From: a virus | Reading direction: 5' to 3' (one strand) | Length of the DNA: 64,000 bases | IMG/VR virus record: IMGVR_UViG_3300021184_000001 | Location: 34,854-98,853 of that record | In this document: positions 1-64,000 of the stretch, one piece after another | How positions within the stretch are numbered: position 1 is the first letter of the stretch | Layout: each line of letters begins with the position of its first letter | Translations under genes and position numbers: made by a program | Notes under the pieces: generated by a model | Databases searched by the model: none | The model's input: only the letters and a program-made list of their open reading frames with translations | What the model was told of the DNA's origin: nothing

Positions 1-10
1 GTCGCACAAC

Positions 11-895
11 GTGCTGTCCTGGGCCAAGGGGTGCCGGGGGCCGCAGCTGTGGGAAATGTTCGACATGGCGCTGCCGGGCACGCGCACGCGGAAGGAGGAG
101 ACGAAGGTGCAGCGGCGTGTGCGGCGCACCCTGCGGGCCCATCTGAAGTTCTCGCCCGACTGGGACCTCATCCACCGCATCGACGACCCCCTGGCGGTGG
201 AGGAGAACGCGTTCCTCATCGACCACTCGATCATGGACCTGGCGACGGCGCCGATGCCGGGTTACTGGCGCTACCTCACCGGCGACTACGACGCCGGTGC
301 CGACTGGAGGTTCGTCAAGCAGGCGCTGCAGGTGCTCTCGTACGGGCAGCCCGAGCGCCGGTGGGTGCTCAAGCACCCGGGGAACCTCTACCACCTGCCG
401 GAGATCTTCACGGTGTTCCCCGATGCGCAGGTGGTGTGGACCCACCGGGACCCGGTGACCGTGTTCGGGTCGATGTGCTCGATGGCCGAGAGCCTGCATT
501 ACCTCCACATGTTCGCCCACAAGGTCGAGCCCCGGGACATCGGCCAGTCGTGGCTGCAGGTGCTGTCGTACGGTATCGAGAAGGCGCGCAACGACCGTGC
601 GGCGCTGACCGGCGGCGAGCGGCCCCGGGCCAAGCGCGGGGCGGCGGCGTTCATCGATCTGCCCTACGCACGGCTCATGGCCGACCCGCACCAGGAGGTG
701 GCCGCGCTGTACCAGCGGCTCGGGCTTGCATGGGACGGCGTCGAGGCCGACCGGCTGAACGCGGCCTTGCGTCGGCCCAAGGACGGCAAGGGGCGGCGCC
801 ACGAGTACGGGCACACCCGCTACGGCATCGACGACAGGCAGATCGACCGCGCGTTCGGCGACTACATGGGCATGGTGCGTACGTTCAACGCCTAA
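11..895 (+). CDS. Sulfotransferase family protein (5'-truncated by window)
   Basis: RWVLKHPGNL and WTHRDP motifs typical of actinobacterial Sulfotransfer_3 proteins; frame open back to window start. Confidence 0.8.
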   Translation: MLSWAKGCRGPQLWEMFDMALPGTRTRKEETKVQRRVRRTLRAHLKFSPDWDLIHRIDDPLAVEENAFLIDHSIMDLATAPMPGYWRYLTGDYDAGADWRFVKQALQVLSYGQPERRWVLKHPGNLYHLPEIFTVFPDAQVVWTHRDPVTVFGSMCSMAESLHYLHMFAHKVEPRDIGQSWLQVLSYGIEKARNDRAALTGGERPRAKRGAAAFIDLPYARLMADPHQEVAALYQRLGLAWDGVEADRLNAALRRPKDGKGRRHEYGHTRYGIDDRQIDRAFGDYMGMVRTFNA

Positions 896-911
896 GAGGA
901 AGAGGAACACC

Positions 912-1319
912 ATGGCGAAGAGAGCCGAGGCCCACCACTGGTTGCTGATCATGCTGTGGGTGCTGTGCGCCATCAGTTTGGGCACCTCGTGCGCTACGCA
1001 CCTGCTGTCGGCAGGGGGTTTCCCCCCGTGGTCGGCTCCCGTGCTGGTGGCCATGGCGTGCGCGCCGCTGGCGCTTAGGGAACCGAGCCCGGTCGTGGAC
1101 GGGTGGCTGCAGTGGCGCGTGGGCACCTGGGGCGCGATGATCGTGGCGCCCCCCGTGCTGCTGGTCGATGTGGCCGTTGTGCCGCTGCTGCCGTTCTGGT
1201 GGGGCGTGGGTGCCGTCGGGGCCACCTACATCGCGTCGGTCCTCGGCGTGGGCGCCGCCGTCGATGGGTGGGCACGACGGTGGTCATATCAGCAGGCCCA
1301 GCAGAAAACCCAGCAGTAG
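912..1319 (+). CDS. Multi-pass membrane protein
   Basis: About 4 hydrophobic segments; purine-rich RBS (GAGGAAGAGGA) upstream. Confidence 0.7.
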   Translation: MAKRAEAHHWLLIMLWVLCAISLGTSCATHLLSAGGFPPWSAPVLVAMACAPLALREPSPVVDGWLQWRVGTWGAMIVAPPVLLVDVAVVPLLPFWWGVGAVGATYIASVLGVGAAVDGWARRWSYQQAQQKTQQ

Positions 1320-1685
1320 GCCGATAAGGGAGGTCAGGAGCATGATGCCCAGGGGCACTTCGGTGCCGCTGGGGATGCGCCAGCGCAACCGGTGGCGCAG
1401 GCGAATCCGGTCGCTGATTGGGTACGGTGACGGTTTCTCGCTGTGTTGTCCCACGCGCGGAGTTTAACCAAGCATCGTCGTGAAAGCAGCAGCCGCGAAC
1501 GCCAAGACGAGACTTATGACGGTGGTGACGGTAAGGATGCTGACCATGGCCCCAATGGCCGACCACGCTATCCTGCAAAACGGTCCAATACGGTTCACAC
1601 GTATCATCATGTCACAGTGATCGTGGGTGTTTTGTCTCCTTTTGTGAAGGGGCCGTTGCAATCCGATCGGGCTAGACTCGCCGAT

Positions 1686-2219
1686 ATGAGCAGCACTGTT
1701 ACCGCTTCCCAGCGACCGGAGACACGTATCGAAATCCCAGCCGAGGTCGCCGCCGCGCGCGACCTCCTCGAAGAGCAGTGGCTGACCCCCCAGGAGTTCG
1801 CCGCCGACCGCACCCTCGGATGGTACAGCCGCGACACCCTGCAGAAGGCGGCCAACGCCAACACCTGCGGGCTCAAAGACGCCCGGCGCGAACGCACCCG
1901 CAAGGTCATCGCCGGTCGCGAGCAGATCATCTACGAATACCCGAAATGGCGCATCCAGCAGTTCCTCAACTACGGGATGGACGGCTCGCCACCAGGCCCC
2001 AGGCGCCGCGCCCGCCGAGACATCCGCTTCGTCGGCGACCCCACCGCCGATCAACTCGCCGCCATGACCGGCATGAACGCCACCCAAGTCCTCCACCACG
2101 TCAACGAAGGCGACCTCGAAGCGGTCCTGCACCCCACAGAGGACCGCATCCTCTTTCTCGACGCCGAATCAGCCCAGCGCTGGATCAACCGCCAGGCACA
2201 CCGCAACGTCAAGCAGTGA
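1686..2219 (+). CDS. HTH DNA-binding protein (excisionase/HTH_17-like C-terminal domain)
   Basis: PTADQLAAMTGMNATQVLHHVNEGDLEA pattern; start chosen at ATG 1686, 7 nt after TAGACT (1673-1678). Confidence 0.6.
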   Translation: MSSTVTASQRPETRIEIPAEVAAARDLLEEQWLTPQEFAADRTLGWYSRDTLQKAANANTCGLKDARRERTRKVIAGREQIIYEYPKWRIQQFLNYGMDGSPPGPRRRARRDIRFVGDPTADQLAAMTGMNATQVLHHVNEGDLEAVLHPTEDRILFLDAESAQRWINRQAHRNVKQ

Positions 2220-2238
2220 ACGCGACGCTCCCGGCACG

Positions 2239-2272
2239 GATCGGGCCTGTTACTGCGATGACGGGCCCGATC
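2239..2272 (+). terminator. 14-bp stem-loop downstream of HTH gene
   Basis: GATCGGGCCTGTTA / TGACGGGCCCGATC with two G:U pairs; no U tract. Confidence 0.5.
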
Positions 2273-2352
2273 AACATGTGTAGGATCTTCATGAGCGACG
2301 AGCGGGGGAAGACCCGATTGTCCAGGTAAAACAACACAACAGAGGAGGGAGC

Positions 2353-2739
2353 ATGAGCATGGAGACGGATGCTCAGGCTTACACCGGCCTGCCGCTGGCG
2401 ATAGACGCCGAGCAGGAGGCCATGATGGCGTCGATCGCCGCCGAGACCGGCGCGCAAGTCGAGCAGTACCGTGCGGCGCTGACGGAGGCAGCCCGCAACG
2501 GTACGCTCAGCGACGAACGCGGCGGTCAGATCGCCGACGAGGTCCTGAAGCTCGCCGCAGCGAGCTCCTCGGCGGTCGCACTGATCGCGTTCGAGCGCGC
2601 GCTGCACACGGCCCGCATCGGGGCGAAGGCCTGGTCGAACGGCAAGACCGACCGCGACAGCAAGGTGATGGCCCTGGAAAGCCTCGCCGCCGACGCCGCC
2701 GCGCGCCTGCAGGTCGACCTGGCCTGCCTCAGATACTGA
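2353..2739 (+). CDS. Hypothetical protein, helical
   Basis: 128 aa; strong RBS GAGGAGGG; coding-like codon use. Confidence 0.7.
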   Translation: MSMETDAQAYTGLPLAIDAEQEAMMASIAAETGAQVEQYRAALTEAARNGTLSDERGGQIADEVLKLAAASSSAVALIAFERALHTARIGAKAWSNGKTDRDSKVMALESLAADAAARLQVDLACLRY

Positions 2740-2748
2740 GCACCAGAC

Positions 2749-2774
2749 GCCGGGCCCCCACGCGGGGGCCCGGC
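2749..2774 (+). terminator. GC-rich hairpin
   Basis: GCCGGGCCCCC-ACGC-GGGGGCCCGGC, perfect 11-bp stem. Confidence 0.55.
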
Positions 2775-2788
2775 CCGAACGGAGGCAC

Positions 2789-3088
2789 ATGCTGTTCGTC
2801 CGCATCCCGGCCGATTTCAGGCCCCACATCTCACCGCGCCTGTTCAACATCAGCGAACCCGACCCCGACACCGGGAAGATGCACCCGCTCGCCGAGCACT
2901 ACTGCCCGGTCTGCGACGAACCCCTGGTTGTGGACGGACGCATCGTGCTCGTCCCGGTCGGCATCAGCCCCGAGGACCGCAAAGACAGCGGCTGGAGCAA
3001 CGCGGGCTGCGTCGCCGTGCACGTCGCCTGCACCGGCTACACCGAAACCGAAGTCGAACAGCTCCATACGGAGATGCTGCAATCCTGA
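2789..3088 (+). CDS. Small putative Zn-binding protein
   Basis: HYCPVC and CVAVHVAC; RBS GGAGG. Confidence 0.65.
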   Translation: MLFVRIPADFRPHISPRLFNISEPDPDTGKMHPLAEHYCPVCDEPLVVDGRIVLVPVGISPEDRKDSGWSNAGCVAVHVACTGYTETEVEQLHTEMLQS

Positions 3089-3100
3089 GAGGAAGTCGCC

Positions 3101-3388
3101 ATGGCCATCTTCCCGCCGCACCTGGCCGCCTCGGCCACCGCCGAAGGCCTGCGACTCAGCCCGTTCGAGTGGATCGAGAACGACCTCCCCGGCCGCGAAG
3201 CCGCCTCCGGGACCGCCGTCATCGGCGACTACGACCGCTTGGAGGCCTTTTTGGACCGGTTTGTGGCCGCGCGCATCGGCGCCGACGGCCATGTGCGATC
3301 GCTCCTCGCCAAGCCTGACCCCGGCACCGTCGAATCAGTCCTATACTTCCCCGGTTACTACCTCGACGGGGAAGGGGAACTCACGTGA
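3101..3388 (+). CDS. Hypothetical protein
   Basis: RBS GAGAGGAAG; tightly packed operon. Confidence 0.65.
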   Translation: MAIFPPHLAASATAEGLRLSPFEWIENDLPGREAASGTAVIGDYDRLEAFLDRFVAARIGADGHVRSLLAKPDPGTVESVLYFPGYYLDGEGELT

Positions 3389-3591
3389 ACACACCAGCGC
3401 AGCCCTCCGATGGCGACCGGGACCGGGAGGCCATCGCGCGTGCCCTGGACGCCTCCGAGCAGTACTTCATGGAGCGCGACCGGATGAACGCCATGGTGCA
3501 CCTGGCGCCGGTGCGCTATTCGCCGGTCACCGAACTGGTGCACCAGGGGCGCCAAGCCGCCGCCCGGCTGAAGGCGGCAGCGGATGCCTGA
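3385..3591 (+). CDS. Hypothetical protein
   Basis: GTGA overlap with upstream gene; 68 aa. Confidence 0.6.
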   Translation: MNTPAQPSDGDRDREAIARALDASEQYFMERDRMNAMVHLAPVRYSPVTELVHQGRQAAARLKAAADA

Positions 3592-4051
3592 GGCCTACGA
3601 CAGCGCCGCCGACACCTTGGCCCACAGCCAGAAGGTGGGCCGCTACCTCGGCACCATGATCGCCGACCTGCTCGAACGCTCGTACACGCACGACGCCTCG
3701 AAGCTGGCCGAGCCGGAGAAGGCGGCCTTCGACCGGTGCACCGACCGGCTGCGGGGCATGACCTACGGCAGCGAGGAGTACAAGGCGAGCCTCGCGGAGC
3801 TGGGCCCGGCCCTAGAACACCACTACGCGCACAACCGGCACCACCCCGAACATTTCGAGCACGGCGTGCGCGACATGACCCTCATGGACCTGTGCGAGAT
3901 GCTCGCCGACTGGTACGCCGCCAGCCAGCGACACGACGACGGCGACCTCGCGCGGAGCCTGGTCATCCAGCGGGAGCGGTTCACTATCGGCGATGAGCTG
4001 ATGGAGATCCTGGAGAACACGGCACGTCAGCTGGGGTGGCTGCAGAAGTAA
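3584..4051 (+). CDS. DUF5662-like HD-type phage protein
   Basis: HDASKL, HHYAHNRHHPEHF and DLCEMLADW motifs. Confidence 0.75.
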   Translation: MPEAYDSAADTLAHSQKVGRYLGTMIADLLERSYTHDASKLAEPEKAAFDRCTDRLRGMTYGSEEYKASLAELGPALEHHYAHNRHHPEHFEHGVRDMTLMDLCEMLADWYAASQRHDDGDLARSLVIQRERFTIGDELMEILENTARQLGWLQK

Positions 4052-4326
4052 TCGGCCGGGGCAACCAGTGCGGCTGCTGCGACCCGGCCGACGACCGATA
4101 CGCGCAGCAGCCTAACGCCCCCCACGGGCCCGGCGCAGCATCATAAACGCCATGGCCGACCATGCACCGCTGCCCGGACGCCGCGCCTGGTGGCGCCTGT
4201 GCGCGGGCATCTGCTGCGAGTCCGGCGGCGCGAGCCGCCGATCCACCCGCAAACGACGTACCAAGCGCGTTGAAGCCCGCGCCGTCCGGCGCGAGATCGA
4301 CGCTGCCCTGATCGAGAGGCATACCG

Positions 4327-4746
4327 ATGCAACTGCACATCACGCACACTTACCTGCTCGTCCCCGAAGGACGAGCAGCCCTTGAAGCGTTCTGCGCCAC
4401 CATCAACGACCTCACCGCCCTACGCGGCCCCGCGCTGGCGCGCGGGGGGCTGCACGACCTGGTCCTGGAACCGGACCCGGGTCGATGCGCCCTGACCTTC
4501 CGGGCGCGAGTCGACACGTTCCCCTACCCCTCCCTCACCGCTTGCATCGACTCCGCGCACGCGCTACTGCAGCTGCTGCCGATGACCTTCTTCAACGGCA
4601 CCGACCTGGGAGCGCTGACGATGAAGGTGGTTACCGAGTTCCGCGACGACCGCCACGAGGTGGTCGCCACCAACCACCGGGCGCTCAAGGTACTCGCCCC
4701 CGTAGCCCCATCCGCGCCCCAGGGCGCCCCTCCGGCCGCGCCCTGA
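4327..4746 (+). CDS. Hypothetical protein
   Basis: 139 aa; RBS GAGAGG; C-ending codons. Confidence 0.6.
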   Translation: MQLHITHTYLLVPEGRAALEAFCATINDLTALRGPALARGGLHDLVLEPDPGRCALTFRARVDTFPYPSLTACIDSAHALLQLLPMTFFNGTDLGALTMKVVTEFRDDRHEVVATNHRALKVLAPVAPSAPQGAPPAAP

Positions 4747-4762
4747 CAGAAAGCGACACGCG

Positions 4763-5137
4763 ATGCTGCGCATCTACATCGACGACTGCTACACCTTCCC
4801 CGAAGCGACGAGGGACGACATCCAGCGCGGCTTCGACGACTTCGAGGATGCACTCAAGGAGTACGCCACGTTGGCTGACCAGATCGGCGACCTCGACATG
4901 GGTGCCTGTCTGGGGAAACAGCAGCTGTCCTTCCACGGCTTCATCGACCGGCGCGAGGGCGACTGGCCCCGCTACTACGTCACCGTGGCCTGCGACCTCA
5001 TGTTCAAATTCGCTGGCGGCCTCATGTACCGGTGCGACATCCCCCGCGCCACCATGGGGCGCCGCACCGAGATCAGCGCGGCCGACGGCTCGTTCGCAGC
5101 CGTGTCCGAGCTGACCTTCACGGCCGGGGCCCCGTGA
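4763..5137 (+). CDS. Hypothetical protein
   Basis: 124 aa; stop overlaps next GTG start. Confidence 0.65.
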   Translation: MLRIYIDDCYTFPEATRDDIQRGFDDFEDALKEYATLADQIGDLDMGACLGKQQLSFHGFIDRREGDWPRYYVTVACDLMFKFAGGLMYRCDIPRATMGRRTEISAADGSFAAVSELTFTAGAP

Positions 5138-5871
5138 ACGGGGCCGCGTTCCTGGAACTGGTCGCCCAGATCGAAGCCTGGGAGACCACGTGCGCGCTCA
5201 CGGCCGCATCCGATGCCGAGCTGGACGCCGACATGCGCACCACCCCCTTCTACGACGTCATCAGCGACCAGCGCCTGGAGGTGCCGGTCCGCAGGCTCTG
5301 CCGCAAGCTGACCCCCAACCACCGCAAGTGGCTGTGGTCGAAGATCAAAACGCGGCTGGCCGCCCTGGTGACTCGGGGAAGCCCCCGTGAGGTCGACGGA
5401 CGCCTGCAGCCGGGCGAGTGGCAGATCAAGATCCCCGCCGCCCCGTGCGGCTGGCTGAATGCCAACAAGAGCCTCGACCGCAACGTCGCCTCCCGGCTGC
5501 GGTCCCAATGGCGCCACCACGTCTACCAGGCCGCGCTCGCTGAGCGCAAGCGGCTTCCGCAGGGCTTGGAGTACGTCAAGGTCGACCTGCAGTTCCAGGT
5601 CAAGACCTACGGCCTGCGCGACAACGCGAACCTCGGGCCCACGGCGAAGCCGATCGTGGACGCGTTCGGGCCCTCCCGGACCTACCAGGTGAAGAACAAG
5701 TGGGTGCACGAGCCGGGGCTGGGGGTCTATGTGGGGGACGACCCTACCCACATGGCTGCAGGGGGTGCGTTCCTGGACTGGTTCGACGAGGAGTACAAAG
5801 GACCGCTCGACGGCATCGTATGGATGCGCATCATCGACCTCTCCCCCCTCCCGAAACTGGAGCGCCACTGA
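5134..5871 (+). CDS. RusA-like Holliday junction resolvase with N-terminal extension
   Basis: WLNAN and LRDNANLGPTAKPIVDAF resemble the actinophage RusA D-x-x-N...K...D signature. Confidence 0.6.
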   Translation: MNGAAFLELVAQIEAWETTCALTAASDAELDADMRTTPFYDVISDQRLEVPVRRLCRKLTPNHRKWLWSKIKTRLAALVTRGSPREVDGRLQPGEWQIKIPAAPCGWLNANKSLDRNVASRLRSQWRHHVYQAALAERKRLPQGLEYVKVDLQFQVKTYGLRDNANLGPTAKPIVDAFGPSRTYQVKNKWVHEPGLGVYVGDDPTHMAAGGAFLDWFDEEYKGPLDGIVWMRIIDLSPLPKLERH

Positions 5872-5967
5872 AGAAATCGTATTGGTGAACGAGGTACACA
5901 TTTGCTTCCTCCTGTCGTACGATGACCGTCGGTTCCCAGACGATTACGGCACCGATTCGGAGGATGC

Positions 5968-6873
5968 ATGTTCGATGAGCTACACCGGGGGCCCGGCGGC
6001 ACGTTCACCATCGGCGGCGGCACGTTCGAGGCCATGACCACCGTCCGGTCGCACAGCGGCCTGCAGACGATGTGGATCTACGGCCTCCACTGGCCGCACT
6101 GCTGCGAATGCGACGGCACGCACGCCCCCATCAGTTTCGGCGAAGGCCACTTCCTCGCGAAGTTCCACATCGCCAACTTCAACTTCTGGATGCACACCGG
6201 CATCGACGTGCGCGAAGTCGAAGGGGAGATGAACCGCTGGCTAGAATCAGGTGACCTACCCGACTGGGTGGTCCACTCGGGACCGTTACCGCTTGGCCAT
6301 GAGGGACAATCACATTGCATGGCCGCCGCCGGGCGCGACATCCGGCAGCGGCCCACCAGAACCACCTCTACGCGAAAGGCTCAGGTTCTGATGTATCAAC
6401 ACTCTACGCAAGGCCGACACCGCAGCAAAGGCCCCGGCGCCCTCGACGAAAACATCATCGAGCTGCGGCGCAGGCGCCAGCGCCGAGGGCGCACCGTCCT
6501 CGCCACCGGGTGCACCATCGCCTACTTCCCGCACGGGGACCTGGTCATCCGGGTCAGTGCGAGCGAAGAGACCGGTGTGTCCGACGAGATGATCCTCGAC
6601 GTCGCCGTCGCCTCAGGTCCCATGCCCTACTCCTTCATGGGATGCCTGGACCTGCGCTGGCGGGAGGTGGGCTACCTCTCCCACCGGTGGGCGATGCCCA
6701 CGTTCGGCTGGGACAACGGCGTCGTCCCGTGCTTCGAAGCGGTCGACGAGGTGGCCGCGAAAGGCTTCGCCGCCTACTACCACCTGCACAAGGGGTACGA
6801 ACTCAAACCGGAGGACGGCATCGTGGCCAACCCGGCTCCGATCTGGACGGAAGTCGAGATCGCATCAACTTAA
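5968..6873 (+). CDS. Hypothetical protein (possibly two fused ORFs)
   Basis: 301 aa; internal ATG at 6391 follows a linker-like stretch. Confidence 0.55.
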   Translation: MFDELHRGPGGTFTIGGGTFEAMTTVRSHSGLQTMWIYGLHWPHCCECDGTHAPISFGEGHFLAKFHIANFNFWMHTGIDVREVEGEMNRWLESGDLPDWVVHSGPLPLGHEGQSHCMAAAGRDIRQRPTRTTSTRKAQVLMYQHSTQGRHRSKGPGALDENIIELRRRRQRRGRTVLATGCTIAYFPHGDLVIRVSASEETGVSDEMILDVAVASGPMPYSFMGCLDLRWREVGYLSHRWAMPTFGWDNGVVPCFEAVDEVAAKGFAAYYHLHKGYELKPEDGIVANPAPIWTEVEIAST

Positions 6874-6883
6874 CTCTGGGGTT

Positions 6884-6919
6884 GGGGGCTGGGGACTGGA
6901 TCACCCCAGCCCCCTTTTT
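6884..6919 (+). terminator. Rho-independent terminator
   Basis: GGGGGCTGGGG / CCCCAGCCCCC stem followed by TTTTT. Confidence 0.8.
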
Positions 6920-6975
6920 GCTGCCCGGGAACACCCCAACAACAGAGTGCATCAGACTTGATGTACAATCATGAC

Positions 6976-7203
6976 ATGAAACGACGTACGATCAGTATTG
7001 AAGATGAGGTGTGGGAAACCGCCATCGCCTCGGGGAACGCCTCCCGGTTCATCACCGAATCGATCCTGATGAGGGAGCAGACCGAAAACGCCAGCGCCGC
7101 CGCATCGCTGCTGGCGGCCATCGACCCCCAGACGCTGGCGTTCTGGGAGGGCGAATCCTCCCGCGCGGCGACACAGTCCTGGAGCGGTGGTAACGACCAG
7201 TGA
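6976..7203 (+). CDS. Putative antitoxin (RHH-like N-terminus)
   Basis: MKRRTISIEDEVWE beta-strand/helix start; GTGA overlap with toxin; TACAAT 6 nt before ATG. Confidence 0.6.
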   Translation: MKRRTISIEDEVWETAIASGNASRFITESILMREQTENASAAASLLAAIDPQTLAFWEGESSRAATQSWSGGNDQ

Positions 7204-7511
7204 CCACGCAGGCTGGAGGCGTCTACCACTACCAAGCCGACACCAACCGCCTCGTGGTCGTGCTGACCGGGGCGGCCTACAACATCGTTACTCGTAGGCC
7301 GGTGGTGTGCCCTCTCGTCCTCACCGAGGAAGTCATCGGCCCTGTGGCCGCTGATCCGCTCCACACCATCGCGCCGTCGCCGGGGTTCGTTGCCTACCCG
7401 TTGCGGTTCTGGGTTCCCGACACGGCTCTCGCCGGATTCGTCGGCAACGTCGAGACGAGCGTGCTGCAACGCGTGCAGCGCGCTGCTCGTGACGGGTACA
7501 GCGCCGCCTGA
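7200..7511 (+). CDS. PemK/MazF-like toxin
   Basis: RLVVVLTGAAYNIVTRRPVVCPL matches the MazF RPxLVVSxxxYN...VxPL pattern; 103 aa. Confidence 0.6.
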   Translation: MTTQAGGVYHYQADTNRLVVVLTGAAYNIVTRRPVVCPLVLTEEVIGPVAADPLHTIAPSPGFVAYPLRFWVPDTALAGFVGNVETSVLQRVQRAARDGYSAA

Positions 7512-7606
7512 CATGCGCTAAACATGACAAACGCTATGTCGGCGCCCAAAGGTAGTCTCATCGGACATGCGCATCGCGCACATCCGAAACTACCTGAGGA
7601 AGTCAC

Positions 7607-8056
7607 ATGGCTGGCGAACCTATCGTCGAATTCGTCGGACGCGTCGTCCGCGACCCTGAACTGGCCCACATCCCCTCCGGCGTCCCTGTCGTCAACTTCT
7701 CCGTCGCCGTCACCCCACGACTGAAGAACCAGCACACCGACACCTGGGAAGATGGCACCACCCTCTTCTTCGACTGCGCCGCCTGGCGTACCTACGCCGA
7801 GAACGTCGCACGCACCTTCACCAAGGGCATGCACGTGTGGGTGCGCGGCCGACTGGTCGACGACTCCTACGAACGAGACGGCCAGACCATCCGCCGCTGG
7901 AAAGTCGACATCGACGAAACCGGCCCGACCCTGCGCTACGCCACCGCGACCATCACTGACACCCCCCGCACCGGCAACGGCGACACCCGATCCACCTACG
8001 TTCCAGCACCACCGCCCGTCCCCGGCGCGGGCGACAACTTCGGCGCACCGTTCTAG
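7607..8056 (+). CDS. ssb: Single-stranded DNA-binding protein
   Basis: VGRVVRDPEL, NFSVAVTPR, FFDCAAWR, KGMHVWVRGRL: actinobacterial SSB OB fold. Confidence 0.92.
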   Translation: MAGEPIVEFVGRVVRDPELAHIPSGVPVVNFSVAVTPRLKNQHTDTWEDGTTLFFDCAAWRTYAENVARTFTKGMHVWVRGRLVDDSYERDGQTIRRWKVDIDETGPTLRYATATITDTPRTGNGDTRSTYVPAPPPVPGAGDNFGAPF

Positions 8057-8058
8057 TC

Positions 8059-8319
8059 ATGGACGCCTACCACCACCGCACCACCCGCTGGCGATCCTTC
8101 GAGGTCATCGTTGTCAGCGGCGAACGCACCTACTACGGCCGCCAGGTCGAACCCGACCGAGCCTTGAGCGAGGCCCGCTGGAAGCTCGCGCTCCACGGCC
8201 CGGCGGACCCCGATGACGTGAACGACGAGAACGCCCTCGCACGCCTGATCGGCGGCCACGCCCTCGTCAGTCACTGCGCCGATGGCACCACCGTCACCGT
8301 CGCACCGCTCACCTTCTGA
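8059..8319 (+). CDS. Hypothetical protein
   Basis: 86 aa filling the gap between ssb and the ATPase. Confidence 0.6.
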   Translation: MDAYHHRTTRWRSFEVIVVSGERTYYGRQVEPDRALSEARWKLALHGPADPDDVNDENALARLIGGHALVSHCADGTTVTVAPLTF

Positions 8320-8330
8320 AAGGAGTCCCC

Positions 8331-9605
8331 ATGGCCACCATCACCCGTGAAGTCCCCATGGACTTGACCGCACTGCCGATCCAGCAGTGCCCGAAGTCGA
8401 ACATCTTCGCCCTCATCTACGGCGAGGGCGGCACCGGCAAAGGACAGTTCGCCCTGCGGCTGGCCCACCGCCTGACCGCCCCTCACGGGGGCATCATCGT
8501 CGCCATCGAAGCCGACGGCGACCGCATGCGCCACCACGCCCGCCGCCCCGACGGCAGTGGCTTCATCTGGCGGCCGATCAAGTTCCCCAAAGCCAATCCC
8601 GACCGGCTCACCAAGGTCGTGGGGGAGCTGGCCGACGCCGCTGCCGTGGCCACGGTCCCGATCGCGGTCATCGTCGACGGTGCAAGCCGCTTCTGGAACG
8701 ACCCGCACGGCTTCAAGGACCGCGCCGAAGAATACGGCGGCACCAACTCCAAGGGGCAGGCCAACCTCAAGGGGTGGGGTCCCGTCAAGGCCGAAGAGAA
8801 GGCCCTGTACATGAACTTGCAGCGGCTGAAAGCGTACGCGCACGTCATCATGTGCTTCGAGCAGACCCCCGAGTTCGTGAAACAGGAGCCGGTCGGCGTC
8901 AAGCTGGACGCCCGCAAGGGCATCACCCACGAGGCCGACTTCATTTTCCGCATGGAACGCCACCTCAAGCAGGAGGCCACCGCCCACGAGACGAACCTCA
9001 AGAAGGGCGCCGCCGACGTTCACCGCGCCATCGTGGAGAAGACCGCGCTGGTGAAGCTGCGGACGAAGGACGACGGCATGGTCGACTTCAAGTACCCGAT
9101 GCCGACCGGCACCGTCTTCGTCGACCCGGGTCCGGCCGTCGCTGACCTCATGCTGGCCGAGCTCGACGGCCTCGACAACACCGTCGAAGCTGAAACCAGC
9201 GCCTACCTTGAGCAGCTGCAGGGCGCCGACCAGCACGTGCTGCGCGAAGCGTGGCTGTGGGTCCGCGACGGCGCCTGGTGGCCTGAAGAGGTCAAGGAAA
9301 CCGTGAAGGCCGCCATCAACGCCCTCGCCACCGGCACCTCTGCACCCGCACCGGCCGCTGCGCCGACGGAAGAGATGCCATACGCGTGGGGTTCCCTCAC
9401 CATCAACTCCCGTGTCGAAGAATGGATAGACGCGGCCGAGAAGATCCTCGACGCCGAACGCGAAGAAGTGGAGAAATTCGAAACCCACGCCACCCTCCAC
9501 GAACGCCTCGACGACGTCATCGGATACGTCAAGAACCGTAAGGAAGAGCTCAACGTGGCCGAAGGCGTCGCCGGTAGCGGCCAACCACACCAGGACCCTG
9601 AATGA
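8331..9605 (+). CDS. AAA_24 / Sak4-like recombination ATPase
   Basis: IYGEGGTGK Walker A and VIVDG Walker B; lies between SSB and exonuclease. Confidence 0.7.
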   Translation: MATITREVPMDLTALPIQQCPKSNIFALIYGEGGTGKGQFALRLAHRLTAPHGGIIVAIEADGDRMRHHARRPDGSGFIWRPIKFPKANPDRLTKVVGELADAAAVATVPIAVIVDGASRFWNDPHGFKDRAEEYGGTNSKGQANLKGWGPVKAEEKALYMNLQRLKAYAHVIMCFEQTPEFVKQEPVGVKLDARKGITHEADFIFRMERHLKQEATAHETNLKKGAADVHRAIVEKTALVKLRTKDDGMVDFKYPMPTGTVFVDPGPAVADLMLAELDGLDNTVEAETSAYLEQLQGADQHVLREAWLWVRDGAWWPEEVKETVKAAINALATGTSAPAPAAAPTEEMPYAWGSLTINSRVEEWIDAAEKILDAEREEVEKFETHATLHERLDDVIGYVKNRKEELNVAEGVAGSGQPHQDPE

Positions 9606-10672
9606 TCAGCCGAGAGCACGCGGTGCGCCACGCCACGGAGGCGTGGCGCACCGCCTCGCGCCGCAACCGCGAGCACTACAACGACGGCAAGATTCACGCC
9701 TCGGCCCTGCACGAATGCCCGCGCCAAGTGCAGCTGCGGTACCGGCGCACCCCGGCCACCGACGAGATCGCCGTGCGCCTGAACCTCCGCGCCCAGATCG
9801 GGACGGCTATCCACGACTACTACCTGCCGCTGCTGGCCGAACAGTGGGCGGCCGACCCCGAGGTCGAGGACGTCGTCATCGACGACAAGGCACGCAGCAC
9901 CGAAGTGAGTGCCGGGCCCCTGGTCGCACATCCCGACCTGGTCGTCATGTTCACCGACGGCTCCCTCGCCATCGTCGAACTCAAGACCGGCGCGAAATAC
10001 ATTGTGAAAGCCGCCAAGAGCGGCGAGCCCAAACGCTCCCACCTCGACCAATGCCGCGTCGGCGGCCTCCTCGCTGAGGCCAACACCGGCTCGCCCATGC
10101 GCGGCTACTGGATCTACTACATCGACATCGAAGACCCCGAACACAACTGGGAGATGACCACCCGCGCCTGGACGGACGCGGAATTCCAAGCGGCCACCGC
10201 CCGGTTCGAGCACGGCCTGTCCCTCGCCGGGGACGAGGCCGCACCGCGCTGGTTCGGCAAGCACACCTCGGACGCGTTCGCACCGTACTCCCCGTGCATC
10301 TCCTGCGAGTTCAAATCCGGTTGCCTGGGAAAAGACAACGCCGACCCCCTCCGGGACGAGGCGGCAACCGAACTGGTCGAGGCCGGGGCGCGCTTCGGTA
10401 AGCAGCTGCGCGCCGCCGAAAACGACCTCATGGAGTTCCTGCGCCTGCGCGCGAACGTGGAGAAACCGAAGCGGGGCAAAGCCCACGTCATGGAGGTCAT
10501 CAACCACCTGGGCCTCGAACCGGGACCCTACGACGCGGGGGGCGCCGTACACGAACTGAAGTGGCGGAAGGGGTACGACAAAGACGACGGCAACGCATCA
10601 GCGAAAATACTACGATCACTCGGAAAAGACGTCCCGCAGACACACGTCGACGGGCACTACCGCATCGAATGA
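9602..10672 (+). CDS. Cas4-like PD-(D/E)XK exonuclease
   Basis: ASALHECPR, GTAIH, HPD...IVELKTG, Q, and C-terminal CxxCxFxxxC. Confidence 0.8.
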   Translation: MISREHAVRHATEAWRTASRRNREHYNDGKIHASALHECPRQVQLRYRRTPATDEIAVRLNLRAQIGTAIHDYYLPLLAEQWAADPEVEDVVIDDKARSTEVSAGPLVAHPDLVVMFTDGSLAIVELKTGAKYIVKAAKSGEPKRSHLDQCRVGGLLAEANTGSPMRGYWIYYIDIEDPEHNWEMTTRAWTDAEFQAATARFEHGLSLAGDEAAPRWFGKHTSDAFAPYSPCISCEFKSGCLGKDNADPLRDEAATELVEAGARFGKQLRAAENDLMEFLRLRANVEKPKRGKAHVMEVINHLGLEPGPYDAGGAVHELKWRKGYDKDDGNASAKILRSLGKDVPQTHVDGHYRIE

Positions 10673-10684
10673 CGAAGGAGCACC

Positions 10685-11044
10685 ATGCGTCCGCCGCGAC
10701 CGGCCAAGAGCTTCGAAACACGCTGGCTCGACGAGACCTACCGGGGGCGCGACTCCGAACTGGTCTCCGTTCCCCAAATCGCCCAGATGGCGCGCCGCGA
10801 CACCAGCACCGTCAACGTGTGGGCCCGACGCCACCCACACTTCCCCAAACCGGTCAAAGAGGTCATCGCCGGGCCCGGTCCCACCCGCTACTACGTCATC
10901 GGCGACGTCGCCGCATGGCTCCTGACCTACCGCTCTGCCGTCCTCGACGAGCTCATGGACGACCTCGACACCGAAATCGAACGGCTCACAAGTATGAGAG
11001 ACCAGATCCGCGCGGCCCGCGAAGCCGCCATCACCGGCGAGTAA
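10685..11044 (+). CDS. HTH DNA-binding protein with coiled-coil tail
   Basis: VSVPQIAQMARRDTSTVNVWARRHPHFPKP (AlpA/MerR-like). Confidence 0.7.
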   Translation: MRPPRPAKSFETRWLDETYRGRDSELVSVPQIAQMARRDTSTVNVWARRHPHFPKPVKEVIAGPGPTRYYVIGDVAAWLLTYRSAVLDELMDDLDTEIERLTSMRDQIRAAREAAITGE

Positions 11045-11082
11045 TCCGACGACCAGACGCAAACCGCTCATATGATGCGCGT

Positions 11083-11529
11083 ATGGACAGCCCCGCCAAG
11101 CGCTTGCGACTTCCCGACGAGATCCGCTCCAAGACCATCGCGTTCTTCAACTGGTACATCAACGACATCCACATCCACCATCCCCCCTACCTGCACCGCA
11201 AACACGTCGAGAACGACGAGCTGTCCTACGACTGGCGTCCCCGCGACGGATTCAGCCGCCTCACCCTCACGCACCTCGACACCGGCTACATCGCCATGAA
11301 CGCGTTCGCGTTCAGAGGACTACGCGGCACCGACCCGGCCACACTCCCACCACCGCCCAGCCTGCTCATCACCACCTGGCTCGACCTCTGCTCCACACTC
11401 GAATGGATCAGCGAAGGCGCACGCGCGTCCATGGCCGAACAGATGAACGAAATCATCGCCCACGATGTGCACCTCCTCGGCGAACCCATATACGGCGAAA
11501 GAGACGATGCGGGAATACCTCCCCAATAG
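11083..11529 (+). CDS. Hypothetical protein
   Basis: ATG 6 nt after TATGAT (11071-11076); 148 aa. Confidence 0.6.
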   Translation: MDSPAKRLRLPDEIRSKTIAFFNWYINDIHIHHPPYLHRKHVENDELSYDWRPRDGFSRLTLTHLDTGYIAMNAFAFRGLRGTDPATLPPPPSLLITTWLDLCSTLEWISEGARASMAEQMNEIIAHDVHLLGEPIYGERDDAGIPPQ

Positions 11530-11582
11530 GTTCGGTACCGCACCATCACTGATAAAACGCGACAAAGCGATATAGTGAGGTC

Positions 11583-12122
11583 ATGATTACTGCGCCTGAC
11601 GTTTTCGCCACTGACACCGAGGGCACCTACACCTCCGATGTCACCGTCGACTGGATCGGCCGACACGGCACCCCCAGCCCGCTGTACCTCGGCCGCACCC
11701 TCCGCTTCTCCCCCCAGCGCGGCTGGGAATTCGGACCCGCCAGCGCCGACGCCAAAGCCGTGTGGAAACCACTTGACGACGCCCCGAAAACCCTCCGAGC
11801 AGCCATGGGCAGCCCCGACGACCTCCCCACCATGGGCGAAGGCTTCCAGCCCGACCGCGCCGCCTACTACGAACTCATCGGCCCCAAGCTCGCCAAGAAC
11901 CCCCACGGCCTCGAACGGCCCACGATCATCCGCCACGGTCTCGTCCGCGACGACGAGCGCGGCGACTTCAAGCACGTGCCCACCACGAGCCTGTGGGCGC
12001 TGGCCCGGAACTGGTTCACGGCCAACGACTACCAGGGGATTCTGTGGACATGGCGCGATGCGGGCGATGACTGGCCCCAGCACGCCGTTGTGCGCCGCGA
12101 CCGGATGCCGCGCGTGAAATGA
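11583..12122 (+). CDS. Hypothetical protein
   Basis: ATG 6 nt after TATAGT (11571-11576); 179 aa. Confidence 0.65.
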   Translation: MITAPDVFATDTEGTYTSDVTVDWIGRHGTPSPLYLGRTLRFSPQRGWEFGPASADAKAVWKPLDDAPKTLRAAMGSPDDLPTMGEGFQPDRAAYYELIGPKLAKNPHGLERPTIIRHGLVRDDERGDFKHVPTTSLWALARNWFTANDYQGILWTWRDAGDDWPQHAVVRRDRMPRVK

Positions 12123-12190
12123 GCCGTGCCGCGAAAATGTGACACGAATGCGGATTGCGTCAGGCTGTGATCATCAGTCACAATAGGGCC

Positions 12191-12457
12191 ATGACGCCGA
12201 CTACCACCCCGGCCCTGATCCGCGCGAGCTTCATCAGGGACTTTCTCGCCGCCGCTCTCGGTGGCGGCGTCGCCATCCCCTCTCACTACACCGTGTCATC
12301 GATCGGTATCTACAACAACGTTACGGGGGAGCTCACCGAATGCGACACGACCGAGTTCTATGACGCGGTCGGCGCTGACGTCGGCGAGAACATCACCATC
12401 GAAGGCACGAAATTCGGGATCACCCGCTACGGCATCATCCACAACGACCTCTCCTGA
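12191..12457 (+). CDS. Hypothetical protein
   Basis: 88 aa; ATG 6 nt after CACAAT. Confidence 0.55.
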   Translation: MTPTTTPALIRASFIRDFLAAALGGGVAIPSHYTVSSIGIYNNVTGELTECDTTEFYDAVGADVGENITIEGTKFGITRYGIIHNDLS

Positions 12458-12459
12458 CC

Positions 12460-12506
12460 GAGGGTTCCGGAGTCGATCACTCCCGGCGGCAGGCTCCGGA
12501 CCCCTC
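12460..12506. terminator. Hairpin between convergent genes
   Basis: GAGGGTTCCGGAG / CTCCGGACCCCTC, 13-nt arms with one mismatch. Confidence 0.55.
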
Positions 12507-12514
12507 CTCAACCG

Positions 12515-14338
12515 TCACAGCGGCGCGTACATCACCAGGTCTTCAGGATTGGTGTAGCCGTGAACGAAGCCGGGATAGGCCCCCGACGAGGCCGACGGCT
12601 CATCACGCCAGCAATATGCGGCATAGGGTCCACGCCAGGTGCTATCAGCCACCGACAGCGTCCGGGTCACCCCTGCGACAGTCACGATGAAGGTCAGCTG
12701 GGACCCCTGCACGCGGACCGTCAAGTCGGCCCACGAGTCGGTCGGCAACGCCACCGTATTGCTTTCGGTGGCGATGGTGGTGAAACCGCCGTTGGTGAAC
12801 CGGCGGATGGAGATCTGCCGGAACGACGATGAGCTGCTCTGCGACGTCAGCCGCGCCATGTACCCGTCCTTGGCCAGATTCGTCGACCCGGTGGGGGTAG
12901 AGATGTCGCGGTCATCGGGGATGGCAAAAAAGATGCCGACCTCTTGGTTAGAAGTGATCACCGTGGCCGGTTCCCGGCGTACTCGCAACCGGATCTCATA
13001 GTCGGTGGCGTTCGGGATCGGGCAGATGGTACCCAGCAGCTGGTTGATCTCATTGCTGAGGATGTCGCCATTCCAGCCATACCGCATCGGAAACCAGCGC
13101 CCAGGCAGGTCCGAACGGGCGAATCCCCCGTTCCACAGCGTACGCACGTCATCGGTAACGTTCGTCAGCGAGCCGACCATGGCGGTGCGAGCGTCCAAAC
13201 CGGGAATAAGGGTCTGGCGGTAGTCGAGATCGCCGGTCTCCCCACGAGGTCCCCGCGCGTAGACGGGGTCCTGACTTTCGACCAGCCTGACGCCCAGCGT
13301 GTCGAAATTGTAGGTCGTCCAGTACTGCCGCGACGTCGTGCGTGCCATCACCTGAAGTCCGGCCCCGACCAGTTCAGTGATCCGGGCATCCGTCAGTGTG
13401 CCGTTCATGCCGTCGTCGCGGATCGCAGCGACCCAGGTCGCCCCGGACGCGACGATGCTGGCGACCGGCTGAATGCTCGTCGCCTGAGACTCCACGATGA
13501 GGTTGACCGAAGCGGTGATTCCCGCCGCCGTCACGATGGGAACCCACGCGCCCAACGGGGAGGGCGAGTCGTCGTCGAGGTACCCGGGGACGTTGATGAT
13601 GCACCAGTCCTGCGCGCCTGCATCCACCACGGCCTGCACGGTAGCGACAATCGTCGCCTCGATCTCATCGGGCGTAACCCCGCTACGGCCGACGCGCAGG
13701 TCCATGACCATCCGGCCCCGGATCAGTCGCAGCGTCTCCGACAGCTGGCGACCGCCATACTGGTTCTGGTAGAACCCGGCCCAGCCTCCATACGGGACTT
13801 GCAGTGCTGCGGGCGCATTGGAGTTGTCGCCGGTGGGGTTAACACGGGTTCCGGCGTCGTAGTTGATCGCGGTCATCGTCAGCGACGACGCCTGGCCCCA
13901 CGTTAGCGCACCCGGGTTGTCGCTGTAGGTGGTGATCGAGCTGCCCGCGCCTGCAATCGTCTCCAACGCGACGTTATCGGACCCGAGCACGACGGTGGTG
14001 GAATACGTGTCGATGTTGTTGCTGATGCAGTACTCGACAAGGTAGGGCGATGTGGAAGGGCCGACACCGATGCCGCCGCCGGTCGCGCCGATGGCCTGCG
14101 CTGGGAGCGTCGCCACCGTTCTAGGCCACGTCATCTCACCCGGGCCGGGCGACGTCGGCGAATAGAACCCTGAGTCGGAGCCGATCGATGCGATGTTGCC
14201 ACTATCGGTGGAGATCCGCAGCCCGATCTGGCGCGTGGTCTCGTTGAAGTCCAGGCCCAGGCCCAAGTTTCCGGCGATGCAGGTCATGATCGCATCGCAT
14301 GTGGTGGTCATGGCAGTGTTGCACCCGCAGCGGGCCAT
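12515..14338 (-). CDS. Minor tail / receptor-binding protein 2: MARCGC anchor + GDPD-like barrel + ConA-like domain
   Basis: 607 aa from ATG 14338 (TGATG overlap); clear paralogue of 14338-16197. Confidence 0.65.
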   Translation of the reverse strand: MARCGCNTAMTTTCDAIMTCIAGNLGLGLDFNETTRQIGLRISTDSGNIASIGSDSGFYSPTSPGPGEMTWPRTVATLPAQAIGATGGGIGVGPSTSPYLVEYCISNNIDTYSTTVVLGSDNVALETIAGAGSSITTYSDNPGALTWGQASSLTMTAINYDAGTRVNPTGDNSNAPAALQVPYGGWAGFYQNQYGGRQLSETLRLIRGRMVMDLRVGRSGVTPDEIEATIVATVQAVVDAGAQDWCIINVPGYLDDDSPSPLGAWVPIVTAAGITASVNLIVESQATSIQPVASIVASGATWVAAIRDDGMNGTLTDARITELVGAGLQVMARTTSRQYWTTYNFDTLGVRLVESQDPVYARGPRGETGDLDYRQTLIPGLDARTAMVGSLTNVTDDVRTLWNGGFARSDLPGRWFPMRYGWNGDILSNEINQLLGTICPIPNATDYEIRLRVRREPATVITSNQEVGIFFAIPDDRDISTPTGSTNLAKDGYMARLTSQSSSSSFRQISIRRFTNGGFTTIATESNTVALPTDSWADLTVRVQGSQLTFIVTVAGVTRTLSVADSTWRGPYAAYCWRDEPSASSGAYPGFVHGYTNPEDLVMYAPL

Positions 14339-16197
14339 CAGCTCAAGTCCTCCCACATCGGGAATCCGGTGGCGAATTCCTCGTAGGCGCTGTAGCCGTG
14401 GTTGAATCCGTCGTTCTGCGCCGGGGAGGTGTACGCGTCTTCCCACACATAGAAGGCGTACGGGCCACGGTGATCGGTGTCGTTGATGGTGCCGATGTCG
14501 TAGTCGATGTCTTGATGACCGACCGTGAGGCTGATGGAAGTCGTATCGACGGTGATGGCGAAATAGATCCAGCGGCCGTATTCCACGGTAGGAACGACAT
14601 CCGACGTCAACAATGCCGTGAAGTTGCCGTTGTTGAACTTGCCCATCACGACGCGGCCCCGGTTAGAGCTGCCGACGCGGATACTGAACCAATAGCCGTT
14701 GACCCATTCCGGAGCTTCGGCTGGTTCGAACCACGTGATGTCCTGGTCGGTGGGGGAGCAGAAGAAGACGCCCAGTTTCGGCTGCGTCCCGGCGGGGACG
14801 GGCTCGCTGGCGCTATCGACCCGGAACTTCAGGCGCAGTCGGAATTCGGAGGTGACCTGGTAGGGGCACAGCTCGCCCAACAGCTGAGAGTGCAAGTGCG
14901 CGCCGATGCCACCTTCCCAGCCGAAACGCTCGCTGAAGTTGCGCCCCTCAGCCGACTGCCGCGCCCACCCGATGCTCTGTGAGTCGGAGCCGTTGTTGGT
15001 GCCGTGGGTCAGCGCGCCTTCCATCATCGTGCGTGTAATCAGGCCCGGGATGACGATGGTCTTCCTATAGTCCAGGTCTCCGGCCTCTCCGCGTGCTCCT
15101 CGGCTGTAGACGGCGTTGTCGGAAGAGACCGCACGCGCGCCGATGGCGTACACCTGCTGCACATCCCATTGCCGAGACGACCGAACCTGGACGTACGCTT
15201 GCAGCCCAGCGTCGATGAACGTCTGGATGCGGTCGAGGCTCGTCCCTTGGTTGTTCTCATCGGATGCCATGCGCACCCACTGCGCTCCCGAGGCAACCAC
15301 ATCGGCGGGTGTGACCAGAAAACCACCGGAGTTGTCGTCGAACAGGTCGACAACCGGGGTGAGGCCCGCAGCGGCAATGTCGGCAACCCACGGCCCGAAG
15401 GGCGACGGAATCAGGTCATCGGTGCCGTCGTCCATGTAGCCAGGGACTCCCACGAACGTCCATTCCTGTGCCTGTGCCTGGACGACGGCACGGCCCGCTG
15501 CGGCGATGAATGCTTCGAGCTCGTCCTGGACGACTCCGGCGTACACCGCCAAGTAGACAACGCCGCGAGCCGCCACCTGATGCAACGCATCGACCAATGT
15601 GATCGGAGTGAAGTTACGGGCGTAGAAGCCGAACCAGCCTCCGTCAGGGCTCAGCAGTGCAGGGGGCGCTCCCGAGTTGCGCCCGGTGGGGGTGTTACGT
15701 GCACCTGCGTCTACCAGCAAGCTCGGCAACGTTACCGATGAAAGGGACTTGATGTCGATAGAGGAGGGATTGTCGGTGCGGCTGCTCAGGTTCGAGTTGG
15801 GTCCGTCCCAGCGAGCGATTGCCACACCGTCGGCGAGCGAGAAGGTCGAGATGTTCAGGATGTCGAGCCGGTTGGCGATGCCGTACTCCAGGCCATCGGG
15901 GGAACCGAATGGCACCATCGAGCCACCGCCGGTGGTACTGGCGCCGAACGCCCGGTCGGGAAGACCGGCAATCGTCCTACGACCCGACGCAGGGTCCGGG
16001 CTTGTTCCTGCACCCGGGACATAGATTCCCCCGTCCGAACCGAGGCTGGCACTGTTGCCCGCGTCGCCGGAGATGCGCACTGCCAGCAGCCCAGTGACGC
16101 TGTCATATCGCAAACCCGGACCGAGGTTCGCCGCCACACACAGCACGATCGCGTCGCACGTCGTCGCACTAGCGGCGTTGCAACCACATCTCGCCAC
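14338..16197 (-). CDS. Minor tail / receptor-binding protein 1: MARCGC anchor + GDPD-like barrel + ConA-like domain
   Basis: AFGASTTGGG..P...LEYGIANRLDILNIS..LADGVAI resembles a degenerate GDPD N-terminus; beta-rich C-terminus; distal tail position. Confidence 0.65.
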   Translation of the reverse strand: MARCGCNAASATTCDAIVLCVAANLGPGLRYDSVTGLLAVRISGDAGNSASLGSDGGIYVPGAGTSPDPASGRRTIAGLPDRAFGASTTGGGSMVPFGSPDGLEYGIANRLDILNISTFSLADGVAIARWDGPNSNLSSRTDNPSSIDIKSLSSVTLPSLLVDAGARNTPTGRNSGAPPALLSPDGGWFGFYARNFTPITLVDALHQVAARGVVYLAVYAGVVQDELEAFIAAAGRAVVQAQAQEWTFVGVPGYMDDGTDDLIPSPFGPWVADIAAAGLTPVVDLFDDNSGGFLVTPADVVASGAQWVRMASDENNQGTSLDRIQTFIDAGLQAYVQVRSSRQWDVQQVYAIGARAVSSDNAVYSRGARGEAGDLDYRKTIVIPGLITRTMMEGALTHGTNNGSDSQSIGWARQSAEGRNFSERFGWEGGIGAHLHSQLLGELCPYQVTSEFRLRLKFRVDSASEPVPAGTQPKLGVFFCSPTDQDITWFEPAEAPEWVNGYWFSIRVGSSNRGRVVMGKFNNGNFTALLTSDVVPTVEYGRWIYFAITVDTTSISLTVGHQDIDYDIGTINDTDHRGPYAFYVWEDAYTSPAQNDGFNHGYSAYEEFATGFPMWEDLS

Positions 16198-16369
16198 GAT
16201 TCCCCCAAAACGGTCAACTAGGACAAATACATCCTCTCACTGGTAGGGGAAATCATCCACGACCGGCACGAAATAGCCCAAAACCCTGACGGCTTCGCGG
16301 GGTGTAGATTTCTCATGTTCGCATCAACATTTATGTGATCATGTATTCACATGATCGGAAGGGTTCAGC

Positions 16370-17245
16370 ATGTCCTCCAACCTCTTTGTGCGCCCCCCTC
16401 GGGATGCCTTCCTCAACGGCAAGGGCGGCTCGGGCAAGACGTTCGGCGTCGTCCAGATCGCGCACGCCCTCGCCCGGCGCAACAAGCGCGTCCTCGTCGT
16501 CGAAGTCGACCCGCAGGACGACACCGCCGACCGCCTCGACGCCGGAGACCCCACGCGCCTGACCATGGCCGAAGTCCTCGACCCCCACAACCCTCGCCCC
16601 ATCACCGACGCCATCACCGCGTGCGGATGGGATGTCCCCGAAGCCCCCTACATCCACGTCGCGCAGGGCGGCTACATGCTCGAAGACCGACTCCACGAAA
16701 CCGACAGGCCCGGTTCGCAGTTCCGGCTGCGCCGCGCTCTCGACGCCCTTCCCGCCGACATGTACGACCACGTCCTGCTGAACGCCGACCCGAGCCTGGG
16801 CCACCTCGTGCAGAACTGCATCGCCGCGCTCGACGGCGCGCAAGACCGCGTCTGGATCACCGTCATCCCCGAACGCAACGAGATCAAGGGCGGCATGCGC
16901 ATGGCCACCTTCGTCTCCAACTTCCGCCAGCACCTGATGGTGCCGAACCTGAAGTTCGGTGGCGTCATCATCAACAAGGCCGACACGCGCCTGAAGCTCC
17001 ACAACCGGTACATCGACGAGATGCCAACCTCCTTCAAGGCGATCGACCAGGGCAACCCGGTGCCGGTGCTTCCCCACGTCATCCCCTTCCGCGCCCGACT
17101 GGCAGAGACCCAGTCGGAGAGCCTCCCGATCACCTCGTTCCGACCTTCCGAATGCGAAGGCGTTATCGAATCCATCGACGCACTCACCGACGTGGTCATC
17201 GCCCGTGGCATGGAAGAGCAGGAGGAAATCCTCAATGGCGCGTGA
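16370..17245 (+). CDS. parA: ParA/Soj partition ATPase
   Basis: NGKGGSGKT deviant Walker A, RVLVVEVDPQ, DHVLLNADP, GGVIINK. Confidence 0.9.
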   Translation: MSSNLFVRPPRDAFLNGKGGSGKTFGVVQIAHALARRNKRVLVVEVDPQDDTADRLDAGDPTRLTMAEVLDPHNPRPITDAITACGWDVPEAPYIHVAQGGYMLEDRLHETDRPGSQFRLRRALDALPADMYDHVLLNADPSLGHLVQNCIAALDGAQDRVWITVIPERNEIKGGMRMATFVSNFRQHLMVPNLKFGGVIINKADTRLKLHNRYIDEMPTSFKAIDQGNPVPVLPHVIPFRARLAETQSESLPITSFRPSECEGVIESIDALTDVVIARGMEEQEEILNGA

Positions 17246-17735
17246 CAACATGAACGTCCCTGCCCCACCGCCCCCGCAGATCCCTCCCATGTCGGCACCG
17301 ACCGACAGCGACGAGCCCACGGTTGTCGAGGTGCGACGCGAAGAACCCCAGGCACAAGACCAGCCGAAGAAGGACAAGAGGTCCGGTTCGTCCATTAGTG
17401 CACGCACGCGTGCACGCACGAACGGACAAACGTCAGAAAGCGCCGCTAAGAGCACAGCCGCTGAGATCATCGGCATGCTCGACAGCGTGCGTGCACACCA
17501 CGGTCACCCTCAGCTGGAACGTTCGAGCGTTAGCCACCGGTGGCCTGTGTGGGTCATCGAGACCATCGGAAAGAAGTCGCAGGTGGAGAAGCGACCGGCT
17601 GCCGACATCATCGCGGAAACGTTCAAGCGCGGTCTCGCGGGAGATCCCTATGCCGAGTACTACTACGGTGAAGCGTGTGAGCGTGTCAACGCCCGGGAGA
17701 ACGATTGGGGATCTGGTGAAGAGAACGACGATTGA
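17235..17735 (+). CDS. Putative centromere-binding partner (disordered N-terminus + RHH-like core)
   Basis: Overlaps parA stop; Pro-rich N-terminus; SVSHRWPVWVIETIGKKSQVEKRPAADIIAETFKRGL. Confidence 0.55.
   Translation: MARDNMNVPAPPPPQIPPMSAPTDSDEPTVVEVRREEPQAQDQPKKDKRSGSSISARTRARTNGQTSESAAKSTAAEIIGMLDSVRAHHGHPQLERSSVSHRWPVWVIETIGKKSQVEKRPAADIIAETFKRGLAGDPYAEYYYGEACERVNARENDWGSGEENDD
17398..17496. repeat. Three copies of GTGCACGCACG(C): two tandem, one inverted
   Basis: 17398-17409 and 17410-17421 direct; 17485-17496 reverse complement. Confidence 0.7.
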
Positions 17736-17862
17736 GCTCCCCGATCAACTCCACACGGACCTCAAGGTGATGGCGGCTGAGACCAAGCGCCCCATGAACG
17801 CCTTGATGGTCGAAGCGCTAGACGTGTTCGTGAAATCGAAGCGTCAAGAAAAGACCCCATAG
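17716..17862 (+). CDS. Ribbon-helix-helix protein (ParG/CopG/Arc-like)
   Basis: VKRTTIELPDQLHTDLKVMAAETKRPMNALMVEALDVF; RBS GGGGA. Confidence 0.75.
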   Translation: MKRTTIELPDQLHTDLKVMAAETKRPMNALMVEALDVFVKSKRQEKTP

Positions 17863-17873
17863 CAAGACCTTCA

Positions 17874-17907
17874 AACGGCCCCACCCGCTTTTTCGGGTGG
17901 GGCCGTT
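17874..17907. terminator. Hairpin terminator between par cassette and tail genes
   Basis: AACGGCCCCACCCG / CGGGTGGGGCCGTT, perfect 14-bp stem. Confidence 0.75.
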
Positions 17908-17911
17908 GGCG

Positions 17912-19129
17912 TTATGGTTCTACCCCCGTAACGTCCGACAGCGTCGACAGTTCCACAGCGACTTCTTCGCCTTCCTCAGTGTTGGCACCGGACGGTGTCC
18001 ACGTGACTTCCACACCGAGAAGACGCATGCCCTGTCGAATGGGCCTGCACAACCCTTCCTCGGCGAAGAAGTCGAAGCGCAAGCCCGGAACAAGTTCGGG
18101 CATCGTCAGCGGTGCCGACGGGGAGAGCTGGGCCGTGGTCGGCAGCAGGATCTCCGACGGGGGCGGGTTGCGTCCCCAGACAGCGCGTTTCGCCGATGAC
18201 AGCACGTCGCTTTCGTCGGCGTTGTTGTCCTGGACTCGGTTGAGCACGTCGATTCGGCCGTATCGTGTGCCGGTAACGCCGAAGTTCTGCGTGATGCCGG
18301 GCCAGTACTCGTTGGTTTCGGTGCCGCGAGGTTCGGTATCGTCCTCTTTCTGGGTGGTTGCCCAGCCTCTGGTGGCGGCTTCGTTGCCGTTCGATCGGGC
18401 TTCGGCCTCCCCGATGAGGTGCTGAGTGTTCAACCTGGCGTACGTCTGGTCCTGGGTGGTGCGTCGGCGTTGCAGGCGCAGGGACCGGTTGATAACGGTG
18501 AAGTCCAGCCCGTACGACTGTCCGAGGGTACGCAGGAGTTCCCCCACGGTGGCCACTTTCGGGCCCGGACGGTAGTTGATGGTGTCATCAGGGTCGGTGA
18601 CCGTCTCCACGACGATCTGCGGGAGGATGAGCGTGTCGTCCAGCGGGTTCGAAAACGGGACATCCAGCAGGTTGCGTTCGATAATGTCGTACGCGATTTG
18701 GGTGACTGGCATGTTGACGTAGTCGAGAGAGAAGTCGTTGACGGTATCTTCGAGGCGTTGGAAGATGTCGCGGGCGTTGATCTCTTTCACGGTGGAGCCG
18801 GTGGTCTCGATCGCCTGCATCACCTCCCCCTCCCAGACTTGGACGTCGTCCCTCCAGATCCGCAGTTGCGCCACGCGCACGGAGTTGGCAACGATGTCGA
18901 ACAGTCGGCAGCACTCAGGCGACGCCTGGTTGAAGTCGAGCGTGATGACCGCTTCAGAGAAGTTGCGTAGTCGCCGCGTCCATACGATCTGAGTGATGCC
19001 TTCGAGGACGCCGATGAACCGCATCTCCGGTACCGGCAGTGGGACGTCGTTGTTGTCGACGCGTTGCAGGAGGTAGACCTCGACGCGGTATTGACCGGCG
19101 CATCCCAGCAGTGGTGACAGCGACACCAT
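17912..19129 (-). CDS. Minor tail protein (Tal/hub-like)
   Basis: WTRRLRNFSEAVITL and LRIWRDDVQVWEGEV; second gene after tape measure; TGATG coupling. Confidence 0.7.
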   Translation of the reverse strand: MVSLSPLLGCAGQYRVEVYLLQRVDNNDVPLPVPEMRFIGVLEGITQIVWTRRLRNFSEAVITLDFNQASPECCRLFDIVANSVRVAQLRIWRDDVQVWEGEVMQAIETTGSTVKEINARDIFQRLEDTVNDFSLDYVNMPVTQIAYDIIERNLLDVPFSNPLDDTLILPQIVVETVTDPDDTINYRPGPKVATVGELLRTLGQSYGLDFTVINRSLRLQRRRTTQDQTYARLNTQHLIGEAEARSNGNEAATRGWATTQKEDDTEPRGTETNEYWPGITQNFGVTGTRYGRIDVLNRVQDNNADESDVLSSAKRAVWGRNPPPSEILLPTTAQLSPSAPLTMPELVPGLRFDFFAEEGLCRPIRQGMRLLGVEVTWTPSGANTEEGEEVAVELSTLSDVTGVEP

Positions 19130-20340
19130 CAGGCGGCTTCCCATCGGGTGTAGAGGGCGACTTCGACCTGCGCTTCGACATCGGCGCCGACGGCGGCGAG
19201 CACCTCGACGCAGAGGCCGTAGCCGCACGAGAACGTCGGCCACGAAAACGTGCGTCCGCCCGGTCCGTACAGGGCCGGGACGTCTACGTCACCGCCGAGG
19301 CAGACGGTTTGGGCGCGTGAGACGCGACCGTCGATGACCGTCTCGCCCCCTGAGGGGATGTACAAGACGGTGATGTCGGTGCAGGCCATGCAGGGGTCGA
19401 CCGCGATCAGGTCGGTGCAGTCCAACCCGAGCGGATTCTGGTAGAACCTGATGGTGACGTTGCGCAGGTCAGCGCCCCCGGCGCGAATGCGGATGACCGG
19501 TACGAGCTCCAACCATGAGGGAACGCTCATGCCCTCGACCGAGGCGATCTGGTGGTACGCCTCGAAGTCATCGACGGGATAGCATGCGTCCAGGGGAGCT
19601 TCAGGCACTTCGGGGATGACCGGTCGCGGGCACTCGGGATCGGTCGCGCACGGTGTGACGGTTCCGCAGTTCTCGTAGGCTTCCAGCAGGTTGACGATGG
19701 TGCGTTCAGCGTTGGCGGCGTTGAACAGCAACTGGATTTCCGCGTCCTGGAACAGACCGACGTTGCGGCTGCGCATGACGAACTCGACCTCCCAGAACGT
19801 CACGAGGCCTGACCGCCAGATCGACACGACGTGGGGACGCTCCAAGGCCGAAACGTCGACGAGGGTGCGCACAGGGTCGGGTGATCTGTCCGTTGGGCAT
19901 GCCACGGCCACGCACATTTGACCGCCGATACATGAACCGGTGGGGCAATACGATCCCGTGAGGGCCATCGACAGCCACGCAAGCCCGTACGACACCGCTG
20001 CTTCTGAGCGCCCGGCGAGGATGACGTGCATGGTCATGTCGCGGACGATGACGCCGTCGACGATCTCGGATGGATGCATCCACAGGCCCTCGATGTCGAC
20101 GCCTCCGACGCCGAGGAAGTCGGCCGACACCGGTACCGCCGGGTCGTACCAGGGGGCCGCGTCGGCCTGGGGGGAGATGAAGGGAGGATCGGAGACTTCG
20201 GCGACGAGTTCGGGGCACGGCACGCAGATGGTGACCGCCCCGGGATCGCACGGACTGTGCGCAAGGTAGGCGGCGAGGCGTGCGGAGTTGATGACCTCGG
20301 TGCCGTCGAAGGCCATCCATCCGGCGCGATCGGTTATCAT
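19129..20340 (-). CDS. Distal tail (Dit-like) protein, Cys-rich
   Basis: Immediately after tape measure; 17 Cys in 403 aa. Confidence 0.65.
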   Translation of the reverse strand: MITDRAGWMAFDGTEVINSARLAAYLAHSPCDPGAVTICVPCPELVAEVSDPPFISPQADAAPWYDPAVPVSADFLGVGGVDIEGLWMHPSEIVDGVIVRDMTMHVILAGRSEAAVSYGLAWLSMALTGSYCPTGSCIGGQMCVAVACPTDRSPDPVRTLVDVSALERPHVVSIWRSGLVTFWEVEFVMRSRNVGLFQDAEIQLLFNAANAERTIVNLLEAYENCGTVTPCATDPECPRPVIPEVPEAPLDACYPVDDFEAYHQIASVEGMSVPSWLELVPVIRIRAGGADLRNVTIRFYQNPLGLDCTDLIAVDPCMACTDITVLYIPSGGETVIDGRVSRAQTVCLGGDVDVPALYGPGGRTFSWPTFSCGYGLCVEVLAAVGADVEAQVEVALYTRWEAA

Positions 20341-23300
20341 GAGATTCGCTCCAGTCCCCGGCCGCCCATGCGGCGCTCGATGATCCGCAGGGCTCGACGT
20401 GCGACTTGCTCGGGATCGGCGTTTTGGGAGTGGACGTGCATCTCACCCACGACAGGACCAGCAGGTGCGCTGCTGGTAGACATTCCGGCAAGGGCGCCTT
20501 GGGAGGCGAGTAGGTCGATGAGGCCCGACTGCTGGGCGAGTTCGGCGGCGCGCTGGGGCCGCGTGAGGGGGATGACGACTTCTCGGCCCGCTTCGCCGAT
20601 GAGTGCGGCGGTAGGTCCGTTGACAATGCCGCCGTTGGCGAATGGGTTGAGGTCGATGTCGCCGAGGTTCTGGGCGGTGTTGATGGCGTCCTGGACGAAG
20701 CCGACGATCGAGTCGACGACGCCGCTGATGGTGTCGCGGGCGCTGCGCAGCCCGTCGAGCATGTTGTCGAAGACGTCACTGATCGTGTCGCCCATGTCAC
20801 TGAAGAAATCGCTGATGTTGCCCGCCGCGTCGGAGACCACATCGACCACGGTCTCGATCAGGCTCTCCATGAGGTCGAACCGGTTCTTCCACAGATTCCA
20901 GAGCGTAGTTACGGCGTCACGGATAGTGCCGAATTTGCTGGTCACACCGCTGCTGAGCCGACCGATCCACTCGATCAACGGCTCGATCGCGGTCTCCCAG
21001 AACAGCTTGAGGATCGCGGCGCTCTGCTCGAACCACGGGATGACGTGATCCGCGAGGATGTCGGCCAAGAACCCGAAGGCGGCGGTCAACGGCACCAGCG
21101 CGACGTTGATGATCGCGCCGATGATCTCGGCCAGAAATTCGATTACGGGCGTGAGCAGGCTGGCGATCAGCGTGATCAGCGTGGTGATCGGCTGCAGGAT
21201 CGCCGAGAACAGCTCCAGCAGCGGGGCAAGGACGAGTCCGACCAGCTGCAAAACCGGACTAAGTGCCTCAATAATGGGCAAAAGCAGAGAAATGACCGGA
21301 ACAAGCAGCGAGCCGATCACATTGACCAATTGGAAGAAAATCTCAATAATTGGTGTCAAAACGGGCAAAAGCGCCTCGATGATCGGCATCAGGGCGTCCG
21401 CAAGTGCAACGACGAGCTGCAAGATCGGCGGCAGCAGGGTCGCGATAACGCTTGCCAGCCCCGCACCCAGGGCCTCGATCACGGGCGCGAGGGCCTCGAC
21501 CAGCCTGGTGAACAAATCGGCGATAAGTGGCAAAACGGGCGCAAGGGCGCCTGCGAGCGCCTGCACGATCGGCATGATCGCGCTTGCCAGCACGGAGAGG
21601 ATCTGTGCGCCGAGAGTGATGACGATGCCGATCAACTCGCCGATCACAGGGAGTATTGGTGCGATAGCAGTCAGTACTGCCCCGATGGCTTCGCCGAGGG
21701 GGGCGAGGGAGGGGGCGATGGCCTCGGCGGCGGCAGCGATCCCGGCGAAGATCTCGACGACGCCGGGGCCAAGGGCCAGGAGAGCCTGCCCGAGCCCTTC
21801 GAGGACGACTGACAGGCTGGGGCCCAGGGCCTCGGCGATCAGCCCGATGATGGGCAAGACGAGGCCGAGCTGGGTCACCAGGGTGGCGAAGACGGGTGCC
21901 AAGGCCTGCACGGTGGTGCCGATGGCCGCGAACACGTTCGCGAGAGCCGCTTGCCCCTCGAACGATTCGAAGGTGGTGCGGACGACTTCAAGCGCTTCGC
22001 CGATGGCACCCAACGCGTCGACACCGGCGAGCTCGGCAGCCGAGAACACTGCCTGGAAGATGCCAGCGAGGTTGGCGATAATGCCTCCCAGCTGCTGGAA
22101 CACCTGGATGGCGAAGTCGAATGCCTCCATGGCCTGCCCCGAGGCCACGACCTCCTGAGTCCACGCCTGGAACTGCGCGCCGAGCCCGGCGATAGGACCG
22201 GCTGCTTCGGCGATCCGGGGCAGGAAGGTGTCGGCCAGGAGGCGCATCCCCTCCAGGAAGGGCACCGTGGACGCTGCAAGCGCGTCGAAGATGGTCGCCA
22301 GCGTCGCGAACGTGGTGGTGACAGTGCCAGCAGTGGCACTCTGGGCGAGGAACTCGCCGATCCTTGCGACGATCCCCCCGAAGGAGGCGGCAGCGAGGTT
22401 CAAACCCTCGCTGAGTGGGCCGAGGAGGTTGTCGGCGACGGCAGTGATGGTGCCTGCAAGCTGCGAGAACAGTGCTTCCTGCGCGCCCAGGCGCATGTTG
22501 GTGAGCGCGGGGGCAATGGCCTGGAACTCGCGGGCTACGGCCTGGGCTGCTGGGGCGAGACCTTCGAGCGCCTCCTCGAAGGCGGCCGTGTCCTCGAAGG
22601 CCGCGCCGATGGCGGCGCCGAAGCCGTTGAAGGCGATGGCGACGGTTGCGACACCGGCGCCGACGAGGTTAAGCACCGCCGGGAGTGCGAACAGGGCGCC
22701 TGAGAGCGACTCCAGAAGTCCCACCACGACCAGGGCCTGGGCCCCCATGGAGATCATCTCGCTGGTGGCGCTGGACAAGATTCCAGCCAGCGCCTGCAGG
22801 GGCCGCAGCGAGATAGAGGCGAGCGCGGTGCTCAGACCGCGCAGCCCGGTGGTCAGGCCCCGGGTCATGGCCGATCCGAAGCGCGCGCCGATGCTCTGTC
22901 CGCGCCGCTGGGTCTCCTCCTCGGCCCCGTCGCCGACACCGCGCCCGAACAGCTGCCCGATGCCCTGCCCGATGCGTGCCCAGGGGATGAGGTTGAAGGC
23001 ACGCTGGACGCTTTGCGCAGCGGGGCCGAACGCGCGGGTGGCCGCTGCTTGGATACGCGGGCCCGCGCGGTTGATTGCCTGCGTGATGTTGTTGACGGCC
23101 GTCGTGCCCGCCAGGCGCAGCCGTACCAGGCCGCGCCCGAACGCGTCGCTGGCACGGACACCGAACGCCTGGAACAGCGCCGGAAGGCGACCCAGGGCAC
23201 GTCCGATGGGGCTTTCCAGGACGCCGGTGATCAGCGCGCCGATGCCCGCCATGCGCTGGAAGAACGCTTCGCGAGCCATGTCCCCGGCGGCGCGGAACAG

Positions 23301-24125
23301 CGCCGGGAGCCTGCCGAGCGCTCGGCCGACGGGGCTTTCGATGAAATTGGTGATCCCGGCGCCGATACCGGCCATGCTTTGGAAGAACGACTCACGGGCC
23401 ATGTCCCCGGCGGCGCGGAAGAGCTGCCCGATGCGCGTGGCGGCGCGCCCGATGGGCCCTTCGATAACGTTCATGATGCCCGCGCCGATACCGGCCATGC
23501 GCTGGAAGAACGCTTCGCGGGCGAGGTCGCCAGCGGCGCGGAACAGTGCCGGGATGCGACCTAGTGCCTGACCGACGGGGCTGTTGATGAAGTTGGTGAT
23601 GGCCGCTCCGATGCCTGCCATCTGGCTGAAGAAGGCGTTGCGGGCTGCGGTTCCAGCGGCGGCGAACAGGGGCGCGAGCCGCGACAGCGTGGCGTTCAGT
23701 GCGCGGCCGAAAAGGTTCCCGATCAAAGTGCGCAGCGGGTTGACCACGGCGTTCTGGAACGCGGTGACGATGCCCCGGCCGCCCTCCACGAAGGCGACGC
23801 GCAAGCCCCGCGAAACCAGCTGGGCCGCGCCCTGCAGCCCTTGGGCGATGGCGAGGTTGAGGAAGCCGAGGATCTGGATGCCGCGCAGTCCGCGCCGCAG
23901 GGCGGTGCGCAGTCCGTCGGTGAAGGAGACGCCTCCTTGCTGCCCGGCGCGCCGCAGTCCACCGGTGAATTGGTTGCCGATGTTCTGGTTGAAGGCGTTG
24001 GTGAACTGCTGGGCGGCTTGAGCACCGATTTGGCTGAACGCGCCGCGCAGTTGCCGCCGCAGGTTGGAGAGGAAGCGGCTGGTGTCGGCGACAACGCGGA
24101 CTTCCGCAGTCGCAATTACTGCCAT
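20337..24125 (-). CDS. Tape measure protein
   Basis: 1262 aa, Ala/Gly/Leu-rich amphipathic repeats; AVIATAEVRVVADTS start; C-terminal FANGGIV...GEAGREVVIPL. Confidence 0.92.
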   Translation of the reverse strand: MAVIATAEVRVVADTSRFLSNLRRQLRGAFSQIGAQAAQQFTNAFNQNIGNQFTGGLRRAGQQGGVSFTDGLRTALRRGLRGIQILGFLNLAIAQGLQGAAQLVSRGLRVAFVEGGRGIVTAFQNAVVNPLRTLIGNLFGRALNATLSRLAPLFAAAGTAARNAFFSQMAGIGAAITNFINSPVGQALGRIPALFRAAGDLAREAFFQRMAGIGAGIMNVIEGPIGRAATRIGQLFRAAGDMARESFFQSMAGIGAGITNFIESPVGRALGRLPALFRAAGDMAREAFFQRMAGIGALITGVLESPIGRALGRLPALFQAFGVRASDAFGRGLVRLRLAGTTAVNNITQAINRAGPRIQAAATRAFGPAAQSVQRAFNLIPWARIGQGIGQLFGRGVGDGAEEETQRRGQSIGARFGSAMTRGLTTGLRGLSTALASISLRPLQALAGILSSATSEMISMGAQALVVVGLLESLSGALFALPAVLNLVGAGVATVAIAFNGFGAAIGAAFEDTAAFEEALEGLAPAAQAVAREFQAIAPALTNMRLGAQEALFSQLAGTITAVADNLLGPLSEGLNLAAASFGGIVARIGEFLAQSATAGTVTTTFATLATIFDALAASTVPFLEGMRLLADTFLPRIAEAAGPIAGLGAQFQAWTQEVVASGQAMEAFDFAIQVFQQLGGIIANLAGIFQAVFSAAELAGVDALGAIGEALEVVRTTFESFEGQAALANVFAAIGTTVQALAPVFATLVTQLGLVLPIIGLIAEALGPSLSVVLEGLGQALLALGPGVVEIFAGIAAAAEAIAPSLAPLGEAIGAVLTAIAPILPVIGELIGIVITLGAQILSVLASAIMPIVQALAGALAPVLPLIADLFTRLVEALAPVIEALGAGLASVIATLLPPILQLVVALADALMPIIEALLPVLTPIIEIFFQLVNVIGSLLVPVISLLLPIIEALSPVLQLVGLVLAPLLELFSAILQPITTLITLIASLLTPVIEFLAEIIGAIINVALVPLTAAFGFLADILADHVIPWFEQSAAILKLFWETAIEPLIEWIGRLSSGVTSKFGTIRDAVTTLWNLWKNRFDLMESLIETVVDVVSDAAGNISDFFSDMGDTISDVFDNMLDGLRSARDTISGVVDSIVGFVQDAINTAQNLGDIDLNPFANGGIVNGPTAALIGEAGREVVIPLTRPQRAAELAQQSGLIDLLASQGALAGMSTSSAPAGPVVGEMHVHSQNADPEQVARRALRIIERRMGGRGLERIS
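23160..23700 (-). repeat. 123-bp (41-aa) tandem repeats in tape measure, about 4.5 copies
   Basis: TC(C/G)CC(G/A)GCGGCGCGGAA anchors at 23281, 23404, 23527. Confidence 0.85.
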
Positions 24126-24192
24126 AACCCCCCCAAGTTCTCATTAGATCACAAATCGGGCATACGGGTATTATGGTACGTCTTGCGCTTGG

Positions 24193-24723
24193 CTAAGCCA
24201 TCCAATCGGGACTCACCCCGGGCGCCTCCATGGGCAGCACCCCCGGCGTCGTCAGCTGCGCCCACATCTCCAGCCGCTTCTCTTCTTTCTCACCCGTCTG
24301 CACCAGCCACGTCACCGCCGCCGCGCACCAGTCGGCCGCGCTCGCCGTGGTCAAATCGATGCGCAGGTTGCACACGGCCCACATGCGAAACGACGTGAGG
24401 TAATGCCGCAGCGTTCCCAGCGCACGGGAGGCCACAAAAAACGGGAACCCGTAGAGATAGAGCCCCAGCGGCTGCGCGATCACGTGCAGCCGCTTCCAGC
24501 TCATCAAGTCCTCGGGATCTTTCAAGCGCTCATACATGCGCTCCTTGTCCACCGTGACCAGGCCGTCGGGCATGAGATGACGCCATCCGTAGGAGGCGCC
24601 GATGTCCAGCAGGCGCTGCGCGTCCGGCACGGGCAGTTCGAAGTCGTCGCCATCGATGCGCAGCAGCGCCCGATCGGGAGAGATGCCGGGCATGTGGACG
24701 GTGGTAGCGAAGGAGGAGATCAA
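24193..24723 (-). CDS. Tail assembly chaperone, downstream ORF (T-like)
   Basis: Directly before tape measure; in -1 frame relative to upstream chaperone; start uncertain. Confidence 0.55.
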   Translation of the reverse strand: MISSFATTVHMPGISPDRALLRIDGDDFELPVPDAQRLLDIGASYGWRHLMPDGLVTVDKERMYERLKDPEDLMSWKRLHVIAQPLGLYLYGFPFFVASRALGTLRHYLTSFRMWAVCNLRIDLTTASAADWCAAAVTWLVQTGEKEEKRLEMWAQLTTPGVLPMEAPGVSPDWMA

Positions 24724-25232
24724 CGACGGCGTCCCGAGCGGCGCTTGGGACGCATGTTCGTGTCGGTGAGCTCGCCCATCCAGTCCTCGACGGCCGTGTT
24801 CATGATCCGAAGGAGCTGCTGCCGGGGTACCGGGCGTGAGTTGTCGCGCGGGCGCGCAGCGGTGGCTCGCAGGAGCACCCCGAGGCCGTCCTCGATCGGG
24901 TCGCCGTTCTCGTCGACGGCACGCCGGAAGGTGCGTTCGAAGAAGTACTCGAAGAGGTCGGTGGGGCTGACCTCGTCCATGCTCATCTCGGCGATGTCGA
25001 ACAGCACGGTGTCGTCTTCAATACCGAGGGTGTAGATGTTGCCTTTGAGCTGGAACACGAATTCGGCGTAGGAGGTCTCGGGGACATCGTCGAGGTTGAT
25101 GTCGAGAATCGGCTGCGGCCGGATGGCGCGCTGCGGCTGGGCCCCGGCCTGGGGCTGCCCGACGGAGCTCGTCTTGGCGTACTGCTTTTGGGCATCGGCC
25201 AGCGGACGCGAGGTAAACAGATCATCAGTCAC
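24720..25232 (-). CDS. Tail assembly chaperone (G-like)
   Basis: Position, size (170 aa) and acidic composition. Confidence 0.6.
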   Translation of the reverse strand: MTDDLFTSRPLADAQKQYAKTSSVGQPQAGAQPQRAIRPQPILDINLDDVPETSYAEFVFQLKGNIYTLGIEDDTVLFDIAEMSMDEVSPTDLFEYFFERTFRRAVDENGDPIEDGLGVLLRATAARPRDNSRPVPRQQLLRIMNTAVEDWMGELTDTNMRPKRRSGRRR

Positions 25233-25259
25233 ATAAAGGATCTAACCCTACGAATGCGA

Positions 25260-25276
25260 CTAAATCAGACATTTAG
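25260..25276. promoter_or_regulatory. AANCRGACA box upstream of chaperone-tape measure unit
   Basis: CTAAATCAGACATTTAG; 16 nt identical to 38575-38590. Confidence 0.7.
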
Positions 25277-25287
25277 GTTTCGGTGTG

Positions 25288-25770
25288 TCACGGCCCCGGC
25301 CCGATGTTCCGCACCCCCGAACCGGGCGTAATCACCCACCGCTGCCGCCCCGACGTCCCCCGGATGAGCCCACGCAGCATGAACGGGTTCGCCGGTTGCC
25401 CCTTCACCGACCGCCGATACAGCAGCGCCCCATCCCGCTTGCCCTCGAACCGTAGGAACCGCTTCGTCTTCGGCGTGATCGGACGCCCGCGCCTGCCGTA
25501 GATCCCAGTCCCCGTCTGAACCCACAGCGCCGCCTCGTCGAAGTTCATCACGCGGCCCATGACATACCGGAACGGGCGCACGCGCAGACTGAATCCGTAG
25601 CTGGCCTTCATATCGCCGTCCTGCACCGGGGTCTGCTGCACACACATCGCTCGCACTCGCTGCGATGTCAGCACCACCAACGACGCCACTTCGCCCTGCG
25701 GGGAGTTCAGCAGCCGGTTGGCTTCGGCCATGTTGATGTCGACGCGCGTCACGCGCATCCGGATGACCAT
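25288..25770 (-). CDS. HK97 gp10-like tail completion protein
   Basis: TPVQDGDMKAS, WVQTGTG, ITPKTKRFLRF, VKGQPANPFM. Confidence 0.75.
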   Translation of the reverse strand: MVIRMRVTRVDINMAEANRLLNSPQGEVASLVVLTSQRVRAMCVQQTPVQDGDMKASYGFSLRVRPFRYVMGRVMNFDEAALWVQTGTGIYGRRGRPITPKTKRFLRFEGKRDGALLYRRSVKGQPANPFMLRGLIRGTSGRQRWVITPGSGVRNIGPGP

Positions 25771-26435
25771 TAACCGCCTCCGGCTGGCCGTGAAACGAAG
25801 ACCTCCTCCGCAGGCTCGTTGCGCCAGGTGACTACAGCAGTCTGGCCCGTCGGATCGTCAGGATCGGCATCGACACCGGCCACCAGCTGCGCGACGGGCT
25901 CTTCGGCGACGAGCGGAGCGTTGACGACGAGCGTCAAGATCGAACCGGCACAGCCTCCCGTGGGACCCAGCGGCAGGATCTGCGCCGCGATCACCGAGAT
26001 GGGCAGCTCGAAAGACACCGGCGTGGGCGGCTCACCGGCCAGCGGCCAGCAGCAAAGCACCTGCGCCAGCGTCGCGCGGTCAGCGGCGAGCAGATCCCGG
26101 TCGGCGTCGTAGGCCGCAGGTGCCGGGGCGTTCCCGTTCTCGTCGGGGATGGCGGTGATACAGCGGTAGATGCCCAGCTCGATCTGCGCCTGCCAGGAAC
26201 TCGCGCACGGGAGCCCACCGAACGTGAGGTCTTCGGGGTCGATCTCGATCGCCTGCGAGATGCGACGCACCCACACTTGGCCATTCTCTCCGGCAGTGTT
26301 CGCTTGGCACCGGTCGCCGACCGGCGGCACGTCACCACCGAAGTGATGGCACTCGCAGGCTGGACGCCCTTCGGTACGCAGCATCGAGCACAGGCACGAC
26401 AGCAGCTCGTTTTCGAGGTAGTCAAGGACGTTCAC
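25770..26435 (-). CDS. Putative tail terminator / neck protein, Cys-rich
   Basis: GTG start overlapping upstream stop; IELGIYRC; neck position. Confidence 0.55.
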   Translation of the reverse strand: MNVLDYLENELLSCLCSMLRTEGRPACECHHFGGDVPPVGDRCQANTAGENGQVWVRRISQAIEIDPEDLTFGGLPCASSWQAQIELGIYRCITAIPDENGNAPAPAAYDADRDLLAADRATLAQVLCCWPLAGEPPTPVSFELPISVIAAQILPLGPTGGCAGSILTLVVNAPLVAEEPVAQLVAGVDADPDDPTGQTAVVTWRNEPAEEVFVSRPAGGG

Positions 26436-26656
26436 GCGACGTCCCCCCTGGCGCGATGCACGATGAAGCGCACCGTCCCGATACCCACCAGCAGCAGCGG
26501 CCATGCCAGCGCGTACAGCAGAGCGAAGCCGACGCCCATGGCCAGCCGCGCGGAAGTGGTGACGTCAAATCCACTGGCGACGGCGTTGCGGTAGAGCATG
26601 CGTGCGGTGAATAGCATGGCAACGACGTAGACCACGCTCACGATCAGCGGGATCAT
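26432..26656 (-). CDS. Small two-TM membrane protein
   Basis: 74 aa, two hydrophobic helices, overlaps both neighbours. Confidence 0.6.
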   Translation of the reverse strand: MIPLIVSVVYVVAMLFTARMLYRNAVASGFDVTTSARLAMGVGFALLYALAWPLLLVGIGTVRFIVHRARGDVA

Positions 26657-27450
26657 GGCGTCACCGGTCCGGTGCGCCAGACCTGCGAGGTGTCGACGTC
26701 AGGCGACCACACGGACGGGTTCGAGGTGACGCCATACGGGTTGATCGAAGCGATCCATCGATCGACCCGGGCGATCCCGGTGAAGTGAATGATGCCGTCC
26801 TCTCCGGACCCGATGGTCGAATCCAGCTGCATGCTCAAGCCTTCACGGTTGATGCTGGTGACACCGGAAGGCAGCGTGCCGCACCCGCTGCCAGCTGGTG
26901 GGCATTCTTGGAGCTTGCGGCAGGCGAGGATGCTGACGGCACGGATGGCGTCCAGGCCTGGCGGGGTACCGCGCAGGTAGGTGACGACGAGACCATCCTC
27001 AGTGCAGTAGTCCTGGCACGCGGGCCAGCAGCCGCCGCAGCGGGCGAGACGGTTGCGCGTCAGCAGCTTCCACTCATCGCTGTCCAGGGCGACACCGTCG
27101 ACGGTGACCGACTCGATCGAGTAGACCGGCCCCTGCAGGGTTACGGTGCACAGCTGCGTACACGAGCAGGTGTCGCGGCATCCGCATTTGGAGTTGAACC
27201 AGGAGCCATTGACGTCCCGGTAGGGTCGCATCCAGTACGCCTCCAGCGGACGCGCCACACACTGGTCCAGACAGGGCAGTTCGGTGGTGCGGCACAGGCC
27301 GATCACCCCGGCGACCGCACGCCAGAGCTCGACCGTGGCCAGCCACTGGGCCTCGAAATGGGCCTCGTCCCAATCGTCTTCGTCTGGAGGCCACCCGGGG
27401 CAGCAGACGGGATCGATCGGCCACGGGTCGCACGGGTACAACGCTGACAT
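26653..27450 (-). CDS. Head-to-tail adaptor, Cys-rich
   Basis: LWRAVAG, VTLQGPVYSIESVTVDG, GVTSINREGLSM; 18 Cys in 265 aa. Confidence 0.7.
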   Translation of the reverse strand: MSALYPCDPWPIDPVCCPGWPPDEDDWDEAHFEAQWLATVELWRAVAGVIGLCRTTELPCLDQCVARPLEAYWMRPYRDVNGSWFNSKCGCRDTCSCTQLCTVTLQGPVYSIESVTVDGVALDSDEWKLLTRNRLARCGGCWPACQDYCTEDGLVVTYLRGTPPGLDAIRAVSILACRKLQECPPAGSGCGTLPSGVTSINREGLSMQLDSTIGSGEDGIIHFTGIARVDRWIASINPYGVTSNPSVWSPDVDTSQVWRTGPVTP

Positions 27451-27490
27451 GACAAACCCCCTTCACCGCCTTACGTGACTATATATGACA

Positions 27491-27499
27491 AAACAGACA
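27491..27499. promoter_or_regulatory. AANCRGACA box upstream of adaptor gene (and of divergent mazG)
   Basis: AAACAGACA; TATAGT on minus strand at 27478-27483. Confidence 0.65.
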
Positions 27500-27521
27500 A
27501 TTAAGGAGATGTGCCCAGGGC

Positions 27522-27932
27522 GTGAGCGTCTACTACGATGCGAATGTGAATCTTGCTGACCTTTCGCATCGTGCGATGACCGTTGCCGACCTGTACGACG
27601 AGTACCATCGCCGCAAGCGCGGACGCACCTGGAGCCGATCCGATTACGCGCTCGGTCTTCTCGGCGACCTTGGCGACCTTGCCAAGCTCGTCATGATCGC
27701 CGAAGACATCCGGGACGGCACCCCCGACAAGTCCGCGCTCGAACACGAGCTGGCCGACTGCCTGTGGTCGGTCCTAGTTCTGGCACAGCGCTTCGATGTG
27801 GACCTGGAGACGGCATTCGCCACCACCATGGATCAGCTGGAAGTCCGGGTGAAGGGCAACATCGCCGCACATCGACTACGCTCGGAGACGCGCAGCGGGG
27901 TGGAGCAGCTCGGTAGCTCAACAGGCTCATAA
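27522..27932 (+). CDS. mazG: MazG-like nucleotide pyrophosphohydrolase
   Basis: LGLLGDLGDLAK and LEHELADCLWSVLVLAQRFDVDL. Confidence 0.8.
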   Translation: MSVYYDANVNLADLSHRAMTVADLYDEYHRRKRGRTWSRSDYALGLLGDLGDLAKLVMIAEDIRDGTPDKSALEHELADCLWSVLVLAQRFDVDLETAFATTMDQLEVRVKGNIAAHRLRSETRSGVEQLGSSTGS

Positions 27933-27967
27933 CCTGAAGGTCGGCGGTTCAAATCCGCTCCCCGCGA
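27894..27967 (+). tRNA. tRNA-Met(CAT), initiator-like with variant anticodon stem
   Basis: Cloverleaf: GCGGGG/CCCCGC acceptor with 1:72 mismatch, GAGC/GCTC D stem, CTCATAA loop (CAT 27928-27930), GGCGG-TTCAAAT-CCGCT T arm; no encoded CCA. Confidence 0.85.
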
Positions 27968-27971
27968 CAAG

Positions 27972-28001
27972 GCGGCCCTGACGTGCACTCGTCAGGGCCG
28001 C
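27972..28001. terminator. Hairpin after tRNA-Met
   Basis: GCGGCCCTGACG / CGTCAGGGCCGC, perfect 12-bp stem between convergent units. Confidence 0.7.
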
Positions 28002-28016
28002 TTCGAATTCCCAGTG

Positions 28017-28769
28017 CTAGTCGGTGAACGGAAGCCACACGAACTGCGTCGTATTGGTCTCAGGGTCGTCGGTATACGACAGCTCCACCATGTACTCGTC
28101 GTCATACGCATACGTATGCGTCGCGGTCGTGCCCACGACGGCGGCGGTGGTGACAGTGGCACCATCGCCCCAGTCGACAGTGAGCGTGTCTTCGGGTGCT
28201 GCCGAGGCGGCCGTGAGCACTTCCAGCTCCACAGTCATCCGCGAGACGTCGGAGGTGTCCTCGGCGAGGCTAAAACCCGGATCGTTGGCCACCGCCGTCA
28301 CCACCACATCCTGCACCACTGACAGTGCCGACCAATGGTCGGTGACCCGGATCGGGTAGGTGCCCGGGGCGAAGAGCCGCTCGACGTACTTGTTCGGCTC
28401 GGCCAGCACATCTTCGCTGTCCGTCGGTGTCCAGTCCACCGTGTACCGGCCGACGACGGGCATCTCCGGATCGTTGAACGCAACCCGGATCTTCTGCGTA
28501 TTCGCCGGAGCCGAGATGGTCACGTTCGGGACTGTCGCGTCCAGCACGTTCAGCAGCAGCGACGTCACCGGTTCGGTCTCGCCGACCAGCGTCACCGACA
28601 GCGCATACGGGCCTGGCGCCGCATAGGTGTAGGGATAGACGTCGTCGGCGTCCTTGGCGATGGTGTTGCCGTCCCCGAAGGACAGCACGTATGCCTGCGG
28701 CACATCGATGACGCGGGCCTTACCCTTGCGCGGTACCGTACGGTCCGGGTACCACTTGATACTCGGCAT
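28017..28769 (-). CDS. PKD/Ig-like repeat protein
   Basis: LSFGDG..YTYAAPGPY, YTVDW..FAPGTY, VDWGDG..HTYAYDDEY. Confidence 0.75.
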   Translation of the reverse strand: MPSIKWYPDRTVPRKGKARVIDVPQAYVLSFGDGNTIAKDADDVYPYTYAAPGPYALSVTLVGETEPVTSLLLNVLDATVPNVTISAPANTQKIRVAFNDPEMPVVGRYTVDWTPTDSEDVLAEPNKYVERLFAPGTYPIRVTDHWSALSVVQDVVVTAVANDPGFSLAEDTSDVSRMTVELEVLTAASAAPEDTLTVDWGDGATVTTAAVVGTTATHTYAYDDEYMVELSYTDDPETNTTQFVWLPFTD

Positions 28770-28802
28770 ATACCCCTCCAAAAGGGACTATAAGTTGAAA
28801 CC

Positions 28803-28843
28803 GGGGGTGCCCGGCCCCCTCGAAAAGAAAGCCGGGCACCCCC
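28803..28843. terminator. Intergenic hairpin
   Basis: GGGGGTGCCCGGC / GCCGGGCACCCCC, 13-bp stem. Confidence 0.55.
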
Positions 28844-28850
28844 GCGTCGC

Positions 28851-29738
28851 TTACGCCGTGGTCGCAGTGACCGGCGCGGTGTAGTCGGAGTCGGAGAACG
28901 ACACGTCGTCGCCGTTGGCACGCACCCGGAAGTCGTACTCGGTGGCGGTGACCAGGCCCGTGACGGTGGTCGACGGCGTGACCGGCTCGGTCGCGAAGTC
29001 GGTCCACTCGGTCTCGACGCTCGTCTTGTACTGGACGTGGTACGACACGGCGTTCGTGACCGCGTCCCAGGTCAGCGGCGCAGTCGTGGCCGTCATGGTG
29101 CCCGTCGCCAAGTTCGTGGGAACCGCGAGCTCCGGCAGCGAGGACTCCGTAGTGGCCGTAACCGTGGCAGTCCACGGCGATTTCGCGAACGCGTTGGTCG
29201 AGTCGGTCGCGCGGATGCGGATGGTGTACGCCGTGTCCGGGGTCAGTCCCGTCAGCGTGAACGGGCTGGCAGTCGCCTGCACCTCCAACCAGGTCGTCCC
29301 CGAATCCGTCGAGTACGACACCGTGTATCCGTTGGCGTTCGGCGACGCGGTCCACGTCAGCGGAATGGTGGTGTCGGTCGGCGTCCCCGCCGCCAACGCC
29401 GTCGGCGCCGCCAGCGGCGTCAGCGGCGTGCAGGTGTCCACGTTGATCGGGTCAACGTCCTCGTCGTAGATGTAGTACGAGACGTACTCGGCGCTTCCGG
29501 TCGGCGGGCACGTGATGGTTTCCCCGTTGTTGCCGGTGAACGGCAGCGGCCCGTACTCGGTGCACAGGTCGTTGGGGATGGTCCAGCGCCCGAGCGTCTG
29601 TCCCGTCGGCGAGACGCAGCACGTACCGAACTGGACGGCGACGTCGGTCATCCCGTTCGCTGCGCGAGCCCAGCAGTGCAGCTGCTGCGCCAGTTCCTTC
29701 TTTGCCGTCTGATCGATCGGCTGGAGCACGATAGGCAT
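28851..29738 (-). CDS. Cys-rich N-terminal domain + 2 fibronectin type III repeats
   Basis: LAAPT..LTW..Y.V.Y..L.P.T.Y.IR repeats; N-terminus shared with 30117-32342. Confidence 0.85.
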   Translation of the reverse strand: MPIVLQPIDQTAKKELAQQLHCWARAANGMTDVAVQFGTCCVSPTGQTLGRWTIPNDLCTEYGPLPFTGNNGETITCPPTGSAEYVSYYIYDEDVDPINVDTCTPLTPLAAPTALAAGTPTDTTIPLTWTASPNANGYTVSYSTDSGTTWLEVQATASPFTLTGLTPDTAYTIRIRATDSTNAFAKSPWTATVTATTESSLPELAVPTNLATGTMTATTAPLTWDAVTNAVSYHVQYKTSVETEWTDFATEPVTPSTTVTGLVTATEYDFRVRANGDDVSFSDSDYTAPVTATTA

Positions 29739-29754
29739 GATGGCTATCTCCTAA

Positions 29755-30108
29755 CTATTCGGTGATGGGCTGCGGCATGGTCCAGCCGGTAGACGGCTGA
29801 ACGAGGTAGAGCACTACGGCCTGCTCGGCGTCGGGCATGTAGCCGTAAACCGTTTCGTCCTCTACCGGTTCACCACCGAGAGCGGCTGGTATTTCGATCT
29901 CCAGAACGGTTTCGGTATCGGTGTTGCTGTGCGAGGCGAGGAAATATCCACGCTCGGCATCGGCCGTGGCATTGACGTAGAACCCGTAGTTCCCGCCGTT
30001 CTTGAGCCGGATCTTGAACGGCTTGGGTCCGCGCCGCCAGCTCACGATCGGCACCGGAAGGGTGGTGGGACCGTCAAGCTCGACGCGTCCAGTCCGCATT
30101 GGTGTCAT
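29755..30108 (-). CDS. Hypothetical beta-rich virion-associated protein
   Basis: 117 aa between FN3 genes; RBS AGGAG. Confidence 0.6.
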   Translation of the reverse strand: MTPMRTGRVELDGPTTLPVPIVSWRRGPKPFKIRLKNGGNYGFYVNATADAERGYFLASHSNTDTETVLEIEIPAALGGEPVEDETVYGYMPDAEQAVVLYLVQPSTGWTMPQPITE

Positions 30109-30116
30109 GGCTGCTC

Positions 30117-32342
30117 CTAGCTAGTCGACTGCGTAAGGGAGGCGGACCAGCCGGAATCGGCAAAACCATCCGCAGTGGATTTGACCTGGAAGTCATAGGA
30201 GGTCGCAGCGGTAAGACCGCTGACCGTGTCCGAAGTGCCCGACACCTCTGGTTCCTCCGTCCACGTGTTCGCCCCAGCGGGCGAGTGGCGCACGACGTAG
30301 CCACCCGCGTTGATGGCGGTGTCCCAGGTAAGGTCGACCGTCGTCGAGGTCTGCGAGGGGCTGGCGAGGCCGGTGGGCGCTGCCAGCGGACCGTGTGTTT
30401 CCTGCGTGAGCGTTGCGTAGCCGGAGTCGATGTGGTCGGGAGCGACCGCCTTGACCCGCAGGTCGTAGTTGGTCGCCGGGCTCAGGCCGGTGATCTCCTG
30501 GGTGGTTGTGGCAGCGGGGACCGGCGTCCAGGTGCCTGCCCCGGCCGGGGACCACTCGACGACGTAGGAGGCAGCGCCGTCGACGGCGTCCCACGAGGTG
30601 TTGATGCTGGTGTCGGTCTGCGATGGGCTGGTAAAACCGGTCGGCGTCGCCAGCTGCGTCTCTAGCGTCGACTCGGTGAGCGTCGTCGAGTACGGCGAGT
30701 CCGCCAGCCCGGACGCGGTCGCCTTGACGCGAATGTCGTAGGAAGTGTCCGCATTCAGGCCAGTAATGGTGTAGCTCGTCGTGGCCGAGGTCTCCGGGGT
30801 CCACGTTCCGGCCCCGGCTGGAGACCATTCGACTGTGTAGCCGGTGGCCTGCGGAACCGCGTTCCAGGACACGTCGATGGTGGTCGTCGTCTGCGAGGGG
30901 CTCGCGAGCCCCGTCGGCGCCGTCAGGGCGGCGTCGGTCGACTGGGTCAAGATCGTGGACCAGTCCGAGTCCGCCCAGCCCGGCGCCTGCGCCTTCACCT
31001 GGAACCGGTATGCAGTGGCAGGTGTAAGGCCGACTACCGTCTGTGCGGTACTGGCGACCGGGTTCATGACGGTCCAGGCGCCGTCGGGCGAGAGTGACCA
31101 CTGCGTGGTGTAAGTGGCCGCGTTCGGAATCGCTGCCCAAGCCAGGGTAACCGAGGTGTCAGTTTGTGACGGGCTCGTCACCACCGGAGCTGCGAGTGCA
31201 GCGGCCGTCGACTGGGTCAGCGTCGCCGACCATGCCGAGTCGACGAAGTCGTCGGCGGTCGCTTTGACCTGGAAGTCATAGCTCGTTCCGGCCGTCAAAC
31301 CACTCACGGTCGCGCTGGTGACACCCACCGGCGCCAGCGCCGTCCAGGTGCCTGCACCGGCGGGTGACCACTGCACGACATACTCGTTGGCGTCGGTGAC
31401 GGCCGCCCACATCAGGTTGACGGTCTGCCCGGTCTGCGACGGCGACGCCAGACCGGTCGGGGCCGCGAGCTGCTGCTCGGTCGATCCGATGATCGGCGTC
31501 GAGTACGGCGAATCGGTCCAGTCCGGTGCGGTCGCCTTGACGCGGATGTCGTACGACGTCCCGAGGGCCAGACCGGTGATGGTGTACGAGGTCGTCGTGA
31601 CAGGTGGCGACGGCGTCCAGTTGTCCTGGCCCGTCAGCGACCATTCGACGATGTAGGCCGTGGCGTTGTCGACCGCATTCCACGTGACGTCGATGGTGGT
31701 GCCGGTCGACGATGGCGTCGCTACGCCCGTCGGCGCGGCCAGCGTGCCGAGCGACGTGGTGGACACCGTGAGTGTCGCCGACCACGGCGAATCGACGAAA
31801 CCGACGCCGATTGCCTGCACCTGAAAATCGTAGGATGTTTCATCCGTCAAGCCCGTGACCTCGGCAGTCAGCAGGAACGTCGGCGTCAGCTCAGTCCAAT
31901 CATCCTGACCGGCCGGAGACCAGCGGACGACGTACCGCTGGGCGTCGGGGACGGCATTCCAGGCCAGGTCCACGGTGGTGGGCCCCTGCGTAGGCGAGTT
32001 CAGGCCCGTCGGCGCGGCCAGCAGCTGTTCCACGCATGTATTCGGATCGATGGCGTGCACGTCGTCGTCGTAGATGTAGAAGTTGACGTATTCAGCCGAG
32101 CCCGGAGCCGGGCACGGGATGATCTCCCCGTCGTTGCCGGTGAAGTCGAACGGCCCGTACGTGGCGCACAGGGACTCGTCCACGACCCACCGGCCCAGGG
32201 TCTGCCCGGTCGGCGAGACGCAGCAGGACTGGTAGATCAGGTCTTTATCGGTATAGCCGTCTTCGGCTTTCGCCCAGCAGGCAAGCCGCTGCGCCAGCTC
32301 GGCATGCGCGATCTGGTCGACGGGCTGCAACACGATAGGCAC
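30117..32342 (-). CDS. Cys-rich N-terminal domain + 7 FN3 repeats
   Basis: Seven LAAPTGL.SPSQT...W.AV..A..Y.V.WS..G..W units. Confidence 0.9.
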   Translation of the reverse strand: MPIVLQPVDQIAHAELAQRLACWAKAEDGYTDKDLIYQSCCVSPTGQTLGRWVVDESLCATYGPFDFTGNDGEIIPCPAPGSAEYVNFYIYDDDVHAIDPNTCVEQLLAAPTGLNSPTQGPTTVDLAWNAVPDAQRYVVRWSPAGQDDWTELTPTFLLTAEVTGLTDETSYDFQVQAIGVGFVDSPWSATLTVSTTSLGTLAAPTGVATPSSTGTTIDVTWNAVDNATAYIVEWSLTGQDNWTPSPPVTTTSYTITGLALGTSYDIRVKATAPDWTDSPYSTPIIGSTEQQLAAPTGLASPSQTGQTVNLMWAAVTDANEYVVQWSPAGAGTWTALAPVGVTSATVSGLTAGTSYDFQVKATADDFVDSAWSATLTQSTAAALAAPVVTSPSQTDTSVTLAWAAIPNAATYTTQWSLSPDGAWTVMNPVASTAQTVVGLTPATAYRFQVKAQAPGWADSDWSTILTQSTDAALTAPTGLASPSQTTTTIDVSWNAVPQATGYTVEWSPAGAGTWTPETSATTSYTITGLNADTSYDIRVKATASGLADSPYSTTLTESTLETQLATPTGFTSPSQTDTSINTSWDAVDGAASYVVEWSPAGAGTWTPVPAATTTQEITGLSPATNYDLRVKAVAPDHIDSGYATLTQETHGPLAAPTGLASPSQTSTTVDLTWDTAINAGGYVVRHSPAGANTWTEEPEVSGTSDTVSGLTAATSYDFQVKSTADGFADSGWSASLTQSTS

Positions 32343-32360
32343 AGCGGCTCTCCTCTCTCG

Positions 32361-33659
32361 TTAGCTTGTGGACTGCGTGAACGTGGCCGACCAGTCCGAG
32401 TCGGTCCACCCCGCAGCGCGGGCCGCGATGCGGAAGTCATACGAGGTGCCGGTGACCATCCCGGTGACCGTCGCGGAGTTCGTCGCGGAGGTCATGACTT
32501 CCGCCCAGGTCCCGGCCCCGGCAGGCGAACGCTCAATGCCGTAACTGGTGGCATTGGTGACCGCGTCCCAGGTCAGGTCGATGGTTGTGGCCGTCTGCGA
32601 CGGGCTCGCAATGTTCGTCGGGGCCGTGAGCGTGCCAAGCGAATCGGTGGCCTCGGTGATCACGGCGGAGTACGGCGAGTCGGTGAAGCCATCGGCGACA
32701 GCCTTGACACGCAGGTCGTACGTGGTGTTCGGGTCCAGGCCGGTGACCGTGGTGTTGGTCGTGGCAATGCCGGGAATCGACGTCCACACCCCGGCCGGGC
32801 TGATCCGCCAGTCCACGGTGTAGGACTCGGCGCTGGCAACCGCATCCCAGGAGAACGGGATGGTGGTGGTCGTCGGTGTCCCTGCCGACGGGTTCGTCGG
32901 TGCGGCCAGGACCGGCTGCGCGGTAGTGGCCTGCGTGAGCGTCGTCGACCACGGCGAATCCGTCGATCCGGCCGCCTGCGCCTTGACCTGGAAGTCGTAG
33001 CTCGTGGAGGCGGTGAGTGCCGAGACGGTGTCGGTCAGCGCCGCCACCGGCGCGCGCTCCGTCCAGGTGTCGGCGCCCGCAGGCGAGGAACGCACCACGT
33101 ACGTTTCGGCCTCCGGCACCGCAGCCCACGTCAGCGTGACGGTGGTCGAGGTCTGCGACGGCGACGCGAGCGACGTCGGCGCAGCCAACTCGGTGTTGGT
33201 GAGCGTCATCGCCGCCGACAGGTCCACGATGGACCCGAAGCTGACTTCCAGGTGGTAGTCACCAGCTGGAGCGTCGCTCGGCACCACCACGTCAACGTCG
33301 GTGAAAATCCCGGCGGTGTTCGTGGTGGCTGAGGTCGACACCAGCGTGGTCCCGAACGCGCCAGGCACGCCCGTGGCGATCGCGACGGTGCCACCCATGC
33401 TCGGCGGGAATCCTTCACCCGCCACCGAAATGGTGCGCTCCTCGACGGTCCCGGCCGAGTCGGCCGTGTTCGGTGTCGGCACGACCGTGGTCAGGTCGAG
33501 CGGCACCGTGTAGTCGAGAGTCACGCTGTCGCCGCCGATGGCCTCGTCGGTGATGGTCACCGTCCCAGGTCCAGCGGTGGTATACACCTTCGTTGCGGTA
33601 CCCGCGTCGGGCTGGGCCGTCAACGGAGCGTCGGCGTCCCATTGGATGCGAACGGTCAT
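32361..33659 (-). CDS. Partial PKD + Ig-like domain + 3 FN3 repeats
   Basis: Three FN3 units; RBS AGGAGGG overlapping upstream stop. Confidence 0.85.
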   Translation of the reverse strand: MTVRIQWDADAPLTAQPDAGTATKVYTTAGPGTVTITDEAIGGDSVTLDYTVPLDLTTVVPTPNTADSAGTVEERTISVAGEGFPPSMGGTVAIATGVPGAFGTTLVSTSATTNTAGIFTDVDVVVPSDAPAGDYHLEVSFGSIVDLSAAMTLTNTELAAPTSLASPSQTSTTVTLTWAAVPEAETYVVRSSPAGADTWTERAPVAALTDTVSALTASTSYDFQVKAQAAGSTDSPWSTTLTQATTAQPVLAAPTNPSAGTPTTTTIPFSWDAVASAESYTVDWRISPAGVWTSIPGIATTNTTVTGLDPNTTYDLRVKAVADGFTDSPYSAVITEATDSLGTLTAPTNIASPSQTATTIDLTWDAVTNATSYGIERSPAGAGTWAEVMTSATNSATVTGMVTGTSYDFRIAARAAGWTDSDWSATFTQSTS

Positions 33660-33669
33660 GGCAGCCCTC

Positions 33670-35199
33670 CTAGGCGTTGTTCCAAGTGACTTCGACCGTC
33701 ATGCCCGAGGTGTCAGCGCCGTCGGCGTCGACTCCGGCCTGGAGACCAGGAGCGGCGCCAACGGTGACCTGCACCGTGGTGGTCGAGAGCGGGTTGGACA
33801 CCGAAGTGACCGTGATCGAGTAGGTGCCGTCAGCGACGTAGGTGTGCTGGACGGTGCCTCCGTCGGTGTTCGGACCAGAGGTCGTGGTGCCGTCGCCCCA
33901 CTCCACGGTGGTCAGCCCGTTGCCGTTGTTGTCGACGGTCAACGTGACCAGCTGACCTGCGACAGCAGCCGACACCATCGGGTTGGGGATGACCGGCACC
34001 ACGACGGTGGCGGTGACGTAGTAGTCCGGCTGCTCGACGCGCACGGCCCGGACGGTGTAGACGCCCGGCGTGGCGTAGCAGTGCCGCACTTCCACTGGAG
34101 TGCCCGGCGTGACCTCGACGGTCGACGCGGTGGTGTCGTCGCCCCAGGTGACTTCCACGCGCCCGTCAGACTGCGGCGGCATGTCGATGGTGGCGATGAC
34201 GCACATGTCGTCGGTCGGGTCGACGGCCAGCGACATGGTCGGCTGGTCGGCAGGCATCGGCACGACGAGCTCGCGGCAGGTCGAGATCGCTGGAGTCTGC
34301 TGGTCGGCGACGCACACCGTGTAGGTGCCCGGCGTGGTGTAGCAGTGGGTGATGGTCGAGCAGTCGCCCGTGGTCTCCGGGTCCGATCCGTCGCCCCAGT
34401 TCACCGTCACCGGGCCAAAGCCGTGGTTGTCGATGATCAACCGGGCGCACATGCCGGTGCCGTCGGTGGGAACGCGGTCGATGATGACGCTCGCTTCCTC
34501 CGGGACCGGTCGTGGCAGTTCCACGCAGCCGTTGGTGGGCTCCGGCGGACGCACCTGCGTGGTGAACTCCACGAGCTGCGCGGCCGAGTCGACTGGGTCG
34601 CGCAGGACCGAGGGCACACCGTTGACGATGTCGACCAGGTAGGGGCCACGGCGCCAGCCGACAGGGCTCGTCGTGGTCCCGTTGAACGTAAATGAAGTCG
34701 CTTCGTTACTGATGGTGATTTCGCCGGGGGCGGCGCCCACGAGGCGCGGCGCCAGCCAGTACGTGGAGCCCGACACGGCGCCCGGTCCGCACTGGATCGC
34801 CGACCCGGCCGAGCCGATCTGGCCCCAGATCTCCAGGGCGAAACCGACGTCGCACGACAGGCCGCCGACGATCTGGAAGCCCTTGATCGACCCGAAATCG
34901 TCATAGATCGGAATCCAGGACGGGTAGATCATCAGAACGACACACGGGTCGACCGCGCAGAATTCGACGCCCACGGTCCAGTTGTCGATGGTCGCGCACG
35001 GCGCGGGAGCGCTGATGCACTGCTCGCCCGCGAAGTTCGTGACCGAGGTGGCTTCGCCCTCAGTGACGTTCGGGGTGTACGTGACCGAAATGATGCCCTT
35101 GGTGACGGCCTGGTTACCCGGTCCATACAACGGACGACCCAGCTCGTCCAGGCGCGTGAACCGGGCCATCCGGCCTCGGACGGTAGAAGTCTCAGCCAT
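33670..35199 (-). CDS. Major tail protein with three C-terminal PKD domains
   Basis: RFTRLDELGRP..VTKGIISV resembles actinophage MTP; three V.WGD..HxY.xxGxY units. Confidence 0.75.
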   Translation of the reverse strand: MAETSTVRGRMARFTRLDELGRPLYGPGNQAVTKGIISVTYTPNVTEGEATSVTNFAGEQCISAPAPCATIDNWTVGVEFCAVDPCVVLMIYPSWIPIYDDFGSIKGFQIVGGLSCDVGFALEIWGQIGSAGSAIQCGPGAVSGSTYWLAPRLVGAAPGEITISNEATSFTFNGTTTSPVGWRRGPYLVDIVNGVPSVLRDPVDSAAQLVEFTTQVRPPEPTNGCVELPRPVPEEASVIIDRVPTDGTGMCARLIIDNHGFGPVTVNWGDGSDPETTGDCSTITHCYTTPGTYTVCVADQQTPAISTCRELVVPMPADQPTMSLAVDPTDDMCVIATIDMPPQSDGRVEVTWGDDTTASTVEVTPGTPVEVRHCYATPGVYTVRAVRVEQPDYYVTATVVVPVIPNPMVSAAVAGQLVTLTVDNNGNGLTTVEWGDGTTTSGPNTDGGTVQHTYVADGTYSITVTSVSNPLSTTTVQVTVGAAPGLQAGVDADGADTSGMTVEVTWNNA

Positions 35200-35246
35200 G
35201 TCGGCCCTCCCCGCTGAACACCGTCAAAACGGTGCATACATGGATA

Positions 35247-35255
35247 AATCGGACA
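35247..35255. promoter_or_regulatory. AANCRGACA box upstream of major tail gene
   Basis: GGATAAATCGGACAT. Confidence 0.65.
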
Positions 35256-35262
35256 TCATGGA

Positions 35263-36681
35263 TCACGGGGTGCCCTCCACGTCGACATAGACCACGGCAG
35301 GTTCTAGGCAGTCGTCAGCAGCGGCAATGGTCTGCTCGGCGACCGCCGACCGAAGATTGGTGCGTCGATCGAACGTCTCGATCGCAGTGACCTCGGATAC
35401 GTACAAGCGCACCGCGCCGGTCGCCATGATCGCGGCACCGACCTCGTCCCCGACGTTGACGCGCGGATAGCCCGAACCGATGACGATGGGCGTCCCACGC
35501 AGCGTTCGCACCTCGTCCCCGACGGTGATCCATGCGCCTTCGGTGCCCACGCCCATCCACGCGGCCATGTAGACCGGAATGTGGATCAACCCGAGCCCGT
35601 TGTAGTTGGTCGCGATGTAGTGCTCCAGCTCGGCGATCGCCTGCGTGACCATCAACCCGGTGCCGATGACGCGGGCGCGGTCGAACGCGAGGTCCCACCA
35701 CGCCGACTCGATGGCCTTGTGGCGCGCCATCTCCAAGACGTCGCTGGCAGCCTCAGCGGCGTCGTCGAATGCCATCGACTGGCACTCGACCTCCGAGTAG
35801 ACCGTCCAGGCAGGAGCGAACAGCGTCGACCACGGAGCCGATCTGATCTCCTTGACCGGGCATGTGGCCTGGAGGAGGACAGCGGTGCCGGTCAGTGCGG
35901 CGTCGACATAGATCCATCCGGACACGAACGATCCGGAATCGACATCCCGGATCGAGATCGGCCAGGTCCCCTCACCCACGCCGGTCTCGATCACCAGGGC
36001 GCCATCGGCGTCCCCGGCGGCAATGATGATCTGATGCCCCGCGATGTTCACCACGCGCTCGCCGAGTGGCCCGGTGCCCACCGACGTCACCGTGAAACCG
36101 ACACCCTCGGCGGGCGTGGCGTCCGCTGCGGTGAAAGTCGTGGTGATGGAGTCGCATCCCTCCGGGATCGCGGCCTGCGGCACACGGAAGAGAATCGCGT
36201 CTTCACCCGGGTTCGTGATCGCGCCGGTTGTGGCGTCCTGGACGATGTTCCATTCGACATGGAGCCCGGTCAGGATGTCGGTGACCAGCAGATGCCCGTT
36301 CAGCGGCGCATCGTCGGCGGCGATCTCCACGGGCGCGGTGCCCGTGGTGTACACCGTTTCGGTCGGAATGCCCTCGTCGTAGTAGGTGAACGCCAGCTGG
36401 CGAGCGCCCTCGTTGTCCCCGGCCGCTCCCAGCATCGAGTAACGCCCCGCAGTCAGCTGACCGGTGAGCGCGATCGCGATGGTGCGTGCGTCGGGAAGGG
36501 TCGCTGGCATACCGGCGGCAGTACACCAGCGACCCCACAATTTCGCCGTCGAGCAGGCGAAACTGTCGTACTCGATGCCCGTGCGCCAATGCGCGTCGTC
36601 GCGTTCGACGACCTCGGCCACGTCGAGCAGGCCGTACGGCGCGCGCCGTACAGCTGGCGGGTCGACTCGGAACCTGAGCAT
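35263..36681 (-). CDS. Capsid-associated (minor capsid / decoration) protein with large beta-rich insertion
   Basis: VDPP..PYGLL..HWRTGIEY and GTPIVIGSGY..ATGAV; directly after major capsid gene. Confidence 0.55.
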   Translation of the reverse strand: MLRFRVDPPAVRRAPYGLLDVAEVVERDDAHWRTGIEYDSFACSTAKLWGRWCTAAGMPATLPDARTIAIALTGQLTAGRYSMLGAAGDNEGARQLAFTYYDEGIPTETVYTTGTAPVEIAADDAPLNGHLLVTDILTGLHVEWNIVQDATTGAITNPGEDAILFRVPQAAIPEGCDSITTTFTAADATPAEGVGFTVTSVGTGPLGERVVNIAGHQIIIAAGDADGALVIETGVGEGTWPISIRDVDSGSFVSGWIYVDAALTGTAVLLQATCPVKEIRSAPWSTLFAPAWTVYSEVECQSMAFDDAAEAASDVLEMARHKAIESAWWDLAFDRARVIGTGLMVTQAIAELEHYIATNYNGLGLIHIPVYMAAWMGVGTEGAWITVGDEVRTLRGTPIVIGSGYPRVNVGDEVGAAIMATGAVRLYVSEVTAIETFDRRTNLRSAVAEQTIAAADDCLEPAVVYVDVEGTP

Positions 36682-36696
36682 CGAGTTGCGGCTTCC

Positions 36697-38448
36697 TTAC
36701 GCGGTCGTCGAGCAGACGGTGAGCTCCTGCGAGCCCGAGAGTCCGTTCGGGCACAGAGGAATGGTGATGAGCATGGAACGCCCGCAACGGGCACACACCG
36801 CGAATCCCTCTTCGGTGAACAGGCGGGTGTAGACGTTGCGCTGCAGGTCGGTTCGGTCATACACCCCAGTGAGGTTGATGACGTCCTGCTGCAGGGCAAA
36901 GTACGTGCCCGGCTCCCAGAGGAGGATCGAGACCTCTTCCGGCCATTTGGTCGGAGGCGTACCACCGAACGCAGCGGGGTTCTGTTCGGACATGGAGTCC
37001 TGCCAGTCGTAAACCCACTGAATTCGGACACCACGGTCGGCGAACCACCGGTCGAGGATCTCGTCGGTGGCGATGCCCCATCGGTTGTCGATGCCGAGCT
37101 TCTTGGAGATGTCGGCGCGCAGGAGGCCTCGCAGCCAGTACGGCGCCATACCTTCGAGCAGCGCGTTGCGGCTCAGACGCATGGAGTAGCGGAAGAATTC
37201 GACCTGCAGTTCCAGAACCGACAGGAGCGATTCGAACGCCCCCGGGCCGTGGTCGTCGACGGTGATGCCCGTGGAGGGCAGCGAGTTGTCGGCGGGGCTG
37301 CGGACCGGGCCGGGAACGGTGATGGCCCAGGTGGCCATGTCGACCATGCGCTCGATGCGCCGGGCGTTGATGCGGTGCGCGTGCGCGAGCATCGCGTACT
37401 CGACGAATTCCTCGACCTTTTCCGGCCACCCGCGCTCGGTGAGCAGCGGCTGGATGAGGCAGATGCCCTCGATGTCCATGCGGCATTCGGACAAATCGTC
37501 AGGACACGGGATTTCGAAGCAAGGCTTCTCAACTCCGGCGATAGCGTCCGTTTCCGTCTGTTCGAACCCCACGAGGGACCAGAACGGGGCGAAGTCGGGC
37601 CTACGCGAGTACTTGACGCCGCCACGCGTTGCGGTGATGGTCGGCAAATCGACCATTCCGTCACGAGACACCGGAATCGGACAAACGTCGTAAAGAACCT
37701 CAGAAGGGGCACACCATCCGCCAGCGGCGACGAGCGACTTCCCCGGGAGGTTCTTCTGGTTGGTGACCTCGTCGACCTTGAGCCAGTCAGAGGCACCGGT
37801 GTAGTTGAGGTGGTCGGGCGCCTCACGCTTGATCGAGCACAGACCCTGGCGCACGCCCGGGGCCTGGGATCGGGAGACGACGGTCATACCGGCCTGGACG
37901 GCGGCGGCGATCGCCTTGGTGTCCGGCAGCTCGGTACCTCCGCGATAGTCGGGAAGGTCGCCTGCCGCCACGACGGTGTGCTTCACACGGTCGGTGCGAT
38001 CGCCTGCGGCCACCTGCGTCGGAGCGACGGAGGCAGCCTGAGCCAGCGGGATCGGCATCTGATTACTCGCCTTCTGGGTCTGCGGAGCTCCATCAGCGGC
38101 GACGAGTTCGCCTTCGCGGGCGGGCTCGGCCACCTCTTCAGCGGAGGCCGCGCGAGCGGCCGTGGCTTCGAGGTCGGCTTCCTCGGCTTCGGTGGCTTCG
38201 GTCTCGGTCTCGCCATCGCCGGTGCGCCGGTCGATCGCGTCGAGGATCACGGCCAGCGACTCAGCGCGGGCGATGTTCTCCTCGTCGGAAGGCACTTCGT
38301 CGATGTAGGCCTGCGCGGCTTCGATGGCAGCGGTGCGGATCGCGGCCAGGTCGTCTTCAGAGACTTCGCCGACGAGCTGCTCGATTCGCGCGAGCCGCTC
38401 CTCGGCATCGAGACCGTTCAGCGCCTCGATGAGTTCGTCGAGCGTCAT
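36697..38448 (-). CDS. Major capsid protein with N-terminal scaffold-like segment
   Basis: Acidic Ala/Glu N-terminus then GGWCAPSEVLYD..LPTITATRGGVKY. Confidence 0.85.
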   Translation of the reverse strand: MTLDELIEALNGLDAEERLARIEQLVGEVSEDDLAAIRTAAIEAAQAYIDEVPSDEENIARAESLAVILDAIDRRTGDGETETEATEAEEADLEATAARAASAEEVAEPAREGELVAADGAPQTQKASNQMPIPLAQAASVAPTQVAAGDRTDRVKHTVVAAGDLPDYRGGTELPDTKAIAAAVQAGMTVVSRSQAPGVRQGLCSIKREAPDHLNYTGASDWLKVDEVTNQKNLPGKSLVAAGGWCAPSEVLYDVCPIPVSRDGMVDLPTITATRGGVKYSRRPDFAPFWSLVGFEQTETDAIAGVEKPCFEIPCPDDLSECRMDIEGICLIQPLLTERGWPEKVEEFVEYAMLAHAHRINARRIERMVDMATWAITVPGPVRSPADNSLPSTGITVDDHGPGAFESLLSVLELQVEFFRYSMRLSRNALLEGMAPYWLRGLLRADISKKLGIDNRWGIATDEILDRWFADRGVRIQWVYDWQDSMSEQNPAAFGGTPPTKWPEEVSILLWEPGTYFALQQDVINLTGVYDRTDLQRNVYTRLFTEEGFAVCARCGRSMLITIPLCPNGLSGSQELTVCSTTA

Positions 38449-38549
38449 GTCGTATCTCCGGATGTGGAGTGGGCGCGTCGCTGTCGTCCCCGGCCCTCAC
38501 GCCAGCGGTCCGCTCAGTGCCTGGTCACCCACACCCCAGACACTGGATA

Positions 38550-38585
38550 AAACGGACATTACCACAGCAAACGGTAAATCAGACA
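38550..38585. promoter_or_regulatory. Two AANCRGACA boxes upstream of major capsid gene
   Basis: 38550-38558 and 38577-38585; minus-strand TACCGT abuts the second. Confidence 0.7.
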
Positions 38586-38604
38586 TTTAGCTCGCGAAAG
38601 TGTA

Positions 38605-38796
38605 CTAACCCTTCTTAAGGGTCATACCGGGGCGAATCTCTTCGACGGTGCCATTGTGGATCTGTGCATGCCGCACCGCATCCTCACGGCGCCCGTACGT
38701 CACCCTCGCGCCCGAAGGCGTCAGCACCTGCCACCGCGTTCGATTCGACGCCCAAGCGGTTCCACCGCCAGCAGCGTTCTTCGCGCAACCGCACAT
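38605..38796 (-). CDS. Small MCGC-start protein
   Basis: MCGCAK..WQVLTPSG..Y..A...NGTV; RBS AGGAAGGA. Confidence 0.6.
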   Translation of the reverse strand: MCGCAKNAAGGGTAWASNRTRWQVLTPSGARVTYGRREDAVRHAQIHNGTVEEIRPGMTLKKG

Positions 38797-38819
38797 CGAT
38801 CTGTCCTTCCTGCCTGCCG

Positions 38820-39125
38820 CTACCGCGCGGCTGAACGTGCCTTCGCCAACGCCCGTTTCGCGTTGTATTCGAGAACCGCTTTGCACCCTTTGATCCGGGT
38901 TTTCAACGTGGCCTGCTGGCGTCCGGGCCAGTTCAGGTTGTCGCCGGGGTTGCCCGAGGCACCCCCACGGCACCAGCGCCGAATGACGTTCGTGGCCACG
39001 GCGATCGCATGCGACTGCGACATGCCCTTCGCCATCAGGTGCAAGGCGACGTCCTTGAGATCCGACTGGGTACCGCCCGCCCGATCGACCCAGTTGCGTT
39101 CACCGGGAAGATCGACCCACCCCAC
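38820..39125 (-). CDS. Conserved-type phage head-region protein
   Basis: NWVDRAGG..SHAIAVATNVIRRWC. Confidence 0.6.
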   Translation of the reverse strand: MGWVDLPGERNWVDRAGGTQSDLKDVALHLMAKGMSQSHAIAVATNVIRRWCRGGASGNPGDNLNWPGRQQATLKTRIKGCKAVLEYNAKRALAKARSAAR

Positions 39126-39148
39126 CGCTGCAGCCGGTGGGGCGGCGG

Positions 39149-40828
39149 TCAGGCTTTTTTTCCGCGCCCCGCAGCCGCGAGCAGCTTCTGCCGGGCCGTG
39201 ACCGACCGGTGTTTCAGCAGATGCTTCGCCAGAGCGCTGGCCGCGACCTGCGCGGCTTCGACTGGCGCTGGTGGCGCTGGCGTGACGGGAGGTGCCGGTG
39301 CGGCGGCAGAGTCCACGGCAGGAAGTGCACCGGCACCTCCCGCGTCGGTAGGTGCCGCAGCGGCCTCGGCGCCCACGGGCTCGGGCATCGGAAGCGGGTC
39401 CTGTCCGGGCAGCTGTTCATCGGCCGGGGCCTCGGTGTCCGTTTGGGCCGCAGGCTCGGATGGGTTTTCGGGCGCCGGTGCTTCCGGAGCGGCCGGGGGC
39501 ACGGGCTCGGGCGCCTTCACAGCGACGTCGGCCTGCGATTTGAGCGCCTCGATGACAGCGTCCTTGACCTGCCCGATGAAGTCCGGTCCAATGGCCGTTC
39601 GAACAGCGTCGGCGAGCGCGGCCTGCTGTGCTTCGTCGACGACGGTCGCTCCGGCGCAGATGAAGGTGCGGATCTCGCCCGATTCGGCCTTGATCAGGCC
39701 GGAGGCGGCGAGGGTGAAGCGGTCGGCGGCCAGGAGCTGGTCGCTCTGGCGCACCGGGAAACCGGGGTTGGGCACGCTGAGCGCGGCGATGAGTTCGAGC
39801 GGGGCTCCGGGCTTGGGCTGGCGCCAGTCGCCGGAGACGCGCGCCAGGGAGAACCGGTTGCGCAGTTCGGGGGACACGTCGGGCAGCATCGAGCCAGCCA
39901 GCCAGATGCCGATCGAGTCCTCGCCGACGTTGCAGGCGGCCATCATCGTGCCGGTGTTGTCGTAGTGCGCGGCGGCGGCGTCGGCCGAGAGCGACTCGTC
40001 GGCGTGACCGGTGTTCATGGTGATGATGCCGACCGGGACGACCGATCCGTCAGCGGTGACGACCTGGGACTGGCGGAAGTAGCCGTAGGCGCCATCGCGG
40101 TTGCGTGGCGGGTACACGAGCTTGCCGTCGTAACCGATATGCGGCTGATCCCACGTGGCCAAGTGGCCGTAGACGCGGCCGTCGGCGGTCACCATCAGCT
40201 TGGTCGGCTCGGCCAGATGTGGGTTCGCGAAATGCTCGACGGGCGGACGCCATTCCCCGCCGGTGGCCGATGCTCGGAGGACCCGGGAGCGTGGTGCAGT
40301 GATGGTCGGTTCAGGCATGGCGGCCTCCTTGGGCGGCGCAGTGGTCGTCGTCGACTCGGTGGAGACCCCGCCGCAGTCGCAGGCGCAGCTGGTGACAGCC
40401 GAGGCCCTAGTGGATTCAGGTCGGTCCCAGGCCGCGCGCAGCCCTTCATCGTCGAACTCGCGGGCGAAACGGCGCAGGATGGAGGCCACGGCCGATCGCA
40501 TGCCTTCGAGTTCGGACTCCGAACCCGACAGCGCACGTGCCTGTCCGGGCTCGGCATTGGGCGAAATCGACCGGGCGGCGGCCTGGACGCCGGAGAGCAC
40601 GAGCTGGAGTTCGCCGTTGATGACGTCGGCGACCGGGAGCTTGTAGGAGCCGATGGCCGAGGGGTTCTCGTCTGGCTCGCGCCAGATGAAGCCGCGCCCC
40701 ATGCACTCGGCCATGACGCCGTCTTCGCCTGCGCAGCGGCGTGCCATGGCCGATCGGGCCGCATCGCCATCCCAAGCGCGGTCGCGCTCGCGATGCAGCG
40801 GCAGTTCAGTGTTCACGGTTACCGGCAT
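39149..40828 (-). CDS. Capsid maturation protease / scaffold
   Basis: WDGDAA, SYKLPVAD, GRVYGHLATW, SGDWR, LIAALSVPNPGFP; between portal and capsid. Confidence 0.75.
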   Translation of the reverse strand: MPVTVNTELPLHRERDRAWDGDAARSAMARRCAGEDGVMAECMGRGFIWREPDENPSAIGSYKLPVADVINGELQLVLSGVQAAARSISPNAEPGQARALSGSESELEGMRSAVASILRRFAREFDDEGLRAAWDRPESTRASAVTSCACDCGGVSTESTTTTAPPKEAAMPEPTITAPRSRVLRASATGGEWRPPVEHFANPHLAEPTKLMVTADGRVYGHLATWDQPHIGYDGKLVYPPRNRDGAYGYFRQSQVVTADGSVVPVGIITMNTGHADESLSADAAAAHYDNTGTMMAACNVGEDSIGIWLAGSMLPDVSPELRNRFSLARVSGDWRQPKPGAPLELIAALSVPNPGFPVRQSDQLLAADRFTLAASGLIKAESGEIRTFICAGATVVDEAQQAALADAVRTAIGPDFIGQVKDAVIEALKSQADVAVKAPEPVPPAAPEAPAPENPSEPAAQTDTEAPADEQLPGQDPLPMPEPVGAEAAAAPTDAGGAGALPAVDSAAAPAPPVTPAPPAPVEAAQVAASALAKHLLKHRSVTARQKLLAAAGRGKKA

Positions 40829-40834
40829 CGCGCC

Positions 40835-42574
40835 CTACCCCCTCGTGGTCGCCTCTTCTAGAAGATACCTGCACATTTCAGACTTATCGTGCTTAGTACC
40901 TGTTTCTATCCTAAAGCGGACATAGCTCGCTACGGGATCAACCAGCTGCGGCGCGGCTTCAGCCAATTCGGCGAACCCGTCCCGTAGGGCAGAGGCGACG
41001 GTGTCGGGTTCAGCGCGGATCTGGGTGTGCATCGCTTCCAGGGGCGTGTCGCGGTAGCGCCCGCGCAGGGAGCGCGACGAACCTAGGAGGTACTGCCCGC
41101 ACCGGCGCAGCGCGCGGCGCGCCCCGATGTCGGCACAGGCCGCCCACCCGGCGTCGGACGCGAGCGATTCGAGGCCGACCTGGGACTGCGTTCCCGACGC
41201 GGGACCGGCGCGGTTGGTCTGATCGCGCAGCCGGTCGGCGAGGCGGTCCATCGCGCTGGGGACCAGGCCCTCCTCGCGCTCACCGGGCGCGCGCATCTGC
41301 ACTGGCGGCACCGACCCCGGCTGCGGTGCGTCCTCAGAGCCGTAGCCCAGGGCGCTGCGGGCCGCGTCGGCCGAGATGACGCCGAGCTCGTAGGCAGCCA
41401 GCGCGAGGTCGCCCTTGTTCGCCTCGGACTGGGCTCCGGCCGGGTCGAACGAAACCATGTAGTCGTCGGCGTCGGGCAAGCCCATGGCCTTGAGCGCGGG
41501 CTGCAGGAACTTCGTGGTCAGTTCCCTGCAAATGAAATTCAACGTCGGCTCGATGTTGACCCGCTGACCAGAGGCCTCCACGGCCCACGCTGTCCAGTGA
41601 TTCAGGTCGCCGAGTCCACTGAGGACTTCGGCGGGGAGATCGAGGCCGATGGCGATGCGCCGCACGGCGCTGGTGCGCAGGGAGTCGACGCGTTCGTCGA
41701 AGGGGGTCTGAAGGCTGAGGTGGCGGACGGCGTTGAGCGCTTCCTGCTGGCCTTTGAAGATGACCGGGAGGTGGCGGGAGACGTCGGTGGGGGAGCGGAG
41801 GCTGGCTTGGGCGGTGCGCATGAGCGCGTTCATCGCCGGGTCACCGTCGGGTGGGTTGACACCGCTGGACTGACCGGGGGCGACGGTGGAGACCTGGTTG
41901 GGGATGAGGAGCAGCCCGGCACCGGCCAGACGTGATTTGGCGGCGGTCTGGACGTGTCCGGAGAGGTCGATAAGTTCGTGGAGGGTGGGGATGAGCGCTC
42001 TGGTGGGGGCGTCGGGCTCGGAGGAGCGGATGGGGTGGGGCATGAGCATGGGGATGGACCACACCTGGTCGCGGCTGAGGGTGTAGTTGACACCGGTGGT
42101 GGCGTCGTGGACGGAGACGCCGTCGCCGGATTCGTTGTAGTCGTATTCGGAGGTGACGACCCACTGCCGCTTGCCCTCATCGGTGTCGAAGCCCACGAGC
42201 CGCCACCGGCCGAGCAGCTTCATGAGGGTGACGATGCGGTAGATGAGCATCGCCTGCTCCGGGGCGGTGGGAGCGAGTTCGTTGAGCGGCTCCCATGCCG
42301 GGTTGTCGCGCGAGACGGTCTCGGGTGTCGTGTGCTCCCCGGTGGGCTTCTTGGCGACGGTGAGCGTTGCCCGGGAGGCCGAGGAGGCGATCCAGTAGAT
42401 GCCGTATCGCAGTTCGGGGACGACGTTGTACAGCTCGGCGGCTTCGGCCTGCCATTCGGCAGTGGCGCCCTGCAGCGCGTACGACCCCATCCCGATGCGT
42501 CCGGTGGGCGCGCCGACCGGCCGACCGCGAAACATGGCGGCGGTCAGGCTTTTGAGCTGCGAGCCGAACCCCAT
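40835..42574 (-). CDS. Portal protein
   Basis: YNVVPELRYGIYWIA, HPIRSSEPDAP, GLLLIP, RRIAIGLDLPAEVLSG..NHWTAW. Confidence 0.85.
   Translation of the reverse strand: MGFGSQLKSLTAAMFRGRPVGAPTGRIGMGSYALQGATAEWQAEAAELYNVVPELRYGIYWIASSASRATLTVAKKPTGEHTTPETVSRDNPAWEPLNELAPTAPEQAMLIYRIVTLMKLLGRWRLVGFDTDEGKRQWVVTSEYDYNESGDGVSVHDATTGVNYTLSRDQVWSIPMLMPHPIRSSEPDAPTRALIPTLHELIDLSGHVQTAAKSRLAGAGLLLIPNQVSTVAPGQSSGVNPPDGDPAMNALMRTAQASLRSPTDVSRHLPVIFKGQQEALNAVRHLSLQTPFDERVDSLRTSAVRRIAIGLDLPAEVLSGLGDLNHWTAWAVEASGQRVNIEPTLNFICRELTTKFLQPALKAMGLPDADDYMVSFDPAGAQSEANKGDLALAAYELGVISADAARSALGYGSEDAPQPGSVPPVQMRAPGEREEGLVPSAMDRLADRLRDQTNRAGPASGTQSQVGLESLASDAGWAACADIGARRALRRCGQYLLGSSRSLRGRYRDTPLEAMHTQIRAEPDTVASALRDGFAELAEAAPQLVDPVASYVRFRIETGTKHDKSEMCRYLLEEATTRG
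40914..40922. promoter_or_regulatory. AANCRGACA box upstream of protease (inside portal 3' end)
   Basis: AAGCGGACA; minus-strand TAGGAT (40908-40913) abuts it. Confidence 0.6.
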
Positions 42575-43056
42575 CAGTCAGACCCGCCCGCCTTGTTGAC
42601 CGGACCCCACTTGGCGCGCTGGAGCGCTTCGACGACGATCCGGGCGATCGCCTCGGGATCGGCTTCTTCGCGCGTGTCGATGTGGATCTCGTTGGTGGTC
42701 TCGACGCGCTCGACGGTCTCGCGGACGGGTTCGTCCGCGTTGAGCAGTGCGACGGGTCCGACCATGGCGACTTCGTGCTGTCCGGGCATCGCTGCGTTGG
42801 AGACGGCTCCGGCGAACCAGGAGAGCGCACCGATGAGCGCGCTGATCTGCCACCAGGTCTGGTCGGCCCACCAGTGCCAGGAGAAGGCGACGCCGACGGC
42901 GACCCAGAATCCGGAGCACCAGGGGCATTGCGCGAGGGCACCGAGCAGTCCAGGCAGCCGGTCGCGAATCGGCTGCGTGATCGTGTCGAACGTGATCAGC
43001 CGCGTGATCCTGGCCGTCAGGGCCAGGGCAAGCGCGATCGTCAGCCAGTCATCCAC
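42574..43056 (-). CDS. DUF1360-like membrane protein
   Basis: TARITRLITFDTITQPIR..CPWCSGFW; GTG 6 nt after TATGCT; TGATG-coupled to portal. Confidence 0.75.
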   Translation of the reverse strand: MDDWLTIALALALTARITRLITFDTITQPIRDRLPGLLGALAQCPWCSGFWVAVGVAFSWHWWADQTWWQISALIGALSWFAGAVSNAAMPGQHEVAMVGPVALLNADEPVRETVERVETTNEIHIDTREEADPEAIARIVVEALQRAKWGPVNKAGGSD

Positions 43057-43068
43057 CACAACAGCATA

Positions 43069-43077
43069 AACCGGACA
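43069..43077. promoter_or_regulatory. AANCRGACA box upstream of DUF1360-portal
   Basis: AACCGGACA; minus-strand TATGCT abuts it. Confidence 0.65.
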
Positions 43078-43196
43078 AAAGAGTAAATGCACCACGAACT
43101 GGTTCAAAAACGTACTTGTCTCTGGTATGCCTGCGCCCCGACCCACGACGCACTGTGGGATATCCTCACGAATCACGTTGAAGCGAAAGGATCTTC

Positions 43197-43691
43197 ATGA
43201 GCGCCTCCGCAGAGCACGCCACCGCCGTCAACTCGGCCACCGCCGAAGCCCAGACCCTCGCCGCCGAAGCCGAACGCAACCTCAAAGAAGCCGTCGAAAC
43301 CGCCGCCGCAGGCGTCACCGCCGCCATCGGCACCCTCAAGGAAACGGTCACTTCGCTCGCCGCCCAGGCCGCCACCAGTCAGACGGCCGCCAACAACACC
43401 CTCGGACCCGCCGAACAGCACGTCCGCTCGACCCAAGCCGCCGGACAAGGCACCATCGGCCACGTTCTAGCCGCCCAGGAGGCCTGCCAGCTCGCCTCCA
43501 ACAACGCTGCAGGCGTCCAGGAGTTCATGGACAACCTCGCAGGCGCCGTCGAAGAGGCGCAGTCGGTCGCCCTCACCAGCCTGATGAGCCTCCTCGGCCA
43601 GCTCGACGACGGCATCGAAGGCGCCAAAAGCGTCGTCGGCCACCTCGAAGAAGCCGCGACCCAGATCACCCTCGCGCAGACCCCCCAGTGA
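43197..43691 (+). CDS. Ala-rich helical protein
   Basis: 164 aa; RBS AAGGA. Confidence 0.65.
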   Translation: MSASAEHATAVNSATAEAQTLAAEAERNLKEAVETAAAGVTAAIGTLKETVTSLAAQAATSQTAANNTLGPAEQHVRSTQAAGQGTIGHVLAAQEACQLASNNAAGVQEFMDNLAGAVEEAQSVALTSLMSLLGQLDDGIEGAKSVVGHLEEAATQITLAQTPQ

Positions 43692-43692
43692 C

Positions 43693-44046
43693 ATGGACGG
43701 CTTCATCGACGCCGCCACCGGCTTCGTCGCACTACTCCGCGACCTAGTGCTGGCGCTGTGGCCTGCGATCGCCGCGCTGGCCGGAGCGATCTGGTGGGCG
43801 CTGGAGACCTACCCCGTCTTCCGGGCGATCGTTCTCATCGGCGCAGCGGGTTTCTCCGCCTACTGGTTCTATGACGGCGTCAAGAACTGGCGGAAGAAGT
43901 GCATTCCGTGCCGGGGAAGAGGCTTCTTCGACTCCAAGATCAGCTCCAAGCTCAACCGCCCGTGCCCATGCTGCGCCGACAGCACGGCCGGAGGCGGTCG
44001 CCACCCCACCATCCGCAGCCGCATCTGGAACCGCGTCGTGAAATGA
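43693..44046 (+). CDS. Membrane protein with DnaJ-type CxxCxGxG zinc finger
   Basis: Two TM helices then CIPCRGRG..RPCPCC..GGR. Confidence 0.65.
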   Translation: MDGFIDAATGFVALLRDLVLALWPAIAALAGAIWWALETYPVFRAIVLIGAAGFSAYWFYDGVKNWRKKCIPCRGRGFFDSKISSKLNRPCPCCADSTAGGGRHPTIRSRIWNRVVK

Positions 44047-44053
44047 GCACACC

Positions 44054-44905
44054 ATGAAGATCACTCACTACCTCCATGACCTGGCAGTCTTTCCACTCAC
44101 CTTGAGCTTCCGGCCCGCAGCCGACCAAATCGATCCAGGCCGCCTGCGCCTACTGGACCCGATCGTCTTCGTCCCCGGCCTCGGCTGCCACCGCAACTGG
44201 TTCGACACCGCATTCAGCCACCAGGCCCTGCGCACCCATGCCCTGCTGAGCATCGACCTGCCGGGCCAAGGCGACCATGCCGACGACCACATGTCACGCG
44301 ACTTCAACCGCCACCCCATGGACGGCCTGATCACCATCCTCTCCGGATGCGTCCAAGGCGCGCTGGAGCTGGTCGCCGACATGAACGACGACACCCGCGT
44401 CCACATCGTCGCCCACTCGATGGGCGCGCTGGCCGCCCTGCGGGCATGGCAGGCGCTTCCATCGCACCGGCGTGGCCGCTTCATCTCGATCGAAGGGAAC
44501 ATCACTAGCGAGGACTGCTCCATGGCGTCGCGGTCCATAGCGAAAGGCATCGACGCCGTCGAGCAGTTTGTCGCCGACATCGCCGGGAGCGACGACCCCG
44601 CCATGCGCTGCTGGGCTGTCGACCTCGCCTCCTGCGAACCCCAGTTCCTGGTCAACCTGGCTTCGTCCATCGTCGCCTGGTCCGATGTCGAGCACAACCA
44701 CCCGCGCGGGGGCGCTATGAGGGACGCCGTATACCTCTACGGGGAGCGCAGCGGTTTCCCCGAGCACCACCGCGCACGTTTCGAGGAACTCGGTGTGATC
44801 ACCCAGGGCATCGAGAACTCGGGGCATTTCCCCATGCACGATAATGCTGACGACCTGTGGAACATCGTTGCCGACGCTGTTAGGAGCTACCGTGCCCGTT
44901 ATTGA
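44054..44905 (+). CDS. Alpha/beta hydrolase
   Basis: FVPGLG, IDLPGQG, AHSMG nucleophile elbow, SGHFP. Confidence 0.85.
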   Translation: MKITHYLHDLAVFPLTLSFRPAADQIDPGRLRLLDPIVFVPGLGCHRNWFDTAFSHQALRTHALLSIDLPGQGDHADDHMSRDFNRHPMDGLITILSGCVQGALELVADMNDDTRVHIVAHSMGALAALRAWQALPSHRRGRFISIEGNITSEDCSMASRSIAKGIDAVEQFVADIAGSDDPAMRCWAVDLASCEPQFLVNLASSIVAWSDVEHNHPRGGAMRDAVYLYGERSGFPEHHRARFEELGVITQGIENSGHFPMHDNADDLWNIVADAVRSYRARY

Positions 44906-45464
44906 GATCGACTCCTTGGACGATGAGCGCTTCACGGAGCTGTTCACGTCCTTCACCGATTCGGCATGGCGCCTGGAGACCCTGGACTCCTACAGCGTCG
45001 CCTACGAGGAAGAGGCCTACAAAGCGTTCCTGGAAGGCGACCTGAGCCTCATCCACGAACGTCCCAGCTCGTGGATCGACGAGGTCATCGTCCCGGCGGT
45101 GGAAGCGGGCCGCGACATCGGCCGCGTCCACGTCATCGAACGCTTCACCGACGAGGACGGCAAGCTCGCCCTCGGCGACTACCTTCGCTTCGAGTTCGAG
45201 TGGTACAAGCGGAACAAGGCCGCCGGGGAAGATATCCGGATCGCGTGGGTCGAGCCGGGGCAGTGGGTCAAGAACGTCCGCAAGATGGGCCGCGACTTCT
45301 GGCTGTTCGACGAGGACACCGACCACGCCAAGGTCGTGGAGATGCACTACGAGCCTGACGGCTCGTTCGCCAAGGCCGTCGTCACGCGCAACGGCCGCCG
45401 GATGAAGGAAGCCGTGAAGTGCAAGAAGGCTGCCATGCGTGCGGCGAAGCGGTTCTATCCCTGA
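44892..45464 (+). CDS. DUF6879-like protein
   Basis: FTSFTDSAWRLETLDSY, RVHVI, DFWLFD..MHY; RBS AGGAG. Confidence 0.7.
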   Translation: MPVIEIDSLDDERFTELFTSFTDSAWRLETLDSYSVAYEEEAYKAFLEGDLSLIHERPSSWIDEVIVPAVEAGRDIGRVHVIERFTDEDGKLALGDYLRFEFEWYKRNKAAGEDIRIAWVEPGQWVKNVRKMGRDFWLFDEDTDHAKVVEMHYEPDGSFAKAVVTRNGRRMKEAVKCKKAAMRAAKRFYP

Positions 45465-45495
45465 TTCCGTAGCCGGTATGCGCGACCATGGAGCG

Positions 45496-45894
45496 ATGAG
45501 CGATCCCGACATGCCGTTCGCGTCCTTGCGGGAGTACCTTCGCGCCGTAGGGCAGTCCCTGGGCGACGCGGTCCAGGACCTGCAGGACGCTTTCGCGGAA
45601 CTATCCGCCAGCCTCACCGACGTCCTCGGCCCGAAGCTACGCGCCGCCGGACTCCTGGCTGAGCCGCGCACGACCAAGGCCGAACGGCGCCGCGCGAAGC
45701 AGTACCTCGCCCGCCAACGGCGCACCGGCGAGCGCCCCCGGATCGGCATTGCCGCCTGCGCCCGCCTCCAGCGACACCCGCTGGCCACCGGCGGCATCGT
45801 CCCCGCAGGCGAACAGCACCTCATCGACACCAGCAGCCCGTGCGCGATGTGGACACGAGAATCCATCGAATACACTACGGAAGCAGGAGCATGA
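45496..45894 (+). CDS. Hypothetical protein
   Basis: 132 aa; RBS GGAG; stop overlaps next ATG. Confidence 0.55.
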   Translation: MSDPDMPFASLREYLRAVGQSLGDAVQDLQDAFAELSASLTDVLGPKLRAAGLLAEPRTTKAERRRAKQYLARQRRTGERPRIGIAACARLQRHPLATGGIVPAGEQHLIDTSSPCAMWTRESIEYTTEAGA

Positions 45895-46313
45895 AGCGGG
45901 CGTCCAGTCAAGCAGCGAGCACCACTGAGGTGGACGCCCGCTCCAGCGACCAGTGCCCGTTCTGCCAGATCATCACCGGTCAGGCCCCCGCACAGGTCGT
46001 CGCCAAGTTCACCAACGCCATCGCGATCGTCCCCCTCAACCCCCGCGTCGAGGGCCACGTGCTGTTCATCCCGCACCTGCACGTCACCAAAGACCACAGC
46101 GTCGCCGTCAGCCACTCGCCGACCATGTACATGTGGATGGGCGCATGGCAGTACGCGCTGGCCCAGCGCAGGCCTTTCAACCTCATCATCAACATCGGCG
46201 CCGAAGCGACCCAAACCGTCGACCACCTCCATCTGCACTACCTGCCCAGGAGCAACGGCGACGGGATCGCGCTCCCGTGGACGCGGCTGCCTGCCGACAT
46301 GGAGCAGCCATGA
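45891..46313 (+). CDS. HIT family nucleotide hydrolase
   Basis: CPFCQI, PLNP..GHVLFIP, QTVDHLHLHYLPR histidine triad. Confidence 0.9.
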   Translation: MKRASSQAASTTEVDARSSDQCPFCQIITGQAPAQVVAKFTNAIAIVPLNPRVEGHVLFIPHLHVTKDHSVAVSHSPTMYMWMGAWQYALAQRRPFNLIINIGAEATQTVDHLHLHYLPRSNGDGIALPWTRLPADMEQP

Positions 46314-46546
46314 GAGATCCGCTCCTGTCCGTACCGGTGCGCCTGCACTACCGCACCGGCTCCTCCTGCGACTGCCGCACCATGGCCTACTGGACCCTGG
46401 AAGCGCCGATGCTCGACCAGTACAGGCCGCTGCCGTTCACCTCGCGCGGCAGAACGATCCGGTGGCGCTGGTGGCACGAGCTGTTCCGCAGCCCCTCGTT
46501 CACGATCACGGCCGCCGACTTCCCCGATCATCCGGAGACCGTGTGA
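46310..46546 (+). CDS. Hypothetical protein
   Basis: ATGA overlap; 78 aa. Confidence 0.5.
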   Translation: MRDPLLSVPVRLHYRTGSSCDCRTMAYWTLEAPMLDQYRPLPFTSRGRTIRWRWWHELFRSPSFTITAADFPDHPETV

Positions 46547-46899
46547 GCGAGCAGGTCGACCACTCCTATCTGTCCCAGGCGCCGATCACGCTGGTGTGCC
46601 CTCCCGAGCTGAAGTCGCGGCTGATGCTGCGCCTAGCCGACTGGGCCACTGACGTCGAAGGCAAGCTCGACCCGGGCATCCAGGTCCATGTGGGACGCCG
46701 CGACCGGGACGACTACGGCAGCGAAGCCCCGCAGGGGTACATCACGGTGGTCCCGGGTGTGTTCGTGCTCTACGGCGAGGCGCCTTTCACCGGCGACGGC
46801 GGCCAGACCATCGCGTGGTGGGCAGCGCCGCGCGCCTACTTCATCGGCGAAGACGACCTCGCTGCGCCGCCGCGCTTAGGATCGGGGCATGAACCCTGA
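46543..46899 (+). CDS. Hypothetical protein
   Basis: GTGA overlap; 118 aa. Confidence 0.55.
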   Translation: MSEQVDHSYLSQAPITLVCPPELKSRLMLRLADWATDVEGKLDPGIQVHVGRRDRDDYGSEAPQGYITVVPGVFVLYGEAPFTGDGGQTIAWWAAPRAYFIGEDDLAAPPRLGSGHEP

Positions 46900-47131
46900 C
46901 TCGATCCTCGTCGGCAGCCCCCTGTGGTCGTTCAACCGGCTGCTGGACGGCGTCGGTTACCGCTATCCGGTGGTCATCTGCTGCCAGGGTCGCAGCTCGT
47001 GCAGCGCCTGCGCCACGGCCCACACCCGGCAGCATGCGCTTGAGTGGATGGTCAGCCACTCCGGCACGCACGCCGAAGGCACCACCGAGTTCGGCCTGTG
47101 GCTCAGCGACACGCCAGGCCACATGCTATAA
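46889..47131 (+). CDS. Small Cys/His protein
   Basis: CCQG..CSAC..H; ATG 6 nt after TAGGAT. Confidence 0.5.
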   Translation: MNPDSILVGSPLWSFNRLLDGVGYRYPVVICCQGRSSCSACATAHTRQHALEWMVSHSGTHAEGTTEFGLWLSDTPGHML

Positions 47132-47437
47132 AACAGGGAGCTGGCTCTCGCGGCCTCGCCGCCAGTCGGCCCTCATGAGCAACGGGGGGCCGGACGTTAG
47201 CCCAGACGCTGGGTGCGGTGAGAAGTGACGCGCTCACCAGCGAGGCCGCATCTCCAGGTAGCATTGGAGGCTCCGAAGGCCCCGACGTTCAGGCGGGGCG
47301 ACCCGGCGCAATCGCAGACTGCAGGGTGGGGTCCTGCCGTGCACGGCGTGCATCGGACACGGCCGTGGAGATTACGCGCCGCGCTGCCATCGGGGTTCAG
47401 CCACGGCAGCGCGGCGCACTCATCGCATAGCTGAATA

Positions 47438-47446
47438 AAACGGACA
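47438..47446. promoter_or_regulatory. AANCRGACA box upstream of terL
   Basis: TAAAACGGACATT; TAGATT at 47453-47458. Confidence 0.65.
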
Positions 47447-47464
47447 TTCGGGTAGATTCGGGTT

Positions 47465-48979
47465 ATGCCGGATCTGTCGAAGCTGTCTGACGCGGAGCTG
47501 TACGCCTACGCCGCGCGCGTTCAGGCGCTCCACGATCCCGCCAGCCTCGGCGCCTGGATCGAACCGCGCTACCAGATCTGCCCCCACCACCGCCTCATCG
47601 GCGACCGCCTGGCGCAGCTGGCCCAACCGGGCGGCAAACGCAAGGTCATGATCTTCGCGCCCCCGCGCACCGGCAAGAGCGAGCTGGTCACCAAGAAGTT
47701 CCCGCTGTGGTGGCTCGCCCGCCACCCCCACCACCAGGTCGTCGCCGCCGCCTACGGATCGGATCTGGCCAAGAACTGGGGCCGCGACGTCCGCAAGGCC
47801 GTCCGCGAGCACGGCAGCAAACTCGGTTTGAGCATCTCCCCGGAGCAGCGCACCGCCCAAGCCTGGAAGCTCACTACCGGTGGCGGCATGAAAACTGTCG
47901 GTGTGGGTTCGGGTTTGACCGGCCATGACGGCGACCTGCTCATCTGCGACGACCCCCACAAAGACCGCGAAGAAGCCGAATCGAAGATCTTCCGCGACGC
48001 GGTCGACCACTGGTGGACCTCCACGTTCCTCACCCGAGGGTCTCCCGGCGCCCCCATCGTCCTCGTTCTCACCCGATGGCACGAAGACGACATCGCCGGT
48101 CGCCTTTTGCAACGCGAAGGCAACGAATGGGACGTCATCCGCCTCCCCGCGATCGCCGTTGACGCGAACGACCCGCTCGGCCGCGCCCTCGGCGAACCGC
48201 TCGGCCACCCGAAGATCCCCCAGGACGACAAGAACGCGCTCCTCGCGCACTGGGGCGGCCTGCAGTCCTCGCTGTCCAAGCGCGACTGGTTCGCCCTGTT
48301 CCAATGCGACCCCCAACCCGTCGAAGGGGCCCTCCTCACCCTCGAACAGATCGAAGCGTCCCGCCACCGCGCCGGAGAACCGCTCCCCGAGAAGCTGCGC
48401 GTCGCCGTCGCCGTCGACCCTTCCGGCACTGCAGGCGGCGACGAAGCCGGGATCGTCGCCGGGTTCCTCGGCGACGACAACCGCTGCTACATCACCCACG
48501 ACAAGTCCCGGCAGGCGTCCCCCACCGAATGGGCCCGCGAGGTCGCCCTCATGTCGTACGAGCTGACCGCCGACGTCATCTTCGTGGAGACGAACTTCGG
48601 CGGCGAGATGTGCAAGCTCCAGATCCAGTCAGCATGGTCCGATCTGGAGGAAGACGGTGCCATTCCACCCGATGTCCCCATCCCCCGAATAGATGAAGTT
48701 CGCGCCCGATACGGAAAACGCATTCGCGCGGACCCGGTTGCCCAATACTGGGTGCAAGGCGATATCCGTCTGGTCGGTGAACATGACAAGCTCATCCAGC
48801 AGTGGACGACCTGGCAGCCCGGTTCCCGAGAAAGCCCCGGGCGCATCGACGCCACGGTCTACCTCGCACAAGGGCTCCTCAAAGGAGCCGGATACGGGAG
48901 AGGCGAAATCATCGAACCGCCGATCGGGATGAGCATCTACGCCGACCCCCTCGACTGGGCCACCACGGACCTGTACTAG
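47465..48979 (+). CDS. terL: Terminase large subunit
   Basis: FAPPRTGKS Walker A, LICDDPHKD Walker B, VLVLTRWHEDD, VAVDPSG, SPGRIDA. Confidence 0.93.
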   Translation: MPDLSKLSDAELYAYAARVQALHDPASLGAWIEPRYQICPHHRLIGDRLAQLAQPGGKRKVMIFAPPRTGKSELVTKKFPLWWLARHPHHQVVAAAYGSDLAKNWGRDVRKAVREHGSKLGLSISPEQRTAQAWKLTTGGGMKTVGVGSGLTGHDGDLLICDDPHKDREEAESKIFRDAVDHWWTSTFLTRGSPGAPIVLVLTRWHEDDIAGRLLQREGNEWDVIRLPAIAVDANDPLGRALGEPLGHPKIPQDDKNALLAHWGGLQSSLSKRDWFALFQCDPQPVEGALLTLEQIEASRHRAGEPLPEKLRVAVAVDPSGTAGGDEAGIVAGFLGDDNRCYITHDKSRQASPTEWAREVALMSYELTADVIFVETNFGGEMCKLQIQSAWSDLEEDGAIPPDVPIPRIDEVRARYGKRIRADPVAQYWVQGDIRLVGEHDKLIQQWTTWQPGSRESPGRIDATVYLAQGLLKGAGYGRGEIIEPPIGMSIYADPLDWATTDLY

Positions 48980-48987
48980 GAGCACAC

Positions 48988-49266
48988 ATGGCATGCACAA
49001 TGAACCTGGGCGAATGGACGATGGTCATGCGCGGCCCCGACGGCGATGAGTACCCCATCGCCGCCGGGCAGCTCCCCGCATCGATCCTCCCGCACTACGG
49101 CGACGACCATCAAGTCGTCGTCACGGTCGAACTCGCCCAGTTCATTCGCGGCATCGCCGACCAGGTCGAGGAACTCGCCATCAACGGCGACGTCCCCGAC
49201 ATGACATGCGCTCACAACGCCGATGACCTATACTCGCCTTCAGGGGAACAGCCGCCGTGCCAATGA
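48988..49266 (+). CDS. Hypothetical protein
   Basis: RBS AGGAG after terL stop; 92 aa. Confidence 0.55.
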   Translation: MACTMNLGEWTMVMRGPDGDEYPIAAGQLPASILPHYGDDHQVVVTVELAQFIRGIADQVEELAINGDVPDMTCAHNADDLYSPSGEQPPCQ

Positions 49267-49505
49267 CCCGCCAAGCGGGTGAGATCACGAGCAACACCTG
49301 GCACGGTTCCGGCGGCGCCGCATCGTTTCTTCACACTGTGCGCGGCGCCGCCGACCACCCCAAACACCCACCGGCCGTACCCGCACTGCGTGTTAGACTC
49401 ACGTCGCTTCTTGTCGGGGAAGGCCGTGCGTGACCTCTGGACACCTGTAGGACTCCCCGCAGAGCGGGCGCGCCCGGCTTTCAGAGGGGGGAGGTCGGGC
49501 GACAA

Positions 49506-49587
49506 GGATCGGTGCCCGAGCGGCCAAAAGGGGCTGGCTGTAAACCAGCTGCATCACGCATCGCAGGTTCAAATCCTGCCCGGTCCA
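49506..49587 (+). tRNA. tRNA-Tyr(GTA)
   Basis: GGATCGG/CCGGTCC acceptor, GCTGG-CTGTAAA-CCAGC anticodon arm (GTA 49540-49542), long variable arm, GCAGG-TTCAAAT-CCTGC; no encoded CCA. Confidence 0.92.
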
Positions 49588-49588
49588 C

Positions 49589-50464
49589 ATGAACAACCCA
49601 CCCGACCCGAACGTCGTCCGGTTCTTCCGTCTTATCCTCACCGACCCGGCCGCCGCCGAGACCGAACTCGACCAGTGGTCCAAGAACGAACGCGCCATGC
49701 TCCGCTCCTGCGCCGCCCAACAAGCCACCATGTCCGGCTTCCAAGAAATGCCGAAACCCGCGCAGATCCGTGCCCTCGCCTCCCGCATGCGCCGCATCTT
49801 CAACGAACCCATCGACTCGTTCGCGCTGGCCTCGGTCATCGAAAGCTGCTTCACCCCGGACTCGGTGGCCGCGCAGCGACGCCTGGACTCGATCCACCCG
49901 CAGGTCATGCGGCGTATCGCATTCCTCCTACCGCACGGTATCTATTCTGGCGCCGCTGTCCCGGCAGCGGACGTTGACCGGTGGGTGGACAAGGCTGTAA
50001 ACCATTTCCTGGTGGGACGCCAGTCGATGATCGAGGCGTTCGGGGAGGACTACGCCGAGTTCTACCGGACAGTCTGCATCAACCCCAGCGGCGCCGCACG
50101 CCTGCTGTTCGAAGACGACACGAAGACGCCGCACCAACGATCGATCATGGTCTACAACGCCGCCAGCGGCGCCCTCCACATACTTTTCGAGGGGCGCAGG
50201 CCCGACCGCGATGAACGCGACCGCCTCGCGAAAGACATCGAGTTGCTCCACGGCGAGTTCCCTGTCGAGGCACTGGAAGAGATCATCGAAGCGTTCGCCG
50301 ATCCGACGGCGCAGGGCCACTGGAGGGATGAAACTGTCCACTTGTCAGTGGCGACACTGCTGCCCTCCGTGATGGTGCACCGGCTGGGGATGACGACGAT
50401 GAGCATCAACGACTTCATGCGCTCCTGCAGGAAAGCCGAGAAGGCCTTCCACGAGCTCGGCTAG
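49589..50464 (+). CDS. Hypothetical protein with internal duplication
   Basis: 291 aa; two similar halves of about 140 aa. Confidence 0.65.
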   Translation: MNNPPDPNVVRFFRLILTDPAAAETELDQWSKNERAMLRSCAAQQATMSGFQEMPKPAQIRALASRMRRIFNEPIDSFALASVIESCFTPDSVAAQRRLDSIHPQVMRRIAFLLPHGIYSGAAVPAADVDRWVDKAVNHFLVGRQSMIEAFGEDYAEFYRTVCINPSGAARLLFEDDTKTPHQRSIMVYNAASGALHILFEGRRPDRDERDRLAKDIELLHGEFPVEALEEIIEAFADPTAQGHWRDETVHLSVATLLPSVMVHRLGMTTMSINDFMRSCRKAEKAFHELG

Positions 50465-50520
50465 CGGCAGATCTGCGACTACACCCCTGGCACTTCTATG
50501 ACCAGCAAGGACGACACTCC

Positions 50521-50946
50521 ATGACACCGCTACGCCTGATCAGCCTGCTCGCTGCCGTCGCGCTCTTCAGCGTGTCGGTAACGGCGGTGTCCTTTGCCCT
50601 CGGATCACCCGAGAAGTTCACTTCCTTGCTCGCAGGCACGAGCATCATGATGCTCGTCGCATCGACCATCGTCATGCTTCAGCACTGGATGCTCGCCTTC
50701 CTGTTCCGGCAGACGCACGCCATGCAACGCATCGTGGCCGAGCGCCACGGCAGTGCCCGCGTCGACGACGACCAGGCGGAACTACCGCCGCGCTGCCGCT
50801 CCTGCAACGAGGCCATCATCGGCTACACCGGCGCTTACCGCATCAACGACCACGGCCTGGTCTCCCTGGAGGAAACCAACCAGCCGTGCGGGTGCCGCGT
50901 CCACCGCATCCGGCTCCTCGGCCCGGTCACGGCACCGGACGCCTAA
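50521..50946 (+). CDS. Membrane protein with C-terminal Zn finger
   Basis: Two TM helices; CRSC..PCGC. Confidence 0.65.
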   Translation: MTPLRLISLLAAVALFSVSVTAVSFALGSPEKFTSLLAGTSIMMLVASTIVMLQHWMLAFLFRQTHAMQRIVAERHGSARVDDDQAELPPRCRSCNEAIIGYTGAYRINDHGLVSLEETNQPCGCRVHRIRLLGPVTAPDA

Positions 50947-51440
50947 CTGTCGCGGCGACGCTCCTCCTTCGTGCGCACCCGCCGCGTCGGATGACGCACG
51001 ACCTTCCGCTTCTTCGCCTTCCCCCCACCGCCGTAGGCACGGTCATGGCTGTGAGGGTGGCCGTCGTGAGCGTGATGGGCAGCGAGCATGTTCATCGCGC
51101 TGAACCGCAGCAGCTCGGCCGCGAGCGACCGTGATTCCGCCAAGTGCGCGATGATCATCTGCAGCTCTTCCGCTTCCTCGGGCGATCCGATCGGTGTGAT
51201 GCCTTCGAAGGTGCCGAGGACCAGGGCCGCGAACCGGCGCGTGGTGAGCAACGCCGTGGGCTCAACCGCGATGTCGTCGACGATCGCTTCGAAGCACGGC
51301 ACGCAACCATCCATCTCCGCGCAGATCGCGTTCTCCGCGAGCGCGACATGCCGGTCCTCGCCGAGGACGGCGCGGGCGCCGGGCCCGTCGACGATCAGCC
51401 GGTAGTGGGACCGGTAATGGTGTCCAGCTCGGTCTTCCAT
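50943..51440 (-). CDS. Hypothetical protein
   Basis: 165 aa; RBS GAAAGG. Confidence 0.55.
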   Translation of the reverse strand: MEDRAGHHYRSHYRLIVDGPGARAVLGEDRHVALAENAICAEMDGCVPCFEAIVDDIAVEPTALLTTRRFAALVLGTFEGITPIGSPEEAEELQMIIAHLAESRSLAAELLRFSAMNMLAAHHAHDGHPHSHDRAYGGGGKAKKRKVVRHPTRRVRTKEERRRDS

Positions 51441-51847
51441 TGCGCTGCCTTTCGTCGAGCACCGGGGAGGTCGTGCGCCAGCATGTGCAGTGCCTGTACG
51501 GCCATCGCGCGACGCTGCACGGCTGAAGCTTGTTCGAGGTCGCGGCGGATCGCGTCTTCATCGAGCCGGTGCGGCAGGCCGTCCTGGTAAGCGCTGGGCT
51601 TCTCCAGGGCAAGCTCGGTCGCGTGCGCGAGTCGCGCGAGCTCCATCATCGCCTCGGTCGACGCGGCCACCCGGTTCGCCATGGCCTTCGAGCACGGCAC
51701 GCACATGCTCAAGCCGATCTCGTGCGCGGTCCATACGAGCCGCCGCGCCACCGGCAGCTGCCCGAGGACGCGACGCTGCTCACCGGACAGCCGCTCTTTC
51801 AGGTGGGTGTCGACACCATGCCGTGAAGGGTTCACCGAATCTCCCAT
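51395..51847 (-). CDS. Hypothetical protein
   Basis: 150 aa, helical, CxxC; start uncertain. Confidence 0.45.
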   Translation of the reverse strand: MGDSVNPSRHGVDTHLKERLSGEQRRVLGQLPVARRLVWTAHEIGLSMCVPCSKAMANRVAASTEAMMELARLAHATELALEKPSAYQDGLPHRLDEDAIRRDLEQASAVQRRAMAVQALHMLAHDLPGARRKAAQWKTELDTITGPTTG

Positions 51848-51957
51848 CGGTTCTGGTGAAGGCGTTCGCGGACATGCCGGTGTCCGGAGGCATTCAGAAC
51901 ATGAAGCACCCGTTGATGGTAACGGAGCGCCGTGGATGAGCAGCAGTGTGTAGGCGG

Positions 51958-52596
51958 TTAGGCCTGCTCGATCGCCGGTGCGGGTCCGGCCGCCGCGAGT
52001 TCGGCGCGGCGGCGCAGCTCTTCGGCGAGTTCCATGGTGCGGGCGTCGAGCGAGTCGCCGCTGCCGACGGTCACTTCGGCGCGGGCTCCGGCCATGATCT
52101 GCGCGGCGGCAGCCTGCTCGGGGCCCCCGAGGCGCGTCATGCCGAGGATGCCGTTGCCGACCTTCACGGACGTCTCCCAGAACATGACGAGGTCGCGCAG
52201 TTTCCAGTTCTCGGCGTCCTGGACCATGGCTTCCATGGCTTTGAAGATCATGTCCTCGGCTTTCGCGAGCTGCTTCAGCCGGTTCTCGACAAGGACGAGC
52301 CAGTGGTGCTCCAGCTGCCCCTGCACGGACTGGACTTTCGCGAGGTCATTCGCGCGGGCGCGCGCTTCCCACGAGTAGCGGCGCGCGAGGCGCTTGACGT
52401 GCCGGTCGGAGAAGTCCGTCTTGCCGAACAGCTCGGAGATCCGGCGTGGCAGCACCTCGCGGGTATCGGTGTCCGCCTGCGGGGAAAGCTTCATGTACAT
52501 CTTGAACAGGGTGTACTGCTCGTCGGTCTCGCCCGGCTGCTGCTCCCACAACTCGATGTCCTCATCGAGTTCGATCGGTTCATCCCAGTTCGACAT
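51958..52596 (-). CDS. terS: Terminase small subunit
   Basis: WEQQPGETDEQYTLF..Y..WEARARAND resembles the WERQxGES TerS family; ATG 6 nt after TACGAT. Confidence 0.7.
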   Translation of the reverse strand: MSNWDEPIELDEDIELWEQQPGETDEQYTLFKMYMKLSPQADTDTREVLPRRISELFGKTDFSDRHVKRLARRYSWEARARANDLAKVQSVQGQLEHHWLVLVENRLKQLAKAEDMIFKAMEAMVQDAENWKLRDLVMFWETSVKVGNGILGMTRLGGPEQAAAAQIMAGARAEVTVGSGDSLDARTMELAEELRRRAELAAAGPAPAIEQA

Positions 52597-52611
52597 ACAC
52601 AAATCGTACAG

Positions 52612-52620
52612 AACCGGACA
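52612..52620. promoter_or_regulatory. AANCRGACA box upstream of terS
   Basis: AACCGGACA; minus-strand TACGAT 3 nt away. Confidence 0.65.
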
Positions 52621-52742
52621 ATGCTCACAATGCATTGTCGACAACCGGGCTAACATGAACGCGCCGCAGATGCTACGCTGGCACACGCGAAGAATGAAGA
52701 CACACAGGGTTGGGAGCCACCGTCTCGGCTAACCCAACCCAC

Positions 52743-52775
52743 ACAGCCCGGGGAGACCTCCGTCCCCCGGGCTGT
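52743..52775 (+). other. Hairpin in 5' leader of second DUF6879 gene
   Basis: ACAGCCCGGGG / CCCCGGGCTGT, 11-bp stem. Confidence 0.5.
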
Positions 52776-52802
52776 CCCATGCCCACGGGAAGGAACACTT
52801 CG

Positions 52803-53486
52803 ATGACCGCCATTCCACCGCTGCTGGACCCGGCCGAGGGCGAATACCTTCCCGACGAGGAGTTCTTCAGCGACTTCAACACCCGCTTCTGGGAGGCCAC
52901 CGACTTCTGGAAACTCGAACGCGCCACGCACTTCGCTGAACCCGACAGCCCCTCATGGCAGGCGTTTCAGCGCGGCAACTGGGAACTGGCCCTCCGGCTC
53001 ATCGAAGCACGCCGGACCGACCTCGAAATCCACCACGACGAGATGCGCGACCGAGGCATCACCGCCCGCCGCGTCCGCATCGTCGACGAACCCATCGGCC
53101 CCTACCTCCAATGGGAACTCCACCTACTGCGACTGCGCGACGAAGTCTCCGGCGCCACCATCCGCGTCTTCCCCACCACCGCCATCACCGAAGACGAACG
53201 CGCCTACGGCAGGGAACTCCCCGAAATCTGCACCATGGACGACACCGTTCTCTACCTCCACACCTACGACGAGCACGGCGTCCAAGACCGCAACATCCGC
53301 TTCACCGACCCGGACATCGTCACCGCGTGGCGCGACTACACCAAATACCTCTGGGAGCACGGCCTCCCCCTCGACGACTACTTCGAAAAGCACGTCAAGG
53401 GCCTCCCCGCCCCAGGCCCCGTCGAGCAGCTCCCCGACGACTACCTCGAAACGCGAGAACACTACCGGCCGAAAAAGCGCCTGTAA
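52803..53486 (+). CDS. DUF6879-like protein (second copy)
   Basis: FWKLERATHF.EP.SPSW.AF..G.W, RRVRIVDEP..PYLQWE. Confidence 0.7.
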   Translation: MTAIPPLLDPAEGEYLPDEEFFSDFNTRFWEATDFWKLERATHFAEPDSPSWQAFQRGNWELALRLIEARRTDLEIHHDEMRDRGITARRVRIVDEPIGPYLQWELHLLRLRDEVSGATIRVFPTTAITEDERAYGRELPEICTMDDTVLYLHTYDEHGVQDRNIRFTDPDIVTAWRDYTKYLWEHGLPLDDYFEKHVKGLPAPGPVEQLPDDYLETREHYRPKKRL

Positions 53487-53512
53487 GCAGGAGCGGCTGC
53501 TAGCGTCGCTCC

Positions 53513-53980
53513 ATGCGATTCGACATCCCCGGGCCCGTCCACGCCCACGTGAACATGACCATGCGACGCATCATCAAGGAAGCCGACCAGGCGCCCGTCA
53601 TCTGGGAACCCGACGAGATGCCCAAAGACCGCGACCAAGCCAGCCGACACCTCGCCGCCTTCATCGAGATGATCCAGATCGAGCTCCGCTACCGGTGGCG
53701 CGAAAGCCCCCACTTCCTGGCCGTACCTGAATGGACCCGCAACGCCCTTCTGCGCTACCCCCACCTCACCGACACCTTCACCGTCATCCCCGGCTGGGAC
53801 AACCCCCCACCCCACGACACCACCGGCCTATGGCACGCCATCGCCTTCCTGACCACGCTCAGCCCCCTGGAGACGCTGCTCTCCACCAGAGAGAGCTGGA
53901 CGAAGGCCAGCACCTTCACCTGGGTCTTCCCTTGCAACACCAGATTCCTCGGACCGATCCTGCAACCCACCCAGGAATGA
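53513..53980 (+). CDS. Hypothetical protein
   Basis: ATG 6 nt after TAGCGT; 155 aa. Confidence 0.55.
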   Translation: MRFDIPGPVHAHVNMTMRRIIKEADQAPVIWEPDEMPKDRDQASRHLAAFIEMIQIELRYRWRESPHFLAVPEWTRNALLRYPHLTDTFTVIPGWDNPPPHDTTGLWHAIAFLTTLSPLETLLSTRESWTKASTFTWVFPCNTRFLGPILQPTQE

Positions 53981-54412
53981 CGCGGCATCCCCCAACTCCG
54001 CCGCCATCTCCCCAATCGCCGCACGGCGCCGCGCAATGAAATCGTTCGCGATCTCCACCACCAGCTCCGCGCGATCGCTCACCGAACTCCACTGCAGAAG
54101 CTCCACCACCTCCTCATGCGCGCCCTCCGGCGGCGGCTCAGACGTGAACAGCAACTTCACGACCTTCCCCAACGACGCCACCGCACCCACATCCTTAGCC
54201 AGCAACCACACCAGCCGCTGCGAACACCCTATGCACTCATCCGACGCCACTGACAACCACAGCTCAACCTTCCGCTGCTCCTCCACAGTCCCGTACTCCG
54301 CACCCAAAGACCCGAACACCGGGAATCGGTGCTCCTCCGGCGCATGCCCGAACGGCAGAACTCGTCTTGTTTGCATGGCCCGGAAGTCTAGACGATCGAA
54401 CACGACAGGCAT
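53828..54412 (-). CDS. Hypothetical protein
   Basis: Protein-like composition on the G/T-rich strand; 3' end overlaps the convergent gene. Confidence 0.45.
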   Translation of the reverse strand: MPVVFDRLDFRAMQTRRVLPFGHAPEEHRFPVFGSLGAEYGTVEEQRKVELWLSVASDECIGCSQRLVWLLAKDVGAVASLGKVVKLLFTSEPPPEGAHEEVVELLQWSSVSDRAELVVEIANDFIARRRAAIGEMAAELGDAASFLGGLQDRSEESGVAREDPGEGAGLRPALSGGEQRLQGAERGQEGDGVP

Positions 54413-54561
54413 TCACTCGATGTCACCACACCCCAACCCGCCCACCCTGCTAACGTGAACACCACAGACATCCGAGCTCCACCCCCACAGAGCCGCCGCG
54501 CTGCACGGCAGTCATACCCCGAGCAGCGCGGCACCCACACCAACCCGCCAAGGACCCACCG

Positions 54562-54861
54562 ATGAGCACCCAGCCCATCTACATCACCATGAGCCACATC
54601 GCCAAAACCCTCGGATACGCCCCCAGCAACATCAACCACCTCATCACCAAATGGCACAACGACCCCGACCTACCCACCCCACCACCCGACGCACACCTCA
54701 TCGGAAACAAAACCACCCCCACCCCCCTCTGGCTCCAAGAACACCTCCCCAAATGGGAAACCTGGAACCAACAACGCATCACCCTCAGCCACGAGCGAGC
54801 TGCACACAGCCCCACCATCGGCAGACCAGCCGCCCCCGGCAAACGAACCACCCACCAGTGA
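54562..54861 (+). CDS. HTH regulator (actinophage repressor-like)
   Basis: ITMSHIAKTLG..NI..LITKW..PTPPPD..IG..LW..W; RBS AAGGA. Confidence 0.6.
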   Translation: MSTQPIYITMSHIAKTLGYAPSNINHLITKWHNDPDLPTPPPDAHLIGNKTTPTPLWLQEHLPKWETWNQQRITLSHERAAHSPTIGRPAAPGKRTTHQ

Positions 54862-54931
54862 GCATTCCTCACGTGCTACCATCATGATCTCGAAAAATTT
54901 CATGACCCCCCCTATCTTTTAAGGGGGTGTC

Positions 54932-55164
54932 GTCCACTGTGGACGGATCGGCCCTCCTTTGTAGTCTGTCGATTTTGGATTGATCCTGTGTGGACTGTCG
55001 TGTGTGGACGCATGATCTTCGCTCATTCCTGTGTGGACGTCCTTTGTGGACGCTGGCGTGTCTCTTGTGGGTTCGTCCTGTGTGGAATTGGTGAGCGTCG
55101 CTTGTGGATTATGCGCATTGGCGCGCTGGCACTAGCCGCGCGGTTAGCTACCTCTCATGTGGAC
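54932..55164 (+). repeat. Array of TGTGGA(C/T/A) motifs, DnaA-box/iteron-like
   Basis: Copies at 54938, 54989, 55003, 55032, 55045, 55081, 55103, 55158 (variant at 55066); TCCTGTGTGGA at 54984, 55027, 55076; GTCCAC-T-GTGGAC palindrome 54932-54944. Confidence 0.85.
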
Positions 55165-55813
55165 TATCTCTGTGTAGCGATGCGCTTGCGTTCGGTAGCT
55201 GGCGTCTCACTGTGTGGCATTCGGTAAACAATGTGTTCATACTCGGTATGCATGGAATGTGCCTTTGACATGCAGCTCCATTCTTGGGAGCGCTCCATTC
55301 CTTGCCAGCACGACATCACAAACTGATAACGATCATGGCCTCACCCTTGACGCCAGCGCGGTACTGTGCTATTTCGCGCGCGCACACATGCGCACCGTGT
55401 GTAGAGAGCTAGGCCGCGCTGGCGTACCCGTCCGCCTAGGCCGCTGTACGCCTCCCTACGCCGCTCCCGTGGCACGTCCCTACCCGTGACTAGGCCGCGC
55501 CACTGCCAGCGCGCTACGCCTCCCCTAGCGGCCCGTCCGAACCGGTCGCAAGCGATCTAGCAGGGGAAACGCGTATTGTCGCAGGCCAGCGCCGCAATGC
55601 CTCTTTAGCCTCATCTTGTCGCGCTGGCAGGCGTGCGCCACACGCGCCCCATCGTGTCCACTTCGGACGCTCTCGGCTCCACTTGCGACAGTGCGACGAA
55701 TCTACCAGGGAAAACGCTGCATCCTCCCAGCTCACGCCATCAATGCCTCATCCATATCGTCTCGCACCTCTAGGGATATCCCTTCACAGCGCGCGATCGC
55801 TGGCCGCGCTGGC
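55122..55813. repeat. CGCGCTGGC (6 copies) and CTAGGCCGC (3 copies) repeats
   Basis: CGCGCTGGC at 55122, 55415, 55620, 55805 and inverted at 55352, 55505; CTAGGCCGC at 55409, 55436, 55490. Confidence 0.75.
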
Positions 55814-56045
55814 GACTTGTGGCGCGTGTGGCTAGCGTGACTACTGTGACTGTCCACTGTGTAAAGCAAGCGCTTTCCGCTCGACTGTCCACAATGTCGA
55901 TACCGTGCGAATTTCAAGAATCTTGAGCCGCTGACCAGGCAATACGCAGCCTTTACCAAACCGTGACCTTTGTGGCAAGCGCTCTCATCACCTCTTAAGG
56001 GCCGACCCCATTTCCTCCCATAAGCTCGTGACCAGGCGAAACGCA

Positions 56046-56054
56046 AAACGGACA
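56046..56054. promoter_or_regulatory. AANCRGACA box in control region
   Basis: CAAAACGGACAAAA. Confidence 0.55.
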
Positions 56055-56100
56055 AAATGAAACCCCAGCTCACGGCCCCTAAAAATCGCCGTGCTGGCCT

Positions 56101-56118
56101 ATGACATAGTTATGTCAT
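56101..56118. promoter_or_regulatory. Operator-like palindrome
   Basis: ATGACATA-GT-TATGTCAT, perfect 8-bp arms. Confidence 0.55.
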
Positions 56119-56347
56119 CGCTTCCGAGCGACGCGAACCGCAAGGGGCGCGGCACTCGGGCAGGCGAATGTTGTTACCGCGCGTCCCCCATTGCGGATGC
56201 CTCAACCGAACAGTGTGTTTTGAAGCGCAGACGCGCGACGAATCCCGCCCGCATTGGGCGCTCCCTCGGGGGCGAACTGTGCACATGGCTAGCTATATGC
56301 GAAGGGGACCAGTTGCGCGGAAGATTCGGCTAGCGAAAGGATGCGTC

Positions 56348-57133
56348 ATGCATCGCGCATTTATCACAGAACGTGATTACCTTGTTTACGAGGACCCTAA
56401 GCGCGCTCGCCAGCGAATGGATGACGAACGGGCCGTAGGTATGGAAACGTTGGCGCACACTGCCCGCGCTCCCTATCCCCAGTCCGCTCCCCCCATCATG
56501 AATGTTGACGAGTTGTCGGAAGGCCCGAACCTCCCCCATAGGGATGATAAGGACATTTCGACGGAAGCGCGGGACCGGGCGGCTAAAGCTGGCTACTACC
56601 AAGCAGCAACCTACGCGTTCTCATCGGACGCGTACCTCGACAAGCCATCACCCATCGATCGCAAAGCGCGGTCCAAGCGTAAGCACGTGTCTACCAGCGG
56701 CATCACGTACGTCATGCCGCACGGTGCGGGAGTGGACAAACCACTCACGGCACGCAACAAGCACCTCATGTACAAAAACGACCCAACGGCAAGGGAAGCG
56801 CTCGCGAACGTCATGCGAGACGCCACCCCAACCGACAGCGCTGGCGAACCGGTCGCGAACCGGTACACGCTCGCAATCCCGCGCGACATGCTGGTCATGC
56901 TCGCACGGGTGCACGACATTCAAGCTAAGCGCGGCAAGCTGGCAGGTGACAACCGAAGCGACACGCTACGGGAACTCGCCGCACGCATCGAACCGGGCGA
57001 AATGGTCGATATTGACCTGTACTCGCCTAGCGAAGTGACCAGCTTGACGCAAGGGTTGCCCAAGCGTTACAAGTCCGGAGAATTCGGACAATTCCTGAAG
57101 GATCTCGCAACCTTCGTGAAAATCGAAAAGTGA
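56348..57133 (+). CDS. Hypothetical protein, first gene after control region
   Basis: RBS AAAGGA 6 nt before ATG 56348; followed by terminator. Confidence 0.65.
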   Translation: MHRAFITERDYLVYEDPKRARQRMDDERAVGMETLAHTARAPYPQSAPPIMNVDELSEGPNLPHRDDKDISTEARDRAAKAGYYQAATYAFSSDAYLDKPSPIDRKARSKRKHVSTSGITYVMPHGAGVDKPLTARNKHLMYKNDPTAREALANVMRDATPTDSAGEPVANRYTLAIPRDMLVMLARVHDIQAKRGKLAGDNRSDTLRELAARIEPGEMVDIDLYSPSEVTSLTQGLPKRYKSGEFGQFLKDLATFVKIEK

Positions 57134-57154
57134 ACAAAACGTGCAAAAGAAATC

Positions 57155-57179
57155 AGGCTGCCCATGGGCGGCCTTTTTT
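57155..57179 (+). terminator. Rho-independent terminator
   Basis: AGGCTGCCC-AT-GGGCGGCCT followed by a T tract. Confidence 0.75.
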
Positions 57180-57189
57180 CATGTCCCAA

Positions 57190-57198
57190 AACCGGACA
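57190..57198. promoter_or_regulatory. AANCRGACA box before small-gene cluster
   Basis: AAAACCGGACAAAA. Confidence 0.55.
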
Positions 57199-57576
57199 AA
57201 ACGTACGCAACCCATGCGCTCGCAACATGAACGGGCCACACGTGAAATATAAATTCTGGGACAATCTGGACATTGTCCAGCGGGTTGCGGGTCATGAGGT
57301 CGGGTCTCTGAGTATTTTTCATGCGCATCGGGTGCCTTCCCTCGCGGGTTGAGGTGCCGGTGGGCGTGAGTTGTCCTCAGAGGGCAGGTCGCTAGTAGGT
57401 GGAATAGAGCGGGCGCGGCCCCACCCCGGATAAGCGGGTGTCTGGTGGGCAAGCGGCAATCACGTCACTGAACGGGCCGTTTCTGTTGGTTCGAGCTAAT
57501 TTCATACTAATTTCAAAGTTGATGCTGGTCGGGAGCGGCATTCTCCCGAGTCATGAAGTTCGTTCGCCCGGGTGAG

Positions 57577-57608
57577 GTGCCCCGGTCATCTTCGGGTGGC
57601 CGGGGCAC
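57577..57608 (+). other. UUCG-tetraloop hairpin
   Basis: 14-bp stem closed C(TTCG)G. Confidence 0.7.
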
Positions 57609-57676
57609 TTGGCGTGCCTGGGTCTCGGGTGTTTCCCCGGGTTTTCAGTCATTGAAGTTTCAAGTAAGGAGTTGTC

Positions 57677-57889
57677 ATGTCGCGTATGAGCAAGACGACC
57701 TATAAGCAGTTCGCTGCGTTGGTGGCGGGTGTGGAGATGCCTGACAAGGTGTTCTATGACCTGCTGGAGGCGATGATCGAGGTGTTCATTGCGGACAACC
57801 CTCGTTTCAACGCGACGCTGTTCGTGGAGGCGGCCGAGATCGCGCGCTCTGGCGAGGTGTACTCATCTGTTCGTTGTGAGGAGGTGTAG
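57677..57889 (+). CDS. Small phage protein (DNPRF motif)
   Basis: SKTTYKQFA..FIADNPRFNATLFVEA; RBS AAGGAG. Confidence 0.7.
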   Translation: MSRMSKTTYKQFAALVAGVEMPDKVFYDLLEAMIEVFIADNPRFNATLFVEAAEIARSGEVYSSVRCEEV

Positions 57890-57892
57890 CGA

Positions 57893-58315
57893 ATGGTGCA
57901 TCGGTTGACGACTGAGCACGTGAAGGCGATCGCGGGTGCGATCGGTTCGGTGGTCATGCCGCACGGGTCCCGTAAGGAGCTCGCGGGTGTGGTCGCGGAT
58001 GTTCTGGAGGAGACGACTCCGAAGGACAGGCAGGGGAACGTGAAGCCTGAGACGTGGTTCTCGGGTCGGAAGCGGGCCGTGTTCATGCAGACGGCTGCTC
58101 CGGAGGTGGGTGTGGAGATCGTCGTGAACGCGTCGATGTCCTCGCAGGGCGAGTTGCTGTATCAGGGCTGGTCGTTGGAGGTGACGCACCCGAAGTGGGG
58201 TGTGTCCTCGCACCGGCCCGAGGAGGACTCGTTCAAGGCGGTGATGGAGCTGGCGTGGCGCGAGCACTTCGTGCGTGATTTCGGGTCGGTTCCGGTTCGT
58301 ATCGAGAAGCTGTAA
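57893..58315 (+). CDS. Hypothetical protein
   Basis: RBS GAGGAGG. Confidence 0.7.
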   Translation: MVHRLTTEHVKAIAGAIGSVVMPHGSRKELAGVVADVLEETTPKDRQGNVKPETWFSGRKRAVFMQTAAPEVGVEIVVNASMSSQGELLYQGWSLEVTHPKWGVSSHRPEEDSFKAVMELAWREHFVRDFGSVPVRIEKL

Positions 58316-58328
58316 GGGAGGTTGGCCT

Positions 58329-58682
58329 GTGGCTGGTGTGGGTCGGGTTGAGGTTCAGGTGGAGGCGCAGACGGACCGGGTGTTCGCGGACTGGTTGTAT
58401 GCCCAGTTGTGCGAGGGTGACCGGATTGCGGCTCCGGACGGGACGTGCGAGGCGTGGGAGTTCGGGGCGGTGAATCCGCTTTCGGGCGCGGTCGAGGTGC
58501 CGTGGGGTCAGTTCGAGGATGATCCGGCGCGGGCGGTGTCGTGGTTGCTGCGTAAGCGTCCGCCGGAGGTGCTGCCTGCGGTGGTCGCTGAGTACGACCG
58601 GGGCAGGCGTGTGGTGTCGCTGCGGTGGGGTCGGCATGTGCCGACGTCGCGGGCGGTCGCGGGTGCGGTCCTGCTGGGTTGA
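58329..58682 (+). CDS. Hypothetical protein
   Basis: RBS GGGAGG before GTG. Confidence 0.6.
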   Translation: MAGVGRVEVQVEAQTDRVFADWLYAQLCEGDRIAAPDGTCEAWEFGAVNPLSGAVEVPWGQFEDDPARAVSWLLRKRPPEVLPAVVAEYDRGRRVVSLRWGRHVPTSRAVAGAVLLG

Positions 58683-58693
58683 GAGCCAGGTGT

Positions 58694-58741
58694 GAGTCCG
58701 TCGCGTCCCTTTCGGGGGGTGGGCGGGCTGCCACAAGGTTC
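58694..58741 (+). repeat. Intergenic hairpin element, copy A
   Basis: GAGTCCGTC..CCCTTTCGGGG..GGGCGGGCTGCCACAAGGTTC. Confidence 0.7.
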
Positions 58742-58764
58742 CCAGTTCGAGAGGAGGGGCGTCT

Positions 58765-59028
58765 ATGGCGCGTGAGGTGGTGCGGTTGCACCGTGACAGG
58801 GGTTCGCTGGTGGGTCGGGTGATCTACCGGGGCGAGCCTGGGAAAGAGGTCGAGGGAGACGAGCGGCCGTGGCGTGAGGTGCTGGCTGAGGCTGCGGGTG
58901 TGGTCGGTGCTGGGGAGCTGGTGACGGTTCGGGTGTTCGGGAGGTCCCGGGACACGACGTACAACAGCGGGTACGGGCAGTTGACCGAGTACCCGGTGCA
59001 GCTGCCGAGGGCGCGGGCCGGGTCGTGA
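58765..59028 (+). CDS. Hypothetical protein
   Basis: RBS GAGGAGGGG. Confidence 0.65.
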   Translation: MAREVVRLHRDRGSLVGRVIYRGEPGKEVEGDERPWREVLAEAAGVVGAGELVTVRVFGRSRDTTYNSGYGQLTEYPVQLPRARAGS

Positions 59029-59160
59029 AGCGGTGGGAGCGGCGCCGGTGCGGTGTGTGCGGGGGCCGGGTCGTGCGGGTGCGCCGGTGGGGTCGGGACT
59101 GGGGTCCGTGGCGTCACACGCGGTGGCACCGGAAGGCGGGTCATTGCTGGTTGTAGTGGG

Positions 59161-59211
59161 TTACGAGAGCCCGTCGCCCTACGGGGGTGGGGGCGGGTTG
59201 TCACAGCCTTC
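59161..59211 (+). repeat. Intergenic hairpin element, copy B
   Basis: TTACGAGAGCCCGTCGCCC-TACG-GGGGTGGGGGCGGGTTGTCACAGCCTTC. Confidence 0.75.
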
Positions 59212-59241
59212 TAGGACACTAGAACGATGAGAGGACGGCTC

Positions 59242-59595
59242 ATGTCTGAGGACAAGTTGGAGTTGGCGCGCCGGATGGCGGCCGACAAGACGAACCATCG
59301 CAAGCGCACGTGGGAGTCGCGGATCACGCGCTGGTTCCCTCCCCGATTCGGCGTGGTGTGGGTGCACGTGCGCATGGACCGGGAGCCGGACCGGCCGATG
59401 ACGGCCCGCATGTCGGTCGAGGACGCGCGCGAGATGGTGGTGGATCTGTCCATCAACGACTCGCCCTCGCGTCCGGGTCTGTTCTCCGGGGAACTGGACC
59501 GGCACGCCCGCATCCAGAAATTGCGCCTGCTGGTGCACCTGGGTGTGAGCGAGGACCTGGCGCGGGAGGTCGCCGGAGTCGGCAACGAGGCGTGA
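59242..59595 (+). CDS. Hypothetical protein
   Basis: RBS GAGAGGA; 117 aa. Confidence 0.65.
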   Translation: MSEDKLELARRMAADKTNHRKRTWESRITRWFPPRFGVVWVHVRMDREPDRPMTARMSVEDAREMVVDLSINDSPSRPGLFSGELDRHARIQKLRLLVHLGVSEDLAREVAGVGNEA

Positions 59596-59600
59596 GCGCT

Positions 59601-59643
59601 TTACGGGAGCCCGTCCCTTCGGGGGCGGGTTGCGGCAAGGTTC
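59601..59643 (+). repeat. Intergenic hairpin element, copy C
   Basis: TTACGGGAGCCCGTCCC-TTCG-GGGGCGGGTTGCGGCAAGGTTC. Confidence 0.75.
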
Positions 59644-59667
59644 TCAAGCTAATGGAAGGAGGCTCGC

Positions 59668-60144
59668 ATGTGGAAGTTGGAAGAGCGGCGGGTCGATGAC
59701 GAGTTCGACAAGCGCACGCCCGAGGAGCACCGCGAGATCAGGGCCCGGGAGGACTTCCCGGCCGTGCGGATGTACCGGACCGAGTTCGCGCGGTGGGAGG
59801 ACCCGGACGCGGCCGAGCCTGAAAAGCTCGGCACGCTGGCCGTGGTCTGGGAACTGGTCGAGGCCCCGTGCGAGTGCGGGTCCGATCCGGCCGAGCCCGA
59901 CGACTGCGTGTGCGACCGTCTCGAAGGGGCGCTTGCGACCGTGCTCGCGGAGTGGGACGTGTTCCCCTCCTCGGATTGGGAGCCGTCCGCGTCCCCTTGG
60001 GACGCGGCCGACGAGAACGTCTGGGTGTCCGCGACCGAGAAGTACCTGTACGAGCAGCACACGCAGTACGAGTACAGCCTGCACTTCGAAGGCGTCACGG
60101 CCGAGGTGCGCGGCGAGTTGTTCGCCGCGCTAGGTGTCAAGTAG
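59668..60144 (+). CDS. Acidic hypothetical protein
   Basis: RBS AAGGAGG; CECG..CVC. Confidence 0.7.
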   Translation: MWKLEERRVDDEFDKRTPEEHREIRAREDFPAVRMYRTEFARWEDPDAAEPEKLGTLAVVWELVEAPCECGSDPAEPDDCVCDRLEGALATVLAEWDVFPSSDWEPSASPWDAADENVWVSATEKYLYEQHTQYEYSLHFEGVTAEVRGELFAALGVK

Positions 60145-60165
60145 CAGGAGGAAGGGAGTGGCGGC

Positions 60166-60702
60166 ATGGCCGTCCCGTACTACTTCAACACCCGGTCGCA
60201 AGCCGATTGGGTGGTGGAAGAATCCGCGCTCGATGAGTCGTACCGCGACGTCTGCAACCCGAATCCGCGCGAGCGGAAGACGTGGGAGGCGACGCTGACC
60301 GTCAAGCATCACGGGCTTGACAAGCGGGCGGTCGTCATGGCGTCGTACTGGCCGGGTAAGCCGGTCGTAGTCGAGTACCTGTGGGCGCATGTCCTCAGTG
60401 ACGTTCCGACGCTCGGCGTCAACGAGCACCTGTACACGCGGGTTGCTCCGGCGGGGCGGTACAACCCGAAGTCGGCGCGTGACCTTGCGTACCGGGGGTC
60501 TGTGGAGTCACCCAAGCGTGAGGACTACCGCGAGGACACGCACGGGTTGTTCGCGTACGGGGTCTACATGGACGCGCTTCAGGTCTGGCGCGACTCGCTG
60601 GCCGACGCGCGGGAGCACAACCGGCAGCACCAGCCGATCCGGGACGCGATCAGCGGGGTGTTGAGCGCGCTCGAAAAGAAGGTTCGCGCGGACAAGGGAT
60701 AG
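60166..60702 (+). CDS. Hypothetical protein
   Basis: RBS AGGAAGGGAG. Confidence 0.7.
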   Translation: MAVPYYFNTRSQADWVVEESALDESYRDVCNPNPRERKTWEATLTVKHHGLDKRAVVMASYWPGKPVVVEYLWAHVLSDVPTLGVNEHLYTRVAPAGRYNPKSARDLAYRGSVESPKREDYREDTHGLFAYGVYMDALQVWRDSLADAREHNRQHQPIRDAISGVLSALEKKVRADKG

Positions 60703-60715
60703 CCGAGGAGGGCTG

Positions 60716-61270
60716 ATGCTGAAAGCGAAAAAGTCGTTCATGTGGGCGTGCCAGACCGAGACGGGTTGCTACCGCGACAGCGTGTGGTGCGCTGAGTGCG
60801 GGGGTGTGGAGGCCGACGCCCAGTTCAGCCGGGTGAGTCCGGTGTCCGATCCGGACGGGAGCCGTCTGGAGTGCCACCGTTTCCTGCCCGGTCCCGGTTA
60901 CACGGGCCTGGTGGGTGGGCCGCTCCCGAGTGAGGGGGGTCGGATTTGCGGGGCCGTGACCATGATCGCCACTGAGGAGGTCGACCGGCGACGCCGGGTC
61001 ATCGCTGAGGCCGAACAGGCGGAGCGGGTGCCGACGTGGGCGAAGTACGCGGGCCGGTTCTTCGAGGTGTTCGACGCTGGAACGCGGGTCGTCTCCGGGT
61101 TGCGTCCCGATGTGGCCGGTGAGGTCGTCCAGTATCACCGCGAGTGCTCGCACGGGCACCACTTCAACGGGATTGTTCGTATCCGGTACGCGGTGCCGGT
61201 GTCGAAGCTGTATCCGGACGGGTGGCAGGTGCTGGACACGGGAGCGGTCACGCTCACCGCAGTGGCGTAG
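60716..61270 (+). CDS. Hypothetical Cys-containing protein
   Basis: RBS GAGGAGG. Confidence 0.65.
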   Translation: MLKAKKSFMWACQTETGCYRDSVWCAECGGVEADAQFSRVSPVSDPDGSRLECHRFLPGPGYTGLVGGPLPSEGGRICGAVTMIATEEVDRRRRVIAEAEQAERVPTWAKYAGRFFEVFDAGTRVVSGLRPDVAGEVVQYHRECSHGHHFNGIVRIRYAVPVSKLYPDGWQVLDTGAVTLTAVA

Positions 61271-61288
61271 GCCTCCAGTGGTGACCAG

Positions 61289-61822
61289 GTGCACGGGGGT
61301 GCCTGGTTTCGCGCTGAAGACCTATTCGAGAGGAGGCCTGGCATGGAAGCGGTGGCAACGGGTTATGACCTGGTGCACGCGGCCGTGGATGCGTGGTGGG
61401 CTGAGCACACCAGCGCAAACCGCAACGGTGAGTGCGTCGTGTGCTCGCAGTGGGATCTGGATTTCGACTACGTCGCGGACGTGGCGTGGGCGGGTCTGGA
61501 TACGGCCATGTGGTCCTCGTCAGGGAACGGCGGGGACTGGTCCTTCCCCGCGATGTACCAGCGCGAGGACATCGACGCAGCGGTCGCTGTGGCGTTCACG
61601 CGGGAGGTCGCCGAGTTCTGCCACGCGATGTGGGTCGACGTCGTCGCGATCGGCGCGGGGCAGGTGGGTCACGATTTCGTGCTCACCCGCAACGGTGAGG
61701 GCACCGGGTTCTGGGACCGGGGCCTGGGGGAGGCCGGTGACCGGCTCACGGCCCGCTGCGAGCCGTACGGGGCGTTCGTCCTGTACGTGGGTGACGACGG
61801 GGCGCTGCACGCGCACAACTAG
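61289..61822 (+). CDS. Phage protein with GHDFxLTRNGxGxGFWDRG motif (true start may be ATG 61343)
   Basis: Motif recognised from small phage early proteins; GAGGAGG before 61343. Confidence 0.7.
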   Translation: MHGGAWFRAEDLFERRPGMEAVATGYDLVHAAVDAWWAEHTSANRNGECVVCSQWDLDFDYVADVAWAGLDTAMWSSSGNGGDWSFPAMYQREDIDAAVAVAFTREVAEFCHAMWVDVVAIGAGQVGHDFVLTRNGEGTGFWDRGLGEAGDRLTARCEPYGAFVLYVGDDGALHAHN

Positions 61823-61845
61823 CGAGGGAAACGAGGAGGGTTCAC

Positions 61846-62022
61846 GTGAACGGTTACATTGCGTTCGTCGAGGGCAAGCGGCACGAGATCGAGGCCGAGG
61901 ACCTGTACGAGGCGAGCGTGAAGGCGCGCGCGCTGTACAAGGGCCGCAAGAAGCGGCCGACGGTCAACGTCACGCTCGCCGAGATCGACGGTGAGCCGGT
62001 CGTGCACACGGCGGTCGACTAG
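61846..62022 (+). CDS. Small phage protein (MNGYIAF type), absent from ORF track
   Basis: 58 aa VNGYIAFVEGKRHEIEAEDLYEA..VTLAEIDGEPVVHT; RBS GAGGAGG. Confidence 0.7.
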   Translation: MNGYIAFVEGKRHEIEAEDLYEASVKARALYKGRKKRPTVNVTLAEIDGEPVVHTAVD

Positions 62023-62039
62023 CAGGGGGAGGGTCATTC

Positions 62040-62354
62040 GTGAAGGTATTCGAGTCGAAACCCGGGCTCACGTGGCCCGAGCACATCGCTCGGGTGGTCG
62101 CGTCCGGTGAGGAGTACTGGCGTCTGGTCCAGCGATCGGACACGATGCTGGCCGTGCGGGAGCAACGCGATGAGGGCGACTTCGGGGACGTGCTGCTGAT
62201 CGCGACGTTGCACACGTGGCGTCGGGTCGCCGATGAGCTGGACGCGTGGGTCATCGTGAACGGCATGCGCGACCCGGCCGGACGCGAGCAGACGCGCGCG
62301 TGGTGCGAGGTGATCCGCCGGGGGGTCCTCGGCGAAGGCGGCAGCGGGTCATAG
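62040..62354 (+). CDS. Hypothetical protein
   Basis: RBS GGGGAGGG. Confidence 0.65.
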   Translation: MKVFESKPGLTWPEHIARVVASGEEYWRLVQRSDTMLAVREQRDEGDFGDVLLIATLHTWRRVADELDAWVIVNGMRDPAGREQTRAWCEVIRRGVLGEGGSGS

Positions 62355-62361
62355 GTCGTTC

Positions 62362-62398
62362 CAGCGGTTACCACGCCTTCGGGCGTGGTGGCGCGCTG
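62362..62398 (+). other. UUCG-tetraloop hairpin
   Basis: ACCACGCC-TTCG-GGCGTGGT core with outer CAGCG/CGCTG. Confidence 0.65.
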
Positions 62399-62428
62399 CA
62401 TCCACCTATCACGATGAGGAGGCAACGC

Positions 62429-62764
62429 ATGGACCGGGAGTCGAAGCCGGTCGACACGTGGGTCGATGACGAAGGCGCTCACGAGATCCACCAGTTCGAC
62501 AACGGGTGGGGTCTGTCGATCATCAACGAGGCGCACCGCTTGGGTGTGCTCGCCGAGCCGTTCGGGAGGACCGCGCTGTTGCGGGCGGTCCTGAACGGGT
62601 GGAAGGTCGAGCAGAAGATCGCACACGACGCGGTGCCCGAGGAACTGGGTCACTACTTCATCTGGGACGGGACCGGTTCGTGGAAGGGCCGCGCGGAAGC
62701 GGCGGCGATTCTCGCGGCCGTCCAGTCCTACTACGAGGACAACAGCGAAGAGAACGACGAGTAG
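62429..62764 (+). CDS. Hypothetical protein
   Basis: RBS GAGGAGG. Confidence 0.65.
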   Translation: MDRESKPVDTWVDDEGAHEIHQFDNGWGLSIINEAHRLGVLAEPFGRTALLRAVLNGWKVEQKIAHDAVPEELGHYFIWDGTGSWKGRAEAAAILAAVQSYYEDNSEENDE

Positions 62765-62772
62765 GAGGCACT

Positions 62773-63018
62773 ATGGAAGACGAGAAACTGTCGTACTCGT
62801 GTCGGGGCGTGACCTTCACGTGGGAGGGCGGCGAGTACATCGACGTGTGGAACGGCGGCGAGTACGCCGTCGCCACCAACAACGTCTGGACCGCGACCGA
62901 CGGCGTCGGGCACGCCACGATCCCGTTCACACAGGACGCGTTCGAGGCCGAGTGCGACGCGTGGCTCGCGGGCCTGCGTCCGGAGGAGATCGCCGAGTAC
63001 GGCGTCACCAGCAAGTAG
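62773..63018 (+). CDS. Small phage protein
   Basis: GVTFTWEGGEYIDV..NVW..IPFTQDAF; RBS AGGAGG. Confidence 0.7.
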   Translation: MEDEKLSYSCRGVTFTWEGGEYIDVWNGGEYAVATNNVWTATDGVGHATIPFTQDAFEAECDAWLAGLRPEEIAEYGVTSK

Positions 63019-63035
63019 AGAGTATGAGGTGAGCG

Positions 63036-63389
63036 ATGCGGTTGACATCAGCGCGAGTGCACGAGGTGCTGTTGCCGGTTTGCGAGGCGACCGGTCATCG
63101 GGACTGGTTGCAGATCAACAATCCCGGCGACGGGAAGGGCAAGCACTACATCCCGAACCACGGAGGGTTTCGCGGGCGGCTCTGGGTGGGTGGCCCGGGT
63201 GCGGCGTCGGCCCTGTCCTATCTGGGCGGGGTCGCGGCCGTGTTCGGCGTCGACCTGTCCGATCCGGACACGCGAGCGGTGCTCGAATACCTTCACGCCT
63301 CCGGCCGGTTCGACAGTGAGGCCGAGGCCGAAGGACGCCGCGATGCCGAGGCGCTAAAAGAGCGGCAGGAGCGAGTGTCGGAAGCGTAA
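63036..63389 (+). CDS. Hypothetical protein
   Basis: 117 aa; GAGG upstream. Confidence 0.55.
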   Translation: MRLTSARVHEVLLPVCEATGHRDWLQINNPGDGKGKHYIPNHGGFRGRLWVGGPGAASALSYLGGVAAVFGVDLSDPDTRAVLEYLHASGRFDSEAEAEGRRDAEALKERQERVSEA

Positions 63390-63500
63390 CCGGGTTGTTC
63401 GCTGGTTGCCCATGATCGGCCCTCGCACGGGGGTGCGGGCCGGTTCGTGGGGTCTGTCGAACCGCACAGGCTGTAGATTCCTCACGTTAGGAGGTTCGGT

Positions 63501-63947
63501 TTGGGTAAGAAGGACGCGCGTGAGGCGTTCAACGAACTCCTCGATTCGCTTCCGGCCACGGACGGCAACGAGCACGCACCGTTCGCGGCGCTGATCAAGG
63601 CGTTCCCGACACGGACGATGTCCAGTCCGGAGCGGCGTGGCGCGGTGCACCTGGAGTGGACGAACCACCAGTGGCCGTTCTACGACGTCACGTTCAACGG
63701 ATGGGAGGGCGCGGCCGGGCGGCGTGAGATCGCGCTGGTCGAATCGTTGCAGCCCTTCACCGAGGACGGGGTCGAGGCCCGGTTCATCGACTCCGGCGGC
63801 TGGGCGCAGATGCGCATCGTCGTCGACTACGGCGACATGCCACTCGACACGTTCAAGCAGGTGCTCAACCTGATCCGGCCCTACCGGGTCGACTCGGGTT
63901 ACACCTGGGTCGCGTACAAGGACCTGAAGCAGGCGCCGCGCGGGTAG
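63501..63947 (+). CDS. Hypothetical protein
   Basis: TTG start after AGGAGG; TAGATT upstream. Confidence 0.6.
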   Translation: MGKKDAREAFNELLDSLPATDGNEHAPFAALIKAFPTRTMSSPERRGAVHLEWTNHQWPFYDVTFNGWEGAAGRREIALVESLQPFTEDGVEARFIDSGGWAQMRIVVDYGDMPLDTFKQVLNLIRPYRVDSGYTWVAYKDLKQAPRG

Positions 63948-64000
63948 CAAGCGCAAGCTGACATCGACGCGCCGGGTGCGCGGCTGATCATGTGGATGGT

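Follow-up and report, generated by a model that had tools for sequence, protein, structure and literature searches.

A possible type Ib-like partition module in the tail region of a 138-kb phage

The cassette and its three genes

In the window, by which we mean the whole stretch of 64,000 nucleotides that was analyzed, a + strand cassette consisting of parA, a gene for a 166-aa protein (ORF2), a gene for a 48-aa RHH protein (ORF3) and a hairpin lies between - strand tail genes. The features at this locus, together with a distant repeat array, are as follows.

16198-16369: intergenic region upstream of parA, candidate promoter/operator
16370-17245, + strand: parA, 291-aa Walker-type ParA ATPase without an N-terminal HTH (type Ib-like)
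17235-17735, + strand: ORF2, 166 aa, no known family; proposed centromere-binding adaptor (ParG/ParB-like)
17376-17435: constrained element within ORF2, which may be a cis site (parS/operator) or form an RNA hairpin
17716-17862, + strand: ORF3, 48-aa RHH protein with a GTG start; proposed cassette repressor or second DNA-binding component
17874-17907: hairpin with a 14-bp stem, probable bidirectional terminator
54930-55225, + strand: TGTGGAC-type repeat array, possible replication origin or distant centromere

The flanking - strand genes encode a phrog_837 minor tail protein, a phrog_838 protein and a 1262-aa tape measure protein, and the slot occupied by the cassette lies between the minor tail genes and a set of tail-fibre-like paralogues. 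Gene calls, profile matches and the hairpin bear out what an earlier note on this DNA had described here, namely a + strand unit of ParA, a small protein, a 48-aa RHH protein and a terminator placed between tail genes. The dN/dS values, 0.05-0.37 overall (0.12-0.28 for parA, 0.23-0.30 for ORF2 and 0.05-0.37 for ORF3), indicate purifying selection on each of the three genes. A nucleotide search with the cassette against the phage collection gave no match; its DNA was found solely in one soil metagenome run, which is probably its source, and no RNA sequencing runs were listed for it.

The first gene encodes an evident member of the ParA family, with profile matches to Pfam AAA_31 (1.9e-18) and CbiA (1.7e-17), to phrog_164, "ParA-like partition protein" (1.1e-31), and, over part of its length, to NCBIfam ParA_partition. 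AAA_31 and CbiA span residues 13-254, a deviant Walker A motif (NGKGGSGKT) occupies residues 16-24, and no HTH family is matched in Pfam, so that the protein has the small size, the deviant Walker A and the lack of an N-terminal HTH that characterize type Ib ParAs. It is the sole ParA/CbiA match in the genome. Among solved structures its closest matches are a ParA family protein (8ray), Soj and ParF; among plasmid ParAs the nearest ones are actinobacterial, and it is at most 28% identical to a mycobacteriophage ParA (that of Adler).

The best start of ORF2 is the ATG at 17235, which has an AGGAGG 8 nt upstream and overlaps the parA stop codon (17243-17245). ORF2 is thus translationally coupled to parA and sits directly downstream in one operon, as the partner gene does in type Ib systems. 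The protein has no match in Pfam, PHROG, NCBIfam or, by profile, among PDB sequences. Residues 1-60 are predicted to be disordered; they open with the conserved NLNVPxPPP and carry the basic motif SARTRARTNGQ. In the AF2 model the C-terminal domain (residues 96-155 or so; pLDDT 76-90) is helical, and its fold resembles an RHH. A Foldseek search with this model returned no significant match; the structural neighbors (Foldseek, Atlas) are mostly RHH proteins but fall below significance (E>2, TM 0.44-0.52), and a wide VIA-align comparison gave weak, generic helical matches only (best Z 5.6). Together these comparisons weakly support an RHH-like fold for the modeled C-terminal domain. The predicted layout, a disordered N-terminal half followed by a small helical C-terminal domain, is that of the actinobacterial type Ib centromere binders, and a 129-aa gene that follows ParA on the Clavibacter plasmid pCM2L is laid out in the same manner. 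Prediction of a ParA-ORF2 complex scored 0.02, which is evidence neither way. The family is tiny and its members always adjoin a ParA. No relatives were found in 185,579 species-representative genomes or, by tblastn, in PLSDB; three long hits to ORF2 in the representative search (P0013-P0015) were dismissed as repetitive artefacts.

ORF3 begins with a GTG at 17716 that overlaps the end of ORF2. It matches Pfam Antitox_RHH (3e-4), an Arc-like PHROG (2e-6) and, by profile, the CopG-family RHH protein 9kkd (E 0.005), and the homologue in one relative, L016, clears the Pfam cut-offs for both FitA-like_RHH and Arc. The AF2 model has a pLDDT of 89.8, and its top Foldseek matches are all RHH proteins: CopA (TM 0.88), ParG, CopG and omega. 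ORF3 is clearly a true RHH protein, and probably the operon repressor. Of the two RHH partners that the earlier note had assigned to ParA, only this one clearly has the RHH fold; the RHH assignment of ORF2 is weak. A profile comparison of ORF2 with ORF3 detected no sequence similarity. It is more likely that the two proteins divide the labor, ORF2 as adaptor and ORF3 as regulator, than that both partner ParA.

Conservation of the unit and candidate cis elements

The same tail slot holds the cassette, in either orientation, in every related contig recovered from metagenomes, and the trio of genes and its slot are kept in relatives down to 25-31% ORF2 identity. The cassette does lie between tail genes, as had been noted, but it is a conserved feature of the lineage rather than a recent arrival, and since the slot is ancestral in this lineage, the term "inserted" misleads. 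The cassette runs antisense to the late genes in the window and in most of its relatives; in L016 it is co-oriented with the tail genes. The pairing of parA with ORF2 is kept in all relatives. The 166-aa ORF2 persists through at least two exchanges of ParA, in which ParA was replaced by a protein of 27% identity, or one alike in the Walker A motif only, where ORF2 stays at 52% and 31%. The N terminus of ORF2 differs where ParA was exchanged. As judged from these alignments, replacement of ParA around a retained ORF2 would fit a modular adaptor.

Upstream of parA, positions 16198-16369 separate the gene from the start of a - strand tail gene at 16197. A conserved block (about 16310-16369) contains three (T)CATGT boxes at 16313, 16339 and 16349, and an inverted repeat, GATCATG-N6-CATGATC (16338-16357), stands just upstream of the parA ribosome-binding site. 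In a seven-sequence alignment the fraction of all-identical columns is 0.73 at 16320-16379, compared with 0.28-0.45 further upstream, and in one relative (L012) the inverted repeat is preserved through changes in both arms (GATTATG..CATAATC). An RNA role for this repeat is unsupported because the stability of the corresponding hairpin is no better than that of shuffled sequences (z 0.01). At the other end of the cassette, the hairpin at 17874-17907, with a perfect 14-bp stem and a 6-nt loop, lies between the convergent cassette and minor tail gene, and its stem is kept by compensatory changes in relatives; it is a probable bidirectional terminator. Consensus promoter and terminator scans of 16000-18100 found nothing; the hairpin goes uncalled because it has no T tract.

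A second candidate site lies within the coding sequence of ORF2, where a 60-nt constrained stretch (17376-17435) contains a tandem duplication of the 11-mer GTGCACGCACGC at 17398-17420. A third, inverted and less conserved copy lies at 17486-17496, and these three occurrences, all within ORF2, are the only ones in 138 kb. Synonymous divergence is 0-0.13 in the element versus 0.15-1.5 in the C-terminal part of ORF2 (0.46-1.5 for three more distant relatives), and 10 of the 12 amino acid-invariant codons in the element are identical in six relatives, compared with 8 of 41 otherwise (Fisher p=1e-4). The frozen synonymous sites make this stretch a candidate cis site. Given the predicted RNA fold of the element (dG -25.9, z -3.9), however, an RNA hairpin is an alternative to a DNA site.

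We found no multi-repeat centromere beside the cassette, where the only repeated motifs are present in three copies (the TCATGT boxes upstream and GTGCACGCACG inside ORF2). At a distance of 37 kb, where the GC content is low and most of the sequence is non-coding, a larger array has six copies of TGTGGAC in the same direction within 54938-55158, compared with 28 copies in 138 kb. The earlier note had called the region at 54.9 kb origin-like; the repeat array is indeed there, and it may serve the same element as its replication origin or as a centromere distant from the cassette.

The phage genome and the readings of the cassette

The viral record that contains the window is 138,035 bp long (G000; CheckV completeness 97%), and its two ends abut in a 142-kb relative (G001) that was itself assembled as a circle closing on a 123-bp overlap (DTR; CheckV completeness 100%). 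Because the ends abut in a relative closed in this way, there are no host flanks. A circular contig had been proposed as a check on an extrachromosomal state; the map is circular, but it also fits virion DNA or a headful-packaged virulent phage. The absence of an integrase and of a ParBc-type ParB, first noted for the 64 kb, holds for the whole record: the tyrosine and serine recombinase domains PF00589, PF00239 and PF07508 are absent from the 138 kb, and PF00589 and PF00239 from the 142-kb relative, so that integration machinery is missing as in phage-plasmids, and ParB_N (ParBc, PF02195), which type Ia ParABS systems possess, has no match in 138 kb. A complete virion and packaging set is present (TerL, tape measure, minor tail genes, and homologues of the portal, head and capsid genes of pSITFR-21c). 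TerL is 37-45% identical to counterparts on about 40 Streptomyces plasmids, mostly of 85-105 kb, and 12 virion genes are common to the phage and the circular plasmid pSITFR-21c. On this sequence evidence the virion genes have distant relatives on Streptomyces phage-plasmids, which are circular. The iteron-like TGTGGAC array and an HTH_36 protein are no more than candidates for replication functions.

Given these findings, we consider it moderately probable that a ~138-kb temperate siphophage of a filamentous actinomycete carries, in this cassette, a type Ib-like module that partitions its plasmid prophage. With no integration machinery, the prophage would be a low-copy circular plasmid. ATP-bound ParA would dimerize and coat the nucleoid, while dimers of ORF2 would grip a site on the phage DNA through the RHH-like C-terminal domain and, with the disordered N-terminal half, touch ParA and stimulate its ATPase; sister prophage copies would thereby be driven apart, into hyphal compartments or spores. 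An RHH dimer of ORF3 would repress the cassette promoter, for which the inverted repeat at 16338-16357 is the candidate operator. Running antisense to the late tail genes and ending in a hairpin, the cassette forms a transcription unit of its own and can therefore be expressed when the late genes are silent. We infer lysogeny, the plasmid state, the pairing of proteins with sites and the contact between ParA and ORF2. The earlier proposal of a prophage plasmid with a type Ib-like system stands as regards a ParA with small RHH-type proteins, the lack of ParB_N and integrase, the circular map and the virion kin, whereas the temperate, plasmid state is its conditional part, the copies being metagenomic only.

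The alternative that survives best, although we regard it as unlikely, is a virulent or carrier-state phage in which ParA, ORF2 and ORF3 spread replicating genomes, or other cargo, along multigenomic hyphae with no stable plasmid prophage. The gene content bears on this in both directions, in that the large genome encodes nine tRNAs and the RNA-repair proteins RtcB and RlaP, which are more typical of large virulent phages, as well as RecD2 and UvrD helicases, and no repressor/immunity module or replication initiator (Rep family) was identified in it, yet no DNA polymerase or primase was recognized either, which would be unusual for a virulent phage at 138 kb. Every copy of the lineage is metagenomic, with none in isolate genomes or plasmids, and no lysogen or episome was seen because all copies are of this kind and no relative of ORF2 was found in the species-representative genomes or PLSDB. 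The co-orientation of cassette and tail genes in L016 would also suit a virulent phage; the antisense cassette with its own conserved upstream block and terminator suits expression outside the late program, and a virion module akin to that of plasmid-borne Streptomyces phages argues for the plasmid prophage. Were the phage virulent, its ParA system would be unusual too, since the phage would be lytic and its host mycelial.

We hold it improbable that the cassette is a moron unconnected with partition, in which a ParA-like ATPase and two small regulators would serve defence or exclusion, work in the manner of a toxin-antitoxin pair or regulate the tail-fibre genes nearby. The nearest relatives of its ParA are plasmid partition ATPases, ORF2 is laid out like type Ib centromere binders (PMC3074162), and PADLOC gave no meaningful match. 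The weak family matches of ORF3, mostly to antitoxin-type RHH proteins, would point to such a pair, but no toxin domain accompanies it: ORF3 is followed directly by the terminator, and upstream of it ORF2 matches no toxin family in Pfam, PHROGs, NCBIfam or PADLOC. A divergent intergenic region common to the cassette and the tail paralogue starting at 16197, and the absence of a classical centromere array, are what otherwise favor a moron. Chromosomal integration by an unrecognized recombinase or by transposition, with ParA serving another purpose, is very improbable, for although many large proteins (of 581, 417, 358 and 354 aa, among others) are assigned to no family, Phage_integrase, Resolvase and Recombinase domains are all missing from the 138-kb record, as are the first two from the DTR-closed relative, and both assemblies have circular maps without host DNA.

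Relation to known partition systems

The partition module that we favor shares with pCXC100 ParA/ParB, TP228 ParF/ParG and pSM19035 delta/omega a small, HTH-less Walker ParA and, as in type Ib systems generally, a coupled next gene for a small protein with a flexible N-terminal half and a C-terminal RHH-like domain, the latter predicted in the case of ORF2. No similarity in sequence could be detected between ORF2 and ParG, omega or the ParB of pCXC100, and it is the model of ORF3 that superposes on ParG, omega and CopG. In the type Ib binder ParB of pCXC100, from Leifsonia xyli, the RHH is likewise undetectable by sequence (PMC3074162). Unlike type Ib systems, the unit conserves an extra, separate 48-aa RHH gene and lies within a phage tail module. 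There are nine 9-nt repeats in pCXC100 (PMC3074162), whereas no contiguous array of many repeats adjoins parA here and the best cis candidate is inside the coding sequence of ORF2. The apparent exchange of the ParA motor around a constant adaptor, together with a putative cis element in coding sequence, provides testable ideas on how partition modules evolve, and the cassette could serve as a compact stabilizer for actinomycete vectors.

In the archaeal pNOB8 segrosome, AspA-ParB-ParA, a Walker ParA works with a small protein that binds DNA site-specifically and with an adaptor whose N terminus contacts ParA. The cassette resembles it as a three-gene unit but differs in having an RHH protein (ORF3) where AspA is a wHTH protein, in gene order and in the lack of homology. 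By this analogy one might propose a three-component machine in which ORF3 binds a centromere at 17376-17435 within ORF2, and ORF2 is an adaptor peculiar to this lineage, which docks on ORF3 or on DNA and, by a swappable N-terminal peptide, plugs into any ParA that the phage has acquired. Such a machine would be the counterpart, in a bacterial virus, of the archaeal system, within a previously unrecognized group of ~140-kb actinomycete phage-plasmids, an idea that we think rather unlikely.

The par systems of integrase-less actinobacteriophages use a large ParB of the ParB_N/HTH kind. Integrase-less actinophages with par cassettes replicate extrachromosomally, and the extrachromosomal prophages known among actinobacteriophages are nearly all those of cluster A mycobacteriophages and the singleton pZL12 (PMC7157519). 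If our reading is right, they would be joined by a whole lineage of ~140-kb phages from soil that infect filamentous actinomycetes, with a different partition chemistry in which there is no ParB_N, a new family of centromere binders and an extra RHH gene. As in the integrase-less actinobacteriophages, a ParA-based cassette would replace the integration functions and be expressed apart from the virion genes, here as judged from sequence; unlike them, the present phage has no ParB_N, and carries two small proteins instead, in a tail slot of an unrelated 138-kb genome.

Layout of the cassette and its products

The window spans positions 34854-98853 of an IMG/VR viral record 138,035 bp long. Re-deriving the gene calls, strands and hairpin coordinates confirmed the earlier note's description of the cassette, a + strand unit flanked by a minor tail gene and two MARCGCN paralogues, both on the − strand.

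12515-14446 and 14338-16197, − strand: two paralogous proteins starting MARCGCN, ~620-640 aa
16370-17245, + strand: parA
17235-17735, + strand: ORF2, ATG start overlapping the parA stop, AGGAGG 8 nt 5' of the start
17716-17862, + strand: ORF3, GTG start, overlapping the ORF2 stop
17874-17907: hairpin, perfect 14-bp stem
17912-19243, − strand: phrog_837 minor tail protein
19129-20340, − strand: phrog_838 protein
20337-24125, − strand: tape measure gene, 1262 aa

The − strand tail genes are interrupted by the antisense cassette and a bidirectional-looking hairpin (16198-16369, 17874-17907). The MARCGCN paralogues would probably have to be transcribed from a separate promoter, located in the divergent spacer that they share with parA. 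The tape measure gene contains a 123-nt (41-aa) repeat of 3.7 copies at 73% identity (23171-23621).

ParA, the only gene of its kind in the genome, has matches in Pfam (AAA_31, CbiA), PHROGs (phrog_164) and NCBIfam (ParA_partition), carries the deviant Walker A motif NGKGGSGKT, and yielded no HTH domain. Among solved structures it is closest to Soj, ParF and a protein of the ParA family; among plasmid proteins it is closest, with 30-38% identity, to the ParAs of plasmids from actinobacteria (Clavibacter, Streptomyces, Arthrobacter, Cellulomonas, Leifsonia). ORF3 gives weak family matches and a profile match to a CopG-family structure; its confident AF2 model (pLDDT 89.8) returned RHH proteins for all of the best 50 Foldseek matches, including CopA (TM 0.88), ParG, CopG and omega, and a homologue at 41% identity passes the Pfam thresholds for FitA-like_RHH and Arc. 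On the combined weight of profile, fold and homologue, ORF3 is a ribbon-helix-helix (RHH) protein.

For ORF2, neither Pfam, PHROGs and NCBIfam nor the PDB sequences offered a family. Only three true relatives were recovered when 1.84 billion representatives were searched exhaustively, with none in 185,579 species-representative genomes and none in PLSDB. In the AF2 model residues 1-60 are disordered, residues 65-88 form a long helix, and an extended segment precedes a confident small helical domain (105-155). Foldseek gave no significant match to this model, its weak list consisting mostly of RHH proteins (Arc, ParD, CopA, AmrZ), and the ESM Atlas structure neighbours of residues 96-152 belong to RHH_1, RH3_dom and Antitox_RHH clusters (TM 0.44-0.52). 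Because both lists point to RHH proteins, we call the C-terminal domain RHH-like, an unproven prediction.

Conservation of the cassette and exchange of ParA

A metagenomic relative of 142,477 bp (G001) is collinear with the window at 86% nucleotide identity across 12.9 kb around the cassette, and further metagenomic contigs (ParA 78-83% identity) have all three genes at this position. In contig L015 (6485-8068) a different ParA, only 27% identical, accompanies a still 52% identical ORF2, with a 60-aa gene upstream in place of ORF3. In L016 (6232-7579), where cassette and tail genes have the same orientation, ParA similarity is confined to the Walker A region, and ORF2 and ORF3 are 31% and 41% identical. 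Another version occupies the same slot, on the strand opposite the tail genes, in a 4050-bp contig (JAJYSZ010000170.1) binned in a 'Bacillota bacterium' MAG and probably a mis-binned phage contig; it holds a minor tail gene, a small gene, a ParA-like gene whose Walker A reads KAKGGVAS, an ORF2-like gene and a MARCGCN tail protein. On a short contig with a 48% ParA, an HTH_31 gene precedes ParA and an ORF2-like gene follows it; the third small gene is thus of HTH type there, and RHH where it is ORF3-like.

Since the pair recurs in the same slot across related contigs, the combination of ParA and an ORF2-like protein plus a third small gene is an old and stable trait of the phage lineage rather than a recent insertion. 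ParA has been exchanged at least two times among related phages, with ORF2 kept (52% and 31% identity) and ORF3 kept at 41%. The extreme N-terminus of ORF2 differs in every case where ParA differs, as would be expected for an adaptor that touches ParA with its N-terminal peptide. With dN/dS of 0.05-0.37, parA, ORF2 and ORF3 are all under purifying selection.

Conserved nucleotide elements

The ~60 bp of the upstream spacer that lie nearest to parA are far more conserved than its remainder and hold three TCATGT boxes and an inverted repeat, GATCATG-N6-CATGATC, which one relative keeps through changes in both arms. As an RNA hairpin the repeat is unremarkable, and hence it is better read as a candidate operator.

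ORF2 contains three copies of the 11-mer GTGCACGCACG (a tandem pair at 17398-17420 and an inverted one at 17486), which is absent from the rest of the 138 kb. In codons 48-67, the stretch covering the tandem copies, dS is 0-0.13, against 0.15-1.5 for the C-terminal domain (0.46-1.5 versus three more distant relatives) and 0.4-1.9 for the N-terminal part in the same pairwise comparisons. Degenerate codons for invariant amino acids are identical in six relatives at 10 of 12 positions in this segment versus 8 of 41 elsewhere in ORF2 (Fisher p = 1e-4). Low dS together with this excess establishes constraint at the nucleotide level, and the segment may act either as DNA, bound by a protein, or as a hairpin in RNA. 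Its RNA fold has dG −25.9 and z −3.9; one relative's substitution disrupts a predicted pair without compensation, which is thin evidence. Unlike pCXC100, with its long contiguous repeat array, the cassette has no such array beside it; an array of same-direction TGTGGAC repeats at 54930-55225 may serve as an origin or as a centromere at a distance.

Lifestyle and comparison with known systems

The earlier note's reading of the element as a phage-plasmid with ParA and two RHH proteins is supported in part. ParA does stand with one RHH gene and one gene for a predicted RHH-like domain, and the lack of an integrase and of a ParBc-type ParB, noted for 64 kb, extends to the whole record, with no Phage_integrase, Resolvase, Recombinase or ParB_N domain in 138 kb and neither of the first two in G001. 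G001 closes by an exact 123-bp terminal overlap, typical of circular assembly. The source record is classed as linear (CheckV completeness 97%); its two ends lie ~33 bp apart in G001, and the joined ends align continuously across it. By this overlap and these abutting ends, both maps are circular and free of host DNA; a circular map is equally expected of headful-packaged virion DNA. All copies of phage and cassette are metagenome-derived, and no lysogen, episome, repressor or replication initiator was identified. Pfam scans, covering almost every non-structural protein of at least 140 aa, found SSB and the first three features below, and recognised no family of DNA polymerase, primase or DnaB.

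Source record 19541-21835: RecD2-like helicase
Source record 25282-26961: UvrD-like helicase
Window 8331-10672: AAA_24 and PD-(D/E)XK pair
Source record 29910-31115 (L005:9910-11115): 401-aa HTH_31 and TPR protein, NsdA family of Streptomyces regulators, 250 bits
L007:13684-14853, outside the window: RtcB RNA ligase, E 2.5e-119
L004:7079-7972, outside the window: RlaP-family nucleotidyltransferase

Two DUF6879-family proteins are also encoded (one at window 52710-53486; E 5e-34 and 1.5e-33). The NsdA-family protein points to a Streptomyces-like host, whose development it could regulate. TerL is 37-45% identical to terminases of ~40 Streptomyces plasmids (mostly 85-105 kb), and the phage has 12 virion genes in common with pSITFR-21c (Streptomyces sp. 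ITFR-21, PLSDB NZ_CP134608.1), a circular plasmid of 103.5 kb that by gene content is a phage genome. pSITFR-21c has ParB-like genes and a tail slot without ParA. Actinophages that lack an integrase but carry a par cassette have been shown to replicate outside the chromosome, and pZL12 is stated to have been the one case known beyond cluster A (PMC7157519).

On balance we lean towards a plasmid prophage with the cassette as its type Ib-like partition module, in which ORF2 would be the adaptor and centromere binder and ORF3 the regulator. The main rival, that the phage is virulent or carrier-state and uses the same machinery to position genomes in hyphae, seems rather unlikely; in its favor, large virulent phages commonly carry tRNA genes, of which there are 9 here, and RtcB/RlaP genes. 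This RNA-repair pair and the tRNA genes may together protect against host defences that cleave tRNA.

For the partition module that we favor, the layout of ORF2 resembles that of actinobacterial type Ib centromere binders. In the ParB of pCXC100 no DNA-binding motif could be recognised by sequence similarity, and an RHH came to light only with its structure (PMC3074162), and the predicted RHH-like fold of ORF2 is likewise not visible from sequence; in Clavibacter pCM2L the 129-aa gene after ParA also combines a disordered N-terminal half with an RHH-like C-terminal end. What is new relative to known systems is the binder family, the constant third RHH gene, the exchangeable ParA motors, the constrained element in coding sequence and the site within a tail module.

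Follow-up and report, generated by a model that had tools for sequence, protein, structure and literature searches.

The window analysed here, a stretch of 64 kb from the 138-kb genome of an uncultured soil actinophage (G000), carries genes for portal, protease/scaffold, capsid, major tail, head-tail adaptor, tape-measure and tail-fibre proteins as well as a terS-like operon on its minus strand, with terL located on the plus strand. The pattern AANCRGACA matches the window 13 times, compared to 2.38 expected matches and a maximum of 7 in shuffled sequences, and 12 of the copies reside on one strand and a single one on the other. In the sense of the virion genes, which occupy the minus strand, the box corresponds to TGTCYGNTT(T) (Table 1). 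The 11 coordinates listed in a first-pass annotation are all exact plus-strand matches of AANCRGACA, its list missing two in-gene copies at 37675 (plus strand) and 39436 (minus strand). The extended word TGTCYGNTTTA occurs seven times, compared to 0.02 expected matches, always on the minus strand. All strict copies carry TGTC, with an invariant GTC triplet within a tGTCgg-like hexamer, and the conserved near-matches H and M contain GCC or GAC instead. The box is an asymmetric word; as an exception, an inverted second half-site is present at 57190 and at O33046 of the relative G007 only.

The strand bias extends to the whole 138-kb genome, where the box matches 15 times in forward and twice in reverse direction and a backwards control pattern 0 and 3 times, respectively. 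The first-pass annotation had raised the question of whether copies would be similarly dense within genes, which is not the case: according to crude gene calls made for this analysis, 12 of the 15 gene-sense copies are non-coding in a genome of which 11.8% is non-coding (binomial p = 2.3e-9, whole genome). Both opposite-strand copies of the genome are contained in ORFs, and no early-strand gene in it is preceded by an intergenic gene-sense box. The scan of relatives proposed at the same time revealed an equivalent strand-biased excess in five of them; 97 other capsid-related loci (1.75 Mb) contain 24 forward and 23 reverse copies, which corresponds to background (about 0.27 per 20 kb per strand). 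In alignments of orthologous sites, the box is unchanged while its flanks diverge at A, B, C, E, F, G, I and J. In a second clade, with a capsid that is about 31% identical, non-coding copies precede the DUF1360-like/portal, capsid and TMP genes, and in G004 reverse copies are found ahead of reverse genes. Our data thus support the assignment of the box as a non-random, conserved and orientation-specific cis element that is predominantly intergenic and tied to late (virion and lysis) transcription units.

Table 1. Box copies and associated features in window coordinates (strand in gene sense).
Feature	Position	Strand	Description
Box A (TGTCCGGTT)	43069..43077	-	Head of minus-strand virion block, before DUF1360-like membrane protein gene and portal
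Box A promoter	43054..43068	-	TATGCT (43068-43063), 6 nt, GTG start (43056-43054); leaderless layout
Box B	40914..40922	-	Inside portal ORF 3' end, 85 nt ahead of protease/scaffold start; then TAGGAT
Box C1 (TGTCTGATT then TACCGT)	38577..38585	-	Distal of two tandem copies before capsid gene
Box C2 (TGTCCGTTT then TATCCA)	38550..38558	-	Proximal tandem copy, 101 nt before capsid start
10-bp hairpin	38515..38545	-	Begins 4 nt after Box C2
Box E (TGTCCGATT then TATCCA)	35247..35255	-	Before major tail protein gene
Box F (TGTCTGTTT)	27491..27499	-	7 nt, TATAGT (27483-27478); before head-tail adaptor gene
Box G (TGTCTGATT)	25263..25271	-	30 nt before first of two small genes (24720-25232, 24193-24723)
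Near-match H (TGCCCGATT)	24154..24162	-	Before tape-measure gene
Near-match M (TGACCGTTT)	16208..16216	-	10 nt before tail-fibre gene start; conserved in G003
Box I (TGTCCGGTT)	52612..52620	-	Head of terS-like operon
Box J (TGTCCGTTT then TATTCA)	47438..47446	-	Points away from terL; no co-oriented gene downstream
terL leaderless promoter	47453..47467	+	TAGATT, 6 nt, ATG; inverted Box J 6 nt upstream of hexamer
Orphan K1	56046..56054	-	No TANNNT after; G003 orthologue degenerate (TGTGCGTTT)
Orphan K2	57190..57198	-	Adjoins terminator hairpin of plus-strand gene ending at 57133
In-gene copy	37675..37683	-	Inside capsid ORF; absent from 98%-identical G002; in G003 within conserved coding sequence
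In-gene copy	39436	AANCRGACA on -	Inside protease/scaffold gene

Every start of a minus-strand block in the window has a copy or a conserved near-match (43069, 52612, 27491 and 16208), and an isolated endolysin-like gene on the late strand carries a copy of its own. Box A sits in a divergent intergenic region and, together with TATGCT, is invariant in an alignment of six genomes in which the flanks diverge. Its leaderless layout recurs in G003 and G004, and in the distant clade the orthologous gene of G007 is preceded by box-N6-TATCAT-N6-GTG. Box I is followed by 3 nt, TACGAT (52608-52603), 6 nt and an ATG (52596), an arrangement that is found with TACGCT in G003. The two remaining block starts are restarts, after a plus-strand ORF/tRNA island in case of Box F, where TGTCYG-N10-TATAGT is retained in G000, G002 and G003, and after a plus-strand partition-like island in case of near-match M, which overlaps the Shine-Dalgarno region and thus cannot be the promoter of the tail-fibre gene. 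Within the blocks, Box B, which falls within the final 80 nt of the portal ORF as the first-pass annotation had placed it, is nearly invariant in five genomes together with about 55 nt downstream. Before the capsid gene, C1 is degenerate in G003, the C2 word GTGGTAATGTCCGNTTT is invariant in six genomes including G004, and the capsid genes of G007 and G006 are also preceded by a copy. In a fold alignment, the hairpin following C2 shows changes from G-C to A-U and from U.G to U-A in G003. The Box E word GATGTCCGATTTATCCAT is invariant in five genomes in which the following 6 nt vary, and a small hairpin begins at its predicted transcript start (+1). The longest identical version of the box, TGTCCGNTTTATCCA, is common to the capsid and major tail genes. 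Box G has a TAGGGT 12 nt downstream (TAGTAT in G003), and the two small genes that follow it adjoin the tape-measure gene directly upstream. The near-matches H and M, both already recognized in the first-pass annotation, are kept as such in G003, where H reads TGACCGATT; in G004, H is a strict match (TGTCCGCTT), and the TMP gene of G007 and G006 has a strict box-N7-TATGAT-N6-GTG ahead.

The initial claim that the box marks essentially every morphogenesis unit is too broad. No box in the matching sense orientation accompanies the plus-strand block 43197-47131 or the terL promoter, near-matches at most are found in the gaps 28781-28851 and the larger part of the tail region, and four copies (47438, 56046, 57190 and genome position 121498) are orphans that lack a co-oriented gene downstream. 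The assignment of 47438 to terL needs correction, as this gene (47465-48979) is on the plus strand and the copy is inverted relative to it, and 56046 and 57190 are not directly followed by a co-oriented gene. Box J is strictly kept in G003 although the DNA downstream is not alignable, and terL of G003 shows TATATT, 7 nt and ATG with the same inverted box. The copy in the capsid ORF is probably incidental. The proposed late-gene regulon is thus partly supported, as a conserved, orientation-specific late cis element but not in its full coverage of units.

A pronounced feature of the box concerns its linkage to -10 hexamers and leaderless starts. TANNNT is found 0-12 nt after the box at 7 of 13 sites, compared to a background of 5.8% (p = 3e-6), a canonical TANNNT being missing from the 12 nt after the box at 6 of the 13 non-coding G000 sites. 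The box is immediately followed by TA at 7 of 13 sites (p = 1e-8), the abutting TANNNT described in the first-pass annotation being present at A, B and C1, and TATCCA or TATTCA, both without the usual T at position -7, follow at three. Exact leaderless layouts (box, TANNNT, 6 nt, start codon) exist at A, I and the endolysin-like gene and, in relatives, at G004 terL, G004 O42872 and two G007 genes. The spacing between TGTCYG and the hexamer is N3 at A, B and C1, N6 at I, N15 at G and N10 at 2 of the 13 non-coding G000 sites (adaptor and endolysin) as well as at G004 O42879 and G007 O41529, four or five box sites having exactly N10 or N9, and it differs even between orthologous promoters (N3 in G000 versus N9 in G007). 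Canonical -35/-10 promoters (TTGACA-like -35, 16-18 nt spacer, TANNNT) are absent from 24000-58500, and alignments of box sites reveal no conserved -35 box; a hexamer matching -35 in four of six positions is found only at the terS-like promoter, the spacer of which contains the box. The leaderless promoters predicted for early genes have no box but -10 hexamers of equal quality, and repression would thus fit as well as activation. The same genome contains three canonical TGTCGG-N10-TANNNT sites, compared to 0.07 expected, upstream of early-strand genes including the SSB gene.

These properties are consistent with TGTCYGNTT(T) serving as upstream recognition element of late promoters without a -35 box that is bound by a sequence-specific factor, an interpretation whose chances we judge to be about even. 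In this view, the box is followed after 0-7 nt (once 12 nt) by a sigma-A-type -10 hexamer, either TANNNT or, before capsid and tail genes, TATCCA, and binding of the factor would enable host RNA polymerase to initiate where the virion, terS-like and endolysin units begin, with further starts before the protease, capsid, major tail, adaptor and tail-assembly genes. The initiation of transcription at these places, the positive effect and the nature of the factor are inferred. The logic would resemble activator-dependent hybrid promoters, such as the PafBC '-26 element' plus -10 in actinobacteria or the Lpa sites in P1. Several observations are at odds with this late-promoter interpretation. The variable spacing (N3, N6, N9-10) does not fit easily with a single, rigid geometry of activator and polymerase, a -10 hexamer that could be used is missing at the conserved near-matches H and M, of which M overlaps a ribosome-binding site, and the four orphans, the inverted box at terL and the missing T at -7 in TATCCA and TATTCA are not readily accommodated. 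Moreover, a start 7 nt after TATCCA would cut the C2 hairpin, and the phage encodes no sigma region 2, WhiB, T7-type polymerase or WYL protein.

Similar arrangements are known from other phages. In P1, about a dozen late promoters (11 Lpa sites per genome) are scattered over a large genome, as would be the case in this possibly plasmid-borne phage, and a 9-bp element takes the place of the -35 box. However, the P1 element is an inverted repeat, whereas the phage box is asymmetric with variable spacing, and we have identified no Lpa-like gene. T4 middle promoters likewise consist of a -10 of the host type (TAnnnT) and an upstream box that is asymmetric and 9 bp long, and do not depend on a -35, but their MotA box is centred at -30 at nearly fixed spacing and requires MotA and AsiA, for which we found neither an analogue nor a comparable fixed spacing here.

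In the main rival scenario, which we consider somewhat unlikely, the copies would be orientation-dependent repressor sites, functioning as promoter operators and as 'stoperator'-type roadblocks inside operons, and keep late genes silent in a plasmid prophage or during early infection, like the L5 gp71 sites in Cluster A mycobacteriophages. With its asymmetric word of 9-12 bp, its location in short intergenic gaps and an orientation that follows transcription, the box shares the features by which stoperators are defined (PMC9283540), and the many copies, some of which overlap promoters, add to this likeness. A repressor would tolerate the variable box-to-hexamer spacing among paralogous and between orthologous sites, and it would explain the sites that offer no -10 hexamer to use (H, M, K1, K2) as well as the inverted copy by which the terL promoter is overlapped. 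The -10 hexamers of late promoters do not appear inferior to those of early ones, and the partition-like cassette described in the first-pass annotation and the absence of an encoded integrase would fit a plasmid prophage in need of silencing. However, the phage copies are confined to late genes, whereas L5 sites occur genome-wide and also at the early lytic promoter and in operons, and since no copy is located at or within early-strand units, the binder cannot be an immunity repressor. The consensus differs, a search with L5 gp71 (183 aa) yielded no homologue at E <= 10, a distant analogue being conceivable, and the tight -10 link is neither a feature of stoperators nor needed for roadblocks. 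The presence of the same word in clades whose capsids are about 31% identical and which have no DNA-binding protein in common would be atypical of rapidly evolving phage repressors. The genes of the two most abundant virion proteins have the strongest and longest consensus ahead of them, and late genes in well-studied phages are positively controlled (PMC10695390).

It appears quite unlikely that no dedicated factor is involved and that the box is the upstream half of duplicated sigma-A promoters, which host holoenzyme would read as an extended -10 or spacer element. Actinobacterial promoters often need just TANNNT, and the 15 identical bases shared by C2 and E and the seven TGTCYGNTTTA sites could reflect common descent of one promoter cassette. 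Yet, the box is retained at varying distances from the hexamer and also where there is no hexamer, and only late genes have it although the hexamers of early promoters are similar. Highly improbable, in our view, is a signal acting as RNA (UGUCYGNUU) in the late transcript, as processing, antitermination (boxA-like) or translational control site. Such a role would agree with the location of the box on the late-gene sense strand, with many copies in 5' untranslated regions, and with the compensatory change in the hairpin after C2, but the box would not be transcribed at A, I, the endolysin gene and G004 terL, where it lies in divergent intergenic DNA ahead of the position at which the transcript is predicted to begin, Rfam matches are limited to two tRNAs, and the distance between box and start codon ranges from 10 to 128 nt.

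With respect to the factor assumed in the late-promoter interpretation, the HTH proteins at 1686, 10685 and 54562, initially suggested as binders, appear from homology to be weak candidates. G003 has homologues of those at 1686 and 54562, G004 does not, the one at 10685 has a homologue in neither genome, and none of the three is shared with the second box-bearing clade or detectable in all box-bearing genomes. The factor is more likely encoded outside the window, and as no phage-encoded candidate was found, it may come from the host. PafBC-type regulators sense single-stranded DNA and work by 'sigma adaptation', PafBC being a heterodimer of WYL-domain proteins. PafBC promoters have the consensus tGTCgg(N10)tA(N3)T and no -35 box (PMC8635444). 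The phage sites resemble these RecA-NDp promoters in the TGTC hexamer just upstream of a sigma-A -10, which is canonical at 7 of the 13 sites and shows no conserved -35 in the alignments, the invariant GTC and the four cases of exact N10 spacing, and the phage has the three canonical sites at early-strand genes. In contrast, the phage box has C or T at position 5, where the older RecA-NDp consensus has A or G, and an extra invariant TT(T) after the hexamer. Most phage sites show N3, a spacing that would be incompatible with the solved PafBC-polymerase geometry, instead of the N10 that places the hexamer at -28 to -23, and neither this phage nor seven relatives contain a WYL domain. It is unlikely, although conceivable, that the late genes and, via TGTCGG-N10-TANNNT, some DNA-metabolism genes are wired to a host PafBC-type regulator or a paralogue. 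In that case, phage replication or DNA damage would lead to virion production without a phage-encoded late activator, and TGTCYGNTTT would represent a version of the -26 element that is specific to phages and common to at least two actinophage clades.

To our knowledge, the timing of late gene expression in actinobacteriophages is largely unknown, and limited literature searches revealed neither a late activator or late promoter consensus for these phages nor, in agreement with the first-pass annotation, a description of the box. A putative late regulon is now defined by a conserved cis element with about a dozen sites per genome in seven uncultured genomes of two clades. The box provides a handle for finding its factor and would be of use when annotating the transcription units of uncultured actinophages and their leaderless starts. 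Should the logic prove to be PafBC-like, 'sigma adaptation' promoters would also be used by phages.

The virus record, which originates from a soil metagenome, comprises 138,035 bp with 66% G+C at an estimated completeness of 97%, and PHROG and Pfam scans delineate a siphovirus-type virion module on its minus strand. Its capsid is 35-40% identical to capsids of Microbacterium, Gordonia and Mycobacterium phages described as 'major capsid hexamer protein', and no close cultured relative was found, with the best capsid identity amounting to about 40%. The nearest prophages of sequenced bacteria are from Streptomyces (41-49% identity), with no close prophage detected among 185,579 genomes; none of the RNA runs in which the phage was looked for contains it, and neither a tyrosine nor a serine integrase gene was found. 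Within the module, a 101-residue product (38820-39125, minus strand) is 97% identical between the phage and its relative G003, compared to 76-78% identity for the portal, protease and capsid that flank it, and in another relative, G004, the homologous sequence forms the C-terminal portion of protease/scaffold.

The box AANCRGACA was observed 13 times in the window compared to 2.38 expected copies and at most 7 in shuffled sequences, with 12 copies located on the plus and one on the minus strand. All 11 positions listed in the first-pass annotation are correct, and the two copies absent from its list (37675 and 39436) look incidental. The whole genome contains 15 forward and 2 reverse copies, and a backwards control pattern 0 and 3. 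Relative to the virion genes, which are encoded on the minus strand, the sense sequence of the box is TGTCYGNTT; in this direction it is usually followed by T and then A or G, and preceded by two or three A/T bases. The extended word TGTCYGNTTTA was found 7 times (0.02 expected), every time on the minus strand. The first-pass annotation had held that a similar density inside genes would speak against a regulon; genome-wide, 12 of the 15 gene-sense copies are non-coding as assigned by our own simple codon-usage gene caller, in a genome of which 11.8% is non-coding (p = 2.3e-9), and a thirteenth is placed within 80 nt of the 3' end of the portal ORF, inside it. Each restart of a minus-strand block in the window is associated with a copy or a conserved near-match, and none of the early-strand genes is preceded by an intergenic gene-sense copy. 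In G004, both reverse-strand copies precede reverse-strand genes, thus illustrating that the orientation of the box tracks the gene and not the chromosome.

Box sites, promoter layouts and gene positions. Coordinates refer to the window (bases 34854-98853 of the record) unless marked as genome; strand is that of the AANCRGACA match or of the gene.
Feature	Position	Strand	Description
Site A	43069	plus	Strict box, constant in six genomes; 5' of DUF1360-like gene; restart of minus-strand genes; all six share the leaderless layout TGTCCGGTT-TATGCT-6 nt-GTG
Site B	40914	plus	Constant; within portal 3' end
Sites C1/C2	38577/38550	plus	C2 constant, C1 degenerate in G003; 5' of capsid
Site E	35247	plus	Constant; 5' of major tail protein
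Site F	27491	plus	Constant; 5' of adaptor; restart of minus-strand genes 3' of plus-strand ORF/tRNA island
Site G	25263	plus	Constant; 5' of tail-assembly genes
Site I	52612	plus	Strict box, constant; 5' of terS-like gene; restart of minus-strand genes; leaderless layout box-3 nt-TACGAT-6 nt-ATG (G003: box-3 nt-TACGCT-6 nt-ATG)
Site J	47438	plus	Constant; beside terL; orphan
Site H	24154		Near-match; 5' of tape measure
Site M	16208		Near-match; 5' of tail fibre genes; restart of minus-strand genes 3' of plus-strand partition-like island
K1, K2	56046, 57190	plus	Orphans
Further orphan	genome 121498		
Additional copy	37675	plus	Within capsid ORF; missing from 98%-identical relative G002
Additional copy	39436	minus	Within protease ORF
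Isolated endolysin-like gene	genome 119195-119923	late strand	Leaderless layout box-7 nt-TAAACT-6 nt-ATG
G004 terL			Leaderless layout TGTCCGATC-TATGGT-6 nt-ATG
G004 reverse-strand gene		reverse	Leaderless layout box-7 nt-TAATAT-6 nt-ATG
Two G007/G006 genes			Leaderless layout
TGTCGG-N10-TANNNT	7537-7558; genome about 107672-107693, 128071-128092	plus	Canonical sites
Virion module	about 43176 to 12515	minus	DUF1360-like membrane protein, portal, protease/scaffold, major capsid, second capsid-like protein, major tail protein, Ig-like proteins, head-tail adaptor, tape measure, minor tail proteins
Two small unannotated genes	24193-25232	minus	Directly upstream of tape-measure gene
Gene block	43197-47131	plus	
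terL	47465-48979	plus	
terS-like gene	51958-52596	minus	

The same strand-biased excess is found in five IMG/VR relatives with capsid identities of 98, 97, 88, 78 and 65%. A further 97 capsid-related loci (1.75 Mb), drawn from viral contigs and from genomes of bacteria, contain 24 copies in forward and 23 in reverse orientation, which corresponds to about 0.27 on each strand per 20 kb. In alignments of orthologous sites the box stays constant amid diverging non-coding flanks and neighbouring codons. The near-matches noticed earlier in front of the tape measure and the tail fibre genes recur as near-matches in G003, and the former is replaced by a strict box in G004. Non-coding copies are also carried by two contigs of a distant clade, G006 and G007, whose capsid is about 31% identical and whose copies, orthologous to A, C and H, precede the DUF1360-like/portal pair, the capsid and the tape measure. 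Among cultured phages, the closest relative found for the capsid of G007 is that of Actinoplanes phage phiAsp2 (about 46% identity), which contains no copy of the box within the 50 kb examined. A 16-bp palindrome, TGAC-N8-GTCA, which often reads TTGACTGTGAAGTGTCAA, is present more than 30 times in phiAsp2 (NC_005885); many of its copies are intergenic, including 5' of a portal-side gene, the capsid and tail genes, and some are followed by TAATGT at promoter distance. A Ro60-like protein of 540 residues with TROVE and VWA domains is encoded in three related phages (G007, 18219-19841, with homologues in G003 and G004) and not in the phage studied here.

The box is closely linked to -10 hexamers. 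Of the 13 non-coding sites of the phage, 7 have a TANNNT that starts 0-12 nt 3' of the box, compared to 5.8% of random non-coding positions (p = 3e-6), and TA directly adjoins the box at 7 of the 13, with a background of 2.6% (p = 1e-8). Several sites show the exact layout of a leaderless gene, where the hexamer is followed after 6 nt by a start codon in the absence of a Shine-Dalgarno sequence, and a consensus scan of 24000-58500 found no -35/-10 promoters. The longest identical version of the box, TGTCCGNTTTATCCA, is common to the genes of the capsid and major tail proteins, the most abundant products. At site E, invariance stops one base 3' of the hexamer, and a small hairpin starts at the predicted +1. 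About 18 genes per genome, including terL, display TANNNT, 6-7 nt and a start codon without Shine-Dalgarno sequence (for example 11559-11585, 47453-47467 and 52594-52608), and leaderless transcripts thus appear to be a common feature of the lineage. About 330 nt of G+C-rich non-coding sequence (47131-47437) separate box J from the plus-strand gene before it. They contain a 13-bp stem (47378-47418), are not alignable with G003, and could either give rise to a non-coding RNA transcribed from box J or be a packaging-related region beside terL.

Among described architectures, the closest is the PafBC-dependent hybrid promoter of actinobacteria with its consensus tGTCgg(N10)tA(N3)T, where a '-26 element' takes the place of the -35 box and the wHTH domain of PafB reads the GTC triplet (PMC8635444). 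TGTCYG-N10-TANNNT is matched exactly at the adaptor, the endolysin, G004 O42879 and G007 O41529, another G007 site has N9, and a scan of the spacing in TGTC..-Nx-TANNNT peaks at N10. The canonical TGTCGG-N10-TANNNT is present three times in the phage (0.07 expected), on non-coding parts of the early strand 26-55 nt 5' of genes, one of them before the SSB gene at 7607. All three are kept in G002, and the SSB gene of G003 is preceded by TGTCAC-N10-TAATCT.

No sigma region 2, WhiB protein, T7-type RNA polymerase or WYL domain is encoded by the phage, and the only region-4-like sigma signal is a weak HTH in a DUF742 protein. The HTH proteins at 1686, 54562 and 10685, put forward as binders in the first-pass annotation, are weak candidates: homologues of the former two were found only in G003, and none of the latter in G003 or G004. 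Neither these candidates nor the other proteins conserved in box-bearing genomes gave an informative Pfam, PHROG or PDB match. Outside the virion module, the phage, G003 and G004 have in common a terS-like protein, terL, SSB, a Cas4-like nuclease, a GH26-like protein and a 179-residue protein weakly similar to RNA ligase, with no evident DNA-binding regulator among the proteins common to box-bearing genomes and no regulatory proteins shared with G007. Since neither a phage specificity factor nor a common regulator was found, a factor encoded by the host is a serious possibility.

Other potential regulatory features were observed. A DUF742 protein, which bears a winged-HTH signature, and an adjoining Roadblock/LC7 protein (genome 13518-14322, plus strand) correspond to the CvnC and CvnB parts of an actinomycete 'conservon', and G003 has homologues of the DUF742 protein and of a downstream 191-residue protein. 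A 401-residue protein (genome 29910-31115, plus strand; phrog_10886, transcriptional regulator) combines an HTH_31 domain with TPR repeats, an architecture reminiscent of RRNPP/AimR-type regulators; its gene adjoins one for an HTH_36 replication-initiator-like protein, and its G004 homologue is 30% identical. Eight co-oriented TGTGGA words at 54938-55166, seven of which read TGTGGAC and so complement the core of the DnaA box of actinobacteria, TTGTCCACA, sit in about 1.2 kb where our own caller found no gene. This region is probably a DnaA-dependent origin, which gives concrete meaning to the 'TGTGGA array' remarked upon earlier. Finally, CACAGTG/CACTGTG, with 6 of 6 copies intergenic (p about 3e-6), may serve other genes as a second regulatory word, and the non-coding DNA of the phage is also enriched in TGTGAA and CTGTGAA.

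The box is a cis-regulatory site of predicted late promoters, of virion and lysis genes, at the level of DNA. A role in RNA is unlikely, since at divergent-intergenic leaderless promoters the box is located upstream of the predicted transcript start. With moderate confidence, we assign it a positive role, where it would serve as upstream recognition element of late promoters that have no -35 box, as favoured by its link to -10 hexamers, its restriction to late genes and the location of its best consensus in front of the most highly expressed genes. Such a role would also agree with the positive control of late genes in well-studied phages (PMC10695390). Readings as ECF-type or sigma-28-type promoter were rejected in light of the absent conserved -35 box and a distance to the leaderless start that varies between 12 and 19 nt, as was that of a DnaA box, whose CACA part is absent, and those of Chi-like, packaging or methylase sites, with 80% of copies being intergenic.

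One rigid geometry of activator and polymerase is insufficient, because the spacing between TGTCYG and TANNNT is N3 or N6 at most sites, and because the orthologous promoter A has N3 in the phage and N9 in G007. This variability would suit orientation-dependent repressor sites of the kind of the L5 stoperators (PMC9283540), the main alternative, which we consider less likely, and to which several further observations lend weight. The conserved sites H and M offer no usable hexamer, with M overlapping a ribosome-binding site; four copies are orphans; in the phage and G003, an inverted box precedes the leaderless -10 hexamer of terL (TAGATT or TATATT) by 6 nt, with a similar arrangement found once in G004; TATCCA and TATTCA are devoid of the usual T at position -7; and a start 7 nt after TATCCA would cut the 10-bp hairpin that begins 4 nt after C2 and shows a compensatory double change. 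Repression is in turn made less likely by early units that are entirely free of sites, by a search for a homologue of L5 gp71 that found none, and by a word that is kept across clades without a common DNA-binding protein.

Collectively, a conserved element, of which we found no description in the literature searched, marks a putative late regulon in a lineage of uncultured actinophages and is best classified as a variant of late promoters that depend on a factor and have no -35 box.

What the first reader, a model, noticed from the sequence alone, without database searches (positions are those of the whole stretch)
27522..28001. MazG ORF ends inside a tRNA-Met and uses its anticodon loop as stop codon
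Seen: the last 13 codons of mazG are the 5' half of the tRNA (27894-27930) and the TAA is in the CTCATAA loop. The pair forms a + strand island with its own terminator inside the - strand structural operon. Inference: RNase P maturation of the tRNA would leave a non-stop mazG mRNA, so tRNA and MazG output would be mutually exclusive per transcript. Anticodon-nuclease cleavage would also hit the mRNA. This may be a coupled anti-defence module.
Basis: partly seen in the sequence, partly recalled or inferred. Interest (0 to 1): 0.68.

Follow-up and report, generated by a model that had tools for sequence, protein, structure and literature searches.

The report
Phage MazG gene ending inside tRNA-Met
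In a 138-kb soil actinophage a small MazG-type nucleotide hydrolase gene really does run 39 bases into a working initiator-like tRNA-Met gene and stops in its anticodon loop, but related phages keep the tRNA and let mazG decay, so the overlap looks like a tolerated by-product of tight packing and not a designed switch.

Summary
ORF 27522-27932 (+) is a Pfam MazG protein. Its last 12 sense codons and its TAA lie inside tRNA-Met(CAT) 27894-27968. The pair is a + strand island between - strand head-tail adaptor and tail genes, followed by a strong hairpin.

The tRNA is real and initiator-like. It scores 56.5 bits in Rfam, shows compensatory changes in four homologous phages, never has a Watson-Crick 1:72 pair, and is nearest to the E. 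coli metZWV genes.

The tRNA-encoded tail lies outside the conserved MazG core, which ends near residue 117. Cellular homologues have tails of variable length.

Comparative data argue against an obligatory coupled module:
- One metagenome fragment (L009) keeps the overlap and the same loop TAA, although its tail is 6 codons longer.
- Two nearly complete relatives (G001, L017) keep the promoter region, tRNA and hairpin but only a mazG 3' relic.
- Other relatives lack the island altogether.

Any frame entering this tRNA stops in or just after it, so the loop TAA is a 1-in-3 outcome.

RNase P cleavage would indeed leave non-stop mazG mRNA, but "mutually exclusive per transcript" is overstated and the anti-defence coupling is untested. 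No RNA or read data could be obtained.

The scan has noted ORFs ending in tRNAs on other DNA, with other genes and causes.

The parts
27451..27521 (+). Divergent intergenic region: AT-rich element (about 27475-27500, ACTATATATGACAAAACAGACA) and SD AAGGAG 27503-27508. Presumed promoter and leader of the island.
   Evidence: The sequence is shown. The element aligns with the region upstream of the tRNA in G001 and is visible in L017. No sigma-70 consensus match was found, and the motif is not repeated elsewhere in the genome, so promoter function is inferred only.
27522..27932 (+). mazG-like NTP pyrophosphohydrolase gene, 136 aa from GTG 27522 (alternative starts GTG 27546 and ATG 27576). The conserved core ends near residue 117; residues 118-136 are a tail.
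   Evidence: Evidence comes and from 860 homologues, mostly Streptomyces/Nocardia proteins of about 113 aa at 50-60% identity. Forty-two columns are invariant, including D49, D52, E76 and D79. The nearest solved structures are DCTPP1/RS21-C6 and YpjD. The AF2 model is a four-helix protein with pLDDT 65 then 52 over the last 16 residues.
27894..27932 (+). Overlap: 12 sense codons plus the TAA of mazG, which equal tRNA positions 1-38 (acceptor 5' strand, D arm, anticodon stem 5' strand and loop).
   Evidence: The same overlap and the same stop occur in L009.
27894..27968 (+). Initiator-like tRNA-Met(CAT) with no encoded CCA. Pair 1:72 is A/G mismatched, 11:24 is A:U, and the anticodon stem has A27/A43 unpaired, A29:U41, then two G:C pairs.
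   Evidence: ARAGORN and Rfam at 56.5 bits. The cloverleaf is kept in 4 phages, with changes on both sides at 4 pairs and 93% of cells paired against about 43% when the structure is slid. The tRNA is 87.8% identical to four places per E. coli genome, including the triple tRNA-Met cluster beside amiC. That this cluster is metZWV is from my own knowledge.
27971..27996 (+). G+C-rich hairpin (13-bp stem) right after the tRNA; probable terminator without a U-tract.
   Evidence: It folds at -30.5 kcal/mol, z = -5.3. The stem is conserved in G001 with loop changes, and similar hairpins follow the tRNA in L017 and L009. It does not match the U-tail terminator pattern.
26653..27450 (-). Head-tail adaptor gene, left neighbour on the opposite strand.
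   Evidence: phrog_783, E 4.6e-53.
28017..28781 (-). PKD-repeat structural gene, right neighbour on the opposite strand, convergent with the island.
   Evidence: faint PKD_4 in the public call.

Best explanation
The island is a small accessory ('moron'-like) transcription unit set against the direction of the structural genes. It consists of a promoter/leader, mazG, an initiator-like tRNA-Met and a hairpin terminator. In the common ancestor of this phage group mazG had no stop codon of its own before the tRNA. Translation therefore runs on through the tRNA's 5' half and ends at the first in-frame stop, the UAA formed by anticodon base 36 plus bases 37 and 38. This adds a 12-residue junk tail to a MazG core that tolerates variable tails.

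The tRNA is the constrained and selected cargo, and the protein tail simply follows the tRNA sequence. Both products come from one transcript (inferred). Ribosomes can complete MazG only on RNA that RNase P has not yet cut. Cleavage at the tRNA 5' end releases the tRNA precursor and leaves an mRNA without stop codon or hairpin, which would be decayed or rescued by tmRNA (inferred, not shown).

The overlap therefore probably caps MazG output as a side effect. It is tolerated and was not selected as a switch.
For: - The overlap is real and inherited. W and the diverged fragment L009 differ strongly in the mazG core (69% nucleotide identity) but little in the tRNA (71/75 identical), and both end at the loop TAA.
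- The tail is not part of the family. Conservation among 18 homologues stops near residue 117, and their tails range from 0 to about 60 residues. Model confidence is low there.
- The tRNA is under structural selection, with compensatory changes in 4 pairs.
- The tRNA is kept where mazG is lost. G001 keeps it at 74/75 identity with mazG reduced to about 26 relic codons. L017 keeps the tRNA with covariation, has only a mazG relic, and has no MazG anywhere in a 99%-complete genome.
- In L017 the relic enters the tRNA one base out of frame and stops at the D-loop TAG. This shows that the frame carries no constraint once MazG is gone.
- All three frames stop in or near the tRNA.
- The W mazG itself still looks functional. 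All 42 family-invariant residues are present, and dN/dS is about 0.37 against L009 over 36 codons.
- Cellular homologues are not linked to tRNAs.
Against: - The overlap has persisted in two lineages despite an 18-nt in-frame length change in the tail. This persistence fits neutrality but also fits some benefit.
- No transcript, processing or protein data exist.
- The promoter is inferred only from conservation.
- Only four related loci exist, one of them a 1.4-kb fragment. G001 and L017 probably represent a single loss event, because both also share an extra 534-aa gene.
Confidence: 0.65

Rival explanations
1. Selected coupling. The overlap is a device that makes MazG synthesis and tRNA maturation compete. 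Under this reading RNase P processing, or cleavage of the anticodon loop by a host nuclease, switches MazG off through non-stop mRNA. The pair then acts together as a counter-defence unit supporting translation initiation.
For: - The overlap and the same stop codon are kept in W and L009 although the tail length differs by 6 codons, in frame.
- Each part has an anti-defence precedent. Phage MazG-like Atd1 depletes (p)ppGpp (bioRxiv 10.1101/2022.06.09.495361). Phage tRNAs are proposed to escape tRNA nucleases, and the reference list of PMC10264068 cites work on VapC toxins that cleave initiator tRNA.
- This tRNA's anticodon-arm 31-mer occurs in 0 of 185,579 cellular species genomes but in 4 other viral contigs.
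Against: - The tRNA is retained without mazG in G001 and L017, and the island is absent in L003/L004.
- The tail is unconserved.
- The stop in the loop is a 1-in-3 outcome.
- L009 has His at the family-invariant E76.
- The substrate of this DCTPP1/YpjD-like MazG is unknown.
- There are no expression data.
Confidence: 0.12
2. mazG in this phage is already a dispensable passenger on its way to loss. The unit works essentially as a tRNA gene with a long translated leader, and MazG contributes little or nothing.
For: - mazG decayed in G001 and L017.
- L009 has changed an invariant catalytic-motif residue.
- The SD lies 13 nt from the GTG start, and the start itself is ambiguous.
- Processing of the tRNA would destroy the mRNA.
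Against: - The W copy is a full open frame with all 42 invariant family residues.
- The four-helix core is confidently modelled.
- dN/dS is about 0.37 against L009, although over only 36 codons.
Confidence: 0.18
3. Artefact: a sequencing or assembly error hides an earlier stop codon, or the tRNA is a pseudo-tRNA.
For: All records are metagenome assemblies, and no reads could be laid on the region.
Against: - A second assembly is identical.
- The independent, diverged contig L009 has the same open frame into the tRNA.
- The tRNA scores far above the Rfam threshold and shows covariation.
Confidence: 0.03

Closest known systems
Bacterial mRNA-tRNA co-transcripts (E. coli tyrU-tufB and secG-leuU operons; from my own knowledge)
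   Same: A protein gene and a tRNA share one promoter and one terminator, and the tRNA is cut out of the mRNA-bearing transcript by RNase P and 3' nucleases.
   Different: In those operons the coding sequence has its own stop codon and a spacer. Here the last 12 codons and the stop lie inside the tRNA, so processing removes the stop.
Mitochondrial 'tRNA punctuation', t-elements and stop-less mRNAs (t-elements shaping plant mitochondrial mRNA ends: PMC1920247; animal mtDNA overlaps from my own knowledge)
   Same: tRNAs or tRNA-like structures abut or overlap coding regions, and their excision defines mRNA ends, sometimes leaving mRNAs without a complete stop codon.
   Different: That is an organellar system with polyadenylation-completed stops and dedicated rescue factors. 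No such completion is expected in a phage of actinobacteria.
DCTPP1/RS21-C6 and B. subtilis YpjD, single-domain all-alpha MazG-type NTP pyrophosphohydrolases; phage MazG-like Atd1
   Same: Shared Pfam MazG domain. The profile match to DCTPP1 has E 1.3e-6 and covers both acidic motifs. The protein is small and four-helical. Atd1 shows that phage MazG-like enzymes can act as counter-defence (bioRxiv 10.1101/2022.06.09.495361).
   Different: The first motif reads DxxD where DCTPP1 reads ExxE. The substrate is unknown, and no relation to Atd1 was tested.
Bacterial initiator tRNA (E. coli metZWV/metY)
   Same: 87.8% identity to four loci per E. coli genome. Pair 1:72 is not Watson-Crick in any of the four phage copies, 11:24 is A:U, and the loop is CUCAUAA.
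   Different: The anticodon stem has only two of the three consecutive G:C pairs (A29:U41) and an unpaired 27/43. This arm sequence was found in no cellular genome searched.
Other ORFs ending in tRNA genes noted by this scan (serine integrases with att sites in tRNAs, homing-endonuclease cassettes, a HEPN RNase with a tRNA mimic)
   Same: A protein's tail and stop codon are read off a tRNA sequence as a consequence of how the DNA was joined.
   Different: Those cases involve mobility or toxin genes, often antisense to the tRNA. Here a metabolic-type enzyme lies on the same strand as an intact tRNA, with no integrase or endonuclease nearby.

Membership tests
MazG / all-alpha NTP pyrophosphohydrolase (PF03819) | Domain match above Pfam's curated threshold | tested here: met
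   28.1 bits against a cutoff of 22, residues 60-110. There are 860 homologues named MazG domain proteins.
MazG / all-alpha NTP pyrophosphohydrolase (PF03819) | Two acidic metal-binding motifs (ExxE ... ExxD type) on the helices | tested here: inconclusive
   D49xxD52 and E76xxD79 are invariant in the subfamily and align with the ExxE and ExxD of DCTPP1. The first motif carries Asp where the canonical motif has Glu. Activity was not assayed.
MazG / all-alpha NTP pyrophosphohydrolase (PF03819) | Four-helix all-alpha fold | tested here: met
   The AF2 model has helices 11-33, 39-64, 70-90 and 95-131, with mean pLDDT 79.7. No fold search was run.
tRNA (RF00005) | Cloverleaf scoring above the Rfam gathering score, with pairs kept through compensatory change | tested here: met
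   56.5 bits against 29. Of 21 pairs, 4 show changes on both sides across 4 phages, and 93% of cells are paired against about 43% when the structure is slid.
Bacterial initiator tRNA-fMet | No Watson-Crick pair at 1:72 | tested here: met
   A/G in W and G001, G-U in L009, U-G in L017.
Bacterial initiator tRNA-fMet | Three consecutive G:C pairs at the bottom of the anticodon stem (29-31:39-41) | tested here: not met
   The pairs are A29:U41, G30:C40 and G31:C39 in all four copies. The tRNA is therefore called initiator-like and not filed as a canonical initiator.
Bacterial initiator tRNA-fMet | A11:U24 pair; overall similarity to known initiator genes | tested here: met
   The A:U pair in the D stem is invariant. 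The best E. coli matches are four loci per genome, including the triple cluster beside amiC. That this cluster is metZWV is from my own knowledge.
mRNA-tRNA co-transcription unit with processing-dependent mRNA end | Same strand, no intervening promoter or terminator, single terminator after the tRNA | tested here: inconclusive
   The geometry fits and the upstream element is conserved. However, no consensus promoter was found, and an internal promoter was not excluded experimentally.
mRNA-tRNA co-transcription unit with processing-dependent mRNA end | RNase P cleavage yields mature tRNA and a stop-less mRNA; tmRNA tagging of the product | not testable with these tools
No RNA or proteome data are available.

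The most novel reading that the evidence does not exclude
The overlap may be a functional kinetic switch. Under this reading MazG can be completed only while the initiator-like tRNA is still unprocessed and intact. RNase P maturation, or host nuclease cleavage in the anticodon loop right at the stop codon, converts the message into a non-stop mRNA. MazG supply would then be tied to the fate of a phage-specific initiator tRNA variant, and the two would act together to keep translation initiation going in a host under stringent or toxin stress.
Probability: 0.1. Interest if true: 0.7.

Novelty: new variant of a known kind. Interest (0 to 1): 0.35.

Why it matters
A proven same-strand overlap between a real protein gene and a working tRNA is unusual outside organelles. 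My literature searches found no description of one in a phage.

It offers a simple natural test case for how translation, tRNA folding, RNase P cleavage and ribosome rescue interact on one RNA.

It also carries a practical lesson for annotation. Pipelines that forbid CDS-tRNA overlaps would delete or truncate a genuine gene here.

The comparative evidence nevertheless says the arrangement is most likely a tolerated accident, so the biological weight is modest. The more promising lead is the tRNA itself: an initiator-like variant whose anticodon arm was found only in phages.

Tried and rejected
- **Close phage relatives in GenBank:** none found by DNA or by the MazG protein.
- **Single-protein scan of IMG/VR for MazG:** nothing. 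Relatives were reached through the adaptor gene and tRNA patterns instead.
- **Consensus scans:** no promoter or terminator matches in 26500-29000. The upstream AT-rich motif is not a repeated phage promoter.
- **Search with the 40-residue C-terminal region:** among 5.8 billion proteins it returned only the phage's own protein. This is weak evidence of rarity, because pipelines often mask tRNAs and the search covers only proteins of 74-238 aa.
- **Annotated CDSs under tRNA-Met matches in phages Pan5 and D479:** uninformative. One has a probably over-extended start, the other a mislabelled tRNA.
- **A 160-aa ORF crossing tRNA-Val elsewhere in the genome:** a spurious alternative frame of a TM-protein gene that ends before the tRNA.
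- **MFE folding of the 181-nt mRNA 3' end:** it did not reproduce the full cloverleaf (z = -1.1), which is usual for tRNAs. No conclusion was drawn.
- **Literature searches for phage or bacterial CDSs ending in tRNAs, or RNase P-generated non-stop mRNAs:** no direct precedent found.
- **Not run:** the complex prediction, fold-search, atlas and representative-library searches, because the open question is RNA-level and comparative.

Full report
**What is there**

The window is part of a 138-kb IMG/VR virus record with 65% G+C. On the + strand an ORF runs from 27522 to 27932, giving 136 aa from a GTG start. It matches Pfam MazG at 28.1 bits against a cutoff of 22.

ARAGORN finds tRNA-Met(CAT) at 27894-27968, and Rfam scores it at 56.5 bits, E 3.9e-11. 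Codon 125 begins at tRNA base 1. The last 12 sense codons (SGVEQLGSSTGS) and the TAA at 27930-27932 are therefore tRNA positions 1-38, and the TAA is the last anticodon base plus A37 and A38 of the CTCATAA loop.

Both neighbours lie on the - strand. They are a head-tail adaptor at 26653-27450 (phrog_783, E 4.6e-53) and PKD/FN3 tail proteins from 28017 onwards, with a tape measure gene further along. A 13-bp G+C-rich hairpin follows the tRNA at 27971-27996, folding at -30.5 kcal/mol with z = -5.3.

**The two genes taken separately**

*MazG.* It has 860 homologues. The nearest are proteins of about 113 aa from Streptomyces, Nocardia and Kitasatospora at 50-60% identity. An alignment of 18 of them shows 42 invariant columns, including D49, D52, E76 and D79. 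Conservation ends near residue 117 of the phage protein, and beyond that the homologues carry tails of 0 to about 60 unrelated residues. The closest solved structures by profile are dCTP pyrophosphatase 1 (RS21-C6) and B. subtilis YpjD. An AlphaFold model gives four helices, with confidence falling to 65 and then 52 over the last 16 residues. The tRNA-encoded peptide is thus an appendage outside the family core.

The start codon is ambiguous. GTG 27522 has AAGGAG 13 nt upstream. GTG 27546 would give an N-terminus that matches the homologues. The public gene call uses ATG 27576.

*The tRNA.* It is initiator-like. It is 87.8% identical to four loci in every E. coli genome, including the triple tRNA-Met cluster beside amiC; that this is metZWV is from my own knowledge. 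It has A11:U24 and no Watson-Crick 1:72 pair. Its anticodon stem, however, has only two of the three canonical G:C pairs. No CCA is encoded.

**Relatives**

GenBank phages gave nothing close. Searching IMG/VR with the adaptor protein, and viral and metagenome contigs with tRNA patterns, gave the following set.

| Relative | Size and relatedness | State of the island |
|---|---|---|
| G001 (L002) | 142 kb, adaptor 91% identical | tRNA 74/75 identical, hairpin and upstream AT-rich element kept. mazG is only a relic of about 26 codons, with a 12-nt in-frame deletion, directly abutting the tRNA. No other MazG match in the genome. |
| L017 (G005) | 141 kb, 99% complete, adaptor 88% identical | Also has only a relic, whose frame enters the tRNA one base out of phase and stops at the D-loop TAG. 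No MazG anywhere in the genome. |
| L009 | 1.4-kb metagenome fragment of a more distant relative | The contig begins inside mazG. The ORF runs into the tRNA and stops at the same loop TAA, although the tail before the tRNA is 6 codons longer. |
| L003/L004 | adaptor 80% identical | Lack the island; a 338-aa FN3-like gene occupies the site. |

G001 and L017 also share an extra 534-aa repeat-rich gene between the adaptor and the island. They probably descend from a single mazG loss.

In L009 the mazG core is 69% identical to the window at the nucleotide level, with dN/dS of about 0.37 over 36 codons. The family-invariant E76 is His there. The tRNA is 71/75 identical.

Cellular homologues of this MazG have no tRNA next to them.

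**The tRNA is the constrained partner**

Across the four phage copies the cloverleaf is kept. There are changes on both sides at four pairs (1:72, 6:67 and two T-stem pairs). In total 93% of cells are paired, against about 43% when the structure is slid. The tRNA changes far more slowly than mazG and survives its loss.

**Is the stop in the loop more than chance?**

All three frames that enter this tRNA terminate in or just after it: TAA in the loop (27930), TAG in the D loop (27914) and TGA in the hairpin (27979). Once a gene upstream lacks its own stop, ending at the loop TAA is a 1-in-3 outcome. Every tRNA-Met with a CAUAA loop offers that TAA.

In the two loci where MazG coding sequence is present the loop frame is used. 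In the L017 relic it is not.

The two in-frame length changes (18 nt and 12 nt) would both be multiples of three by chance about once in nine, so they carry little weight. The overlap itself is uncommon. None of the other eight tRNAs of this genome is entered by a credible gene. A search with the 40 C-terminal residues returned only the phage's own protein, although gene callers often mask tRNAs.

**Mechanism**

*Shown:* the geometry, the reality of both genes, the inheritance of the junction, and the dispensability of mazG.

*Inferred:* one transcript starts in the conserved AT-rich intergenic region. This region has no consensus promoter and the motif is unique in the genome. The transcript ends at the hairpin. 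Ribosomes translating to the UAA must unfold the acceptor, D and anticodon arms. Once they have left, the tRNA can fold and be cut by RNase P at 27893/27894. That cut strips the mRNA of its stop codon and its 3' hairpin, so later ribosomes would stall at the end and be rescued (tmRNA or alternative factors), and the mRNA would be open to 3' decay.

A transcript can therefore give MazG first and a tRNA afterwards, but not the other way round. 'Mutually exclusive per transcript' is too strong.

The most economical reading is that the arrangement arose when the stop and spacer were lost or never existed, and that it is tolerated because MazG accepts variable tails. I give this reading 0.65.

The rivals are:
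- A selected coupling or anti-defence switch (0.12). It is supported only by persistence in two lineages and by separate precedents for phage MazG-like Atd1 (bioRxiv 10.1101/2022.06.09.495361) and for nuclease-evading phage tRNAs (PMC10264068).
- mazG as a decaying passenger (0.18).
- An artefact (0.03). This is contradicted by the identical ENA assembly and by the independent L009 contig.

**Comparison with what is known**

The unit works like bacterial mRNA-tRNA co-transcripts (tufB and secG-leuU operons; my own knowledge). In its overlap it works like mitochondrial tRNA punctuation and plant mitochondrial t-elements (PMC1920247). It is not a member of those systems.

My literature searches found no phage or bacterial case of a coding sequence ending inside a same-strand tRNA.

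Earlier notes of this scan record ORFs ending in tRNAs on other DNA. Those involve integrase attachment sites, homing-endonuclease cassettes and a HEPN RNase with a tRNA mimic, and they too were mostly explained by how the DNA was joined. I did not test those claims.

**Verdict**

The feature is real, unusual and inherited, and a neat natural experiment for translation versus tRNA processing. The comparative evidence favours a tolerated accident over a designed module. I score interest at 0.35 and class it as a new variant of a known kind.

Noticed in passing
window 27912-27942; L017, L018, L019: The tRNA's D-arm-to-variable-loop 31-mer, which includes the unusual anticodon stem with A29:U41 and unpaired 27/43, has no exact match in one genome each of 185,579 cellular species. 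It occurs in four other IMG/VR contigs. Two of these are AT-rich, unrelated large phages (127 and 193 kb) that also carry tRNA genes with a CTA anticodon, which ARAGORN labels tRNA-Pyl. It looks like a phage-specific initiator tRNA variant.
   Followed up: partly
L002 4340-5944 (+); L017 about 1360-3470: G001 and L017 carry an extra 534-aa gene with tandem DITALxGD-type repeats (tail-fibre-like) between the adaptor gene and the tRNA island. The window phage lacks it.
   Followed up: no
L003/L004 4914-5930 (+): In the relatives whose adaptor is 80% identical, the tRNA island and the 28017-28781 PKD gene are replaced by a 338-aa FN3-like gene. The site between the adaptor and the tail decoration genes is a hot spot for gene exchange.
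   Followed up: no
L009 1396-1217 (-): The MazG of the fragment L009 has His at the position of the family-invariant Glu76 and Ser at Cys80, so that copy may be inactive or altered.
   Followed up: no
window 49506-49588: The second tRNA of the window, tRNA-Tyr(GTA) of 83 nt, is followed at the very next base by the first possible start of a 291-aa ORF (49589-50464). The true start was not examined.
   Followed up: no
genome 24257-24857 (upstream of the window), L020: A cluster of six tRNA genes (Val, Leu, Arg, Gly, Thr, Pro) lies downstream of a 109-aa membrane-protein gene. Arg, Gly and Thr abut with no spacer.
   Followed up: no
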